From an uncultured Stigonema sp. (GTDB lineage Bacteria > Cyanobacteriota > Cyanobacteriia > Cyanobacteriales > Nostocaceae): a stretch of 40,583 nt of DNA. Location of the stretch: contig CAZZXJ010000001.1 of assembly GCA_964657905.1 (NCBI GenBank), forward strand, positions 1 to 40,583. The letters run 5' to 3'. Positions 1 to 40,583 of this stretch are shown piece by piece (positions within the stretch are counted from its first letter, which is position 1; every line of letters begins with the position of its first letter). The position numbers and the translations under genes are program-made. The notes beneath the pieces are model-generated. The model did not search any database. It saw nothing but the letters and a program-made list of their open reading frames with translations, and was not told where the DNA came from.

Positions 1-517
1 TCCTAAATTAATTAATAATTAATTCATTAAGGGTACAAGCCCCCAACTTTGGATTATGAAAAACATCAGGGTCAATCCCCAAGTGGCATGAGCCACCATC
101 AAAGCCGTGGGACTGATGTTGTCGAAGGAACTTACTTGTGGTTCAATCATTTGTTCTTCGGTTTTTTTCTGGCTTTTTCCATTATGCGATCGCACGTCCC
201 CGACTAACCCAGGGAACAAATAGTGTTATTTTTTACATTAACTACGTAAAAGCGTGAGAGCGCTCGCTTTCTCTTCATCAGCCACGGCTAAAATTCGTTA
301 TTGCTACTGAGGTAGTTTGCAGTTCCCGGGGTGAAGCTAGAGAAAACAAGTGTTGCTAAAGATCATTATAAGTAATATGTCACACCGAGGATCTGGGCGT
401 CGGCAAGTAGAAAGGGTATTGATCCACTCCTCCAAGGAGAAAAAATCCTAGAGCATTTTAGTGGTTATAGCATCTAGTTAAACCAGAGATTAACTATTAA
501 TTGAGGTGATAATTTCA

Positions 518-1888
518 ATGTTTAGAGCTACCAAATTACAGTCTAGATCTACCTTAATAGTTGGATTGGTCTTGATGACTAATGCAGTTACACCTTTGGT
601 GATAGCGAAACCAACATTAGCTCAAACTACGTTTAGCGATGTTCAAGGCGACTGGTCCCAATCATGTATTAGACAACTAGCTGATCAAGGTATTATTAGT
701 GGCTACCCGGATGGGACTTTCCGACCTAATGCATCTGTGACCCGATCTGAGTTTTCAGCAATGCTTGGCAAAGCTTTCCCAAACGCACAAAAAACTCGCT
801 CTGCAGTTCAATTTGTAGATGTCCCCTCGAATTACTGGGCTTATACTGCGATTGAAACAGCTTCTCAAACGGGATTTTTATCAGGCTATCCTGGTAAAGT
901 CTTCCGTCCTAGCCAAAATATTCCTCGTGCTCAAGTGTTGGTGGCTTTAGCTAGTGGGTTAAATTATTATCCGACTCAGTCTGTGACTACGACATTGAAT
1001 GCTAATTTTGCCGATGCAAATACGATTCCCTCGTATGCCGATAATGGAATAGCCGCAGCAACTGAAAAACGTCTTGTGGTTGATTATCCCGATGTTAAGT
1101 ACCTCAATCCCAATCAATTAGCTAGTCGAGCTGAAGTGTCAGCTTTCTTATGTCAAGCTTTAACTGGTTCTGGGCAGGCTTCTGTGATTCCAGGGCAGTA
1201 TATTGCAGGTAATACTAGCTTTTCAACAGCGGCATTGCTTCCGTCTGGAACTGTCATTCCAGTCAAGTATCCTAATGCTAAGCGGATCATTGTTAGCCCT
1301 AAGGAAACTGCACCTTTGACATTAACAGTTACAACTAATGTCAAGAATAATCAGGGAAATGTAGTCATCCCTGCTGGTAGTCAACTTGTCGGTCAACTGC
1401 AACCAACAACTGGTGGCTCCCAGTTTGTTGCTAGTCAGTTGATTATTAATGGTCAGCAGTTTCCAATTAACGCCTCCTCTCAACCGATTACGACTACCAA
1501 AAATGTCCGGGATCCTAACTTCACTGCTATTCTAGAGGACGCTGCATTGGGGTCAGCCGCCGCCGCCGGAATTTCTGCAATCACGGGTAATAAACACATT
1601 ACGGCATTAAAAGTCTTGACTGGTACAGTTGTTGGTTCTGCTGTAGGAGCAAATCAGAATCGTAACGTTCTTTTGGCTGCGAGAGATGCAGCACTTGGAG
1701 CGGTAGCCGCAACGGGAATTTCTGGAATCACAGGTAATCGAACCATTTCCGCCAGCAAAGTCATCGCGGGCGCAGCCACTGGCGCAACAATTGGGGGTAT
1801 TGTTGATCGCAGCGCTCCTAATCAAGTGGTTGTGATTAATTCTAATGCTGACTTAAGGTTGAGGTTAAATACTGACTTCAACAGATAA
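518..1888 (+). CDS. Secreted S-layer-homology (SLH) domain protein with a C-terminal glycine-zipper tandem repeat
   Basis: The ORF track gives 506..1888 with a GTG start. The in-frame ATG at 518 follows GAGG (503-506) and is the preferred start. The N-terminus is signal-peptide-like (STLIVGLVLMTNAVTPLVIAKPTLAQ). Three SLH-type repeats follow: FSDVQGDW...GYPDGTFRPN..VTRSEF, FVDVPSNYWAY...GYPGKVFRP, and FADANTIPSYA...NPNQLASRAEV. The C-terminal part is Gly/Ala-rich with a 49-aa tandem duplication. Confidence 0.85.
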   Translation: MFRATKLQSRSTLIVGLVLMTNAVTPLVIAKPTLAQTTFSDVQGDWSQSCIRQLADQGIISGYPDGTFRPNASVTRSEFSAMLGKAFPNAQKTRSAVQFVDVPSNYWAYTAIETASQTGFLSGYPGKVFRPSQNIPRAQVLVALASGLNYYPTQSVTTTLNANFADANTIPSYADNGIAAATEKRLVVDYPDVKYLNPNQLASRAEVSAFLCQALTGSGQASVIPGQYIAGNTSFSTAALLPSGTVIPVKYPNAKRIIVSPKETAPLTLTVTTNVKNNQGNVVIPAGSQLVGQLQPTTGGSQFVASQLIINGQQFPINASSQPITTTKNVRDPNFTAILEDAALGSAAAAGISAITGNKHITALKVLTGTVVGSAVGANQNRNVLLAARDAALGAVAATGISGITGNRTISASKVIAGAATGATIGGIVDRSAPNQVVVINSNADLRLRLNTDFNR

Positions 1889-1981
1889 GCGGACTGGGCT
1901 GCAAGTCGCGGGTGGATTCGGACTAAAAGATGTCACGCGCCCCAAGGGGGCGAAGTCAAAAGTCAAACATTTTGCCCGATC

Positions 1982-2020
1982 AATAAATCGCGTAGCGCCG
2001 CGAGCGGAGCGTGGCGGTCT
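1982..2020. repeat. 39-nt direct repeat, copy 1 (aataaatcgcgtagcgccgcgagcggagcgtggcggtct)
   Basis: Matches the copy at 2092-2130 at 35/39 positions. Contains an internal GC-rich imperfect hairpin (cgccgcg...cgtggcg). Shares the core CGCCGCGAG with the hairpin element at 32807-32922. Confidence 0.8.
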
Positions 2021-2091
2021 GGGGCTTGTAATAAGGACGTAGTATTTCTTGCACTACGTGTCTCTATCGGACATATTTTTCATTTTCCATA

Positions 2092-2130
2092 AATAAATCG
2101 CGTAGCGCTGCGAGCGAAGCGCGGCAGTCT
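2092..2130. repeat. 39-nt direct repeat, copy 2 (aataaatcgcgtagcgctgcgagcgaagcgcggcagtct)
   Basis: Matches 1982-2020 at 35/39 positions, 110 nt downstream of copy 1. Intergenic. Confidence 0.8.
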
Positions 2131-2186
2131 AGTTGCTCTGATCATTAGACATCTCCAGAAATTAATTATAAGTTGTCTACAACCCT

Positions 2187-2216
2187 TGTAGAGACGCGAC
2201 TGATCGCGTCTCTACA
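2187..2216. repeat. Palindromic mini-repeat tgtagagacgcga-ctga-tcgcgtctctaca (13-bp perfect stem, 4-nt loop)
   Basis: Perfect inverted repeat read directly from the sequence. It shares its 10-nt outer arms (tgtagagacg / cgtctctaca) with the 30-nt palindrome inside the PKS gene at 12148-12177. Confidence 0.85.
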
Positions 2217-2253
2217 TGTTTTTCACCAGATATCTATTTAGGATTGCTATAAC

Positions 2254-2404
2254 TAGGTCGGCATAAATAAATATAACTATGTAACAGAATGTAAAGTCAT
2301 TCAAAACCCTTGCGATTGCTACCCTTCGGGAAGCCTCCTTCGGAGTCTACGCTCCACTTCGTTTCGCTCGCAATGACATAGTTTGGTTTTTTCGCGCCGA
2401 CCTA
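2254..2404. repeat. About 150-bp MITE-like element bounded by a 9-bp inverted repeat (taggtcggc ... gccgaccta)
   Basis: Termini at 2254-2262 and 2396-2404 are perfect reverse complements. The interior segments caaaacccttgcgattgctacc and ccacttcgtttcgctcgc recur, reverse-complemented, in the element at 32807-32922 (ggtagcaattgcaagggttt, gcgagtgaaacgaagtga). Confidence 0.5.
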
Positions 2405-2510
2405 CTTAGAGTGTCATCTCTATTCATTGTCTTCTCCTGTTAGTTCATTAGTTTTACATGACAAAACTCAGGGGTCGGCTTCTCGTCTACACCCTGCATG
2501 ACAGTACATA

Positions 2511-2837
2511 TCACGCTTCTATTGGTTCGAGATGTCCCGATCCTGCTAGTGTTTGGAGGTCAATATCTGCTACTGCTCGAACTTTCTCGTAATTAAGCGT
2601 TAAGTTTCCAACTAGGTGAACCTTTCCCGCTTGATGCTCGAAGTCAGCTTCGTTAAGATTGGAAGCCTCTGGATCGAGTTTTACCCCCAATTCAGTGCCA
2701 CCCTTTGTGTTTGTGAATTTAATATGTACGTACCCTCGGTCAATACTCTCTTTGAGTGCTGCTACAGTTTTTTCTGGTCTTAAGCTGGCTTCAACCGGGT
2801 GATTTCCTTGGGATAATCGTTGCACTAACTCGTTCAT
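2511..2837 (-). CDS. Hypothetical protein (108 aa), function unknown
   Basis: Clean ATG-initiated ORF, co-oriented with and downstream of the NRPS operon. Composition is non-repetitive and protein-like (GYVHIKFTNTKGGTELGVKLDPEASNLNEADFEHQAGKVHLVGNLTLNYEK). I recognise no motif, and it lacks the MbtH signature. Confidence 0.6.
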   Translation of the reverse strand: MNELVQRLSQGNHPVEASLRPEKTVAALKESIDRGYVHIKFTNTKGGTELGVKLDPEASNLNEADFEHQAGKVHLVGNLTLNYEKVRAVADIDLQTLAGSGHLEPIEA

Positions 2838-2889
2838 GGCGGTTTCTGCTTTTTCTTTTCTTCAATTCAATTGCGGCGATTTGGCGTTG

Positions 2890-3195
2890 TCAAGACTTGG
2901 CGACAGGTTCGTAAACTGGAATTTCAAACAAGAGCGTGTTTGTACAAAAGTCTTTCCATTCAGGAGTCACGTTATCAAAAATGATGTTTTCATCTTTGAA
3001 AATGCCATCTGTGACAACATAGTTTTCTTGGAGATAGAAAATGTCATCATCGGTTAAATCCCGATTTACTTCAACTTCCTTGCCATCAACCTGTTTGTTC
3101 TCTTTTTTAACGTTTTCAATCCTCTCAGTCCACTGACTGAACTGACGTAAATTCTTGAGCAAGTAAGCTTTACAGTATTTTCCCATTGTTGCCAT
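2890..3195 (-). CDS. Hypothetical protein (101 aa), function unknown
   Basis: ATG-initiated ORF 88 nt downstream of the last megasynthase gene, on the same strand. It is acidic and Lys-rich (MATMGKYCKAYLLKNLRQFSQW...). An alternative start is the ATG at 3186. No recognisable catalytic motif. Confidence 0.55.
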   Translation of the reverse strand: MATMGKYCKAYLLKNLRQFSQWTERIENVKKENKQVDGKEVEVNRDLTDDDIFYLQENYVVTDGIFKDENIIFDNVTPEWKDFCTNTLLFEIPVYEPVAKS

Positions 3196-3283
3196 AGTGA
3201 TACCAACAGTAAAGTTATAGTAAATGAATAGGGTGTTCTTTCATCCTTTCTTGTCAGCGCCAGATCGTGAGCGTCTAACACTT

Positions 3284-6200
3284 TTAGTAGTGTAAATTGG
3301 ATAACTGCTGTTGTGGATTAGCGACAATATTTTCCAACAAAAGCTGGAAATTTCCCGCCATTCGGTCAATAGTAGTGGCATCAAACAAATCCTTACTGTA
3401 GCTCCACGCCAGATGGAGCAACCCTTTTTGTTGGCTAACAATCACGAATAAATCAAAACTTAACCCAATCCTACCGTACATAAATTGGCTCTCGACTTCT
3501 AGTCCTGGTACTTTAACTTCATTGTCGTCTAAATTACTGAAATCACTAATCATGTTAAACCATACCTGTAATATTGGCTTCTGTATCAAATCCCACTCTA
3601 GCTCTTCTAACAGCTTTGAAAATGGTAGTTCCTGGTGTGTATAAGCTGAGTTCGTCACCTGTTGCAACTGACTCGACAACTCTTTAAATGTCGAGTTTAA
3701 AGAAAGCTCAGTACGTATGATCAGCGTATTAGAAAAGAAGCCTATTAACCCTTCAAGCTCTGTGCGACTACGACTAGCAACAGGCACAGTTACTAGAATG
3801 TCAGGCTGTTCAGTATAATGGTATAGTAAAGTCTTCAATGCTGCCAGTAAAATCACAAACAACGTCACTCCTTCCCTTTTGGAAAGCGCCTTCAGCTTTT
3901 GTGTGAGGACATTGGGCAGTATGCAAATCTGTGTGCCAATCTGGAAGGACGGAACTGGTGGTCTGGGTCTGTCTGCTGGTAAGTTCAGCATAGTTAGATT
4001 GCCACCTAGCTGCTGCTTCCAATATGCCACCTGTTTCTCCAGTAATGCCCGCATCTGCTCGCGCTGCCAAATGGCAAAGTCAGCGTATTGAATGGGCAGT
4101 TCCTGTAGAGGTGAGGGCAAGCCCGTGGAGAAGGACTTATAGAGTATCATTAACTCTCTCATGAATATATTCATAGACCACCCATCTAAGATAATGTGGT
4201 GTATGTTCACTAGCAGCACAGACTTCTCATCTTGGAGCCGTAATAAAGTAAATCGCACCAACGGGTCGCAGGCTAGATCAAAGGAACGCTCGGATTCCTC
4301 TGTAGCCAGCCGCTGTGCTTCTTTGTCCCGCGCCTGATTTGGAAGCTCATGGAGATCCACCACTGGCAATTTCATATTGAGGTTGTGGGTAATAATCTGC
4401 ACAAGGCTACCATCCACCTCAGCAAAGTTTGTCCGCAATGATTCGTGACGTTGAACAATCTCGTTAAGGCTGTGGTTTAGGGACTTAACATTGAGGCAGC
4501 CGGTGAAGTGTATGCAAAAAGAAAGTATTAAAAAGCTACTATGTGGTAGAAACTGGTTTGCTCCCCAGGCCGACTCTTGTGTAAAAGACAGAGGTAAGTT
4601 TCTATCTCGTGAAACCGGAACAAGCGGTAAGTTAGTTTCCTTGCCGATCGCTGTAATAAGTGCGCCCCCCTCTTCTGCTGTAGTTCGCAGTGCCTCAAGG
4701 TTATCAGCTAAGTCAGCTACAGTAGGAGACGCAAATAAACGCTGTAAAGACAACTCAACAGAGAAAGCGTCGCGCAAGCGAGAAATTAATTGACTAGCCA
4801 GAAGGGAGTTTCCCCCCAGTTCAAAAAAGTTGTCATGTATGCTTATTTGCGGTGTGCCTAAAACTTGCTGCCAAATTTGCGCAATTTTTCGTTCTACCTG
4901 GTTGCGAGGTGCTACGTACTCCCCTGCTTCGTGACGAATAAACCGTCGCACCAATTCGTCTCGATCAATTGCGCCGCTTAAGGTGAGGGGCATTTCTAAT
5001 AGCTGTACTAAGTTGCAGGTACTGTGAGTTCCAAAGCGGTCTTGCACCCGACAGTCTGCTAATTTAACAACGGAAGAACTGCTATTAGCAGTGAAATAGG
5101 CAGTTAATTTCTGCAAACCAAGAGCTTCGGACTCCAAACGTCGAATGTTTTGGTTGTTGCCATCTAAACCTATCAATAAGTACGCTTGGTCATGGTTTAA
5201 CCCTGCAAGCATTGAAGATAGCCCTTGGGAGGAGGCCATGGCATAGTAACCTTTGGCGCGGGTTAGATTCTTCATCTGATACCCTTGACTCATCCCTGTC
5301 TCATCCCACATACTCCAAGCAAAACAATAGCTGCGTAATGCACTGTTGTCTTTTTGGTAATGGGAAAAGCGATCAAGAAAACTATTGGCAGCAGCATAAG
5401 CGCCTACAGCCTTGCCTCCAAAGAAACCGTTTACGGAAGAAAAGTTGATAAAAATGCTGTCTGCATTGTCTTTGATCAGTTGATGCAGCATCCAAGTACC
5501 CAACATCTTGGGACGCAGCACTGCTGCTAAGTTCTCCTGGGTTTCTTCAACCACATGTTGCTCGTGGAATGTTCCAGCTAGATGGATTACCCCATCTAGA
5601 TCTTTGCCCCATCGGAATTTAGCTTTTTCGACGATTGTCAGCAACTGTTCCAAGTCACAGATATCAGCGGCAGAGTAAATGACTTCTCCCCCAAGCATCT
5701 GTAGTTCTTCGTAAGCTTTAATCCGCTGCGAAATAGCATCTCCTGCCTCTAGATGGGCATTCCAGGTTCTTTTTTCCGGTAAAGGAGTTCTTCCTACCAA
5801 CAGTAGCCGAGCTTGGTAATATTTCAGCAGATACTGGGCAATTTGGATACCCACACCTCCCAGTCCTCCGCTGAGGAGATAAATTCCTCTTTGCTTGAAG
5901 GGTATTTCTTGCTTTGGTTCGTGCAGATTCACTTTTTCCAAACGCGGAACAAAACGCTGCCCATTCCTGATGGCTATCTCTGGTTCTTTTGTCGGGACGA
6001 GGAGTTCTTGTAAAATATAAGCCCCATTTGTTTCAACTAGATCAAACGGCAAATCGATGTGGCGACAGTTCAACGAGGGCAGTTCTTGGGGAATGGTTTT
6101 CAGCAGCCCCAAGACTGTGGATTTTTCATAAGCTATCGGGTCAGTTGACAAAACGGACTGGATATGGGAGGAAATGAATAGCAACTGAACACCATGCTCA

Positions 6201-8968
6201 GAACCCAGAACTTTGGCTGTTGCTTGAACTAAGAACAATAAACTGTATATTCCTTGTTCTTGCGCTTGTTCGAGAGCATCAAGGCTTTTGACGCTAATAT
6301 ACTGGTCGTAAGTCCAGAGGTGAAGAATCTGCCCAATCACAATGTTATCTGCTGCCAGAGATTCGAGCAAGATTTGATAATGGTCTGCTTTACCGGGAGC
6401 GATTGTATAGCGATCGCGACTGATTTGAAGAAAATCCGCTCCGCAACAGACACTTACGTAGGGCAGATTATGCTCTGAGAGTATTTGACATAAATATGCT
6501 CCCAATCCGCAAGGGTCGAGAAATATTAGAGTGGAATTTCTTAAAGGCAGAGAATAATTATTAAAAGTAACTGTGCCTTTTGGCTGCCAAACTTGACGGT
6601 AGAACCAGTCAGGAATGGTATTGGCATTGCCCAGTAATATATCAATCCGTTTAAGAATTGCTTGAAACTCTCCTGCCAAAAAGCGTTGGCTCAGTTGAGT
6701 ACGCTGGATTTTGCCAATGGCTGTTTTGGGAATAATTTCCTTATCTACTGGAATTAAATAATCTGGATTTACTCCCACGCTGTTAACTACACAAGTGCGA
6801 ATTTCCTTCAGGAGATTCACCAAACTGCCATCGTCCGAAAAAGAAGTATTGAAAAAGATAGCTAATTTATCAGTATTAATTCTAGGTTCTCTGACTGCAC
6901 AGGCAGCTGTATAAGAGACTTCTACCCCTTCAACTTCTTCAACGGCGGCTTCGATTTCGTGGCAGTAGTAGTTAAGTCCATTGATGATAATTACATCTTT
7001 CTGCCGCCCGGTAATAGTTAAACATCCTTGACGAAGAAATCCTAAATCTCCCGTGTTAAACCAGCCATCAGATGTAAAAGCTTCTTGGTTAGCTTGGGAA
7101 TTTTGGTAGTAACCAGAAGTGACGGAAGCACCTTTTACCTGCACCCTGCCAATTGTCTCGGACTCAACGACTTGGTTTTGGGTATCTACAATCCGCACGG
7201 CAAATCCGGGAATAGGCGATCCCACTTCTACAAATTTTTGTTCATCTGTAGTTGAGTTCAACAAAAAACTGTCAGAAAAGGTAACTCCTGAAGATGTCTC
7301 AGACATTCCCCATGAAGGGTGCATTGCCGTGGTAGGCAGTTGATATGATTCCAGTAACAGCAAAAATCTTCTTGCTGTTTTAGCAACGATAGCTTCACCT
7401 CCATTGAGGATGAATCGCATTGAAGATAAATCCCATGTGGGAGTGGACTGGGTTTTTAGCTTTTCTAGTTGCTCATTGATCAGACCATAGGCAAAATTCG
7501 GTGCCCAGGTAATCGTGGCTCGATAACGGGAAATCCAATCTAACCATCTTGTCGGTTCCTGCAAAACTAATTCTGTGGGAGCATGGATTTGCTGGCAACC
7601 TAGATAAACATCCCGGACATGGAACATGATGATTCCCCCAACATGGTCGAGGGGAAACCAATTTAAAGAGACATCCTCTTGTGTAAAACTGTTCATCGCA
7701 ACCGTACCAGCACAACGTCCGATCAAACTGCTGTGACTCTGCATTACAGCTTTAGGCGTACCTGTGCTTCCAGAAGTCAAAAGTAAAATCGCCAAATCCT
7801 CTGGCTGGCTGCTATGCCAGTTTAGATCCGGTTCGCAGTCGCGCAGCTGATCAATAGTTTCAACTTGAAAGTTTTCTAAATGCAAAAGCCTTGACAAACC
7901 ACAAATCTTAGGATAGTAAGAAGCGTCTGTCAGCACAAGGGGTTTCCCCAGCATCTGCCAAGTATTCTGAAGTTTGCGGGTAGTACTGTTGATTTGCTCT
8001 TCGGTTGGAGCGATTGCTATTGGCACCGGCACAAAGCCCCCCAGCACGCAGCCCCAAAAAGCTGGGATGAAATCTTGATTGTGTTCTAGTTGAAAAATTA
8101 CTTTGTCTTGGGGCTTGAGTCCTAGCTTTTTCAACCCTGCTAAAATTCTTTGTGCATCCTGCCACAATTGCTGATACGATTGAATTTTCTCGCTGCCATC
8201 CGACCGAATGTATACGATACCTTTAGTTGACTGTTGCGCGGCGAGTTGGAGTACCTCCCCTAAAGTTTTTGGAGCGTCTTGGGGGTAGTGCAGGGGTTCT
8301 CCGTAAGTGATGGCTAGCTTTTTTGCCTCTGGCGTTGGCGTAGCCCCCGGCAGGCATCGCTGATTTTCTATTTTCTCGGTGGGTGTGGTTGCTTGTGCCT
8401 GAGGCTGGCTATCTTCAACTGTGATCGCTTGAGTGTGGCTGAGCAAATCCTCTAAATGGAGAGGGGGGATACTCTTTACCAGTTGCTCAACTACCACCGC
8501 CACCCGATCAACTTCTGACAATGACTGTAGTTCCTGTTCTATACGTTGCATCAAGTCAGAGTCAATCACTTCTAAACTGGTTAGAGTGGCTGAGTCCACC
8601 TGTCCTGTATCTGTTAGGGGTATGGTGGAAACTGGCACGTAAGCTTTTGGCTGCAAAGCTTTTGGCACAATCCCTTGCCATTGGGATTGGATTTGGGCTG
8701 GGGATACAGGCAGACTGGAGACAATGTAAGCAACTAATTCGGGTTGACAGGTTGCCGTTTCCCTCACTAATACAGCACAGTCAGTAAGGGTTGGCTCCTG
8801 CAACAGCAGCAAGCTTACTTGGTGTGCAAGCTGTTGTAGATACTGTTGTATCTCCTTTTCCTCGATTGTCTCTGCTGGTTGTTCTTTTCGCTGAGCTAAG
8901 TGTTGTCGCAGTTGTTCTCTTTCGAGACTATTCACTGCTTGCATTTCCCAAAACCGATTTGAATTCAT
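3284..8968 (-). CDS. NRPS-like megasynthase: vestigial A_sub, FAAL-like acyl-AMP ligase (AL), KR, T, C-terminal condensation domain
   Basis: 1894 aa. Approximate domain map from manual motif reading follows. Vestigial A_sub: aa 33-130, nt 8579-8872 (LVAYIVSS, PLTDTGQVD with no Lys). AL: aa 222-765, nt 6674-8305 (FIPAFWGCVLGGFVPVPI, LLLTSGSTGTPKAV, TWAPNFAY, WGMSETS, GWFNTGDLGF..GRQKDVIIINGLNYY, IPKTAIGKIQR). KR: aa 775-1290, nt 5099-6646 (GIYLLSGGLGGVG, VIHLAG, YAAANSFLD). Second A10-like remnant: nt 4949-5041 (VQLLEMPLTLSGAIDRDEL). T: nt 4694-4915 (FFELGGNSL). C: nt 3299-4606 (HHIILDGWS). The protein ends at the C-A linker (ANPQQQLSNLHY). Confidence 0.9.
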   Translation of the reverse strand: MNSNRFWEMQAVNSLEREQLRQHLAQRKEQPAETIEEKEIQQYLQQLAHQVSLLLLQEPTLTDCAVLVRETATCQPELVAYIVSSLPVSPAQIQSQWQGIVPKALQPKAYVPVSTIPLTDTGQVDSATLTSLEVIDSDLMQRIEQELQSLSEVDRVAVVVEQLVKSIPPLHLEDLLSHTQAITVEDSQPQAQATTPTEKIENQRCLPGATPTPEAKKLAITYGEPLHYPQDAPKTLGEVLQLAAQQSTKGIVYIRSDGSEKIQSYQQLWQDAQRILAGLKKLGLKPQDKVIFQLEHNQDFIPAFWGCVLGGFVPVPIAIAPTEEQINSTTRKLQNTWQMLGKPLVLTDASYYPKICGLSRLLHLENFQVETIDQLRDCEPDLNWHSSQPEDLAILLLTSGSTGTPKAVMQSHSSLIGRCAGTVAMNSFTQEDVSLNWFPLDHVGGIIMFHVRDVYLGCQQIHAPTELVLQEPTRWLDWISRYRATITWAPNFAYGLINEQLEKLKTQSTPTWDLSSMRFILNGGEAIVAKTARRFLLLLESYQLPTTAMHPSWGMSETSSGVTFSDSFLLNSTTDEQKFVEVGSPIPGFAVRIVDTQNQVVESETIGRVQVKGASVTSGYYQNSQANQEAFTSDGWFNTGDLGFLRQGCLTITGRQKDVIIINGLNYYCHEIEAAVEEVEGVEVSYTAACAVREPRINTDKLAIFFNTSFSDDGSLVNLLKEIRTCVVNSVGVNPDYLIPVDKEIIPKTAIGKIQRTQLSQRFLAGEFQAILKRIDILLGNANTIPDWFYRQVWQPKGTVTFNNYSLPLRNSTLIFLDPCGLGAYLCQILSEHNLPYVSVCCGADFLQISRDRYTIAPGKADHYQILLESLAADNIVIGQILHLWTYDQYISVKSLDALEQAQEQGIYSLLFLVQATAKVLGSEHGVQLLFISSHIQSVLSTDPIAYEKSTVLGLLKTIPQELPSLNCRHIDLPFDLVETNGAYILQELLVPTKEPEIAIRNGQRFVPRLEKVNLHEPKQEIPFKQRGIYLLSGGLGGVGIQIAQYLLKYYQARLLLVGRTPLPEKRTWNAHLEAGDAISQRIKAYEELQMLGGEVIYSAADICDLEQLLTIVEKAKFRWGKDLDGVIHLAGTFHEQHVVEETQENLAAVLRPKMLGTWMLHQLIKDNADSIFINFSSVNGFFGGKAVGAYAAANSFLDRFSHYQKDNSALRSYCFAWSMWDETGMSQGYQMKNLTRAKGYYAMASSQGLSSMLAGLNHDQAYLLIGLDGNNQNIRRLESEALGLQKLTAYFTANSSSSVVKLADCRVQDRFGTHSTCNLVQLLEMPLTLSGAIDRDELVRRFIRHEAGEYVAPRNQVERKIAQIWQQVLGTPQISIHDNFFELGGNSLLASQLISRLRDAFSVELSLQRLFASPTVADLADNLEALRTTAEEGGALITAIGKETNLPLVPVSRDRNLPLSFTQESAWGANQFLPHSSFLILSFCIHFTGCLNVKSLNHSLNEIVQRHESLRTNFAEVDGSLVQIITHNLNMKLPVVDLHELPNQARDKEAQRLATEESERSFDLACDPLVRFTLLRLQDEKSVLLVNIHHIILDGWSMNIFMRELMILYKSFSTGLPSPLQELPIQYADFAIWQREQMRALLEKQVAYWKQQLGGNLTMLNLPADRPRPPVPSFQIGTQICILPNVLTQKLKALSKREGVTLFVILLAALKTLLYHYTEQPDILVTVPVASRSRTELEGLIGFFSNTLIIRTELSLNSTFKELSSQLQQVTNSAYTHQELPFSKLLEELEWDLIQKPILQVWFNMISDFSNLDDNEVKVPGLEVESQFMYGRIGLSFDLFVIVSQQKGLLHLAWSYSKDLFDATTIDRMAGNFQLLLENIVANPQQQLSNLHY
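5099..8305 (-). other. AL-KR cassette, copy 3 (FAAL-like ligase plus PKS-type ketoreductase)
   Basis: See the motifs listed for CDS 3284..8968. The cassette is bracketed by Lys-less A10-like segments at nt ~8579-8872 and 4949-5041. Confidence 0.8.
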
Positions 8969-8997
8969 TGTCTGTTTCTCACTAATCTAGTGTTGTA

Positions 8998-10305
8998 TTA
9001 AACGGTAGTTACTGGCTGCTTTGTCTTTGCTAGTTGTTCCAGCAGTTGAGCTGCATGACTCGGACCATCGAGCGCTGATAAGGTCGCACTCAAGCGTTTT
9101 GCATCGGTGCTGTAGGAATTATCGGAAAGCACGCGCAGTATTGCGGCACGTAGTGTCTTCGGCGTACAGGCTCTAGCGGAAACAAACTCGCCAACACCAG
9201 CCTCGTGGCAGCGGCGAGCGTTCTCTGGCTGATCAGCGGCTTGAGGAACCACTACCAGTGGCTTACCCGCAAGTAAAGTTGCCATGGTCGCGCCGCTACC
9301 GCCGTTGCAGAGTACTGCTGTAGCGTGCGGCAAAATTAGGTGTTGCGGGACATATGATTCCGCACGAACGTTAGGTGGCAGTGTACCGAGGGATGCCGGA
9401 TCGTTGTTTTTTCCTAAAGTGGCGAATAGATTAAACTCTTGTCCTGCCGCTGCTGCTACCACAGTGCGAAAGAAGTCGAGGGCGTTGTGAACTGTGCCTG
9501 CGGTGCAATAAATCAGCGGCTTGTGGTCCTTAAAGGGATTCTCCCAAATTGCCGCTTCATTACTTTCCTTCCATAAACAAGGACCAACGTAATGCACTTG
9601 CGGAGGTAGGTCGGTGCCGGGAAAGTCGAAGGCAGTGCTGCTAGGGATAGTATGCAGATAGGGCGAGAGCAAATAGGGTAAAAGTAAGTTGTTTTGCCAC
9701 GAAACATCATCGCTGGGAAGTCCCTCAGCGGCACGAACTGTTTTCCACTCTTGCAAACTAGAGCGTGTTACAAGACCAACGAAGTGGCGTAGAAGACGAG
9801 CTTTCTGGCGTTGAATCAGAGTCTGCGGTGGCGCAGTACCTAAACCCCATGGTTGAAGATCGCGGGAGGGTAGGGGACATGTTATAAAACCGGAATGTAC
9901 GGCCCAAGGAATTCCTTCCTTCTGTGCAACCAGTGAAACCCCATAGGTCGCCTCGCCACCAACCAACACATCAGGCAACCAGTTTCTCATGTTCTCTCGA
10001 AGGTCACGAGCTTGTGGAAGAGCAACGTTGGCAAAGAAGCTTCTGATCATCGCCTTTGACCGTGGTAACTTTAGAAGGACTTCCGGGAGAGTCGGTGGGC
10101 GGGTTATGGGCTTTATCCAGTCCAGAGTCGCTTCCCATGCACGCGGTGCCATATAAGTCAACCCCAAATTGCTGACAACGTTGGCATATTTGACAGCGGT
10201 TAGTATGGCAACCTCATGTCCGCGCTGCTTAAGGGCGATCGCCACTGGTAAAGTTGGGTGTATATGCCCTGCTGCACCGTAAACACAAAACAAAAATCGA
10301 GCCAT
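8998..10305 (-). CDS. GT1-family (GT-B fold, MGT/UDP-glycosyltransferase-like) glycosyltransferase
   Basis: 435 aa. N-terminal FCVYGAAGHIHPTLPVAIALKQRGHEVAILT. C-terminal nucleotide-sugar motif region VLCNGGSGATMATLLAGKPLVVVPQAADQPENARR. It lies 35 nt after the TE-bearing PKS gene and 29 nt before the last megasynthase gene. Confidence 0.85.
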   Translation of the reverse strand: MARFLFCVYGAAGHIHPTLPVAIALKQRGHEVAILTAVKYANVVSNLGLTYMAPRAWEATLDWIKPITRPPTLPEVLLKLPRSKAMIRSFFANVALPQARDLRENMRNWLPDVLVGGEATYGVSLVAQKEGIPWAVHSGFITCPLPSRDLQPWGLGTAPPQTLIQRQKARLLRHFVGLVTRSSLQEWKTVRAAEGLPSDDVSWQNNLLLPYLLSPYLHTIPSSTAFDFPGTDLPPQVHYVGPCLWKESNEAAIWENPFKDHKPLIYCTAGTVHNALDFFRTVVAAAAGQEFNLFATLGKNNDPASLGTLPPNVRAESYVPQHLILPHATAVLCNGGSGATMATLLAGKPLVVVPQAADQPENARRCHEAGVGEFVSARACTPKTLRAAILRVLSDNSYSTDAKRLSATLSALDGPSHAAQLLEQLAKTKQPVTTV

Positions 10306-10340
10306 AAGAGTTTGTTCAAGTTAAGAGTGATAAAAGAGAA

Positions 10341-13300
10341 CTACTGATTAATTAACTGTCTTGCATGGTTGAGGTAGGTCTGCAACTGTTCGGCTAGAAT
10401 TTGAACATGGGGAGGATAATTCATGGTGATATGATTTCCCGGCACTTCTATTACTTCTATCCCTCCAGTAGCAAGCTCACTCCAAGCTAATTCTGGATTT
10501 TGGGGATTGATTGTATCCCGTTGATTGGCACGGAAGAAGATGACTTGACCCGGATAAGTTTGCGGTACGTAGTTTCGCATGGCTTGGGCATGCACCTTGA
10601 AAAGATCGAGTTCGCGGCGAATCTCTGGCAGTCCGAAATTAGGAAGCACTACTTTGTTAGCAATCTTCATCTGCTCCAAAAAGTAGAGTAGTTGCTCTTC
10701 GGGTTCAAGCTGCCGGAGGTCGGACAATGAAACGGAAAGGTTCGACCCAACACTTAGTATGTAAACGAGGATTGCCGTTTCATCTTCTTCCACTGGCGCT
10801 GGCATTTGACCGGGTCCAGGGGTATCTATTAGGGCTAGCAGTGCTACCTTTTGACCTAGCGCGTGGAGTTGCTGTGCCATCTCGAAGGCAACCGTGCCTC
10901 CAAAGGAAGACCCTCCCAGAAAATATGGACCATTCGGTTGGAGGACACGCAGCGCTTCAATATAGTGAGCCGCCATGTCCTCAACTTTGGCAAAGGGATT
11001 TGTTTTCCCATCCACTTCTAGTGCTTGTATCCCATAAATAGTTTGATCTGAGCCGAGATAACGTGCCAAATCGCGGTATATGTAGACGTGTCCGCCTACT
11101 GGATGCACTAGGAAAAAGGGTTGTTGAAAGCAACCGCGCTGAATTTCCACTAGCACCTCTGGAACCGAGGCACTTGGTTGTTGGGTAGAAATCTTAGGCT
11201 GTGATGGAGTTTGTTTAATTAATTCAGCTAACGCTGCAATAGTAGATGCCTGCATTAGGCTATGAGAAGATAACGACCTTTGAAAGGTTTTGCCTAACTT
11301 GGTTAGAAGCTGAACTGCTACTAGGGAGTCTCCACCCAATTCAAAGAAGTCATCGTGGATTCCCACCTGCTTGATCCCGAGGAATTCTTGCCAGATATGG
11401 ACGAGGGTTTGCTCCACCTCATCTGTTGGAGCAGCATAGGCATTGTGCAAATTCGGTCTTGAGTGAATTGGGATTGACTCTACTTTTTGGGAGTATTCCG
11501 TATTTTCTAAGGATGGGAGTGGCATTGGTTGGTCAATGCCAGGTGGGTCAATCCAGTAACGCTGACGCTCAAAAGCATACGTCGGCAAGGGGATACGGTG
11601 GCGTCGTTCATGGGTATAAAATCCAGACCAATCTACCTTAACTCCTGTGAGCCAGAGTTTGCCCAAAGTAGTGAGCAAGAAAGCTATATCCGACTGTTTA
11701 TCTTTGGGATGGCGTAACGAACAGAGTACAAGCTCCCTATCTGCTTGATCAAGATGTTGTTTTGCGAATGTACTTAATGTTCTACCAGGTCCAATTTCTA
11801 ACAAGATGCGATCTGGTTGTTTTAACAACTGTTGCAAGCCATCTGCAAAGCTCACACATGAGCGCAGATGCTTTGCCCAATAGCTGGGATTTGTTGCTTC
11901 GTCCGCCGTAATCCAAGTGCCACTAACATTGGACAAATAGGGAATATTAGGTGGTTTGAGGTTGACTTTTTTCACCGCAAGAGTGAATAGCTCCAACATG
12001 GGCTCCATCATCACAGAATGGAAGGCATGACTGGTGTGCAGAGGGCGACACTCCACGCCTTGTTCTCGTAGCATCAAGAGCAAGGCATTCACTGCTTCCG
12101 TGACACCCGAAACTACGCATTGCGATGGTCCGTTAATCGCAGCAATTTGTAGAGACGTTCCATGGAACGTCTCTACATCTAAAAGGGATTGCACCTGTTG
12201 TTCTGGTAGTGGAACGGCGAGCATTGACCCAGAGGGCAATTGCTGCATCAATTTACCTCGTGTAGCTACTAGGAACAAGGCATCTTCTAAGGAGAAAACA
12301 CCAGCCAAACAAGCTGCTACATATTCACCTATGCTGTGACCAATCATCGCCATTGGATGCACCCCCCAAGACATCCACACCTGAGCTAGGGTGTACTCAA
12401 TCGCAAACAGCGCAGGCTGTGCTAAAGCAGTCTGCTCCAGTTGCCGTGCAGCTTCTTCGACCCGCTCAGGGTTGGGATACAATATATCGCGCAGGTCAAG
12501 TCCCAAGTGAGGTTTGAGGAGTTCAGAGCATTGATCAATTTGCTCGCGAAATGTCGGCTCAACCTGGTAGAGTTCCAACGCCATATTCACGTACTGCGAT
12601 CCCTGTCCGGAAAACATAAATACGACTGGTGGCGACTGGGATTCCTGATCGTTGGTAAAAACTCGTTTCGCCTCTTTTGTCAAAAGTGCATTTACAGCAT
12701 CTTGCAAGTCACGGCAAACCAATATGCGTCGATGGTCAAAGCCCCTTCGACCTACACCTAGCGTGTAAGCCACATCAGGGAGGTTTAGTTCAGAATGCTG
12801 CTGGAAGTACTTAACTAGATTCGCAGTTGCAGTATCGAGTGCAGAGCTAGTTTTTGCGGATAGCACCAGCAACTGCCAAGGTCTCGAATCTAGAGACGCA
12901 GTTGGGGTTTCTACAAAAGGGGCTTCTTCCATGATCACATGGGCATTAGTTCCACCGATGCCAAAAGAACTTACCCCAGCACGCCGGGGAGTCCCATTTG
13001 TCTTCCATACGTCAGGTGTGGTGTTGACATAAAAGGGGCTGTTGGCGAAATCAATTTCTGGGTTGGGTAGCTCAAAGTGCAGGCTGGGTGGCAGCATCTG
13101 ATGTTTGAGTGCTTGCACTGTTTTAATTAAGCCTGTGACACCCGCAGCAGTATCCAGATGCCCCATATTGGTTTTCAGCGAACCGATCGCACAGAAGCCC
13201 TTGTTTTGGGTGTAGGCTGAGAAAACCTGTGTCAGCGCAGCGATTTCTATTGGGTCTCCCAAGGGAGTGCCGGTTCCATGGGCTTCTATATAAGTGATGG

Positions 13301-14234
13301 TTTCAGGATCAACTCCAGCATTCGCTAGAGCTTGGGCAATCACTTGTGCTTGACCATCTACACTTGGTGCTGTGTAACCAATTTTGTTTGAACCGTCATT
13401 ATTGATGGCTGAGCCTTTGATTACAGCATGAATGTAGTCTCCGTCGCCGATCGCATCTGACAATCTTTTCAGAACCACAATTCCTACACCGTTGCCACCA
13501 ACAGTTCCCTTTGCCTTAGCATCAAAAGCTCTACAGTGTCCATCGGGAGAAGCAATCATCCCCTCTTGGTAAAAATATCCTGTCTTTTGAGGAACCCTGA
13601 TGGAAACACCCCCTGCCAAAGCCATATCACATTCGTAAGAGAGCAAATTTTGGCAGGCAATACAGATGGCTACTAATGAAGTAGAGCAACCGGTTTGAAC
13701 CGTAAAACTTGGTCCAGTTAGGTTTAATTTGTAAGAAATTCGTGTGGATAGAAAATCTTTGTCATTGGCAATGATCATTTGATAATCGCCGATGGATTGT
13801 CTCAAGTCACTGTTTGGATAAAGGTTATTTAAAAAATAGCTGTTGAATCCCCCTGCACCCGCATAAACCCCTATGGAACCCTTGTATGTTTCTGGGTCGT
13901 AGCCAGCTTGTTCTAGCCCCTCCCACGCACACTCTAAAAGCAGGCGGTGTTGTGGATCTGTGATTTGAGCTTCTTTTGGATTCAAGCCAAAAAATTTTGC
14001 GTCAAACAACTCAATATTTTCGAGTACAGCGTTGGCTTTGACATACTGAGGGTTGCCAACGACTTCTTTTGAAATGCCTGCGGACTCCAGTTCCTCTTGG
14101 GAGAAGAATGAAATGGATTCCAAACCGTCTCTCAGATTATACCAGAACTCCTCCACATTTTTTGCACCAGGAAACCGACCAGACATACCGATGATGGCTA
14201 TGCCTTCTAGAGAGTTAAATGTGTCATTATCCAT
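10341..14234 (-). CDS. Type I PKS module KS-AT(malonyl-type)-ACP-TE
   Basis: 1297 aa. KS: nt 12924-14207 (TGCSTSLVA, EAHGTGT, KTNMGHL). AT: nt 11655-12632 (GHSIGE active site, HAFH malonyl-type motif). Carrier domain: nt 11214-11432 (FFELGGDSL). TE: nt 10365-11132 (GGSSFGG, IDTPG, GNH). No KR, DH, ER or MT region. The start is 5 nt after the stop of the upstream NRPS gene. Confidence 0.92.
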   Translation of the reverse strand: MDNDTFNSLEGIAIIGMSGRFPGAKNVEEFWYNLRDGLESISFFSQEELESAGISKEVVGNPQYVKANAVLENIELFDAKFFGLNPKEAQITDPQHRLLLECAWEGLEQAGYDPETYKGSIGVYAGAGGFNSYFLNNLYPNSDLRQSIGDYQMIIANDKDFLSTRISYKLNLTGPSFTVQTGCSTSLVAICIACQNLLSYECDMALAGGVSIRVPQKTGYFYQEGMIASPDGHCRAFDAKAKGTVGGNGVGIVVLKRLSDAIGDGDYIHAVIKGSAINNDGSNKIGYTAPSVDGQAQVIAQALANAGVDPETITYIEAHGTGTPLGDPIEIAALTQVFSAYTQNKGFCAIGSLKTNMGHLDTAAGVTGLIKTVQALKHQMLPPSLHFELPNPEIDFANSPFYVNTTPDVWKTNGTPRRAGVSSFGIGGTNAHVIMEEAPFVETPTASLDSRPWQLLVLSAKTSSALDTATANLVKYFQQHSELNLPDVAYTLGVGRRGFDHRRILVCRDLQDAVNALLTKEAKRVFTNDQESQSPPVVFMFSGQGSQYVNMALELYQVEPTFREQIDQCSELLKPHLGLDLRDILYPNPERVEEAARQLEQTALAQPALFAIEYTLAQVWMSWGVHPMAMIGHSIGEYVAACLAGVFSLEDALFLVATRGKLMQQLPSGSMLAVPLPEQQVQSLLDVETFHGTSLQIAAINGPSQCVVSGVTEAVNALLLMLREQGVECRPLHTSHAFHSVMMEPMLELFTLAVKKVNLKPPNIPYLSNVSGTWITADEATNPSYWAKHLRSCVSFADGLQQLLKQPDRILLEIGPGRTLSTFAKQHLDQADRELVLCSLRHPKDKQSDIAFLLTTLGKLWLTGVKVDWSGFYTHERRHRIPLPTYAFERQRYWIDPPGIDQPMPLPSLENTEYSQKVESIPIHSRPNLHNAYAAPTDEVEQTLVHIWQEFLGIKQVGIHDDFFELGGDSLVAVQLLTKLGKTFQRSLSSHSLMQASTIAALAELIKQTPSQPKISTQQPSASVPEVLVEIQRGCFQQPFFLVHPVGGHVYIYRDLARYLGSDQTIYGIQALEVDGKTNPFAKVEDMAAHYIEALRVLQPNGPYFLGGSSFGGTVAFEMAQQLHALGQKVALLALIDTPGPGQMPAPVEEDETAILVYILSVGSNLSVSLSDLRQLEPEEQLLYFLEQMKIANKVVLPNFGLPEIRRELDLFKVHAQAMRNYVPQTYPGQVIFFRANQRDTINPQNPELAWSELATGGIEVIEVPGNHITMNYPPHVQILAEQLQTYLNHARQLINQ
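12148..12177. repeat. 30-nt perfect palindrome (tgtagagacgttcca|tggaacgtctctaca) embedded in frame in the AT domain
   Basis: Perfect reverse-complement symmetry read directly. It encodes DVETFHGTSLQ (aa 686-696) between the conserved LL and IAAINGP segments of the AT. Same arm family as the intergenic palindrome at 2187-2216. Confidence 0.9.
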
Positions 14235-14239
14235 TATTT

Positions 14240-17200
14240 TTATCCCTTCTGTAGCCGATGTTGCTTGTGTCGATTAATAACTTCTTTTTTCTTATTAGCT
14301 CGCTGGTGGTTTTGCTCAAAAGAGGATTGTTCGCTTTGCTTCTGACTTAAATAGTTAGCCAAAGATCTGATAGTTGGATACTTAAAAAGTTCGACAATTG
14401 AGACCTCTTTGTGAAGAAGCGATCGCAGTTGGCTATGAACCTCTGCTAGGAGTAGTGAATGTCCACCTAAGTCAAAAAAGTTGTCGTGTATTCCCATCTT
14501 TTGTAGGTGTAATACCCGTTGCCAAATTGTAGCGATGCTTTGTTCTAGCTGACTCTGAGGTGCCACATAAGTTGTTGACAAACGAGCGTGAGAACCTTCT
14601 GGTACGGGTAACGTCTGGCGATCTATTTTACCATTGGGTGTCAAGGGCAGGGCTGACAACATGACGAAAGCAGATGGCACCATGTATTCGGGCAGCTTCT
14701 GTTTTAGGAACTCCCACAAGTTCTCAATTTTAAGTGCGCTCTGGGAATGGGGGACAATATAAGCTACTATGCGTTTATCGCTCCCGAAGTCACGGGCGAT
14801 GACTACAGTTTCTCGCACTGCTGGGTGTTGGCTGAGGTAGGCTTCAATCTCTCCTAACTCAATGCGGAATCCGCGTATTTTCACTTGGTGGTCAATGCGA
14901 CCTAAGTACTCAATGTTGCCATCTCTATTGTAGCGTGCCCGATCTCCGGTTTTGTAAAGACGTGCCCCCGGTTGATTAGTCAAGGGATTGGGGATGAATT
15001 TTTCAGCGGTTAACTCGGGTCGGTTGAGGTATCCTCTGGCTTGTCCATCACCGCTAATGTACAGTTCACCAGGGACACCAATGGGCACTAGTTGTAAATG
15101 CTCATCTAGCAGATAAACAGATGTGTTGCCAATGGGGCGACCAATGGTCGGTAAACGCTCAGCTTGCTTGCTGACTGGAACAGGACCGGAAGTGGTGACA
15201 ACGGTATTTTCCGTAGGACCGTAATTATTCACCACCACAAACGGATGGCTAGCATGAGGATATTGATTAAGTTTGTCCCCACCTGTGAGTAATGTTCGTA
15301 AAGCTACCTGCTTTGGCCACTCTAGAAGCAAAATCTTTTCTGCCAAAGGTGTTGGTAGGAAGCTCATGGTGATAGCGTTTGACACCAGCCAATCACGCAG
15401 TCGCAGTGGATCTAGACGGGTTTCTTCATCTGGAAAGTGGATGGTGGCTCCCGCCGTCAGATAGGGCCAGATTTCCCAGCCGCAGGCGTCAAATGCCACT
15501 GTGGCAATTTGAGTAACTCGATCCTGGGGTGAAACGGCAAACGCTTGTTGATGCCAAAAAACTAGATTTAACAATCCGCGATGTTGAACCATTACCCCCT
15601 TGGGTAAACCTGTGGTGCCTGAAGTATAAATCACATAAGCGAGGTTGTCGGCACACGCACCACTGCTGGGATTATTTTCTATCTGTTGGCAGTGCTGTAA
15701 AGCACAACCGTCACCGCTTTTCTCCCACCCCCCATCCAGGCAGACTACTTTCACCCCAAGACTTGGCAATGGCAACAAACGCTGTTGAGTCAGCAGTACC
15801 GACACAGAGGCGTCTTCTAGCATAAACGCCAATCGCTCAGTTGGGTAGGCAGGGTCTAGTGGTACATATGCACCACCAGCTTTGAGAATGCCCAACAGTC
15901 CTACCACCATCTCTAAAGAACGTTCCACACACAACCCGACTAGCACCTCCGGTCCCACACCCAATGACTGGAGATGGTGTGCGATTTTGTTGGCTTTAAT
16001 GTTCAACTCATTGTAGGTAAGTTGTTCGTCTTTAAACACCACCGCCACCGCATCCGGTGTCTGCGCCACCTGTGCTTCAAATAACTGATGTATGCACAGA
16101 TGTTTGGGGTAATCTGCTTTTGTATCATTGTCTACCAGTATCTGATGTCGTTCGACGGCACTCAGCAATGGCAGTTGCTTTAGGCTAGCTTGTGGATCGG
16201 CAACCACTCCAAAGAGCAAGGTTTGGAAATGCCCTAACATCCGCCGAATAGTTTCGGGAGCAAACAAATCCGTCGCGTAAGCTACCACAACCTCAAGTCC
16301 TTGGGGATGTTCCAACACATGCCACTCCAAGTCAACGTGTGTCGTGTTGTACTCCAACTCTAGCTGCGACAGTTGCAGTCCTTTGAGTTGTAATTCCTCC
16401 ATCGGGGCATTTTGTAGAGCAAACACCACCTGAAACAGTGGGTTGTGACTGAGGTGGCGATCAGGCTGTAGTTCCTCCACCAGCTTTTCAAAGGGGTAAT
16501 CTTGATGGGCATAGGCGGACAAGGCTACTTCCCGCACCCTAGTGAGCAACTCACTAAAGCTGGGATTACCGACAAGGTCAGTACGCAACACCAAAGAGTT
16601 GACAAAAAAGCCAATCAGGGATTCAATCTCAGAGCGGTTGCGGTTGGCGATCGCAGACCCCACCACAATATCTGTTTGACCTGTGTAGCGATGCAATAAC
16701 ACACAGAAGGCAGCAAGCAGAGTCATAAACAAGGTGACTCCTTGTTGCTGGCTGAGTTTCACTAGTGCCTGTTTCAGATTCAGGGGGAGTTCCAGTATTT
16801 CTATGGCACCTGCAAAAGACTGTACTGGCGGTCGGGGGTAGTCGGTGGGCAACTGTAGATAAGCAATATCTGCCAAGTGTTGCTGCCAGTATCGCAGTTG
16901 TTCGGTTTGTGCTGATTGTTGTAACCAATGCCTCTGCCAATCAGCAAAATCCGCATATTGAATCGAAAGTTCTGGTAACGGCGAAGGCAAGCCAGCAACA
17001 AAGGCTTGGTAGAGTACACTCAACTCCCGATTGAACACTCCAATCGACCATCCGTCTGATACAATGTGGTGCATCACCAACAGCAACACATGCTCAGTCG
17101 GTGCGAGACGCAACAACTTCACCCGCAGCAACGGTAACTCAGTTAGATGAAAGGGTTGGGCGGCTTCAATCCTAGCAAGCTGGCGGACTTGTTCCTCACG

Positions 17201-20200
17201 CTTTGCCTCAGGCAACTCAATCAGGTCGATGGTGGCAAGTGTTAATTCCCAGAAGTCAGCAATTAACTGCCTCGGCTGTTGATCAACCGTTTGGAACCAG
17301 GTGCGCAGGCTTGAGTGACGCCGGATGATTTCATTCAGGCTGTGCTGCAGCGCCAACACATCCAGTTGACCAACCAGACGCAATGCAAAGGGCATGTTGT
17401 AGAAAGGATTTGCTGGCATCAGCTGGTCGAGGAACCACAAGCGTTGTTGGGCAAACGACAAAGGCAAGTTGGTGTTGCGTGCCACAGGTACTATTGCAGA
17501 AGATTCCACAACACAGGTCTGACCCTGAGCCACTGCAATGCGATCGCTCAACTCAGATGGAGTAGGCGCTTCAAACAAATAGCGCAACGGCAACTCCAAC
17601 TGGAGAACATCTCGCACCCGAGAAATCAGTTGGGTTGCCAGTAGCGAATGTCCGCCTAATTCAAAGAAGTTGTCGTGGATGCCCACCTGCAATAGCCCAA
17701 GCACCTCTGCCCACAAATTTACCAAGATTTCCTCAATTGGTGTGCGGGGGGCAACAAAAGCTGTGATCAATTGTGCGCGGCTGGCTTCGGGGGAAGGCAG
17801 TGCAGAGCGGTCTACTTTGCCGTTGGGTGTCAAGGGCAGAGCTTCCAGCATTACAATTGCCGATGGCATCATGTATTCGGGTAGCTTGTCTTTGAGAAAA
17901 CGGCGCAGGTCACTAATTGTGGGTGCTGTCTCCTGACTCGAGACAATATAAGCTAGCAATTGCTTGTCGCCCGGAATGTTTTCTCTGGCTATAACTACAG
18001 TTTCTTCCACATCTGGGTGCTGGGTTAGTATAGCCTCAATTTCTCCCAACTCAATGCGAAACCCGCGAATCTTCACCTGAGTGTCAAGGCGACCGAGGAA
18101 CTCGATGTTGCCATCGCAATTGTAGCGTGCCCGATCGCCAGTTTTGTAGAGGCGAAGTGCGCTGTCGCGCCCCGCAACATTTACGCTTGGATTGTCACTA
18201 AAGGGGTTGCTAATAAATTTCTCAGCAGTCAAGTCGGGACGATTGAGGTAGCCCCGCGCCAGTCCATCTCCACCAATGTAGAGATCTCCTGGAACACCAA
18301 CTGGTACGGGTTGCAACTTTTCGTCTAGCAAATAAACCTGGGTATTGGCTATGGGGCGACCAATTGGTACAGAATTCCCCAACTGAGTAGAATCTGTGAT
18401 CGCGTGGCAGCAGGTAAAGGTTGTGTTCTCAGTCGGACCATAGCCATTGATCAGAGTACATCCCTTTAGTTCCAGAAGTACCTTCAAGACATGGGGGACA
18501 GATAAGACATCACCCCCCGCGAGAAGTTGACGCAGATTTTTTAAGCTCTGAAGCTGCGAGTCTACCATCAGGTGGAATAAACCTGCTGTGAGCCACAGCG
18601 TTGTCACCTGGTATTGCCCAAGAGCTTGTGCCAACTCCTGCAAAGATGGGGTGTGGGGGGGCATGACCACCAGCCGTCCACCGTTAAGCAAGCTACCCCA
18701 AATCTCAAAAGTTGAGGCGTCGAAGGAGATGGGAGCAAGCTGAAGGAAAACTTCTTCTACACTGAAGTTGGCATAGTTAGTTTCTTTAACTAACCGTACC
18801 ACGCAGCGATGTATAATGCTTACACCCTTGGGCTTACCCGTCGAGCCTGAGGTATACATGACATAGGCTAAGTTGTCGGGCGTCACTTGGCGAGTGGGGT
18901 TCTCCTCGCTTTCTCGGGCAATTTCTGACCAGTTAGAATCCAAACAGACGATCCGCGCAGAGTGTTGGGGAAGCTTGTTTTGCTGCTTTGCCTGAGTTAG
19001 GAGCACTGACACCGAAGCATCTGACAACATATAAGCCAAGCGCTCTAGAGGGTACGCCAGATCTAGTGGCACATATGCCCCACCTGCCTTGAGAATGCCC
19101 AGCAGTCCCACCACCATATCTAAAGAACGTTCCACACACAACCCGACTAGCACCTCCGGTCCCACACCCAATGACTGGAGATGGTGTGCGATTTTGTTGG
19201 CTTTAATGTTCAACTCATTGTAGGTAAGTTGTTCGTCTTTAAACACCACCGCCACCGCATCCGGTGTCTGCGCCACCTGTGCTTCAAATAACTGATGTAT
19301 GCACAGATGTTTGGGGTAATCTGCTTTTGTATCATTGTCTACCAGTATCTGATGTCGTTCGACCGCACTCAGCAGTGGCAGTTGCTTTAGGCTAGCTTGT
19401 GGATTGGCGACCACCCCAGAGAGCAAGGTTTGGAAATGCCCTAGCATCCGCTGGATAGTCTGGTGTGCAAACAAATCTGTCGCGTAAGCTACCATGACCT
19501 CAAGTCCTTGGGGATGCTCCCACACATGCCACTCCAGGTCAACGCGCGTCGTTTTGTACTCCAACTCTAGCCGCGACAGTTGCAACCCTTTGAGTTGTAA
19601 GTCCTCCATCGGCGCATTTTGTACAGCAAACATCACCTGAAACAGTGGGTTGTGACTAAGGTGGCGCTCCGGCTGCAGTTCCTCCACCAGCTTTTCAAAG
19701 GGTAAATCCTGATGAGCATAGGCAGACAAGGCTACTTCCCGCACCCTACTGAGCAACTCACTAAAGCTGGGGTTACCCCCAAGGTCAGTACGTAGCACCA
19801 AAGTATTGACAAAAAAGCCAATCAGTCCTTCGCAACTACTGCGGTTGCGGTTGGCGATGGGAGACCCCACGACAATATCTGTTTGACCTGTGTAGCGTTG
19901 CAATAACACACAGAAGGCAGCAAGCATCGTCATGAACAAAGTCACTCCTTGTTGCTTACTGAGTTTTTCCAGTGCCTGTTTCAGATTCTGGGGGAGTTCC
20001 AGAATTTGTGTGGCACCAGCAAAAGACTGCACTGGTGGTCGGGAGTAGTCGGTGGGCAACTGTAGATAAGGAATATCTGCTAACTGTTGCTGCCAGTATT
20101 GCAGTTGTTCCCTTTGTGCTTGTTGTTGTAACCAACTTTGCTGCCATACGGCAAAATCAGCATATTGAATCGAAAGTTCCGCTAACGGTGAAGGCTTGCC

Positions 20201-20806
20201 AGAGATCAAGGCTTCGTAGACCACACTCAGCTCCCGATTGAATACTCCGAGCGACCAAGCGTCTGAGATAATGTGGTGCATGACAAACAGCAGTACATGC
20301 TCAGTGGGTGTCAGGCGCAACAACTTCACACGCAGCAACGGTAGCTCAGTCAGGTCAAACGCTTGCTGGGCTTCAACAGTAGCCAGGAAGCGGGCTGACT
20401 CCTGACGCTTTTCTTCAGGCAACTCAATTAGGTCGATGACTGGCATTGTCAACTCCAAGGAGTCAGCAATCCACTGAGTTGGCTGTGCATCAACTGTCTG
20501 GAAGCAGGTGCGCAAGCTTTCGTGGCGACGGATGATTTCATTCAGGCTGCGCGAAAGCGCCAACACATCCAACTGACCACTTAGACACAATCCAAAAGGT
20601 ATGTTGTATAAAGGATTCTCCGGCATCAGCTGGTCTAGGAACCACAAGCGTTGTTGGGCAAACGACAAAGGTAATAAGCCAGATTCTCTACGTTGAGGGG
20701 TTATTTCTTTGTTTTGTGAGTTTTCGTTTTTTTTGTTACGTAGTTTTAAGAGAAGTTCTAACTTCTCTGGAGACAAATCTGCTATTTGTTGAGAAATATT
20801 GCTCAA
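14240..20806 (-). CDS. Bimodular NRPS: C-A(Val-like)-T-C-A(Leu)-T
   Basis: 2188 aa. TTG start preceded by AGAGGA, 13 nt after the upstream stop. C1: nt 19382-20683 (HHIISDAWS). A1: nt 17798-19318 (YTSGSTGKPKG, NGYGPTENT, YKTGD, PLTPNGKVDR). The manually extracted 10-residue code DAFWLGGTFK is closest to published Val codes. T1: nt 17537-17755 (GGHSL). C2: nt 16172-17473 (HHIVSDGWS). A2: nt 14615-16108, code DAWFLGNVVK, the classical Leu code. T2: nt 14351-14569. The C-terminal tail is basic. No E or MT domains. Confidence 0.92.
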   Translation of the reverse strand: MSNISQQIADLSPEKLELLLKLRNKKNENSQNKEITPQRRESGLLPLSFAQQRLWFLDQLMPENPLYNIPFGLCLSGQLDVLALSRSLNEIIRRHESLRTCFQTVDAQPTQWIADSLELTMPVIDLIELPEEKRQESARFLATVEAQQAFDLTELPLLRVKLLRLTPTEHVLLFVMHHIISDAWSLGVFNRELSVVYEALISGKPSPLAELSIQYADFAVWQQSWLQQQAQREQLQYWQQQLADIPYLQLPTDYSRPPVQSFAGATQILELPQNLKQALEKLSKQQGVTLFMTMLAAFCVLLQRYTGQTDIVVGSPIANRNRSSCEGLIGFFVNTLVLRTDLGGNPSFSELLSRVREVALSAYAHQDLPFEKLVEELQPERHLSHNPLFQVMFAVQNAPMEDLQLKGLQLSRLELEYKTTRVDLEWHVWEHPQGLEVMVAYATDLFAHQTIQRMLGHFQTLLSGVVANPQASLKQLPLLSAVERHQILVDNDTKADYPKHLCIHQLFEAQVAQTPDAVAVVFKDEQLTYNELNIKANKIAHHLQSLGVGPEVLVGLCVERSLDMVVGLLGILKAGGAYVPLDLAYPLERLAYMLSDASVSVLLTQAKQQNKLPQHSARIVCLDSNWSEIARESEENPTRQVTPDNLAYVMYTSGSTGKPKGVSIIHRCVVRLVKETNYANFSVEEVFLQLAPISFDASTFEIWGSLLNGGRLVVMPPHTPSLQELAQALGQYQVTTLWLTAGLFHLMVDSQLQSLKNLRQLLAGGDVLSVPHVLKVLLELKGCTLINGYGPTENTTFTCCHAITDSTQLGNSVPIGRPIANTQVYLLDEKLQPVPVGVPGDLYIGGDGLARGYLNRPDLTAEKFISNPFSDNPSVNVAGRDSALRLYKTGDRARYNCDGNIEFLGRLDTQVKIRGFRIELGEIEAILTQHPDVEETVVIARENIPGDKQLLAYIVSSQETAPTISDLRRFLKDKLPEYMMPSAIVMLEALPLTPNGKVDRSALPSPEASRAQLITAFVAPRTPIEEILVNLWAEVLGLLQVGIHDNFFELGGHSLLATQLISRVRDVLQLELPLRYLFEAPTPSELSDRIAVAQGQTCVVESSAIVPVARNTNLPLSFAQQRLWFLDQLMPANPFYNMPFALRLVGQLDVLALQHSLNEIIRRHSSLRTWFQTVDQQPRQLIADFWELTLATIDLIELPEAKREEQVRQLARIEAAQPFHLTELPLLRVKLLRLAPTEHVLLLVMHHIVSDGWSIGVFNRELSVLYQAFVAGLPSPLPELSIQYADFADWQRHWLQQSAQTEQLRYWQQHLADIAYLQLPTDYPRPPVQSFAGAIEILELPLNLKQALVKLSQQQGVTLFMTLLAAFCVLLHRYTGQTDIVVGSAIANRNRSEIESLIGFFVNSLVLRTDLVGNPSFSELLTRVREVALSAYAHQDYPFEKLVEELQPDRHLSHNPLFQVVFALQNAPMEELQLKGLQLSQLELEYNTTHVDLEWHVLEHPQGLEVVVAYATDLFAPETIRRMLGHFQTLLFGVVADPQASLKQLPLLSAVERHQILVDNDTKADYPKHLCIHQLFEAQVAQTPDAVAVVFKDEQLTYNELNIKANKIAHHLQSLGVGPEVLVGLCVERSLEMVVGLLGILKAGGAYVPLDPAYPTERLAFMLEDASVSVLLTQQRLLPLPSLGVKVVCLDGGWEKSGDGCALQHCQQIENNPSSGACADNLAYVIYTSGTTGLPKGVMVQHRGLLNLVFWHQQAFAVSPQDRVTQIATVAFDACGWEIWPYLTAGATIHFPDEETRLDPLRLRDWLVSNAITMSFLPTPLAEKILLLEWPKQVALRTLLTGGDKLNQYPHASHPFVVVNNYGPTENTVVTTSGPVPVSKQAERLPTIGRPIGNTSVYLLDEHLQLVPIGVPGELYISGDGQARGYLNRPELTAEKFIPNPLTNQPGARLYKTGDRARYNRDGNIEYLGRIDHQVKIRGFRIELGEIEAYLSQHPAVRETVVIARDFGSDKRIVAYIVPHSQSALKIENLWEFLKQKLPEYMVPSAFVMLSALPLTPNGKIDRQTLPVPEGSHARLSTTYVAPQSQLEQSIATIWQRVLHLQKMGIHDNFFDLGGHSLLLAEVHSQLRSLLHKEVSIVELFKYPTIRSLANYLSQKQSEQSSFEQNHQRANKKKEVINRHKQHRLQKG

Positions 20807-20819
20807 GTGATTATCCTCT

Positions 20820-23800
20820 CTAATAAGTATTTTCGGCTTTTAGCATTGCTTTTACTTGGTCATCGTCAAGTTGTTCTAACTGCGCCAAGATATCGTCATC
20901 TATTTGCTCCGCTAGTCTTTGGACGATCGCACTAGCCAACTCAGCTACCGTTGGATTCTCAAACAAGCTACGCAGTGGCAACTCCAACTGAAACACATCT
21001 CCCACGCGGGACATCAGTTGGGTAGCCAGCAAAGAGTGTCCTCCCAACTCAAAGAAATTATCGTAAATACCCATTTGTGCAACGCTCAGCACTTGTTGCC
21101 AGATCAAGGCAAGCTGACGTTCAACTTCAGTTGTTGGCCCTACCCACTTGCTAGCGTCACGACCTGGAGTGCCCAGAGTCAGCAACTGCTCTCGGTCAAT
21201 TGCCCCTGTATCGGTGAGGGGCATTTCTTCAAGCTGGACAAAATCGCTCTTGCTCTTAGTCCCGAAGCGATCGCGCACCATCAACTCTGAGAAGCTAGCA
21301 AATGAGGAATCGTTGTTGCTAGCAGTGAAATAAGCAGTTAACTTCTGTATAGCATAACAATTGCTGTCGGTGTATCGTTGAATATTTCGATTGCTGCCAT
21401 CTAAACCCACAATCAGGTGTGCATGATTGCCAGACAAAGCAGCGAGCAAAGAATTTAATCCCTGCTGTTTTGAGATGATATAGTATCCCATAGCGCGAGC
21501 AGCATCGCGGGCATATTCGGGATTTCCCTGACTCATGCCCAAGTCATCCCACAGTGCCCAGTTAAAACAGTAGGTCTGTTGATGTAAATGATATCGCTGA
21601 TACAGAGAACAACAATCTAGAAAGCTATTAGCAGCAGAATACGCACTAAAGGTAGCCCCTCCAAATACACTATTTACTGAAGAGAAAGAAATAAATACTG
21701 CTTGAGAGTTATTCTTGATGAGTTGGTAGAGCGTCCACGTGCCATGAACCTTGGGTCGCAACATAGAATCGAAAGTCTCAGGAGTTGCCACCGTTACCCA
21801 GTGCTCGTCCATGACCTTCCAATGGTACTCTAAATTCCCCTCCCCTGCTAAATGAATAATCCCTGAAAGTGGTTCATTCCAAATTGACTCGGCGTCAGCA
21901 ACAACCTGAAGCAAACCATCAAGATTGCATATATCAACGGCTCTGTAAATAAACTCACCACCTGCCGCTTCAATTGCCAGGTAATTTTTGATCCGCTTAG
22001 CCAGAGGTGATTCCTGGTCAAGATGCTTCGACCATTCAGTTCTATCTGGCAACTCTGTTCGACCTACAGTAATCAGTTTTGCACCATACTCCTTAATCAA
22101 AAATTGGCACAGATATGTACCTATTCCACCCAATCCCCCTGTCACCAGATAAATTCCGCCTTGCTTGAGGGGAATATCCTGGGTTTGTTGCTGCAACATA
22201 TCTACTTTGGCAAGAGACGAGGAAAGACGCCGACCGTTACGATAGGCAATTTCCGAATCACTTCCGGCAATGCGGAGTTCTCGAAGAATATGCTCTGCAT
22301 TCACCTCCACAGACTGAATTTCTAAATCTATATGGCGACATTGCAACCAAGACAACTCTAGAGGAATTGTCTTTAAAAATCCGATAAGCGTAGATTTTTC
22401 ATAAGCAATCTTGTCGGCGCTTGAGGTGAACTGTGCATGGCTGGAAATCACTTGCAACTGGAGTGAATGCTCGGAACCTTGGACTTTAGCTAAAGCCTGT
22501 AGCAAAAACATTAGACTGTAAATTCCTTGCTGTTGAGCTTCGTCGATAGCTTCTAAGCTGGAAACTTCCCCAGCATAGTCGTTATAAGTCCATAGGTGCA
22601 GAATTTGGGTGATGCGAAAATTAGCGGCTTTTAGGGACTCTAGTAACAGCCGATAGTGGTCGGGTTGATGAGGATTAATGCAATAGCAATCGCGATTGAG
22701 TTGGGCAAATTTTAACCCTGCTTCAACAGTAATGTAGGGTTGATTCAGCCGATTGAGTTCTCTACAGATAAATTTTCCTAATCCTAAGCGATCCAAGAAA
22801 ACTAGGTAAGGACCTGTATGAAGGTGAGCAGTGTAGGTTGCTGCTTCTTTGGGACGCCAAATCTTGTGGTAAAACCAGTCGGGAAGAGTATTGGCATTGC
22901 CAGTATTAATGTCAAGCTGTTTGAGAATGTCGTTGAACTCACCAACTTCAAAGCGGTTTCTCAGATGCGATCGCTGGATTTTACCAATCGCGGTTTTGGG
23001 AATTGCTGACTTCTCTAGAGGAACCAGATAGTCTGGATTGATGCCAATGCTTTGAACAACTTGGCTGCGGATTTCTTTAATAAGATTGACAACCTCTGCC
23101 TCCGAGGCGACTGCGGGACTGAAAAAGATTGCTAATTTATCTGTATGGTCACTAGCACCCCGGACGGCTACGGCGGCGGTATATGAAACCTCGACACCAC
23201 TAAGCTCTTCTACTGTCGATTCAATTTCATGACTGTAGTAGTTGAGAGCGTTAATGATGATGACATCTTTCTGGCGACCAGTAATGGTCAGAGATCCCTG
23301 GTGTAGAAACCCTAAGTCCCCTGTATCAAACCAACCGTCAGAGGTCAAAACTTCCAGGTTGAGTTCTGGATTCTGATAGTAACCAGAGGTCACCGTCAGT
23401 CCTTTGACCTGTAGAGAACCAATCGTGTTTTCTTGAACTACCTGGTTTTTGGGATCGACAATCCGTAGGGAAACCCCTGGAATCGGCGCTCCCACGGAGA
23501 CAAACTTTTGCTCATCTGTCGTTGAGTCGAGGGAAAAGTTGTGGTCAAAAGTCACAGCCGAACTGGTTTCCGACATACCCCATGACGGGTGCATGGTAGT
23601 TGCACTCAGTCCATGAGGAGCTAGCAACTCCAAGAACTTTCTGGCATGTTTGGCAACAATCGCCTCGCCCGCATTCAAAATAAATCGCATCTGTGACAGA
23701 TCCCAACAACGCAAGCTGACCTCAGATGCCCGGTCGTTGATTAGCCCATAAGCAAAGTTAGGTGCCCAGGTAATTGTAGCTCGATAGCGCTCAATCCAAT

Positions 23801-26800
23801 CCAACCATAACAGCGGATCTTGTAGAACCAATTGGGTGGGAGCATGAATCTGTTGGCAACCGAGATAAACGTCGCGAACATGGAACATCACCAGACCGCC
23901 TACATGGTCGAGTGGAAACCAATTCAACGAGACATCAAGGCTGGTAAAATTATTGACTTGAGCGCTAGCTGCCGAACGGCTTAAAAGAGCACCATGGCTC
24001 TGCATCACCGCTTTGGGAATGCCTGTGCTGCCTGAAGTCAAAAGCAAAATCGCTAAATCTTCTGGCTGGCTGACATGCCAATTTTGGTCATCTTCACACC
24101 GACGCAAGTCCTCAAGCGTTGCTAATTGAAAGTTTTCTTTCTTCAATTGCTTTGACCAGGAATTAATCGCCTCTGCGGTGTGTGTACTTGTGAGTACTAT
24201 TGGTCGCCCCAGCATCAGCCAAGTATTCTCCAGCTTGCGAGTGGCACTGTTGTCTTCAGAGTAGGTCGGAGCGATGGCGATCGGTACTGGAACAAAGCCC
24301 CCCAGCACACAACCCCAAAAGGCAGGGATGAAATCTTGATTTTGCTCCAACTGGAAAATCACCTTGTCCTGTGGCTTCAAACCCAGCTTTCTTAATCCCG
24401 CTAGAATTCGCTGCGCTTCCCGTAGTAAATCCCCATAAGATTGATTGATCTGGCTGCCATCTGACTGGATGTAGACGATTCCTTTGGTTGGGCTGTGTTT
24501 GGCTGCCCGGTGTAGGGCTTGTGCTACAGTCATCGGGGCATCAGCAGGAAGCTGTAGTGGTTGACCATGACTGATGGCTGGCTTGTTTGACCCCGATTTC
24601 TCATTGAAAGCCTCCCCCAGTTCTGCTGTTGTTCCTGCAAGTAACTCGCTGGTTTCAAATGCGGTGGCTTGAGAATTAGGAAGCAAGTCTGATAGATGTA
24701 GCGGCGGCAGGCGAAACACCTGCTCAGTAACCACCACCGCCACCTGTTCAATCGAGGGCAGCGCTTGCAGTTGCTCTTCCCATTTTTGCACCAAGTCAGA
24801 TTCAATTACCTCAAGACTTGCCAAGGCTTGTTCGTCCACCTGTCCGGCTGGTGTTAACGGCACTTTAGACAACTGCACATAGGCACACGGTAGCATGTAA
24901 GCTGGCAGAAGGGTTTGCAAGTGGGATTGCAGCTGCTCTGGATTGAAGGCTCCGGATAAAACTACGTATGCAACCAGTTGCCAACCTGTAGCTTCTGTTT
25001 CCCGCACCAGCACCTTAGCATCCTCCACAGAAGGAGCCGCCAACAACGCTGCTTCGACCTCTTCAAGGTCTAAGCGGTTTCCTTTAATCCAAGTCTGCCG
25101 ATCGCAAGACCCTAGCAGTTCCAGTGTGCCATCGATTTGGCGGCGTCCTAACTCACCTGTCTTGAACAAACGAGCCTCTGTGGTTTGGCTGAAGGGATTT
25201 TTGACAAAGCGCTGCGCCGTCTCCAACTCAGCCTGGACGTAGCCCCGTGCCAAACCCGTGCCGCCAACATAGATTTCCCCCTTCACCCCTACTGGTACTG
25301 GTTGTAAGTACTGATCCAAAACGTAAACAGACCGATAAGTGGGATGACCTATGGGCAGGGTCTGTTGGATGCCGAGGGATTGACTAGCATTGCTAGTCAA
25401 CTCTCCTGCTGCCTCTGGTAGACTGTAAAGATTGTGTAACTCACACCTGAAATGCGCTCTGAACGTCTCGGCGACTGAGCGTCGCAACGGCTCGCCACTG
25501 CACAGCACCAAACGCAGCGAACTCAATTGCGCCTTTTTATCCCCACTACTAAAGGCAACAAAAGCTGACAGTGCGCTGGGGACTAAGCCAATTACGCTCA
25601 CCTTTTGACTGGATATCAGGCGCTGCAAGTCGGCGGCATCGTCAGGGCTGTTAGCATCTGCAATTATCAAACGTGCTCCAACAACTAGGGGCCAAAAGAT
25701 TTCCCTGACTGCTGTATCCTGAGCTAAAGAGGCTTGGTCCAACACTGCATCAGACTCACATAGGACAAAGGTCTTTTGCAGCCATTCCAGACGCTGACTT
25801 ACCCCGCAATGCTCTACTTGAACCCCTTGCCTCGACGAATAGATCACGTAAGCAAGGTTTTCAGGCGTTGCCCCATGCACGGGGTTTTCCTCGCTCTGCT
25901 GTGTAATTACTGAACGGTGTGACTCCCAGCAGATGACCTGCGCCTTGTGCTCTGGTAAACGCTCTACCAGATGCTGTTGGCTCAACAACACTGATGGCTT
26001 CGTTTGTGCCAATATCAACCGCAATCGCTCTTGGGGTAGTTGCGGGTCTAAGGGCACATATGCGCCTCCCGCCTTGAGAATGCCCAACAAACCCACTACC
26101 ATTTCCAGCGAACGTTCTACACAAATGCCAACCAAACTCTCCGCACTGATTCCCAGTTTTCGCAAGTAGTGCGCTATTTGATTGGCACGGGCGTTTAACT
26201 GCTGGTAGGTAAGTTGCTGGTTCTCAAAAACCACCGCTACCGCATTTGGATGGATTTGTACTTGCTCCTCAAATAGCTGATGGATACATTTGTTGTTTGG
26301 GAAATCATTATGGGTGCGAGTCCATTCCACCAACAGCTGATGCTGCTCTGTCTCAGTTAGCAGAGGTAATTCGCTAATGGGTTGGTCAGGATTGGCAACA
26401 ATTGCTGCAAGCAAAGTCTTGAAATGACTTGTCATCCTGGCAATGGTATTTGCCTCAAACAGGTCACTGCTATATTCCCACCAACCTATCAGTCCCTTTT
26501 TTGTCTCCCAAATCAACAAACTCAAATCGAACTGAGATGTTCCACGTTCTACCAGTTGGGGAGTCAGAGTAATATTGGGTAACTCCAATGTATCTAAGGA
26601 GAAATTCTCTAAGACAAACATTACTTGGAAAAGAGGATTATAGCTTAGAGAACGTTCTGGCTGTAATGCTTCTACGACTTGCTCATATGGAACATCTTGG
26701 TGAGCATAAGCGGACATTGCAACTTGCCGTACATCAGAGAGGAACTCAGAGAAACTGAGATTCCCTTTAATCTGGTTACGTAGCACCAGAGTGTTAACAA

Positions 26801-27875
26801 AAAAGCCAATAAGTGGCTCAATATCCCGGCGGTTACGGTTGGCAATCGGAGATCCAACACAAATATCATCTTGACCACTGTAACGATAGAGTAAAGTTAC
26901 GTAAGCCGCTAGTAGTGTATGAAACAAAGTAGTTCCTGACTTTTGGCTTAAGCTTTTGAGTTGCTCGGTCAAATTTGGGTCAAGTTGAAATTGCTTGCTA
27001 GCTCCTTGGTAAGTCTTAACTGGGGGGCGCGGTTTGTCTATGGGTAATTCTAACCAGGATGGAGCACCAGCTAAGTGTTGCTTCCAGTAGTTCAGTTGTT
27101 TTTCCAAGACTTTTCCAGTCAACCACTGTCGCTGCCAAACTGCAAAATCAGCGTACTGGATGGGCAAGTCGGGGAGGGGCAAAGGGTTGCGCTCAAGGAA
27201 AGCTCGATAAAGGGTAGACAACTCTTGGAAAAATATCCCCATTGACCAGCCATCTGTAATGATGTGGTGCATGGTCAATATCAGCACATGAGACTCTGAC
27301 CCCAGGTGCAGCAAAGTAACTCGCAACAAAGGACCCTTGCTCAAGTCAAAGGGTTGGCGAATCTCTTTGGTAACTATTTGTTGCACCTCTGCTTCTGGCA
27401 AACCCTGCAAATCCATCACTGGCATAGTAATTGTGAAGGTGGGAGCGATCGCCTGCACGGGTTTTCCATCGACTGCGGGAAATGTTGTCCGCAAACTTTC
27501 GTGGCGACGGATAATTTCGTTGATACTCTGTTCTAGAGCCGCTACATTCAGCGCACCCTGAAGGCGCAACTGGAAACTATCGTTGTAAAATGGGATCTGG
27601 CTTTCTAATTGATAGAGAAACCACATCCTCTGCTGGGCAAAAGATAAAGGCAACTCGACCGAACGCTCCACAGGCACTATTGGATTGGAATTGGAGTGTG
27701 TTGCACTCTTAGCTTCTTCTAGAAAGGCAAGGATTTCTGTTTTCCGCCCTAGCAGTTCCTTTTTTAGGTCTTGGTTCATCACTCCCAAGGGAGCGCGATA
27801 GCTTAGCTGATTGCCTTCAAGCCAAAGTTTTATCCCTAAACTATTCAAGTAAGACAAGAATTCTAACGTTGTCAT
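20820..27875 (-). CDS. Hybrid NRPS module: TubC_N-like docking, C, degenerate A (A*), FAAL-like acyl-AMP ligase, KR, T
   Basis: 2351 aa. The ATG directly abuts the upstream stop (TAG|ATG at 27873-27878). Docking domain: nt 27711-27875 (LEFLSYLNSLGIKLWLEGNQLSYRAP). C: nt 26376-27662 (HHIITDGWS). A*: nt 24816-26303 (see the separate feature). AL: nt 22941-24578 (LLLTSGSTGIPKAV, TWAPNFAY, WGMSETS, GWFDTGDLGF..GRQKDVIIINALNYY, IPKTAIGKIQR). KR: nt 21321-22913 (GGIYLVTGGLGGIG, IIHLAG, YSAANSFLD). A10-like remnant: nt 21180-21275 (VQLEEMPLTDTGAIDREQL). T: nt 20916-21140 (GGHSL). The C-terminal tail is acidic (DDDILAQLEQLDDDQ). Confidence 0.92.
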   Translation of the reverse strand: MTTLEFLSYLNSLGIKLWLEGNQLSYRAPLGVMNQDLKKELLGRKTEILAFLEEAKSATHSNSNPIVPVERSVELPLSFAQQRMWFLYQLESQIPFYNDSFQLRLQGALNVAALEQSINEIIRRHESLRTTFPAVDGKPVQAIAPTFTITMPVMDLQGLPEAEVQQIVTKEIRQPFDLSKGPLLRVTLLHLGSESHVLILTMHHIITDGWSMGIFFQELSTLYRAFLERNPLPLPDLPIQYADFAVWQRQWLTGKVLEKQLNYWKQHLAGAPSWLELPIDKPRPPVKTYQGASKQFQLDPNLTEQLKSLSQKSGTTLFHTLLAAYVTLLYRYSGQDDICVGSPIANRNRRDIEPLIGFFVNTLVLRNQIKGNLSFSEFLSDVRQVAMSAYAHQDVPYEQVVEALQPERSLSYNPLFQVMFVLENFSLDTLELPNITLTPQLVERGTSQFDLSLLIWETKKGLIGWWEYSSDLFEANTIARMTSHFKTLLAAIVANPDQPISELPLLTETEQHQLLVEWTRTHNDFPNNKCIHQLFEEQVQIHPNAVAVVFENQQLTYQQLNARANQIAHYLRKLGISAESLVGICVERSLEMVVGLLGILKAGGAYVPLDPQLPQERLRLILAQTKPSVLLSQQHLVERLPEHKAQVICWESHRSVITQQSEENPVHGATPENLAYVIYSSRQGVQVEHCGVSQRLEWLQKTFVLCESDAVLDQASLAQDTAVREIFWPLVVGARLIIADANSPDDAADLQRLISSQKVSVIGLVPSALSAFVAFSSGDKKAQLSSLRLVLCSGEPLRRSVAETFRAHFRCELHNLYSLPEAAGELTSNASQSLGIQQTLPIGHPTYRSVYVLDQYLQPVPVGVKGEIYVGGTGLARGYVQAELETAQRFVKNPFSQTTEARLFKTGELGRRQIDGTLELLGSCDRQTWIKGNRLDLEEVEAALLAAPSVEDAKVLVRETEATGWQLVAYVVLSGAFNPEQLQSHLQTLLPAYMLPCAYVQLSKVPLTPAGQVDEQALASLEVIESDLVQKWEEQLQALPSIEQVAVVVTEQVFRLPPLHLSDLLPNSQATAFETSELLAGTTAELGEAFNEKSGSNKPAISHGQPLQLPADAPMTVAQALHRAAKHSPTKGIVYIQSDGSQINQSYGDLLREAQRILAGLRKLGLKPQDKVIFQLEQNQDFIPAFWGCVLGGFVPVPIAIAPTYSEDNSATRKLENTWLMLGRPIVLTSTHTAEAINSWSKQLKKENFQLATLEDLRRCEDDQNWHVSQPEDLAILLLTSGSTGIPKAVMQSHGALLSRSAASAQVNNFTSLDVSLNWFPLDHVGGLVMFHVRDVYLGCQQIHAPTQLVLQDPLLWLDWIERYRATITWAPNFAYGLINDRASEVSLRCWDLSQMRFILNAGEAIVAKHARKFLELLAPHGLSATTMHPSWGMSETSSAVTFDHNFSLDSTTDEQKFVSVGAPIPGVSLRIVDPKNQVVQENTIGSLQVKGLTVTSGYYQNPELNLEVLTSDGWFDTGDLGFLHQGSLTITGRQKDVIIINALNYYSHEIESTVEELSGVEVSYTAAVAVRGASDHTDKLAIFFSPAVASEAEVVNLIKEIRSQVVQSIGINPDYLVPLEKSAIPKTAIGKIQRSHLRNRFEVGEFNDILKQLDINTGNANTLPDWFYHKIWRPKEAATYTAHLHTGPYLVFLDRLGLGKFICRELNRLNQPYITVEAGLKFAQLNRDCYCINPHQPDHYRLLLESLKAANFRITQILHLWTYNDYAGEVSSLEAIDEAQQQGIYSLMFLLQALAKVQGSEHSLQLQVISSHAQFTSSADKIAYEKSTLIGFLKTIPLELSWLQCRHIDLEIQSVEVNAEHILRELRIAGSDSEIAYRNGRRLSSSLAKVDMLQQQTQDIPLKQGGIYLVTGGLGGIGTYLCQFLIKEYGAKLITVGRTELPDRTEWSKHLDQESPLAKRIKNYLAIEAAGGEFIYRAVDICNLDGLLQVVADAESIWNEPLSGIIHLAGEGNLEYHWKVMDEHWVTVATPETFDSMLRPKVHGTWTLYQLIKNNSQAVFISFSSVNSVFGGATFSAYSAANSFLDCCSLYQRYHLHQQTYCFNWALWDDLGMSQGNPEYARDAARAMGYYIISKQQGLNSLLAALSGNHAHLIVGLDGSNRNIQRYTDSNCYAIQKLTAYFTASNNDSSFASFSELMVRDRFGTKSKSDFVQLEEMPLTDTGAIDREQLLTLGTPGRDASKWVGPTTEVERQLALIWQQVLSVAQMGIYDNFFELGGHSLLATQLMSRVGDVFQLELPLRSLFENPTVAELASAIVQRLAEQIDDDILAQLEQLDDDQVKAMLKAENTY
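21321..24578 (-). other. AL-KR cassette, copy 2
   Basis: See the motifs listed for CDS 20820..27875. The cassette lies between the A10-like PLTPAGQVDE and the A10-like PLTDTGAIDRE. Confidence 0.8.
24816..26303 (-). other. Catalytically degenerate canonical adenylation domain (A*)
   Basis: A1/A2 are intact (LTYQQLNARAN, LKAGGAYVPLD). A3 reads LAYVIYSSRQGVQVEH, so the GSTGxPKG P-loop is deleted. A5 reads NLYSLPEAAG rather than NxYGPTE. A7 reads FKTGELGRR rather than Y[RK]TGD. A8 reads WIKGNRLDLEEVE. A10 reads PLTPAGQVDE, with Gln in place of the invariant Lys. Confidence 0.8.
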
Positions 27876-30800
27876 CTATACGACTCCTTCTTCATATTTG
27901 TTTTCTGCGTCGTCAACAGATACACTCCACTCTTGGGCTGCAATTCGCAACGCCTCAATGCTCTGTTGCAAACCAGCTACAGTAGGAGATGCAAAAAAAC
28001 GATTTAGGGACAACTCTATAGAGAAAGCCTCGTGCAACCGAGAAATGACTTGGTAGGCTACCAGAGAATTTCCCCCCAGTTCAAAGAAGTTGTCGTGAAT
28101 GCCGATCTGGGGTATTCCTAGAACTTCTTGCCAGCTTTGAGCAATCTGCCATTCCATCTCATTTCTAGGGGCTACAGGCAACGCTCTAGCGGCGAACCCA
28201 TCACCTGTTTCCAGACAAGTCAAGCCCCTAACCAGTAAGTTTCGAGCAATTTCGCCCCTTGAGGTGAGGGGCATTTCCGGTAGCTGCACCAAGTTACAGT
28301 TAACGGTTGTTCCGAAGCGATCTAGCACCATCAAATCTGATAAACCAAGGACGGAAGAACCGTTGCTTACCGTGAAATAGGCAGTTAATTTCTGTAACAG
28401 TCCACCCGACTCTTTAGTAAAACGTTGAATTTTTGGATTGCTGCCATCTAAACCAACAATCAGCCGTGCTTGGTCATGGTACAAACCAGCCACGAAGGAA
28501 TACAGCCCTTCTTGGGGACTCATATCATAGTAACCTTGAGCGCGGGTCAGGTCTTGCCTCTGGTAACCCTTGTTCATCCCTATTTCACGCCAGATTGTCC
28601 AAGCAAAGCAATAACTCTGCAACAAACCAATAGAGCGCTGGTATTGGTTAAAGCTTTCCAGAAAAGTGTTGGCAGCAACATAAGCGCCAATAGTAGCTCC
28701 GCCAAAGAAACTCATCAAAGACGAAAAGCTAATAAAAACCCCCTGCCCTTGGTTCACAAGCACCTGATGCAGCACCCAGCCACCTAATACTTTGGGACGA
28801 AGCATGGCGGTTAAACTCTGCCGCGTTTCATCCAAGAGCATTTGCTCCTGGTAAATTCCTGCCAGATGGATCACCCCATCCAGCTTGCATCCCCAGCGAG
28901 ACTTGACCTGTTCCACCACCTGTTGTAATCGGGTAAAATCGCAGATATCCACTGCCTCATAAACCACTGCGTCCCCAAGCTGCGTTAATTCCTGGTAAGC
29001 CTTAATTTTTGCTGACATCTCTGTAGAAACCGAAGATCCAACGTCTTTACCGGGTAGAGGAGTCCGACCTACTAATAGCAACTTGGCATTAAAGGACTTA
29101 ATCAGATACCTAGCAATTTCAACCCCAACACCTCCAAGTCCGCCGGTGATGAGATACATCCCCCCCGGTTTAAAGGCAAGTTCTTGCTTTGATTTCTTTT
29201 GCAGATCTACTTTTTCCAAGCCTGCAACTAAACGCTGTCCATCGCGGTAAGCTACCTCTTGTTCTTTTGACAAAACCTGGAGTTCTTGGAGAATATAATC
29301 CCCATTTACCTCTACTTGGTTTGGTGGCAAATCTATATGGCGACAGTTCAACCAAGGCATTTCCTGGGGAATAGTTTTGACTACACCCAAAACTGGAGAT
29401 TTCTCATAAGCTATCAAGTCTGTTGGCTGTGTGAACTGGGTATAGCTGGAAATCAACAGCAACCGGACTGAATTTTCAGAACTCTGAACTTTTGCTAAGG
29501 CTTGGACGAGGAACAACAAACTGTAAATTCCTTGCTCTTGTGCGGACTCAAGAGCCTCTAAGCTAGATATTTCTCCGCCATATTCTTGATAATTCCACAA
29601 ATGGAGAATCTGCCCGAGCAGAAGGTTATTTGCTTTTAGGGTTGAGAGCAAGAACTGATAATGATCTGCATTTGAGGGAGCTAGACAGAAGTGGTTGGAA
29701 CTAAGTTGGGCAAAATCTGACCCGGATGAAACGCATACATAAGGCAGGTTCTGTTGTTCCAATTGCTTGCATAGAAACGTCCCTAATCCTAACTGGTCGA
29801 GGAATACTAGGGTAACGTCTGTGCGGGAGAGAGTATTCAAGATCGCTGCTTTCTTACGGCGCCAGACTTTTTGGTAGAACCAGTCGGGAATCGTGTTGGC
29901 ATTGCCTAGTAATATATCAACCCGTTTAAGAATGTCGTTGAACTCACCAACCTCAAAGGACTTTCTCAGATGCGATCGCTGAATCTTGCCAATAGAGGTT
30001 TTGGGAATTGCCGACTTCTCCACCGGAACCAGATAGTCTGGATTGATGCCAATGCTTTGAACAACTTGACTGCGGATTTCTTTAGTGAGCTTGACAACCT
30101 CTGCCTCCGAGGCGACTGTGGGACTGAAGAAGATTGCTAATTTATCTGTATGGTCACTAGCACCCCGGACGGCTACGGCTGCCGTATATGAAACCTCGAC
30201 ACCACTAAGCTCTTCTACTGTCGATTCAATTTCATGACTGTAGTAGTTGGCACCGTTAATGATAATCAGATCTTTCTCGCGTCCGGTAATTGTCAGGCAT
30301 CCCTGGTTGATCAAAGCTAAGTCTCCAGTTCTGAACCATCCATCTTCCGTAAAAACTTCCCGGTTCAATTCTTCGTTATTATAATACCCTGACATTACAG
30401 TCTTTCCACTGACCTGTAGAGAACCAATGGTATCTTCACATACCACCTGGTTGTGACTATCGACAATCCGCAATTTTACTCCGGGAATCGGTGTTCCCAC
30501 GCACACAAATGAATCATCATCTGTTGATAACACCGAAAAGTTATTTGAGTAGGTGACACCACTAGACACTTCCGCCATACCCCAAGCAGGGTGCATGGCA
30601 CTTGGGCTGAGCTGATGAGGAGCAAGCAGTTCCAAAAACCGCCTCGCTGTCTTCGCGACGATGGATTCAGCTCCGTTCAAGACAAATTTCAGACACGATA
30701 AATCCCAATGCCGTTGGCTAATCTCTGAGGCTAAGTTATTGATCAGCCCAAAAGCGAAGTTGGGGGCAAAGGTGATGGTGACTCGATGTTGCTCAATCCC

Positions 30801-32357
30801 ATCCAGCCACAAGAGAGGTTCACGTAGAACCAGTTGGGCGGGAACCTGGATTTGTTGGCAACCTAAATAAACGTCCCGAATCTGGAAATATATGATGCCC
30901 GCAACATGATCCAGAGGCATCCAGTTTAAAGTCACATCATCCCGGGAAAAACCGTTCATTTGAATCGAGCCAACCGTTCTACTTAACAGATTTTCATGGC
31001 TGAGCACGACGCCTTTAGGCATACCCGTGCTTCCGGAAGTGAGAACTAGCAGCGCCATATCATCCGGCGGGCTAACATGCCAATTTTGGTCATGTTCACA
31101 CCGACGCAAGTTATCAACCGTCGTCAGTTGAAAGTTTTCTTTCTTCAATCCCTTTGACCAGGAATTAATCGCCTCTGCTTGAGTTGCACTTGTCAGCACT
31201 ATTGGTCGCCCCAGCATCAGCCAAGCATTCTCCAGCTTGCGAGTGGCACTATTGTCTTGCAAGTAGGTCGGGGCGATTGCTATTGGCACTGGAACAAAGC
31301 CCCCCAGCACACAACCCCAAAAGGCAGGGATGAAATCTTGATTTTGCTCCAACTGGAAAATCACCTTGTCCTGTGGCTTCAAACCCAGCTTTCTTAATCC
31401 CGCTAGAATTCGCTGCGCTTCCCGTAGTAAATCCCCATAAGATTGATTGATCTGGCTGCCATCTGACTGGATGTAGACGATTCCTTTGGTTGGACTGTGT
31501 TGGGCTGCCCGGTGTAGGGCTTGTGCTAGAGTCGTCGGGGCATCAGCAGGAAGCTGTAGTGGTTCACCATGACTGACGGCTGGCTTGTTTGACCCGGATT
31601 TGTTTTTGCTCGTCTCTGGATGCGTTGGGGATCCTGTAAGCAAGTCGCTCCCATTGCCGACGACGGCTTGACAATCACCTAGCAAATCTGATATATGCAG
31701 CGGCGGCAAGCGAGACACCTGCTCTTGAACTACCACCGCCACCTGTTCAATAGATGGCTGCGTGAGCAGTTGCTCTTCCCATCTTGACACCAAATCGGAG
31801 TCAATTACCGGAAGACGCGCCAAGGCAAGTTCATCCACCTCTCCCGTGGCCGTCAGTGGCAGGGTGGACAACGGTACATAGGCGCACGGTAGCACAGCGG
31901 CGGGGATAATAGCTTGCAAATGGGATTGCAGATGTTCTGGATTGAAGGCTCCTTTTAAAACTATGTAAGCCACCAGTTGCAGACCTTCTGTTTCTGTTTC
32001 CCGCACCAGCACCCAGGCGTCCTCTACCGCAGGTGTCATTAATAACGCAGCTTCCACTTCCTGAAGGTCTACCCGGTTTCCTTTAATCAAGGTATGGCAA
32101 TTGCCTGAACCTAGCTGGGCAAATGACAGAGGCTTGTCCCCCTCTCCTGAGACTCTTACACGGGGTAGGTCAGTATCACTTGCACTCATGTTGCACAAGC
32201 GCAGCAACATAATAAGCTCAGTCTCATACTTACTCAGTAAATCACGTAGCTCTAGTGTCAGTACTCCCTTGGGATCGCCTATGCGTAACTCGTCACCATC
32301 AGCGCACAGATTGACACCCTGCTCGGAGAGTTCAGCTATTAATTGATTAAGGTTCAT
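27876..32357 (-). CDS. NRPS-like protein: TubC_N-like docking, C-domain scar, vestigial A_sub, FAAL-like acyl-AMP ligase, KR, T
   Basis: 1493 aa. First gene of the operon. Docking domain: nt 32202-32357 (LIAELSEQGVNLCADGDELRIGDPKG). C1-motif scar PLSFAQ: nt 32115-32132, fused directly to the A8-like IKGNRVDLQEVEAALL. Vestigial A_sub: nt 31818-32096 (PLTATGEVDE, no Lys). AL: nt 29943-31574 (LVLTSGSTGMPKGV, TFAPNFAF, WGMAEVS, GWFRTGDLAL..GREKDLIIINGANYY, IPKTSIGKIQR). KR: nt 28383-29915 (GGMYLITGGLGGVG, VIHLAG, YVAANTFLE). A10-like remnant: nt 28230-28322 (VQLPEMPLTSRGEIARN). T: nt 27948-28169 (GGNSL). Confidence 0.9.
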   Translation of the reverse strand: MNLNQLIAELSEQGVNLCADGDELRIGDPKGVLTLELRDLLSKYETELIMLLRLCNMSASDTDLPRVRVSGEGDKPLSFAQLGSGNCHTLIKGNRVDLQEVEAALLMTPAVEDAWVLVRETETEGLQLVAYIVLKGAFNPEHLQSHLQAIIPAAVLPCAYVPLSTLPLTATGEVDELALARLPVIDSDLVSRWEEQLLTQPSIEQVAVVVQEQVSRLPPLHISDLLGDCQAVVGNGSDLLTGSPTHPETSKNKSGSNKPAVSHGEPLQLPADAPTTLAQALHRAAQHSPTKGIVYIQSDGSQINQSYGDLLREAQRILAGLRKLGLKPQDKVIFQLEQNQDFIPAFWGCVLGGFVPVPIAIAPTYLQDNSATRKLENAWLMLGRPIVLTSATQAEAINSWSKGLKKENFQLTTVDNLRRCEHDQNWHVSPPDDMALLVLTSGSTGMPKGVVLSHENLLSRTVGSIQMNGFSRDDVTLNWMPLDHVAGIIYFQIRDVYLGCQQIQVPAQLVLREPLLWLDGIEQHRVTITFAPNFAFGLINNLASEISQRHWDLSCLKFVLNGAESIVAKTARRFLELLAPHQLSPSAMHPAWGMAEVSSGVTYSNNFSVLSTDDDSFVCVGTPIPGVKLRIVDSHNQVVCEDTIGSLQVSGKTVMSGYYNNEELNREVFTEDGWFRTGDLALINQGCLTITGREKDLIIINGANYYSHEIESTVEELSGVEVSYTAAVAVRGASDHTDKLAIFFSPTVASEAEVVKLTKEIRSQVVQSIGINPDYLVPVEKSAIPKTSIGKIQRSHLRKSFEVGEFNDILKRVDILLGNANTIPDWFYQKVWRRKKAAILNTLSRTDVTLVFLDQLGLGTFLCKQLEQQNLPYVCVSSGSDFAQLSSNHFCLAPSNADHYQFLLSTLKANNLLLGQILHLWNYQEYGGEISSLEALESAQEQGIYSLLFLVQALAKVQSSENSVRLLLISSYTQFTQPTDLIAYEKSPVLGVVKTIPQEMPWLNCRHIDLPPNQVEVNGDYILQELQVLSKEQEVAYRDGQRLVAGLEKVDLQKKSKQELAFKPGGMYLITGGLGGVGVEIARYLIKSFNAKLLLVGRTPLPGKDVGSSVSTEMSAKIKAYQELTQLGDAVVYEAVDICDFTRLQQVVEQVKSRWGCKLDGVIHLAGIYQEQMLLDETRQSLTAMLRPKVLGGWVLHQVLVNQGQGVFISFSSLMSFFGGATIGAYVAANTFLESFNQYQRSIGLLQSYCFAWTIWREIGMNKGYQRQDLTRAQGYYDMSPQEGLYSFVAGLYHDQARLIVGLDGSNPKIQRFTKESGGLLQKLTAYFTVSNGSSVLGLSDLMVLDRFGTTVNCNLVQLPEMPLTSRGEIARNLLVRGLTCLETGDGFAARALPVAPRNEMEWQIAQSWQEVLGIPQIGIHDNFFELGGNSLVAYQVISRLHEAFSIELSLNRFFASPTVAGLQQSIEALRIAAQEWSVSVDDAENKYEEGVV
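28383..31574 (-). other. AL-KR cassette, copy 1
   Basis: See the motifs listed for CDS 27876..32357. The flanks of the AL are near-identical at nucleotide level to copy 2, while its core (about 30250-31075) is divergent. Confidence 0.8.
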
Positions 32358-32806
32358 CGGGTAATTTATTCCGTCTTTTCACTACAATGGGTAGCTAATA
32401 GTAGTTTTATCTTTTACAACTCTATTTGCTTAAGTGATAGCTCTGCTAAATGCTTTAACCCTACATGGTTCTTAGTGTGTACACGTTTACCCAGCATCTC
32501 GCTCTTGATACGATTACTTAGATAAACAGCCATTAAAGAGTCAAGCCTCAGTTGAATCAGCGATCGCGTGACGTCCTACTTATTGAGGTAAATTTCCATT
32601 ATCCTTGCTACTTTTTGGGTAATGCGATTTTTAAACAACAGAGGTCGCGCCTTATTAACATGATCTTATACTTGGTTAGTTTCCTCCGCTATTGTGTAAT
32701 TTTAAGTACTTTAATTTATGTATCTATCTATCTAAAGGCATAGGTTGTTAATAACATGATCATCCACACCTAGTTAAGTCGTTGGACAGAATTAATTACA
32801 CAATAT

Positions 32807-32922
32807 CCGCCGCGAGTGAAACGAAGTGAAAGGTAGCAATTGCAAGGGTTTGGCATTGCTACTCTTCGACAAGCCGCTGACGCTCCTTCGTCACTAACGC
32901 GTCTACACTTCCTTCGCGGCGG
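32807..32922. repeat. About 116-nt imperfect long-hairpin repeat element (ccgccgcga ... tcgcggcgg)
   Basis: The outer arms ccgccgcga (32807-32815) and tcgcggcgg (32914-32922) are perfect complements, and the inner gaagtg/cacttc also pairs. The interior shares segments, in inverted orientation, with the element at 2254-2404, and shares CGCCGCGAG with the 39-nt repeats at 1982 and 2092. Confidence 0.6.
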
Positions 32923-33232
32923 ACTATAAATATTTTTGTCCAGCTACTTAGTTGCATTCATCTGCGCAGGCAATCTAAGGAAAAGTAATTTTACGCAGAT
33001 ATCAGGTACTCATTTTTTAATGACCTAAGTATTACTTATGCTCCTGTAGCAGCGCCAGACTCTTGGCAAAGAGTGCTAACTTTTATTGAAGAAGATATTG
33101 GGTAGAGAAGACTGTTGTCATCGTCGGGGCAGGACCTACTGGTGCAACGCTTGCAGTATATCAAGTCCGTCTTTACATTTTTTCAAACACTCGTTATTAT
33201 TATTTATGTAAGCATTTACTTGCATGCATTAA

Positions 33233-33844
33233 ATGAACAAAACCATACGTTCTCCAGCCCTGACCCGTGCGCGGTTGATAGAAGCTGCCACCCAAGTGTT
33301 TGCCTCTGCGGGTGTTCAAGGAGCAACAACCCGTGAAATTGCTCGTGTTGCAGGCGTGAATGAGGTGACTTTGTTTCGTCATTTCGCCAGCAAAGAACAA
33401 CTATTGGAGGCAGTGATTGAAAATGTGTTGGCGCTACAGACAGAAGCCCTAGCGCACCCAGAAGAATGGACGCAGGATCTTCGCCTTGACTTAAAGCACT
33501 ACGCCCAGCTATACAACTCCATGTTGGAGGCGCAAGAAGATTTAATTCGTACCTTTATTGGGGAAGCCAAAAGGCATCCTGAGGCAGCGCGGCGAGTCAT
33601 CCAAGAAGCTGCCAGGTCTATGAAAGAAAAACTGGTGGCTTATCTGCGCAGCGGTCAGACAAGAGGAACGGTACGACCAGACCTTGATCTGGTTCCAGCC
33701 ATAGATATTTTTATCGGTATGCTTTTAGCCGGAATGCTGCGTCGCAGTGCAGCGCTAAATCTTCTCTATAGCCGTGAAGACTATATCGAGAATTGCGTGG
33801 ATATTTTTGTGCGCGGTATCAGTGCCACTTCCCGATTCCTATGA
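33233..33844 (+). CDS. TetR/AcrR-family transcriptional regulator
   Basis: 203 aa. N-terminal HTH signature RLIEAATQVFASAGVQGATTREIARVAGVNEVTLFRHFASKEQLL. Its stop overlaps the downstream start (ATGA at 33841-33844). Confidence 0.9.
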   Translation: MNKTIRSPALTRARLIEAATQVFASAGVQGATTREIARVAGVNEVTLFRHFASKEQLLEAVIENVLALQTEALAHPEEWTQDLRLDLKHYAQLYNSMLEAQEDLIRTFIGEAKRHPEAARRVIQEAARSMKEKLVAYLRSGQTRGTVRPDLDLVPAIDIFIGMLLAGMLRRSAALNLLYSREDYIENCVDIFVRGISATSRFL

Positions 33845-35454
33845 CTACAATCTCCAACCGTCCAACTTCTCATAAAGCTAAACCTTCAACTCCTACACCG
33901 TCTGGTTATGTCTACGGACCACGTCGGTGGGCGATCGCAGCCACGGCTTCTCTAGGAGCCATTCTAGAAGTGATTGACACCAGCATTGTCAATGTTGCCC
34001 TGACAGACATTCAAGCGAGTTTGGGAGCAACAATTACTGAAGTTGGCTGGGTCGTAACCTCATATGCGATCGCCAACGTTATCCTGATTCCTTTAACCGC
34101 TTGGCTAGGAGATTATTTTGGCAAGAAGACTTACTTCATCTTCTCACTCATTGGCTTTACCATTTCCTCGGTAATGTGCGGTGTGTCCTCTAATCTCGCG
34201 ATGCTGATTATTTCACGCATTATTCAAGGTTTATGCGGTGGAGGGTTGCTTGCCAAAGCTCAAGCAATCCTCTTCGAGACCTTCCCACCTGAAGAGCAAG
34301 GCGTCGCCCAAGCGGTTTTTGGCGTTGGGGTGATTGCTGGTCCTGCCATTGGTCCGACTCTTGGGGGATATTTGACCGATGGTCTAGGTTGGCGCTGGAT
34401 CTTCTTTGTCAATATTCCCTTTGGCATCTTGGCTGTGGCAATGGCTTGGACATTTTTACTAAAGGACAAAAACAAAGGTGAGCAGCAAAACCGCAGCGTT
34501 GATTGGTGGGGAATTGCGCTTTTGGTGATTGCCGTAGGCAGCTTCCAGACTGTGTTAGAGGAAGGGCAGAAAGACTACTGGTTTGAATCTATTTTCATTT
34601 CCACCCTAACAATGGTTGGTTTCATTGGACTAGGACTATTTATATGGCGCGAACTCTCAGCTAAACATCCTGCGGTTGACTTAAGGGTACTGCGTCACCG
34701 TTCCCTAGCTGCTGGGAGTCTTTACTCAGGAATTCTTGGTATGGGACTTTACGGAGCGCTCTTTGTCGTACCGATCTTTGCCCAGAGTATACTCCAATTT
34801 ACGGCAACGCAGACGGGACTATTGCTGGCTCCTGGAGCCTTAGCTTCAGCAATTACGATGATTATGTTAGGCAAGTTATCGGGTAAAGTCGATGCCAGAC
34901 TGCTGATTGCTAGCGGCGCTATTGGCATGGCGTTAGTCATGTTTCAACTGTCAAGCATCACCCCACAGACAGGGACAGATGATTTATTCTGGCCGATGAT
35001 AGAGCGCGGAGCGGTTACAGTTTTGATGTTTCTCCCCCTAAGTCTCGCAAGTTTGGCTCCCCTACCTAAAGAGGATATTTCAGCAGGGTCTGGCTTTTAC
35101 AATCTCACCCGTCAATTAGGGGGTAGCGTGGGAATTGCCATACTGACGATGCTGCTTGATCGACGGGAGGCTTTCCACCGAGCGATGCTGGTGACTCATG
35201 TTACTCCTTACGATCCAGAAACAAATCAGCGCCTCGACTTGTTGACAGGGCTATTTCAGAGCCAGGGGATGGATGCTGTCACCGCTCATCAGCAGGCACT
35301 AACCGTAATTGATCAGACGATTAATCAACAAGCTGCCGTTTTGTCTTTCGCTGACATCTTTCGGGTGGTCGGAGTTGTGTTTCTGTGCTCACTGCCTCTG
35401 TTGCTATTCTTGGGTAAAGGCGGTGCTGGTGCTAAAGCTCCAGCTGCTCACTAA
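33841..35454 (+). CDS. DHA2 (EmrB/QacA-type, 14-TMS) MFS efflux transporter
   Basis: The ORF track starts at 33793. The in-frame ATG at 33841 overlaps the TetR stop by 4 nt and is the preferred start. Typical EmrB-like segments are present: IVNVALTDIQASLGAT, AWLGDYFGKKTYFIFSLIGFTISSVMCG, LGGYLTDGLGWRWIFFVNIPFG. Many hydrophobic spans. Confidence 0.88.
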   Translation: MTTISNRPTSHKAKPSTPTPSGYVYGPRRWAIAATASLGAILEVIDTSIVNVALTDIQASLGATITEVGWVVTSYAIANVILIPLTAWLGDYFGKKTYFIFSLIGFTISSVMCGVSSNLAMLIISRIIQGLCGGGLLAKAQAILFETFPPEEQGVAQAVFGVGVIAGPAIGPTLGGYLTDGLGWRWIFFVNIPFGILAVAMAWTFLLKDKNKGEQQNRSVDWWGIALLVIAVGSFQTVLEEGQKDYWFESIFISTLTMVGFIGLGLFIWRELSAKHPAVDLRVLRHRSLAAGSLYSGILGMGLYGALFVVPIFAQSILQFTATQTGLLLAPGALASAITMIMLGKLSGKVDARLLIASGAIGMALVMFQLSSITPQTGTDDLFWPMIERGAVTVLMFLPLSLASLAPLPKEDISAGSGFYNLTRQLGGSVGIAILTMLLDRREAFHRAMLVTHVTPYDPETNQRLDLLTGLFQSQGMDAVTAHQQALTVIDQTINQQAAVLSFADIFRVVGVVFLCSLPLLLFLGKGGAGAKAPAAH

Positions 35455-35560
35455 TCGCTCCATCTTCATTTCATTCCCTGGATTGAGGTTTTTTCCGACT
35501 GTTGTGCTTAAGTTTCATTATGAAGACTCTATTTAACAGCAATTGCCTTGGAATCACACT

Positions 35561-36073
35561 ATGAATTATCTTGTTGCAGTTCTACCAGCTCGGATACAGG
35601 CAGAAGAAGCTTACTCTGCCTTAGAAAAAGAAGGTCTACCCACCAATCAAATTGACATTTTAGGTAGGGGATACAAAAGTGCTGATGAGTATGGGTTGAT
35701 CGACCCTAATCAGCAAGCAAAGAAAGGGGCAACCCGCCTGTCATCCTGGCTGATTCCCTTCGGTTTTGTGGCGGGTTACGCCTTCAACCTATTGACAGTT
35801 ATTGAGATATTTCCCATTGGCAATCTTGGTAATCACTTCATTGGTGGACTTTTAGGAGCCGGTGCTGGTGCAATGGGAGCATACTTCGTCGGCGGTGGAG
35901 TCGGTTTAACGGTTGGTAGTGGAGACGCTTTACCCTACCGTAACCGCCTTGATGAGGGTAAGTATCTGATCGTAGTCAAAGGAACTGAAGAATTAATCCG
36001 TCAGGCTACTCGCATTCTACGACAATTTGATCCGGAGAACCTGCAAGGGTACGTTGAGCCAACCGGAGCCTAG
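35561..36073 (+). CDS. Small membrane protein with a glycine-zipper segment
   Basis: The ATG at 35561 (MNYLVAV...) is preferred over the TTG at 35543 in the ORF track. It has a central hydrophobic region plus a glycine zipper (GGLLGAGAGAMGAYFVGGGVGLTVGSG), flanked by soluble alpha/beta-like ends. Same strand as TetR-MFS, 106 nt downstream. Confidence 0.65.
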   Translation: MNYLVAVLPARIQAEEAYSALEKEGLPTNQIDILGRGYKSADEYGLIDPNQQAKKGATRLSSWLIPFGFVAGYAFNLLTVIEIFPIGNLGNHFIGGLLGAGAGAMGAYFVGGGVGLTVGSGDALPYRNRLDEGKYLIVVKGTEELIRQATRILRQFDPENLQGYVEPTGA

Positions 36074-36105
36074 GCTACAGACCGGGTAGACAATTTCATC
36101 ACCAG

Positions 36106-36576
36106 TTATGCTTGTGCAGTGCGTCGTCCCTTCTTCTCAAAATACTGCTGATGCTCTTGGCCTGCTAAGTAGTACTGACGGCTCTGTGTAATCTCCGTCA
36201 CAATATCCTGAGCAAATCTGCCGCACATCTGAAGCTTTGCCTTGGACCGCTTCGCCGCTTCTTCCTGTTGGACATTGTGGAAAAAGATCACAGACCTGTA
36301 CTGTTCCCCTCGGTCTGGTCCTTGGCGGTTGAGCGTCGTCGGGTCATGGATATCCCAAAACACCCTCAGCAAATCATCGTAACTCACATACTTAGGGTCA
36401 TACTCTAATTGCACCACCTCGGCGTGACCCGTTATCCTCGATAACACATCCAAATAGCACGGATTCGGAAAATGCCCTCCCATGTAGCCGACTGAAGTGG
36501 AGACGACTCCCTCTATTTTACCAAACGCCGCCTCCACGCCCCAAAAACAGCCAGCCCCAAACGTCGCCTTTTCCAT
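36106..36576 (-). CDS. msrA: Peptide-methionine (S)-S-oxide reductase MsrA
   Basis: 156 aa. The N-terminal active-site motif GAGCFWGVE and the conserved GHAEVVQLEYDP and DPTTLNRQGPDRGEQYRS segments are characteristic of MsrA. Confidence 0.92.
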   Translation of the reverse strand: MEKATFGAGCFWGVEAAFGKIEGVVSTSVGYMGGHFPNPCYLDVLSRITGHAEVVQLEYDPKYVSYDDLLRVFWDIHDPTTLNRQGPDRGEQYRSVIFFHNVQQEEAAKRSKAKLQMCGRFAQDIVTEITQSRQYYLAGQEHQQYFEKKGRRTAQA

Positions 36577-36659
36577 TGATGTTGTGTCCTCGAACTCGTG
36601 AATGGTAAATCCTGCGTCTTCTTACAGCAGTTTTCAATTGAACCCGTGGCACATTGTCA

Positions 36660-36678
36660 GGGCGGGGGAACCCCGCCC
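36660..36678 (-). terminator. GC-rich hairpin (gggcgggg-gaa-ccccgccc) just downstream of the SDR gene; possible terminator
   Basis: 8-bp perfect stem with a 3-nt loop, 6 nt past the stop codon of CDS 36685..37527 on the minus strand. There is no U-tract, so it is not a canonical intrinsic terminator. Confidence 0.35.
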
Positions 36679-36684
36679 CTACGG

Positions 36685-37527
36685 TTATGAACTGGAGGTA
36701 TAGGTTTTGCCTAAGTTGGAAAAAAGTGTCTCCCAGTCGATCACTGACGGTCTCGGACCTTGGTTTACCAGTTCAAAAACTTGCCCTTCACAAGATGGGT
36801 TCTGAGCGCATTCTACACAAGCGGCTGCCACGTCGATGCGGCTGGCATCACCTGAGAGTGTATCGCCCGTGCCTAATACCACACCAAACTTGCCCTCTGT
36901 TTTTGCCTTCAACAAAGTATTGAGGTCGTAAGACGTATAAGGGCCGTCGATAAGGCGTCCTGGCCGGATAATGGTGTATGGTAATCCCGAACTGATGATG
37001 GCTTCTTCCCCCTTATGTTTGCCATCAAGTACACCGAACGCGTTGAGAATGCTAAAAGGAAGTTTGTCCTTACGGAGAATTCCGACCGAAGACACGAAAA
37101 CAAACCGCTTTAGATTGAGAGGTGCTGCTGCTACTAAGTTGCTAACACCTTGTGCATCAACCGAGTCAGGACTGTTCTTTGCTTTTGCTTGACTATATTT
37201 GGGGTCAAGAAACAGATGAACCCATTCAATCAAGTTAGGGGTTTGGTCAAACTCCCATCGAGCAGAGGGAAAAGCAGTAGTCCCTGTACAACATATGATG
37301 TGGGTGACATCTTGCATCGCTGCCGAGAGTGTCATCGGGTCGCGCACATCACCGACAGCAATTTCTACTCTGTCATTAAACATCCTTTGGGCTTTTGCAG
37401 TATTGCGAGTCACGATACGAACTCTAAAGCCTTTGTTTAGCAAATTGCCTACTACCAACTGCCCTACTCCACCAGTAGCACCAGTAATTAGCACTAAATC
37501 CTCAACGGACACTCCCATAGAAGTCAT
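36685..37527 (-). CDS. NAD(P)-binding SDR-superfamily protein (NmrA/atypical-SDR-like)
   Basis: 280 aa. N-terminal Rossmann motif LITGATGGVGQLVVGNLLNKGFRVRIVTRN, and a later IICCTG segment. An alternative start is the ATG at 37518. Confidence 0.8.
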   Translation of the reverse strand: MTSMGVSVEDLVLITGATGGVGQLVVGNLLNKGFRVRIVTRNTAKAQRMFNDRVEIAVGDVRDPMTLSAAMQDVTHIICCTGTTAFPSARWEFDQTPNLIEWVHLFLDPKYSQAKAKNSPDSVDAQGVSNLVAAAPLNLKRFVFVSSVGILRKDKLPFSILNAFGVLDGKHKGEEAIISSGLPYTIIRPGRLIDGPYTSYDLNTLLKAKTEGKFGVVLGTGDTLSGDASRIDVAAACVECAQNPSCEGQVFELVNQGPRPSVIDWETLFSNLGKTYTSSS

Positions 37528-37558
37528 AAGTGTACCTCAGATAGTGAGATTGCTATTG

Positions 37559-37712
37559 CAGGGCTATTTCATTCTATTTTTATGCCCGTGTTTCACGAAG
37601 ATTTTCGGTAAAAACCAAAATTTAGCAACCGAACCCACCCCTGAAAAATGCCCATTTTGGGCTAATTAACCCCGCACCATAAAAAGTGACATTTTAGAAT
37701 GAAATAGCCCTG
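37559..37712. mobile_element. 154-bp MITE with perfect 18-bp terminal inverted repeats and a 9-bp target-site duplication
   Basis: The TIRs cagggctatttcattcta (37559-37576) and tagaatgaaatagccctg (37695-37712) are exact reverse complements. The element is flanked by direct repeats ttgctattg at 37550-37558 and 37713-37721. It is intergenic and has no coding capacity. Confidence 0.8.
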
Positions 37713-37861
37713 TTGCTATTGTGCCTGATCTAGCTTTGGGTGAAAACAAGAGCGGTAAACGGAGGGGTAAAGAAACCCGGTTTCGGGTCTGGTACTTATC
37801 TGAACATTATTGCTCTTTAAGGTACTCTCCAAATTATATTGGGCGATAAGAATGATGCGTT

Positions 37862-38950
37862 CTAATTGTGGCTATTGCCTACAATAACTGGATTGCGAAA
37901 ATGCCCGTTCTTCTTTGCAAATGGCGCAGCCAAAATTTTTCGATAAACTGCTTCATAGCCATCAGTCATTTTCTGAGCGCTGAAACGGTTCCACACATGG
38001 TCGCGACATGCATGGCGGTCTAGTTCAGCAACCTTGCTAACCGCACTGACGCATTCCTCAAAGCTATGGCAGAGGTAACCCGTCTTTCCGTGGGCGATCA
38101 CCTCTTCTGTCGATCCTAGTTTCATGGCAATCACTGGCGTACCAGCTGCCATTGATTCAACCATCACCAACCCAAACGGTTCTCTCCAGGTGATGGGGAA
38201 GAGAGTTGCTACCGCACCACCCATCAATGCATTCTTTTGAGCATGGTTTGCTTCACCCAGGTACTCAATCTGCTTGCCATCAAGATGAGGCTTGATTTCC
38301 TTTTCAAAGTATTCCACATCAACGACATCCACCTTACCTGCCATTTTCAAGTTCCAGCCTGTTTGTTTGGCAATCGCGATCGCTAGGTGCGGTCCCTTTT
38401 CTGGAGATAACCGACCCAGAAACGCTAGGTATGGCTGATTGTCAGGTTGGGCATAATACTCATAACTGCTGACATCAATTCCGTTGTATACCGTCGCTAC
38501 ACAGTTGAGATCTAACCTTGGTTCCCGCTGTGCGTCAGAAATACTCACGTATGGTTGATTTTTTGCATATTTAAACATCTTTTCGTTGTCATGAGTAAAA
38601 ATCCCGTGCAACGTGTGAACTGTGGGAGTTTTTACCAGCTTGGCGTATGGTAGTGCTGCATAGCCCATGTGAGAGTGAATAATGTCAAACTCTTCTACTT
38701 GCTCATAGACTCGACTCAGTTGTAGCATTTCATAAATGTTGTACTCCTTGATAGTGGGATCAAGTCGTAGGGCGCGGGGATGAACTGATTCGAGTTTTGC
38801 CAGACTAATAGAATCTCCTGATGCAAAGAGCGTTACTTCGTGTCCACGTCGGACTAACTCATCGGTCAGCAGCCCCACTACTAACTCAATGCCACCATAA
38901 GCTGGAGGCGGTACTCTCTCCCATAATGGAGCCACCTGAGCAATCCGCAT
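37862..38950 (-). CDS. GT4-family (group 1) glycosyltransferase
   Basis: 362 aa. N-terminal MRIAQVAPLWERVPPPAYGGIELVVGLLTDELVRRGHEVTLFASGDS and C-terminal EPFGLVMVESMAAGTPVIA (EX7E-type region). A strong SD (AGGAGG) lies 8 nt upstream of the ATG. Confidence 0.88.
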   Translation of the reverse strand: MRIAQVAPLWERVPPPAYGGIELVVGLLTDELVRRGHEVTLFASGDSISLAKLESVHPRALRLDPTIKEYNIYEMLQLSRVYEQVEEFDIIHSHMGYAALPYAKLVKTPTVHTLHGIFTHDNEKMFKYAKNQPYVSISDAQREPRLDLNCVATVYNGIDVSSYEYYAQPDNQPYLAFLGRLSPEKGPHLAIAIAKQTGWNLKMAGKVDVVDVEYFEKEIKPHLDGKQIEYLGEANHAQKNALMGGAVATLFPITWREPFGLVMVESMAAGTPVIAMKLGSTEEVIAHGKTGYLCHSFEECVSAVSKVAELDRHACRDHVWNRFSAQKMTDGYEAVYRKILAAPFAKKNGHFRNPVIVGNSHN

Positions 38951-39446
38951 AAAAGACCTCCTGAAAAGAAAGATTTAAAGAAAATCGCTTACGTCTTACT
39001 AAAGAAAGAATGATTCAAATCTACTAACTCTGCATGAGAATTAAGTTTGAATAGAACATTAGTAAGGATATAATAATTACTTTATATCTACCTGAACTAA
39101 TTTTCGTCTATCCTAGGTTGGGAAATTGTGTTGTTACCAACAAAAAATTTTATTAGATCTATTTCTTATTTAAATATGTTTGTTATCTCCATAGGACGAT
39201 TACAAATAACTCAAAATAAGTATATTTAGCATCTCTGTTTCTAAAAGAATATAAAGAAAGTTCGAGGAAACTATACAAAGTAGTATCTAGTAGTGTGCTA
39301 TTAGCAACCAGTAAGCAGATATGTTTAAAGATTGGTAACTTAAACTGCCAAAGGTTTATGGATATCGCTAGAATACAAATAACTAGTGCAGCGCGGCGTA
39401 AATAAAGCAACCATTTCAAACAGGTACAAGCCTTGATAGATAAAGC

Positions 39447-39467
39447 TTTTGACTTTTGACTTTTGAC
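39447..39467. repeat. STRR-like tandem heptamer (TTTTGAC) x3
   Basis: Three perfect tandem copies. The reverse-complement heptamer (GTCAAAA) occurs about twice in tandem at 1954-1967. Confidence 0.8.
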
Positions 39468-39631
39468 GAACGCCTTGCGGGACTAGTCATGTGCATTGTG
39501 GTTAAAAAGCGAGAAACAAAGGATAAATTTCCTGTTTGTACTGGCTTAATGTGAGGAGAGTTTGATTTTTAACCGAGAATAAGTAGAAAGAGCGCAAATA
39601 ACATTAAGTATGTAAATAAATTTTCAGCGTA

Positions 39632-39657
39632 GGGTGTGTTAGCGAAGCGTAACACAC
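39632..39657. repeat. Small hairpin repeat ggtgtgtta-gcgaagcg-taacacacc, copy 1
   Basis: 9-bp perfect stem. A degenerate second copy with the same flanks (gtaggg...) is at 40189-40215. Confidence 0.7.
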
Positions 39658-39730
39658 CAAAGTTGTCAATTATGGTGCGCTGGGCAAATGCCCTAACGCA
39701 ACGGTAATTATGACGGGCGGATTCCGTCGG

Positions 39731-39916
39731 TCATCCTGCCTCCCCTACGGAGATAATACAATTGTTTACATACATCTCTTTTTCATCGCCTAAAGTTTTC
39801 CCTGTTTTCAAGTTCCACAGATTGACTGTTGTGTCATTGCTTGCACTGGCAAAGGTTTGACTGTCGGGACTGATAGCGATCGCAATAAGCGGCTGCACCA
39901 GCAACAGCGCCACCAC
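39731..39916 (-). pseudogene. WD40-repeat gene fragment (single blade remnant)
   Basis: The translation contains ISPDSQTFASASNDTTVNLWNLKTGK, a typical WD40 blade of cyanobacterial WD-repeat proteins. Only one repeat is present, followed by a short unrelated tail and a stop. It overlaps the Gly-rich ORF in another frame. Confidence 0.45.
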
Positions 39917-40055
39917 CGACTACAGGCGCTGCCCCTATTCCGACTGCTCCAAATCCTCCGGCTAATCCCATCCCGCCTACCGTTGCGGAAACACCTGCGC
40001 CTGCTACGGTTCCTCCTGCAATAAATGCTGCACCTGTTCTGGAGTTTTCTGCCAT
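39834..40055 (-). CDS. Small glycine/alanine-rich ORF (73 aa), uncertain
   Basis: ATG start. The sequence is MAENSRTGAAFIAGGTVAGAGVSATVGGMGLAGGFGAVGIGAAPVVGGGAVAGAAA, glycine-zipper-like. The C-terminal 20 aa overlap the WD40 fragment out of frame. There is no clear SD. Confidence 0.3.
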   Translation of the reverse strand: MAENSRTGAAFIAGGTVAGAGVSATVGGMGLAGGFGAVGIGAAPVVGGGAVAGAAAYCDRYQSRQSNLCQCKQ

Positions 40056-40188
40056 TTGTTTTCGTTCTCAGGAGTTTACATTTGTTAAAGGATAGACTTG
40101 GTAAAGTTTTGCTGATTTGTAAAAATCAATGAAATCTTGATGGGATGTATGAATTTTGGATAAAAACGAATCACACAGACGCAGAGTA

Positions 40189-40215
40189 GGGTGTTTTAGC
40201 AGAGCGTAACGCACC
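40189..40215. repeat. Small hairpin repeat ggtgtttta-gcagagcg-taacgcacc, copy 2 (degenerate)
   Basis: Aligns with 39632-39657, including the upstream gtagg. The stem has one G-U pair and one mismatch. Confidence 0.6.
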
Positions 40216-40416
40216 ACTGGTATTGTCCAATTCATCTATGAAGGTGTTAAAGAAACGAACCGCCAAGACAAGGCAGTGCGTTGGACGAGTTCCCAGGCTT
40301 GAAGCAACTGCCGCGCCAAAGACGCCAAGGAAGAAGGGTGAGGTGCGATCGCAATCTTCTAATTCCGCATTAAGAATTTACTCTGAGGGGGATGCAGGAA
40401 GCAGTAAATATTTTTT

Positions 40417-40581
40417 CTAGGGTGTCGTTGAGCTAATCAGTTGAGTTTTCATGTCGGCTAACTCAGCCTCAACCTCAAGCATTAGTTTGACATTTTCTAG
40501 AGCAGTTAAGTTGCTTTTGAGGACTTTAACTGTTGCTTCCTGTTGCTCAAGCTGAGTTTTGATTGCAGTTGCAATTTTACC
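40417..40581 (-). CDS. 3' end of a coiled-coil protein gene truncated by the window edge
   Basis: Not in the ORF track because it has no start in the window. My own translation of the minus strand gives an open frame from the window edge to the TAG at 40417-40419: GKIATAIKTQLEQQEATVKVLKSNLTALENVKLMLEVEAELADMKTQLISSTTP. It is heptad-like. Confidence 0.35.
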   Translation of the reverse strand, partial: GKIATAIKTQLEQQEATVKVLKSNLTALENVKLMLEVEAELADMKTQLISSTTP

Positions 40582-40583
40582 TT

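Follow-up and report, generated by a model that had tools for sequence, protein, structure and literature searches.

The 40,583-nt stretch analysed here (the window; GCA_964657905.1, contig CAZZXJ010000001.1, from an uncultured Stigonema sp.) contains three cassettes in which an AMP ligase is directly followed by a ketoreductase (KR), with A10-like motifs lacking the catalytic Lys on either side. A sequence-only reading of the locus proposed that each ligase-KR unit sits inside, or beside a duplicate of, the C-terminal subdomain (A_sub) of an ancestral adenylation (A) domain, and that the composite was then propagated within the cluster. This raises the questions of what the flanking pieces are, whether they do anything, and where the three copies came from. 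Taken as a whole, the explanation that we regard as very probable is that the cassettes are alpha-keto-acid NRPS modules of the StsA/CesA/CrpD/Dol15D type, each with a pseudo-A_sub split by a keto-acid AMP ligase (KAL) and KR and with a dead A domain (Ax) upstream, and that they represent an ancient mobile unit. Anatomy, homology, motif states, selection and mosaicism come from the present analysis; the keto-acid chemistry comes from the literature on homologues.

Domain organization

All genes of the assembly line lie on the minus strand:

27876..32357, minus strand: P1, 1493 aa; docking domain, C1-motif scar, Ax A_sub remnant, pseudo-A_sub N half, KAL, KR, pseudo-A_sub C half, T
20820..27875, minus strand: P2, 2351 aa; docking domain, C, full-length dead Ax, pseudo-A_sub N half, KAL, KR, pseudo-A_sub C half, T
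3284..8968, minus strand: P5, 1894 aa; Ax A_sub remnant, pseudo-A_sub N half, KAL, KR, pseudo-A_sub C half, T, terminal C
8998..20806, minus strand: remaining assembly line; C-A-T-C-A-T (14240-20806), KS-AT-ACP-TE (10341-14234), glycosyltransferase (8998-10305)

Within P1 the features are:

32115..32132, minus strand (aa 76-81): C1 motif PLSFAQ, a condensation-domain start, joined directly to the A8-like LGSGNCHTLIKGNR
31806..32114, minus strand (aa 82-184): Ax A_sub remnant; A8-like IKGNRVDLQEVE, A9-like LPCAYVP, A10-like PLTATGEVDE (Lys to Glu)
31830-31859, minus strand (aa 167-176): A10-like PLTATGEVDE
31680..31805, minus strand (aa 185-226): pseudo-A_sub N half, helix and strand, DSDLVSRWEEQLLTQPSIEQVAVVV..PPLHISDLL
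29943..31574, minus strand (aa 262-805): KAL; A3 TSGSTGMPKG, Gly-Met motif WGMAE, TGDL and A10 PKTSIGKIQR all intact
28428..29885, minus strand (aa 825-1310): KR, structural and catalytic subdomains (Pfam Beta-ketacyl_N and KR); GGLGGVG, K, S and Y..N kept
28224..28406, minus strand (aa 1318-1378): pseudo-A_sub C half, LQKLTAYFT..VQLPEMPLTSRGEIARN, without Lys
28239-28289, minus strand: post-KR motif VQLPEMPLTSRGEIARN
27948..28160, minus strand (aa 1400-1470): carrier (T) domain, GGNSL; Pfam PP-binding E 2e-15

Within P2:

25101..26273, minus strand (aa 535-925): Ax core, placed by alignment with two ordinary P3 A domains and three orthologues
24807..25100, minus strand (aa 926-1023): Ax A_sub, A10-like PLTPAGQVDE (Lys to Gln); Pfam AMP-binding_C at 939-1011, E 3e-8
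24831-24860, minus strand (aa 1006-1015): A10-like PLTPAGQVDE
24681..24806, minus strand (aa 1024-1065): pseudo-A_sub N half
22938..24569, minus strand (aa 1103-1646): KAL
21381..22880, minus strand (aa 1666-2165): KR
21174..21356, minus strand (aa 2174-2234): pseudo-A_sub C half, VQLEEMPLTDTGAIDREQL
21183-21239, minus strand: post-KR motif VQLEEMPLTDTGAIDREQL

Within P5:

8567..8857, minus strand (aa 38-134): Ax A_sub remnant, PLTDTGQVDS; A8 part degenerate
8591-8620, minus strand (aa 117-126): A10-like PLTDTGQVDS
8441..8566, minus strand (aa 135-176): pseudo-A_sub N half, EVDRVAVVV..PPLHLEDLL
4940..5122, minus strand (aa 1283-1343): pseudo-A_sub C half, VQLLEMPLTLSGAIDRDEL
4952-5008, minus strand: post-KR motif VQLLEMPLTLSGAIDRDEL

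Pfam searches gave TubC_N, AMP-binding_C (100-172), AMP-binding (282-659), KR and PP-binding for P1, and for P2 Condensation (74-515), AMP-binding in two stretches, AMP-binding_C (939-1011), KR and a single PP-binding. The terminal C domain of P5 stops at the C/A linker.

The first reading was accurate on most points of local anatomy. Every motif that it quoted was located on the minus-strand products: each cassette is bracketed by Lys-less A10-like motifs, the post-KR pieces (VQLPEMPLTSRGEIARN, VQLEEMPLTDTGAIDREQL, VQLLEMPLTLSGAIDRDEL) all fall within the ranges that it gave, and each cassette has a single IPKT.IGKIQR, the A10 of the ligase itself. The common surroundings that it described are also real: the cassettes can be aligned over their whole length, A8-like region through carrier, and at the DNA level they form repeat families with three copies. 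Three details need amending. Its conserved linker (SIEQVAVVV..PPLH[IL]SDLL) holds except in P5, which has the variant listed above; an A8-like motif was claimed for all upstream pieces, and P5 has no recognisable A8-like KGxR stretch; and the ligase A10 is the only one with a Lys within the cassettes, while the two ordinary A domains encoded at 14240-20806 carry NGKVDR and NGKIDR.

A split pseudo-A_sub around the ligase and ketoreductase

The piece before the ligase, previously taken for a separate linker, and the piece after the KR appear to be the two halves of one A_sub-like domain, into which the ligase and KR are inserted at a beta-hairpin. The probable insertion point is the first beta-hairpin of this non-catalytic pseudo-A_sub: in alignments the P1 N half corresponds to the A8 helix and the first A_sub strand, and to StsA from residue 26. 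When the two halves were spliced in silico, their profile aligned colinearly with that of the Ax A_sub (hhalign; probability 96%, E 1.3e-9, 82 columns), while 20 column-shuffled controls of the same comparison gave P values of 0.06-0.6. Homologues for these profiles were picked by regular expressions requiring an A10-like motif, so that the score is somewhat inflated; after deletion of the A10 motif the splice was still spanned (P 0.001), a control that answers the point only in part. Against the PDB, the spliced profile matched the A_sub of LgrA (E 2.4e-11) and GrsA (1AMU residues 443-523, E 4e-9), and also those of TycA, McyB, BmdB and SrfA-C (range for LgrA, GrsA, TycA and McyB, 2.4e-11 to 3e-7).

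Alternatively, the pieces on either side could be normal linkers between domains, in which PLT..G resembles A10 by chance or convergence and has no homology to A_sub, an objection that the sequence-only reading had itself raised. Searches with simpler methods would fit this: no Pfam match, to AMP-binding_C or otherwise, was found for isolated or spliced pseudo-A_sub pieces at E values up to 10, and a phmmer search of the PDB with the post-KR piece gave chance matches only (a mucin, a ureidoglycolate hydrolase). That piece is too diverged for single-sequence methods, hence the need for profiles. The significant colinear profile matches over about 80 columns, both to the Ax A_sub and to solved NRPS A_sub domains, the failure of the shuffled controls, the P1 and P2 upstream pieces exceeding the Pfam gathering threshold, and the StsA structure, which has a pseudo-A_sub made of equivalent segments (PMC10510592), together leave the linker interpretation with almost no credibility. 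For the post-KR piece, the evidence of its probable A_sub nature comes from profile methods and from review descriptions of the StsA structure.

The upstream piece is different in kind, the separate and contiguous A_sub of Ax. In P1 it matches Pfam AMP-binding_C at E 7.5e-11 over profile positions 1-75 of 76; the P5 remnant reaches just E 0.017 when searched alone, yet aligns column for column with those of P1 and P2. Since the insert splits one A_sub while another, contiguous one lies upstream, both alternatives of the original proposal (inside an A_sub, or beside one) hold together. Neither Lys-less A10, that of Ax or that of the pseudo-A_sub (where the Lys is missing in all three cassettes), is expected to be catalytic.

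A true "interrupted A domain," with the insert inside a functional A_sub, was also considered and rejected: the ligase A_sub is unsplit, its Lys comes before the KR, and the post-KR A10-like motif has none.

Reduction of the upstream A domain

Ax is full-length but motif-dead in P2, and its A_sub alone is left in P1 and P5. In P2 its A3 P-loop has a 5-residue deletion (LAYVIYSS-----RQGV, versus LAYV.YTSG[ST]TG.PKGV in the compared A domains), common to three orthologues. Further lesions affect A5 (NLYSLPE; GPTE to SLPE), A7 (TGE; Asp to Glu), A8 (GSCD; Arg to Ser) and A10 (AGQVDE versus NGK[VI]DR; Lys to Gln). A1, A2, A6 and A9 are kept, as is an Asp equivalent to position 235. Given these lesions and the biochemistry of PyrG and AulA (PMC10510592, PMC5238615), we infer that the P2 Ax is probably dead and the KAL the sole activating domain.

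The retained motifs and Asp could also suggest that the P2 Ax is still active, with two adenylation activities feeding one carrier (supplying an alternative amino acid), or that it is a ligand-binding gatekeeper, and purifying selection on it is as strong as in catalytic domains (dN/dS 0.17-0.18). This seems very unlikely, given the A3 deletion and the altered A5, A7, A8 and A10: the same lesions are found in PyrG, whose substrate is activated by its second A domain only (PMC10510592), the first A domain of AulA is dispensable (PMC5238615), and P1 and P5 do without the Ax core altogether.

With a dead Ax, the operon presents three stages of its reduction: full in P2, A8-A10 with a deletion scar in P1, and the part after A8 in P5. 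Partial Ax-like regions keeping A6-A10 have been described, and a "continuum of domain reduction" proposed (PMC13643306). Truncation points vary among the homologues found here as well: Ax begins at A5 in P0031 and at the A8 helix in P0002-4, while P0019 and P0026 have a full Ax and no C domain.

The P1 stage has left a visible junction. PLSFAQ is at aa 76-81 in P1 and P2 alike, and P1 82-95 aligns to P2 921-934; P1 thus looks like a P2-type protein minus residues 82-920, and it probably arose when an elongation module of the P2 type lost its C domain and Ax core. Among the 120 best database matches, P1 is the sole case of TubC_N without Condensation, and a docking domain and C1 motif fused to A8 is found in none of the other 119. 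Assembly chimerism was considered as a cause of this N-terminus and dropped, because the junction lies outside the high-identity repeats and two other, independent assemblies encode the same 1493-aa architecture.

Selection on the non-catalytic parts

Both Ax and the pseudo-A_sub are under purifying selection. With dS near saturation for several pairs and the P1-P2 estimates disturbed by gene conversion, dN/dS was 0.17-0.18 for the P2 Ax core, 0.16-0.25 for the Ax A_sub (P1 versus P2, 0.25) and 0.15-0.38 for the pseudo-A_sub halves, against 0.6-1.0 for inter-domain linker. Such constraint on dead parts indicates that they serve as scaffold and are not simply decaying, a point of relevance to the design of minimal modules. 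Most likely, both dead elements help to place the KR, the carrier and, in P2, the C domain. The first A domain of AulA is dispensable for adenylation (PMC5238615), and any scaffold role must therefore concern other steps.

Keto-acid loading and reduction

By analogy with characterized homologues, the three modules are predicted to activate an alpha-keto acid and reduce it on the carrier. The KAL, an ANL-family enzyme with its own Lys-bearing A_sub, would adenylate the keto acid and load it onto the carrier; the PKS-type KR would convert it to an alpha-hydroxyacyl thioester; and a condensation domain would then use the new hydroxyl to form an ester bond.

The ligases have what such a role would need. 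TSGSTG.PK, WGM[AS]E, TGDL, GR[EQ]KD and PKT.IGKIQR are found in all three (Pfam AMP-binding E 1e-51 or better), A3, A5, A7 and A8 are intact, and A_sub is complete with its catalytic Lys. A hydrophobic residue at position 235 and a Gly-Met motif have been tied to keto-acid recognition (PMC13643306); by an approximate hand mapping against StsA, P1, P2 and P5 have Val in place of Asp235, within DHV[AG]G, and WGM[AS]E as their Gly-Met motif. The specificity codes derived by hand for P2 and P5, VGMWNGSS[AG]K, resemble the VGMWNG.S.K of CesA, CesB and PksJ (PMC5238615 Table 1). Directly after each ligase comes a KR (Pfam KR E 1e-31 to 1e-39) with its structural subdomain, in which GGLGG[VI]G, LRPK, FSS and AY.AAN are kept (the NADPH site, and the catalytic Lys, Ser, Tyr and Asn).

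In the PDB, P1 is most similar to 6ULW, the StsA A-KR with its pseudo-A_sub (E 6e-242, aa 197-1460), followed by the McyG A domain (4e-181) and 6ULX, the StsA keto-acid A domain (1e-149). McyG loads phenylpropanoids, without a dedicated alpha-KR. The second-best match is thus a phenylpropanoid loader, and homology of the ligase alone does not prove a keto-acid substrate. Because all three ligase, KR and carrier domains retain their catalytic motifs, the earlier suggestion of three hydroxy-acid units in the product stands as a reasonable prediction. With modules in the presumed order P5, P1, P2, P3, P4, the inferred product would be a glycosylated tri-hydroxyacid-dipeptide-ketide, with a sugar and one malonate-derived unit besides its three alpha-hydroxy and two amino acids.

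Comparison with known systems

The overall layout has already been published, for PyrG, AulA, StsA and Dol15D-M2, and the nesting that the sequence-only reading put forward is on record for StsA (PMC10510592 section 2.2.5; PMC8341866), for the tandem A domains of PyrG and AulA (PMC10510592; PMC5238615) and for Dol15D-M2, described with 125 homologues (PNAS 2026; PMC13643306). The architecture itself therefore adds little. What is new here is the apparent loss from P1 of the equivalent of P2 residues 82-920 and the purifying selection on dead parts.

StsA (PDB 6ULW, 6ULX; Alonzo et al., 2020), in the review summaries of its pseudo-A_sub (PMC10510592, PMC8341866), resembles the cassettes in its intact ligase and PKS-type KR, its Gly-Met motif and hydrophobic residue at 235, and in having a helix-strand at the N terminus (about 30 residues) and a stretch after the KR (about 70 residues) that form one non-catalytic A_sub-like domain. 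Unlike P1, it lacks a contiguous Ax A_sub remnant (P1 aa 82-184), and aligns only from P1 residue 197.

P2 has exactly the architecture of the five-domain C-Ax-KAL-KR-T modules Dol15D-M2, PyrG, HcaB, HctF-M1 and HapC (PMC13643306; PMC10510592), and shares with them the loss of A3 and of the catalytic Lys in Ax and the single carrier domain; it differs in having two reduced versions adjoining it in the same cluster. P1 and P5 fall outside this group because the Ax core is absent. They keep only its C-terminal part and are closest to the CrpD-M2-type four-domain modules with a partial Ax and to the stand-alone loading proteins (about 1400 aa) that are common in Nostocales. From this reduced group P1 differs by its N-terminal docking domain and first C motif fused to A8, and P5 by its terminal C domain ending at the C/A linker.

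AulA (A1-A2-KR-PCP, auriculamide; PMC5238615) likewise has tandem A domains ahead of a KR, of which the second activates the keto acid; it differs from the cassettes in belonging to another phylum (Herpetosiphon), in being a single module, and in its specificity code, GIFWLGASGK.

Origin of the three copies

The proposal that the cluster once had an ancestral A domain which received an AL-KR unit, and that three copies of the composite then arose inside the cluster, has in its favor the shared flanks and end-to-end alignment of the cassettes, and P1/P2 nucleotide tracts of 94-100% identity. It now appears very unlikely. Beyond short conversion tracts the copies have only 55-75% nucleotide identity. 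Every segment is closer to relatives in other genomes (72-88% aa identity) than to its paralogues in the window: the nearest relative of the P1 KR is in Nostoc CENA67 (80%), that of the P2 KR is an Iphinoe protein (88%), and the P5 KAL is 85-86% identical to unrelated proteins. The P1-P2 gene pair is already present in Nostoc sp. CENA67, and of the 120 top-ranking database homologues about 100 show the double-remnant layout, with both Lys-less motifs. These closer relatives and this wide occurrence indicate that the unit is old and widespread, and that the modules come from three separate lineages.

Recent exchange between P1 and P2 is limited to short gene-conversion tracts, found by megablast with strict penalties:

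31288..31601 = 24286-24599, minus strand: P1/P2 gene-conversion tract, 314 nt, 97.8% identical
30025-30179 = 23020-23174: second P1/P2 gene-conversion tract

A composite Ax-KAL-KR-T unit of ancient origin, moving whole between clusters, would account for three copies of different lineage with local P1/P2 conversion. Mosaicism is evident at a larger scale too, the P2 stretch from Ax to T being 69-87% identical to the module of a hapalosin-like cluster while identity is only 35-41% in the docking and C domains.

How the composite first formed is a further matter. A tentative scenario, which we consider possible but rather doubtful, is that the two non-catalytic A_sub domains are independent and both maintained, the [pseudo-A_sub(KAL-KR)] block having been transplanted between the A10 and carrier of a normal C-A-T module, rather than a KAL into Ax, with Ax as an obligatory scaffold. 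If so, the Ax core and A_sub might persist, for example, as a C:A_core platform and carrier docking surface; the P1 junction and P5 terminal C domain would be traces of an elongation module that was converted in situ to a C-less one served in trans; and such junctions would be natural break points for engineering hydroxy-acid modules. Whatever the origin, the three Ax stages in one operon offer a compact illustration of the "continuum of reduction" model, and the graded reduction suggests truncation points that may be tolerated in engineering depsipeptide modules.

The glycosyltransferase has its nearest relatives (80-81%, in a genome scan) on short contigs of Iningainema and Stigonema MAGs; at one such locus, L009, P5 does not lie downstream.

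The cluster appears to be uncharacterized. It combines a run of three predicted hydroxy-acid modules with two for amino acids, a KS-AT-ACP-TE at the end and a glycosyltransferase, and could encode a new glycosylated depsipeptide. Its terminal KS-AT-ACP-TE resembles that of dolastatin 15.

Three genes sharing a cassette

All large genes in the window lie on the minus strand. P1, P2 and P5 each carry a cassette of keto-acid AMP ligase (KAL), KR and carrier (T) domains, and P3, P4 and GT form the rest of the assembly line (domains by Pfam):

27876-32357, minus: P1, 1493 aa; TubC_N docking domain, AMP-binding_C (aa 100-172), AMP-binding (282-659) whose C-terminal part is FAAL/DIP2-like, KR including a structural subdomain, PP-binding
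20820-27875, minus: P2, 2351 aa; docking domain, Condensation, AMP-binding, AMP-binding_C (939-1011), second AMP-binding, KR, PP-binding
14240-20806, minus: P3, 2188 aa; C-A-T-C-A-T
10341-14234, minus: P4, 1297 aa; KS-AT-ACP-TE
8998-10305, minus: GT, 435 aa; glycosyltransferase
3284-8968, minus: P5, 1894 aa; AMP-binding, KR, PP-binding, terminal Condensation

A sequence-only reading had described three such cassettes, each flanked by A10-like pieces lacking the catalytic Lys. This is confirmed: every motif it quoted is present at or inside the position assigned to it, and the sole Lys-bearing A10 within the cassettes is the ligase's own (PKT.IGKIQR). All three can be aligned over a stretch that starts in the A8-like region and includes the whole carrier domain, with amino acid identities of 62% (P1 45-1475 vs. 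P2 881-2324) and 57% (P5 50-1421 vs. P2 939-2314); they are also recovered as three-copy DNA repeat families. Two shared features hold for P1 and P2 only: the conserved linker before the ligase, which in P5 is the variant EVDRVAVVV..PPLHLEDLL, and the A8-like motif of the upstream piece, whose KGxR stretch P5 has lost.

A split A_sub-like domain around the ligase-KR

The best PDB match to P1 is 6ULW, the StsA A-KR-T structure (E 6e-242, aa 197-1460), and the alignment begins exactly at this "linker." Reviews of StsA describe about 30 N-terminal and about 70 post-KR residues that build a "pseudo Asub domain" with no catalytic residues (PMC10510592, section 2.2.5; PMC8341866). As a direct test, the pre-ligase piece (DSDL..AVVV..) was spliced to the post-KR piece (LQKLTAYFT..MPLT..G.I.R) in a profile of 39 non-redundant homologues, and compared by hhalign with a profile of the contiguous remnant further upstream. 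The two matched at 96% probability (E 1.3e-9) over 82 colinear columns running straight through the splice (20 column-shuffled controls, P 0.06-0.6). The A10-like motif had served to pick the homologues; with it removed, the alignment still crosses the splice (P 0.001). Against the PDB, a profile of 30 spliced sequences matched canonical NRPS A_sub domains over positions 8-90, ending at PLT.NGK.DR: LgrA (E 2.4e-11), GrsA/PheA (1AMU residues 443-523, 4e-9), TycA (1.5e-7) and McyB (3e-7), as well as BmdB, McyA and SrfA-C. A_sub similarity of the flanking remnants is thus significant in profile searches; single-sequence and Pfam searches with the pseudo-A_sub pieces do not detect it, which is why they look like linker. 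The colinear alignment and the NRPS matches argue that "linker" and post-KR piece are two halves of one A_sub-like domain, with the ligase-KR apparently inserted at the hairpin between strands ..AVVV..E and ..L(T/V)AY... The structural interpretation in the sequence-only reading was essentially right, with the refinement that its linker is half a domain.

The upstream piece is a separate unit. P1 aa 82-184, to which StsA has no counterpart, is a contiguous A_sub covering positions 1-75 of the 76 in Pfam AMP-binding_C (E 7.5e-11 in P1 and 3e-8 in P2; each match exceeds the gathering score). It has A8-, A9- and A10-like motifs, with the catalytic Lys replaced by Glu or Gln. P2 has it as the C-terminal subdomain of Ax, an adenylation domain that is complete but, judged by its motifs, dead. 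Alignment with P3's two ordinary A domains shows that Ax keeps A1, A2, A6 and A9; A3 has a five-residue P-loop deletion (LAYVIYSS-----RQGV), also seen in orthologues of other genomes, and A5, A7, A8 and A10 read NLYSLPE, TGE, GSCD and AGQVDE. Since the split pseudo-A_sub is distinct from this contiguous A_sub, each module has three A_sub-type units: that of Ax, the pseudo-A_sub, and the ligase's functional one. The alternatives offered earlier, an insertion inside an A_sub or beside a duplicate of one, are both literally true.

Precedents and homologues

The composite architecture is already known. PyrG has A domains in tandem (PMC10510592); AulA is A1-A2-KR-PCP, and its keto-acid adenylation does not need A1 (PMC5238615). 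A 2026 paper on dolastatin 15 names the C-Ax-KAL-KR-T architecture, reports 2-ketoisovalerate activation by the embedded ligase in an assay, and finds that a helical element of Ax completes the pseudo-A_sub (PMC13643306). Its homologue count is 125 with five domains and 337 with four, HcaB, HctF-M1, HapC and CrpD-M2 among them, and it speaks of "a continuum of domain reduction" for Ax regions that are partial but still retain A6-A10 (PMC13643306). Given these three reports, the nesting cannot be considered a new layout.

The Lys-less motifs are widespread: among the 120 database sequences that match P1 best, nearly all of them from Nostocales, about 100 have the upstream [IL]PLT..G[EQ]VDE, and most of these also have the post-KR MPLT..G.I[DN][RK]. 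N-terminal start points differ among homologues: P0019 and P0026 have a full Ax without C, P0031 starts from A5, and P0002-4 from the A8 helix. P0011 and P0020, both Nostoc loading proteins, have a tandem duplication of the Ax A_sub and the N half of the pseudo-A_sub (N-terminal 230 aa), giving two upstream Lys-less A10-like motifs.

Origin of the cassettes

Propagation within the cluster had been proposed, but segment by segment the nearest relatives of each cassette are in other genomes: identity is 80% between the P1 KR and proteins of Nostoc sp. CENA67, 88% between the P2 KR and an Iphinoe protein, and 85-86% between the P5 KAL and other proteins, against 55-78% for in-window paralogues. 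The cassettes thus do not appear to be recent in-cluster copies. In Nostoc sp. CENA67, P1-type and P2-type genes are adjacent, followed by C-A-T-TE. P1 itself is a mosaic in which the Ax remnant and ligase look like P2-type elongation modules, and the KR and T like stand-alone loading proteins. Between P2 and a module of a hapalosin-like cluster (L008 9628-16671), docking and C domains are 35-41% identical while Ax to T are 69-87%, indicating that Ax-KAL-KR-T moves as one block and that the recombination breakpoint lies at the C/A linker.

Two tracts shared by P1 and P2 stand out from a background of 55-75% nucleotide identity: 31288-31601 vs. 24286-24599 (314 nt, 97.8%) and 30025-30179 vs. 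23020-23174 (about 98%). They indicate recent gene conversion between these adjacent genes, and span the ligase N-terminus and ligase A_sub, with the substrate-pocket region outside. In a P1 allele from another assembly (P0122), the first tract is where the amino acid differences gather: all five are within aa 265-369, around it.

A probable deletion scar in P1 and constraint on dead parts

Two details go beyond what the papers cited here describe. The first is a scar in P1, whose first 81 residues (docking domain, linker, and the first C-domain motif PLSFAQ, aa 76-81 in both proteins, nt 32115-32132 in P1) are colinear with P2; from residue 82, P1 aligns with P2 from 921 (LGSGNCHTLIKGNR vs. 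LGSCDRQTWIKGNR). P1 thus appears to be a P2-type protein that has no C domain or Ax core (P2 residues 82-920). Among the 120 best matches, only P1 has TubC_N without a C domain. An assembly artefact is ruled out by two further assemblies, in each of which this 1493-aa protein recurs with five substitutions. P5 ends (3284-3320) in a C domain cut at the C/A linker, with no docking tail, and P1 keeps a docking domain and first C-domain motif without the C domain; this suggests one module divided between P5 and P1, whose genes lie at the two ends of the operon.

The second is constraint. Nei-Gojobori dN/dS is 0.17-0.18 for the Ax core, 0.16-0.25 for the Ax A_sub and 0.15-0.38 for the pseudo-A_sub halves, compared with 0.1-0.28 for C, KAL and KR and 0.6-1.0 for the variable linker before the ligase, values subject to short segments, dS near saturation in several pairs, and gene conversion. 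The dead parts therefore look to be under purifying selection.

Predicted substrates and module order

All three cassettes keep the ligase, KR and carrier catalytic motifs, and in each ligase the Asp235 position is occupied by Val and a Gly-Met motif is present, both tied to 2-keto recognition (PMC13643306). Specificity codes derived by hand are VAYFNAASGK (P1), VGMWNGSSAK (P2) and VGMWNGSSGK (P5). The latter two resemble those of CesA-A1 (VGMWNGTSIK), PksJ (VGMWNGASVK) and CesB-A1 (VGMWNGVSVK; PMC5238615, Table 1), which points, approximately, to aliphatic keto acids as the substrates of P2 and P5, and to a different substrate for P1.

P5, which lacks a docking domain and closes with a C domain (HHIILDG) that stops at the C/A linker, would be first in line. 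That C domain would serve the C-less P1 in trans; P2 would follow, its C domain making the second ester. P3 would add two amino acids, and P4 a malonyl unit before chain release, which may yield a pyrrolinone like that of dolastatin 15 (PMC13643306). A free hydroxyl may be decorated by GT.

In P3, the first C domain has HHIISDA in place of HHxxxDG, identity between C1 and C2 is 82.5%, and the A domains hardly differ in their N-terminal parts; its two modules share DNA tracts of 88-90% identity (e.g., 15786-16085 vs. 18993-19292; 16634-16933 vs. 19841-20140). GT lies between the TE-ending PKS gene and P5, and its nearest genome relatives (80-81% identical) are from Iningainema and Stigonema MAGs. 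One Iningainema MAG (L009 519-3268) keeps the PKS-TE/GT pair, but what follows it in place of P5 is a C-like protein of 462 aa that stands alone and has an HAIADG motif. The DNA comes from a metagenomic cyanobacterium, and identical or nearly identical contigs are present in assemblies from both ENA and JGI, several in all.

Upstream of the first synthetase gene and divergent from it lie genes for a TetR-family regulator and an MFS transporter (33233-35454, plus), which possibly serve regulation and export of the product. Just downstream of P5 are two small ORFs of 101 and 108 aa (about 2511-3195, minus), conserved in other assemblies; the 108-aa ORF has a CBF_beta Pfam match in the precomputed contig annotation.

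Follow-up and report, generated by a model that had tools for sequence, protein, structure and literature searches.

The module order C-Ax-KAL-KR-T was named in the dolastatin 15 paper (PNAS 2026) for module Dol15D-M2, and 125 homologues, including HapC, HctF-M1, and HcaB, were counted there (PMC13643306). Dol15D-M2 contains an inactive A domain (Ax) with a degraded A3 motif, an embedded KAL, and a KR; in the KAL, position 235 is hydrophobic and a Gly-Met motif is present, and the pseudo-Asub of the module is completed by an element of the Ax (PMC13643306). In that work the KAL adenylated KIV, the V219D substitution abolished activity, and the authors reported both a continuum in the extent of Ax reduction and recombination around the KAL (PMC13643306).

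Biochemical precedent for a first A domain that is not the adenylating one comes from PyrG and AulA (PMC10510592, PMC5238615). A3 and the catalytic Lys are missing from the first A domain of PyrG (2011), and it is the second A domain that activates a keto acid (PMC10510592). In AulA (2016), with the order A1-A2-KR-PCP, A1 was dispensable in an adenylation assay (PMC5238615), so adenylation itself does not require an Ax. HapC, to which the Hiva unit of hapalosin corresponds, has a published code, VGVWLALF, for the substrate 2-oxoisovalerate. Such modules are easily misannotated: HapC was described in 2015 as C-A-KR-PCP and its Ax was ignored, and a 2024 description of HcaB labeled the equivalent ligase "possibly nonfunctional" and modeled the dead domain as the keto-acid selector.

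We analyzed a 40,583-nucleotide stretch of DNA (the window) from an uncultured Stigonema sp. (GenBank assembly GCA_964657905.1, contig CAZZXJ010000001.1). An earlier note on this DNA had proposed that one of its genes, ORF B, has an arrangement unrecognized from characterized assembly lines. That proposal does not stand: the layout is already known from PyrG, AulA, HapC, and dolastatin 15, and HapC is 70% identical to ORF B.

Domain organization of ORF B

Positions 20820 to 27875 of the window consist of exactly one ORF with an ATG start, as determined from the ORF list and translation (Table 1); it lies on the minus strand, a detail absent from the earlier note. By Pfam and NCBIfam coordinates, the C domain is followed by a canonical-type A domain, a second ANL ligase (CAL/KAL), a KR, and a T domain. 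All of the domains named in the earlier note, from the docking domain to the T domain, were found by domain calling. AMP-binding was matched in two separate stretches (E = 8.5e-123), the first at aa 535–879, followed by AMP-binding_C at aa 939–1011, and NCBIfam placed the second ligase at approximately aa 1112–1648. The motifs quoted in the note, including FIPAFWGCVLGGFVPVPI, TWAPNFAY, and GDLGF...GRQKDVIIINALNYY, all occur verbatim in the translation. The catalytic motifs of the C, KAL, KR, and T domains are intact, that of the C domain being HHIITDGWS at aa 203, and we infer that this C domain is ester-forming. A 34-aa acidic tail follows the T domain at the C terminus.

ORF B was 70.2% identical to HapC, collinear from end to end, and 72.6% identical to an Iphinoe homologue. 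From these comparisons and those below, it is very likely that ORF B is a C-Ax-KAL-KR-T elongation module for a 2-keto acid (a depsipeptide module) close to HapC, and that this explains the arrangement as a whole.

Table 1 Features of the window (aa positions refer to ORF B unless another ORF is named)
Feature	Position	Strand	Basis
ORF B, dd-C-Ax-KAL-KR-T, 2351 aa	20820..27875	minus	ORF list, translation, Pfam, NCBIfam
TubC_N-type N-terminal docking domain, aa 5-54	27714..27863	minus	Pfam PF18563, E 2e-17
Condensation domain, aa 74-515	26331..27656	minus	Pfam PF00668, E 3e-122
Ax, core aa 535-879 and Asub aa 939-1011	24843..26273	minus	LgrA A-domain matches, HMMER alignment
A3 scar LAYVIYSSRQGVQVEH, aa 674-689	25809..25856	minus	5-residue loss of GSTGxPKG P-loop
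Pseudo-Asub N-terminal half, aa 1023-1065, VIESDLVQKWEEQLQALPSIEQVAVVV...PPLHLSDLL	24681..24809	minus	StsA alignment
KAL, aa 1112-1645	22941..24542	minus	PDB matches, motif positions
PKS-type KR and structural subdomain, aa 1711-2111	21543..22745	minus	Pfam, StsA alignment
Pseudo-Asub C-terminal half, aa 2177-2231, ...FVQLEEMPLTDTGAIDREQL	21183..21347	minus	Canonical Asub alignment
Thiolation (carrier) domain, aa 2254-2317, GGHSL	20925..21116	minus	Pfam PP-binding, E 6.5e-14
ORF A, 1493 aa	27876..32357	minus	Pfam
ORF A deletion junction	31830..32132	minus	BLASTP: two collinear segments, 840-residue gap in subjects
ORF C, 2188 aa, C-A-T-C-A-T	14240..20806	minus	Pfam, motifs
ORF D, 1297 aa, KS-AT-ACP-TE terminal PKS module	10341..14234	minus	Pfam, motifs
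ORF E, 435 aa, EryCIII/UDPGT-type glycosyltransferase	8998..10305	minus	Pfam PF06722 E 1.5e-23, PF00201
ORF F, 1894 aa, KAL-KR-T-C with Ax remnant	3284..8968	minus	Pfam

The first A domain

The A-domain-sized region described in the note (nt 24816–26303, aa 525–1020) corresponds to the Ax, whose closest PDB matches were the LgrA A domains (E = 6e-150, HMMER). Profile alignment to LgrA with HMMER confirmed that its catalytic motifs are destroyed. At the P-loop the Ax has YSS.....RQGV versus YTSgstglAKGV in LgrA, a gap of five residues. In A5 (NLYSLPEAAG, aa 815–824) NLYSLPE replaces NxYGPTE (G to S), in A7 (FKTGELGRR, aa 904–912) TGE replaces TGD (D to E), and in A10 (PLTPAGQVDE, aa 1006–1015) AGQVD replaces NGKVD (K to Q). 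The Ax still has Asp235 and its A1 and A2 motifs. Judged by this alignment, the Ax is a catalytically dead canonical NRPS A domain.

P-loop loss was found in 14 of 14 homologous Ax domains whose A3 was matched in a pattern scan (the Iphinoe A3 was unmatched and lies outside the 14), and, in the set of representatives at 50% identity, in all four Ax domains that are full-length. Loss of A3 combined with a degenerate A5, N[LF]YSLPEAAGE, was common to Ax domains from Fischerella, Caldora, Symploca, Moorena, and metagenomes, and the degenerate forms of A5 and A8 have themselves been conserved from genus to genus. Loss of the A10 Lys is not universal, because the Lys is retained in the Ax of some relatives (Moorena, Caldora, and Symploca). 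Because the same 2351-aa protein is encoded on an independent metagenome contig (L016, 99.8% nucleotide identity) and P-loop loss recurs in homologues, the Ax defects are not an assembly artifact.

In comparisons with HapC and the Iphinoe homologue, dN/dS for the Ax core was 0.19–0.20, an approximate value because dS for the core was 1.2–1.3, close to saturation; the same comparisons gave 0.19–0.20 for the KAL and 0.20–0.25 for the KR. The finding of dN/dS in a dead Ax about equal to that of the catalytic domains is new here, and suggests that purifying selection acts on the Ax as strongly as on the catalytic domains (dN/dS about 0.2) and that the Ax is being maintained, not decaying. An AlphaFold model of C-Ax had a mean pLDDT of 40 and was unusable.

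Selection of this strength would also be expected if the Ax bound a ligand (amino acid, nucleotide, or keto acid) and gated or regulated the module instead of acting as a passive scaffold. The retained Asp235, A1, and A2 and the conserved degenerate A5 and A8 would fit such a role, and a keto acid was modeled in the Ax-type domain of HcaB in the 2024 hectoramide paper. We consider ligand binding improbable. A structural role explains the purifying selection equally well, the P-loop is gone in every Ax with a located A3, and in ORF B further catalytic residues are lost. Moreover, the A1 domains of PyrG and AulA were inactive or dispensable in adenylation assays, and ORF A and ORF F lack the Ax core.

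The second ligase and the KR

The second adenylating domain, the KAL, is complete, as the note had stated: its A3 P-loop (LLLTSGSTGIPKAV, aa 1277–1290) and A10 Lys (IPKTAIGKIQR, aa 1625–1635) are present. The unit of KAL, KR, and flanks matched StsA (6ULW) with E = 3.9e-231 (query 11–1144 versus chain 31–1157), and the KAL matched the StsA A domain (6ULX) with E = 1e-154 and McyG with E = 5e-161. The bit scores were 773 and 520 for StsA and 541 for McyG; the next PDB matches were FAAL structures, with E values of 1e-52 to 1e-43 and 150–180 bits. By these matches and its motifs, the KAL is an intact ANL ligase of the StsA/McyG clade, and it is expected to be the domain that adenylates a 2-keto acid. 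It has Val at the position of Asp235 (PLDHVGG), aligned with the published Val235 of HapC, and a Gly-Met keto-recognition motif (WGMSETS, aa 1432–1438) of the type described for KALs (PMC13643306). The six pocket positions that could be mapped (V, G, V, W, L, and A, common to HapC) equal the published HapC/HctE/HctF code for 2-oxoisovalerate, and the substrate assignment is based on these six residues. One difference, Ser versus Ala, adjoins the Gly-Met motif.

The note had described this ligase as FAAL-like. That description holds with respect to distance: the KAL was 30.6% identical to the HapA FAAL (E = 5e-55) and 22–23% identical to the canonical A domains of the cluster (E = 2e-18), and there was no significant match between the KAL and its own Ax. 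FAALs (FadD32, the E. coli and Legionella FAALs, HapA, and HctA) belong to the same branch of the ANL superfamily and share with the KAL the motifs TWAPNFAY, GxxE, and GRxKDxIIxxGxNxY. Membership in the FAAL family was rejected. Although FAAL and FACL models were among the NCBIfam matches, the scores fell far below their cut-offs (299 versus 600 bits for NF006624 and 228 versus 775 for NF004509), StsA and McyG were much closer, and the extra A5–A6 segments of the HapA FAAL were absent from the KAL in an alignment that is a limited test, with one FAAL as reference. The KAL also differs from FAALs in its Val235 and Gly-Met and in being embedded, with the KR, between the halves of a putative pseudo-Asub. 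A canonical A domain next to the KR was likewise rejected, given the 22–23% identity above and the finding that StsA is of the KAL type.

If the second ligase were nonetheless a true FAAL, it would load a non-keto (fatty or hydroxy) acid and the KR would have another role. The family-model matches, the place of FAAL structures just behind StsA and McyG in the PDB results, and the identity to HapA are what can be said for this reading, which we regard as very improbable: it is opposed by the cut-off shortfall, by 520–770 bits for StsA/McyG versus about 150–180 for FAALs, by the presence of Val235 and Gly-Met and the absence of the HapA insertions, and by the correspondence of the orthologue HapC to the Hiva unit. 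In addition, the module has no KS, so that a 2-keto group is all that the KR beside the carrier could reduce. The preferred assignment is a KAL for a 2-keto acid, and the chemistry that the note had deduced (keto acid to hydroxy acid to ester) is very probably right in view of the StsA match, Val235, and Gly-Met.

Pfam placed the KR at aa 1907–2111 (KR, E = 9e-31; Beta-ketacyl_N, E = 5e-19) and its N-terminal structural part at aa 1711–1862. The NADPH motif TGGLGGIG (GGLGGIG at aa 1913–1919) and the catalytic K (RPKV), S (FSS), and Y and N (YSAAN, within YSAANSFLD at aa 2079–2087) are all present. The StsA alignment begins at aa 1041 of ORF B and residue 31 of StsA and extends through the KR. 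The N-terminal half of the pseudo-Asub weakly resembled the A8 helix-strand of a genuine Asub (z = 2–3.7), and its conservation extends to ORF A, ORF F, and every homologue. The C-terminal half aligned with canonical Asub sequence from the β-strand before A9 through A10 (z = 9.5 versus shuffles), with Ala in place of the A10 Lys. At the level of sequence, these alignments indicate that the KAL-KR pair is bracketed by a putative split pseudo-Asub.

Neighboring genes

ORF A is a paralogous keto-acid module without a C domain or Ax core, with the order docking domain, C1-motif scar, Ax Asub remnant, pseudo-Asub N-terminal half, KAL, KR, pseudo-Asub C-terminal half, and T; it was 61.7% identical to aa 881–2324 of ORF B. 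In BLASTP, aa 1–81 of ORF A matched residues 1–81 of protein P0054, and the sequence from aa 82 matched P0054 from residue 924 and ORF B from residue 921. At this junction PLSFAQ, the C1 motif of the lost C domain, is joined to LGSGNCHTLIKGNR at the Ax A8 hinge. The docking domain and the Ax Asub (aa 76–176, after the junction) were left in place. A second new finding is that ORF A represents a five-domain module from which the C domain and Ax core have been cleanly deleted in frame.

ORF F has the order Ax Asub remnant (aa 60–125), pseudo-Asub N-terminal half, KAL, KR, T, and C, and the protein ends exactly at the end of its C domain. It was 56.8% identical to aa 939–2314 of ORF B and is probably the initiation module. 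With ORF A, ORF B, and ORF F, the cluster appears to contain three consecutive KAL-KR-T modules, which is also new here. ORF C contains two canonical modules with intact A3, A5, A7, and A10; their hand-read codes are DAFWLGGTFK and DAWFLGNVVK, which we take to be Val-like and Leu-like, respectively, by the Stachelhaus rules. The AT of ORF D carries HAFH (malonyl type), and a KR was absent from ORF D by Pfam and motif reading; ORF D is analogous to Dol15F as described (PMC13643306). ORF E lies within the operon.

The clearly inactivated domain in ORF B could be the first visible lesion of a module or cluster that is decaying and nonfunctional, and the large internal deletion in ORF A would fit this reading. 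It is very improbable. The six large ORFs are all uninterrupted and lie close together, and the cluster recurs in several independent metagenome assemblies at 99.7–99.8% identity, intact except on contig L012, where ORF F is two genes. C, KAL, KR, and T keep intact catalytic motifs, dN/dS is about 0.2 throughout, and the Ax lesion is ancient, being common to product-linked pathways (hapalosin, dolastatin 15, and pyridomycin).

Proposed mechanism and product

As a functional module, ORF B would work as follows. The KAL would adenylate a small branched 2-keto acid, most likely 2-ketoisovalerate because the six mappable pocket residues equal those of HapC, HctE, and HctF, and transfer it to the T domain, where the KR with NADPH would produce the 2-hydroxyacyl thioester. 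The C domain would then link the upstream acyl chain to the new hydroxyl through an ester bond. The Ax would perform no chemistry and would be retained for structural reasons, probably to partner the C domain and contribute to the pseudo-Asub.

The likely order of the proteins, drawn only from the presence or absence of C and docking domains in each, is F (KAL-KR-T-C), A (KAL-KR-T), B, C (Val, Leu), and D (malonyl, TE), in which the terminal C domain of ORF F would serve the C-less ORF A. The predicted product would have three hydroxy acids in a row, then Val, and would end in a Leu-derived ketide or tetramate; it may be glycosylated by ORF E.

A more speculative reading, which we put forward only tentatively and consider somewhat unlikely, is that the cluster is a snapshot of the shrinkage of five-domain to four-domain modules and makes an undescribed glycosylated oligo-depsipeptide or tetramate of a Nostocales cyanobacterium. 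On that reading a single, domain-precise, in-frame deletion from the C1 motif to the A8 hinge took away the C domain and Ax core of ORF A together, ORF F is reduced beyond ORF A, and ORF B keeps its full dead Ax under purifying selection.

The architecture of ORF B itself adds little, having been shown, named, counted, and tested before, with HapC already listed. What the window offers is an operon with three paralogous modules, each at a different stage of Ax loss and one with a clean deletion scar, together with an estimate of selection on the dead domain. These should be useful to engineers of depsipeptide modules and for domain-calling software. If the Ax core is kept solely as the rigid partner of a C domain in cis, this would provide a testable rule for such engineering.

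Comparison with known systems

PyrG and AulA resemble ORF B in having a defective first A domain and a keto-acid-activating second A domain followed by a PKS-type KR. One is from an actinobacterium and the other from a Chloroflexi bacterium, and their pocket codes (VGMTIGASGK and GIFWLGASGK, for 3-methyl-2-oxovalerate) differ from that of the KAL. AulA, unlike ORF B, is an initiation protein without a C domain.

StsA, CesA/CesB, CrpD-M2, and HctE have the same KAL-KR cassette, with a split pseudo-Asub (structure 6ULW) that ORF B appears to share at the sequence level, and the same predicted conversion of a 2-keto acid to a 2-hydroxyacyl-S-T and an ester. In these four-domain A-KR modules only a fragment of the Ax remains (A6–A10 or less), in contrast to the complete domain of ORF B; the reduced kind is represented in the window by ORF A and ORF F. 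Because the KAL-KR unit matches StsA, a cereulide-synthetase homologue, the cereulide and cryptophycin modules have the same type of ligase and differ only in how much Ax remains. The contrast drawn in the earlier note, which gave those modules a canonical A domain carrying a KR insertion, therefore fails.

Reduction of the Ax and recombination around the KAL, as in the dolastatin 15 paper, were also seen in the window. The downstream logic is as in dolastatin 15, an amino acid followed by KS-AT-ACP-TE. By the published description, position 235 of the Ax is Glu in Dol15D-M2 versus Asp in ORF B, and the present cluster differs in having no O-methyltransferase, three keto-acid modules, and a glycosyltransferase.

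The closest system is HapC of hapalosin (Fis9431DRAFT_5400 in Fischerella sp. PCC 9431; also in Hapalosiphon welwitschii and Westiella intricata). HapC has 2348 aa versus 2351 aa for ORF B, both have the order TubC_N-C-Ax-KAL-KR-T, and HapC has the same P-loop deletion (LAYVLYSSRRGILVEH). Identity was 66% for the Ax core and 86% for both the KAL and the KR, but just 41% for the C domains, because HapC accepts a polyketide donor. The hapalosin cluster consists of FAAL-ACP, PKS, HapC, C-A-NMT-T, and PKS-TE; the cluster of ORF B has three KAL modules, Val, Leu, PKS-TE, and a glycosyltransferase.

Domain organization of ORF B

The interval 20820–27875 was found, from the ORF list and its translation, to be exactly one open reading frame, ORF B, which lies on the minus strand and encodes 2351 amino acids. 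Pfam and NCBIfam domain calls bore out the order C-A*-ligase-KR-T read from the sequence in an earlier note, and every motif string given there was found verbatim in the translation. The region which that note took to be a dead adenylation domain (nt 24816–26303) is the first A-type domain, residues 525–1020, here called Ax; the second adenylating domain is called KAL (AMP ligase for 2-keto acids). The features are collected in the table.

Features of ORF B, of the operon, and of the adjoining genes
Feature	Position (nt)	Strand	Residues	Basis or remark
TubC_N docking domain			ORF B 5–54	Pfam
Condensation domain (C)			ORF B 74–515	Pfam
First AMP-binding stretch			ORF B 535–879	Pfam; one of two separate AMP-binding stretches
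AMP-binding_C of first A domain			ORF B 939–1011	Pfam
Second ligase			ORF B about 1112–1648	NCBIfam
KR with N-terminal structural part			ORF B 1711–2111	Pfam
Carrier domain (T)			ORF B 2254–2317	Pfam
Whole operon	3284–32357	(−)		ORF F, KAL-KR-T-C; ORF A, KAL-KR-T; ORF B, C-Ax-KAL-KR-T; ORF C, presumably Val-like and Leu-like; ORF D, KS-AT-ACP-TE; EryCIII-type glycosyltransferase
ORF A deletion scar	31830–32132	(−)	ORF A 76–176	PLSFAQ (C1 of the lost condensation domain) fused straight to the Ax A8 hinge (LGSGNCHTLIKGNR)
Ligases compared, ORF A vs ORF B	29952–31514 vs 22941–24542	(−)		Identity along KAL
KRs compared, ORF A and ORF F vs ORF B	28584–29768 and 5300–6478 vs 21543–22745	(−)
Two small ORFs just downstream of ORF F	2511–2837, 2890–3195	(−)		Kept in all related contigs
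TetR-family regulator and overlapping MFS transporter	33233–35454	(+)		Divergent from operon start

Loss of catalytic motifs from Ax and its probable maintenance

In HMMER searches, the best solved relatives of ORF B residues 515–1050 were the LgrA adenylation domains (E 6e-150). Their alignment with Ax has a 5-residue gap right at the P-loop (YTSgstglAKGV vs YSS.....RQGV), and NxYGPTE is replaced by NLYSLPE, TGD by TGE, and the A10 Lys by Gln; A1, A2, and Asp235 are retained. This profile alignment, with its lesions in the P-loop, A5, A7, and A10, upheld the proposal that the catalytic motifs of this domain are destroyed. The canonical A domains of ORF C retain all the A3-, A5-, A7-, and A10-type motifs lost from Ax. 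The lesion does not stem from faulty assembly: a contig of another metagenome, 99.8% identical, encodes the same protein. The lesion is also old: among relatives from Fischerella, Caldora, Symploca, Moorena, and metagenomes, the P-loop was missing from every Ax with a locatable A3, and the degenerate A5 N[LF]YSLPEAAGE was common to their Ax domains.

A search of protein representatives with Ax+KAL was dominated by giant multi-module NRPSs. After its 150 matches at 50% identity were re-parsed with phmmer, four had a full Ax directly upstream of a KAL-type ligase, and the P-loop was absent in all four. A separate homologue search with a 1111-aa Ax+KAL query listed no match above about 1950 aa, so that complete five-domain proteins are too few among its results. 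One protein from this second search, P0012 (1591 aa), begins with a remnant of the Ax Asub, then has a KAL that leads directly into T, C, and A, with no KR; a module of this type would deliver an unreduced 2-ketoacyl unit.

Codon alignments were made with HapC, the hapalosin-cluster homologue, and with the Iphinoe homologue, because dN/dS between the window and the related metagenome contig L016 (99.8% identical, 13 differences) was uninformative. The Ax core had a dN/dS of 0.19–0.20, a rough figure since dS of Ax is near saturation, compared with 0.19–0.20 for KAL and 0.20–0.25 for KR. These values argue that the dead Ax is maintained and is not drifting. Third-position GC within ORF B formed a mosaic, with 0.53 in the Ax core, 0.49 in KAL, and 0.41 in KR, and synonymous divergence from HapC was 1.2 for Ax, 0.43 for KAL, and 0.28 for KR; the two patterns are consistent with separate histories of the segments.

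We infer that Ax preserves the C-A platform. An AlphaFold2 model of C-Ax-pseudoAsubN (residues 60–1065, 11-sequence alignment) had a mean pLDDT of 40 and a pTM of 0.29, and was discarded. The rule that an Ax core is kept only with a C domain in cis was weakened by L001/P0002 (a related contig and a homologous protein), in which the upstream protein has C as its last domain and the following protein opens with a full Ax; this case also counts against the C-A platform as a general role of Ax.

The second ligase is very probably of the keto-acid-activating type

ORF B residues 1031–2252 matched crystal structure 6ULW of StsA (E 3.9e-231), unbroken from about query residue 10 past the KR; for 6ULX, the ligase part of StsA, the value was E 1e-154, and for the loading domain of McyG it was E 5e-161. 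StsA is a keto-acid-activating A-KR-(pseudo-Asub) initiation module from a cereulide-synthetase homologue. The next-ranked structures were FAALs (E 1e-52 to 1e-43), and NRPS A domains reached about E 1e-20. In pairwise comparisons, KAL shared 30.6% identity with the HapA FAAL (E 5e-55) vs 22–23% with ORF C's canonical A domains (E 2e-18), and had no significant match to its own Ax. Because KAL is nearer to the HapA FAAL than to these A domains, the earlier description of it as FAAL-like rather than NRPS-A-like is fair as a statement of relative similarity, but does not hold as a family assignment. Membership in the FAAL family was rejected, with model scores far under the cut-offs and the extra A5–A6 segments of HapA missing. 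KAL has Val at the Asp235 position (PLDH-V-GG), a Gly-Met pair (WGMSETS), and an intact P-loop and A10 Lys; the Gly-Met pair has been reported to recognize the 2-keto group (PMC13643306). The KR carries the NADPH motif and the K/S/Y/N residues.

Residues 2177–2231 (...MPLTDTGAIDREQL), between KR and T, aligned with a genuine Asub over the stretch that begins at the strand preceding A9 and runs to A10 (z 9.5). Residues 1023–1065, just after Ax, gave an alignment to the N-terminus of StsA and a weak one to the A8 helix-strand. From these alignments the two segments appear to be the halves of a pseudo-Asub, an element described for StsA (PMC10510592).

A deletion scar in ORF A and mosaic modules

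Residues 1–81 of ORF A (docking domain, linker, and C1 motif PLSFAQ) correspond to the start of the five-domain homologue P0054 (58% identity), and residue 82 resumes at P0054 residue 924, ORF B residue 921, in the A8 hinge LGS. A single in-frame, domain-precise deletion took most of the C domain, along with the entire Ax core, out of ORF A, leaving the Asub.

The KALs of ORF A and ORF B were 95–100% identical at the N-terminal end and 88–95% at the C-terminal end; the substrate-binding core of ORF A showed 60–70% identity to the ORF B core and about 90% to the core of the Iphinoe homologue, which suggests that the specificity core was swapped by recombination. ORF A and ORF F have KRs of another sequence type than that of ORF B (33–63% identity), a difference that may mean opposite hydroxy-acid stereochemistry. 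An extra KR segment, GEGNLEYHWKVMDEHW, is present in ORF B and HapC.

Occurrence of the cluster and neighboring genes

An exact sequence look-up of ORF A and ORF B matched no record, and the cluster was located instead via the glycosyltransferase and one cluster member. The cluster recurs in independent metagenome assemblies (contigs L010–L016; ENA ERZ24794448, ERZ24794496, ERZ24794438, and ERZ24794451; JGI 3300013314; Logan ERR13305879). Across ORF A and ORF B, L016, to which alone the figure applies, was 99.7–99.8% identical in nucleotides to the window; in L012, a contig of low coverage, ORF F is divided between two genes. MsrA, encoded next to the cluster, shares 83–87% identity with proteins of Nostoc, Rhizonema, Desmonostoc, Brasilonema, and Scytonema, which places the source among the Nostocales cyanobacteria. 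The 108-aa small ORF gave a match to CBF_beta, a eukaryotic Pfam family (E 2.4e-8, 34 bits, cut-off 25), and a family search with the 101-aa small ORF gave none. The TetR regulator and MFS transporter could plausibly serve to regulate the pathway and to export its product.

Probable substrates, module order, and product

The six mappable pocket positions of KAL were V, G, V, W, L, A in ORF B; V, A, I, F, L, G in ORF A; and V, G, I, W, L, G in ORF F. The published HapC/HctE/HctF code for 2-oxoisovalerate is identical to ORF B at these six positions, with one nearby residue Ser for Ala, and 2-oxoisovalerate is the likely substrate of the ORF B KAL. ORF F lacks both a C domain and a docking domain at its N-terminus and stops exactly where a C domain ends, and ORF A has a docking domain and no C domain; given this pattern, the simplest order of assembly would be F, A, B, C, D. 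ORF C comprises two canonical modules whose specificity codes, read by hand, look Val-like and Leu-like under the Stachelhaus codes.

ORF D is KS-AT(HAFH)-ACP-TE with a malonyl-type AT and without KR. This end of the assembly line resembles Dol15E/F, where the TE was proposed to form a pyrrolidine-2,4-dione (PMC13643306). The glycosyltransferase inside the operon is of the EryCIII type, and no O-methyltransferase was found in the operon. No described product that combines three hydroxy acids with a sugar and a tetramate turned up in a non-exhaustive literature search; the cluster is apparently a glycosylated depsipeptide pathway without an assigned product.

Comparison with known systems

In a scan of one genome per species, the best relative of ORF B was a protein of Fischerella sp. 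PCC 9431, with neighbors FAAL-ACP, KS-AT-cMT-KR-ACP, and C-A-NMT-T. This locus corresponds to the hapalosin cluster as published, in which the protein, of 2348 aa, is HapC (Fis9431DRAFT_5400).

In PyrG of pyridomycin, A domains stand in tandem: the first is without A3 and the catalytic Lys, and the second activates a keto acid (PMC10510592). AulA has the order A1-A2-KR-PCP; a version truncated to exclude A1 adenylates 3-methyl-2-oxovalerate on a par with the full protein (PMC5238615). The dolastatin 15 paper (PNAS, September 2026; PMC13643306) coins the name C-Ax-KAL-KR-T, shows that the KAL of Dol15D-M2 adenylates 2-ketoisovalerate, counts 125 five-domain and 337 four-domain homologues, lists HapC, HctF-M1, HcaB, and PyrG as members, and puts forward a continuum along which Ax is reduced, together with recombination around KAL. 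Because the layout has been published repeatedly, the mechanism proposed in the earlier note, in which the ligase activates a keto acid and the KR reduces it, is very probably correct, being that published for PyrG, AulA, and Dol15D-M2, yet it was already known, and the arrangement cannot be called unrecognized. The contrast drawn there with cereulide, valinomycin, and cryptophycin fails, because those modules share the ligase type and differ only in how much Ax remains. The field's own reading of such modules was muddled until recently: HapC was annotated C-A-KR-PCP in 2015, and in 2024 HcaB's equivalent ligase was regarded as possibly nonfunctional, with the dead domain modeled as selector.

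What gives the window its value is mainly the series of three stages of Ax, along with the deletion scar and the apparently unassigned glycosylated depsipeptide cluster. ORF B is collinear with the Iphinoe homologue (72.6% identity) and, over its full length, with HapC (70.2% identity), which is its closest counterpart among known systems. The selection, the scar, and the mosaicism fit the published continuum of reduction and recombination, of which they are a modest extension that overturns nothing.
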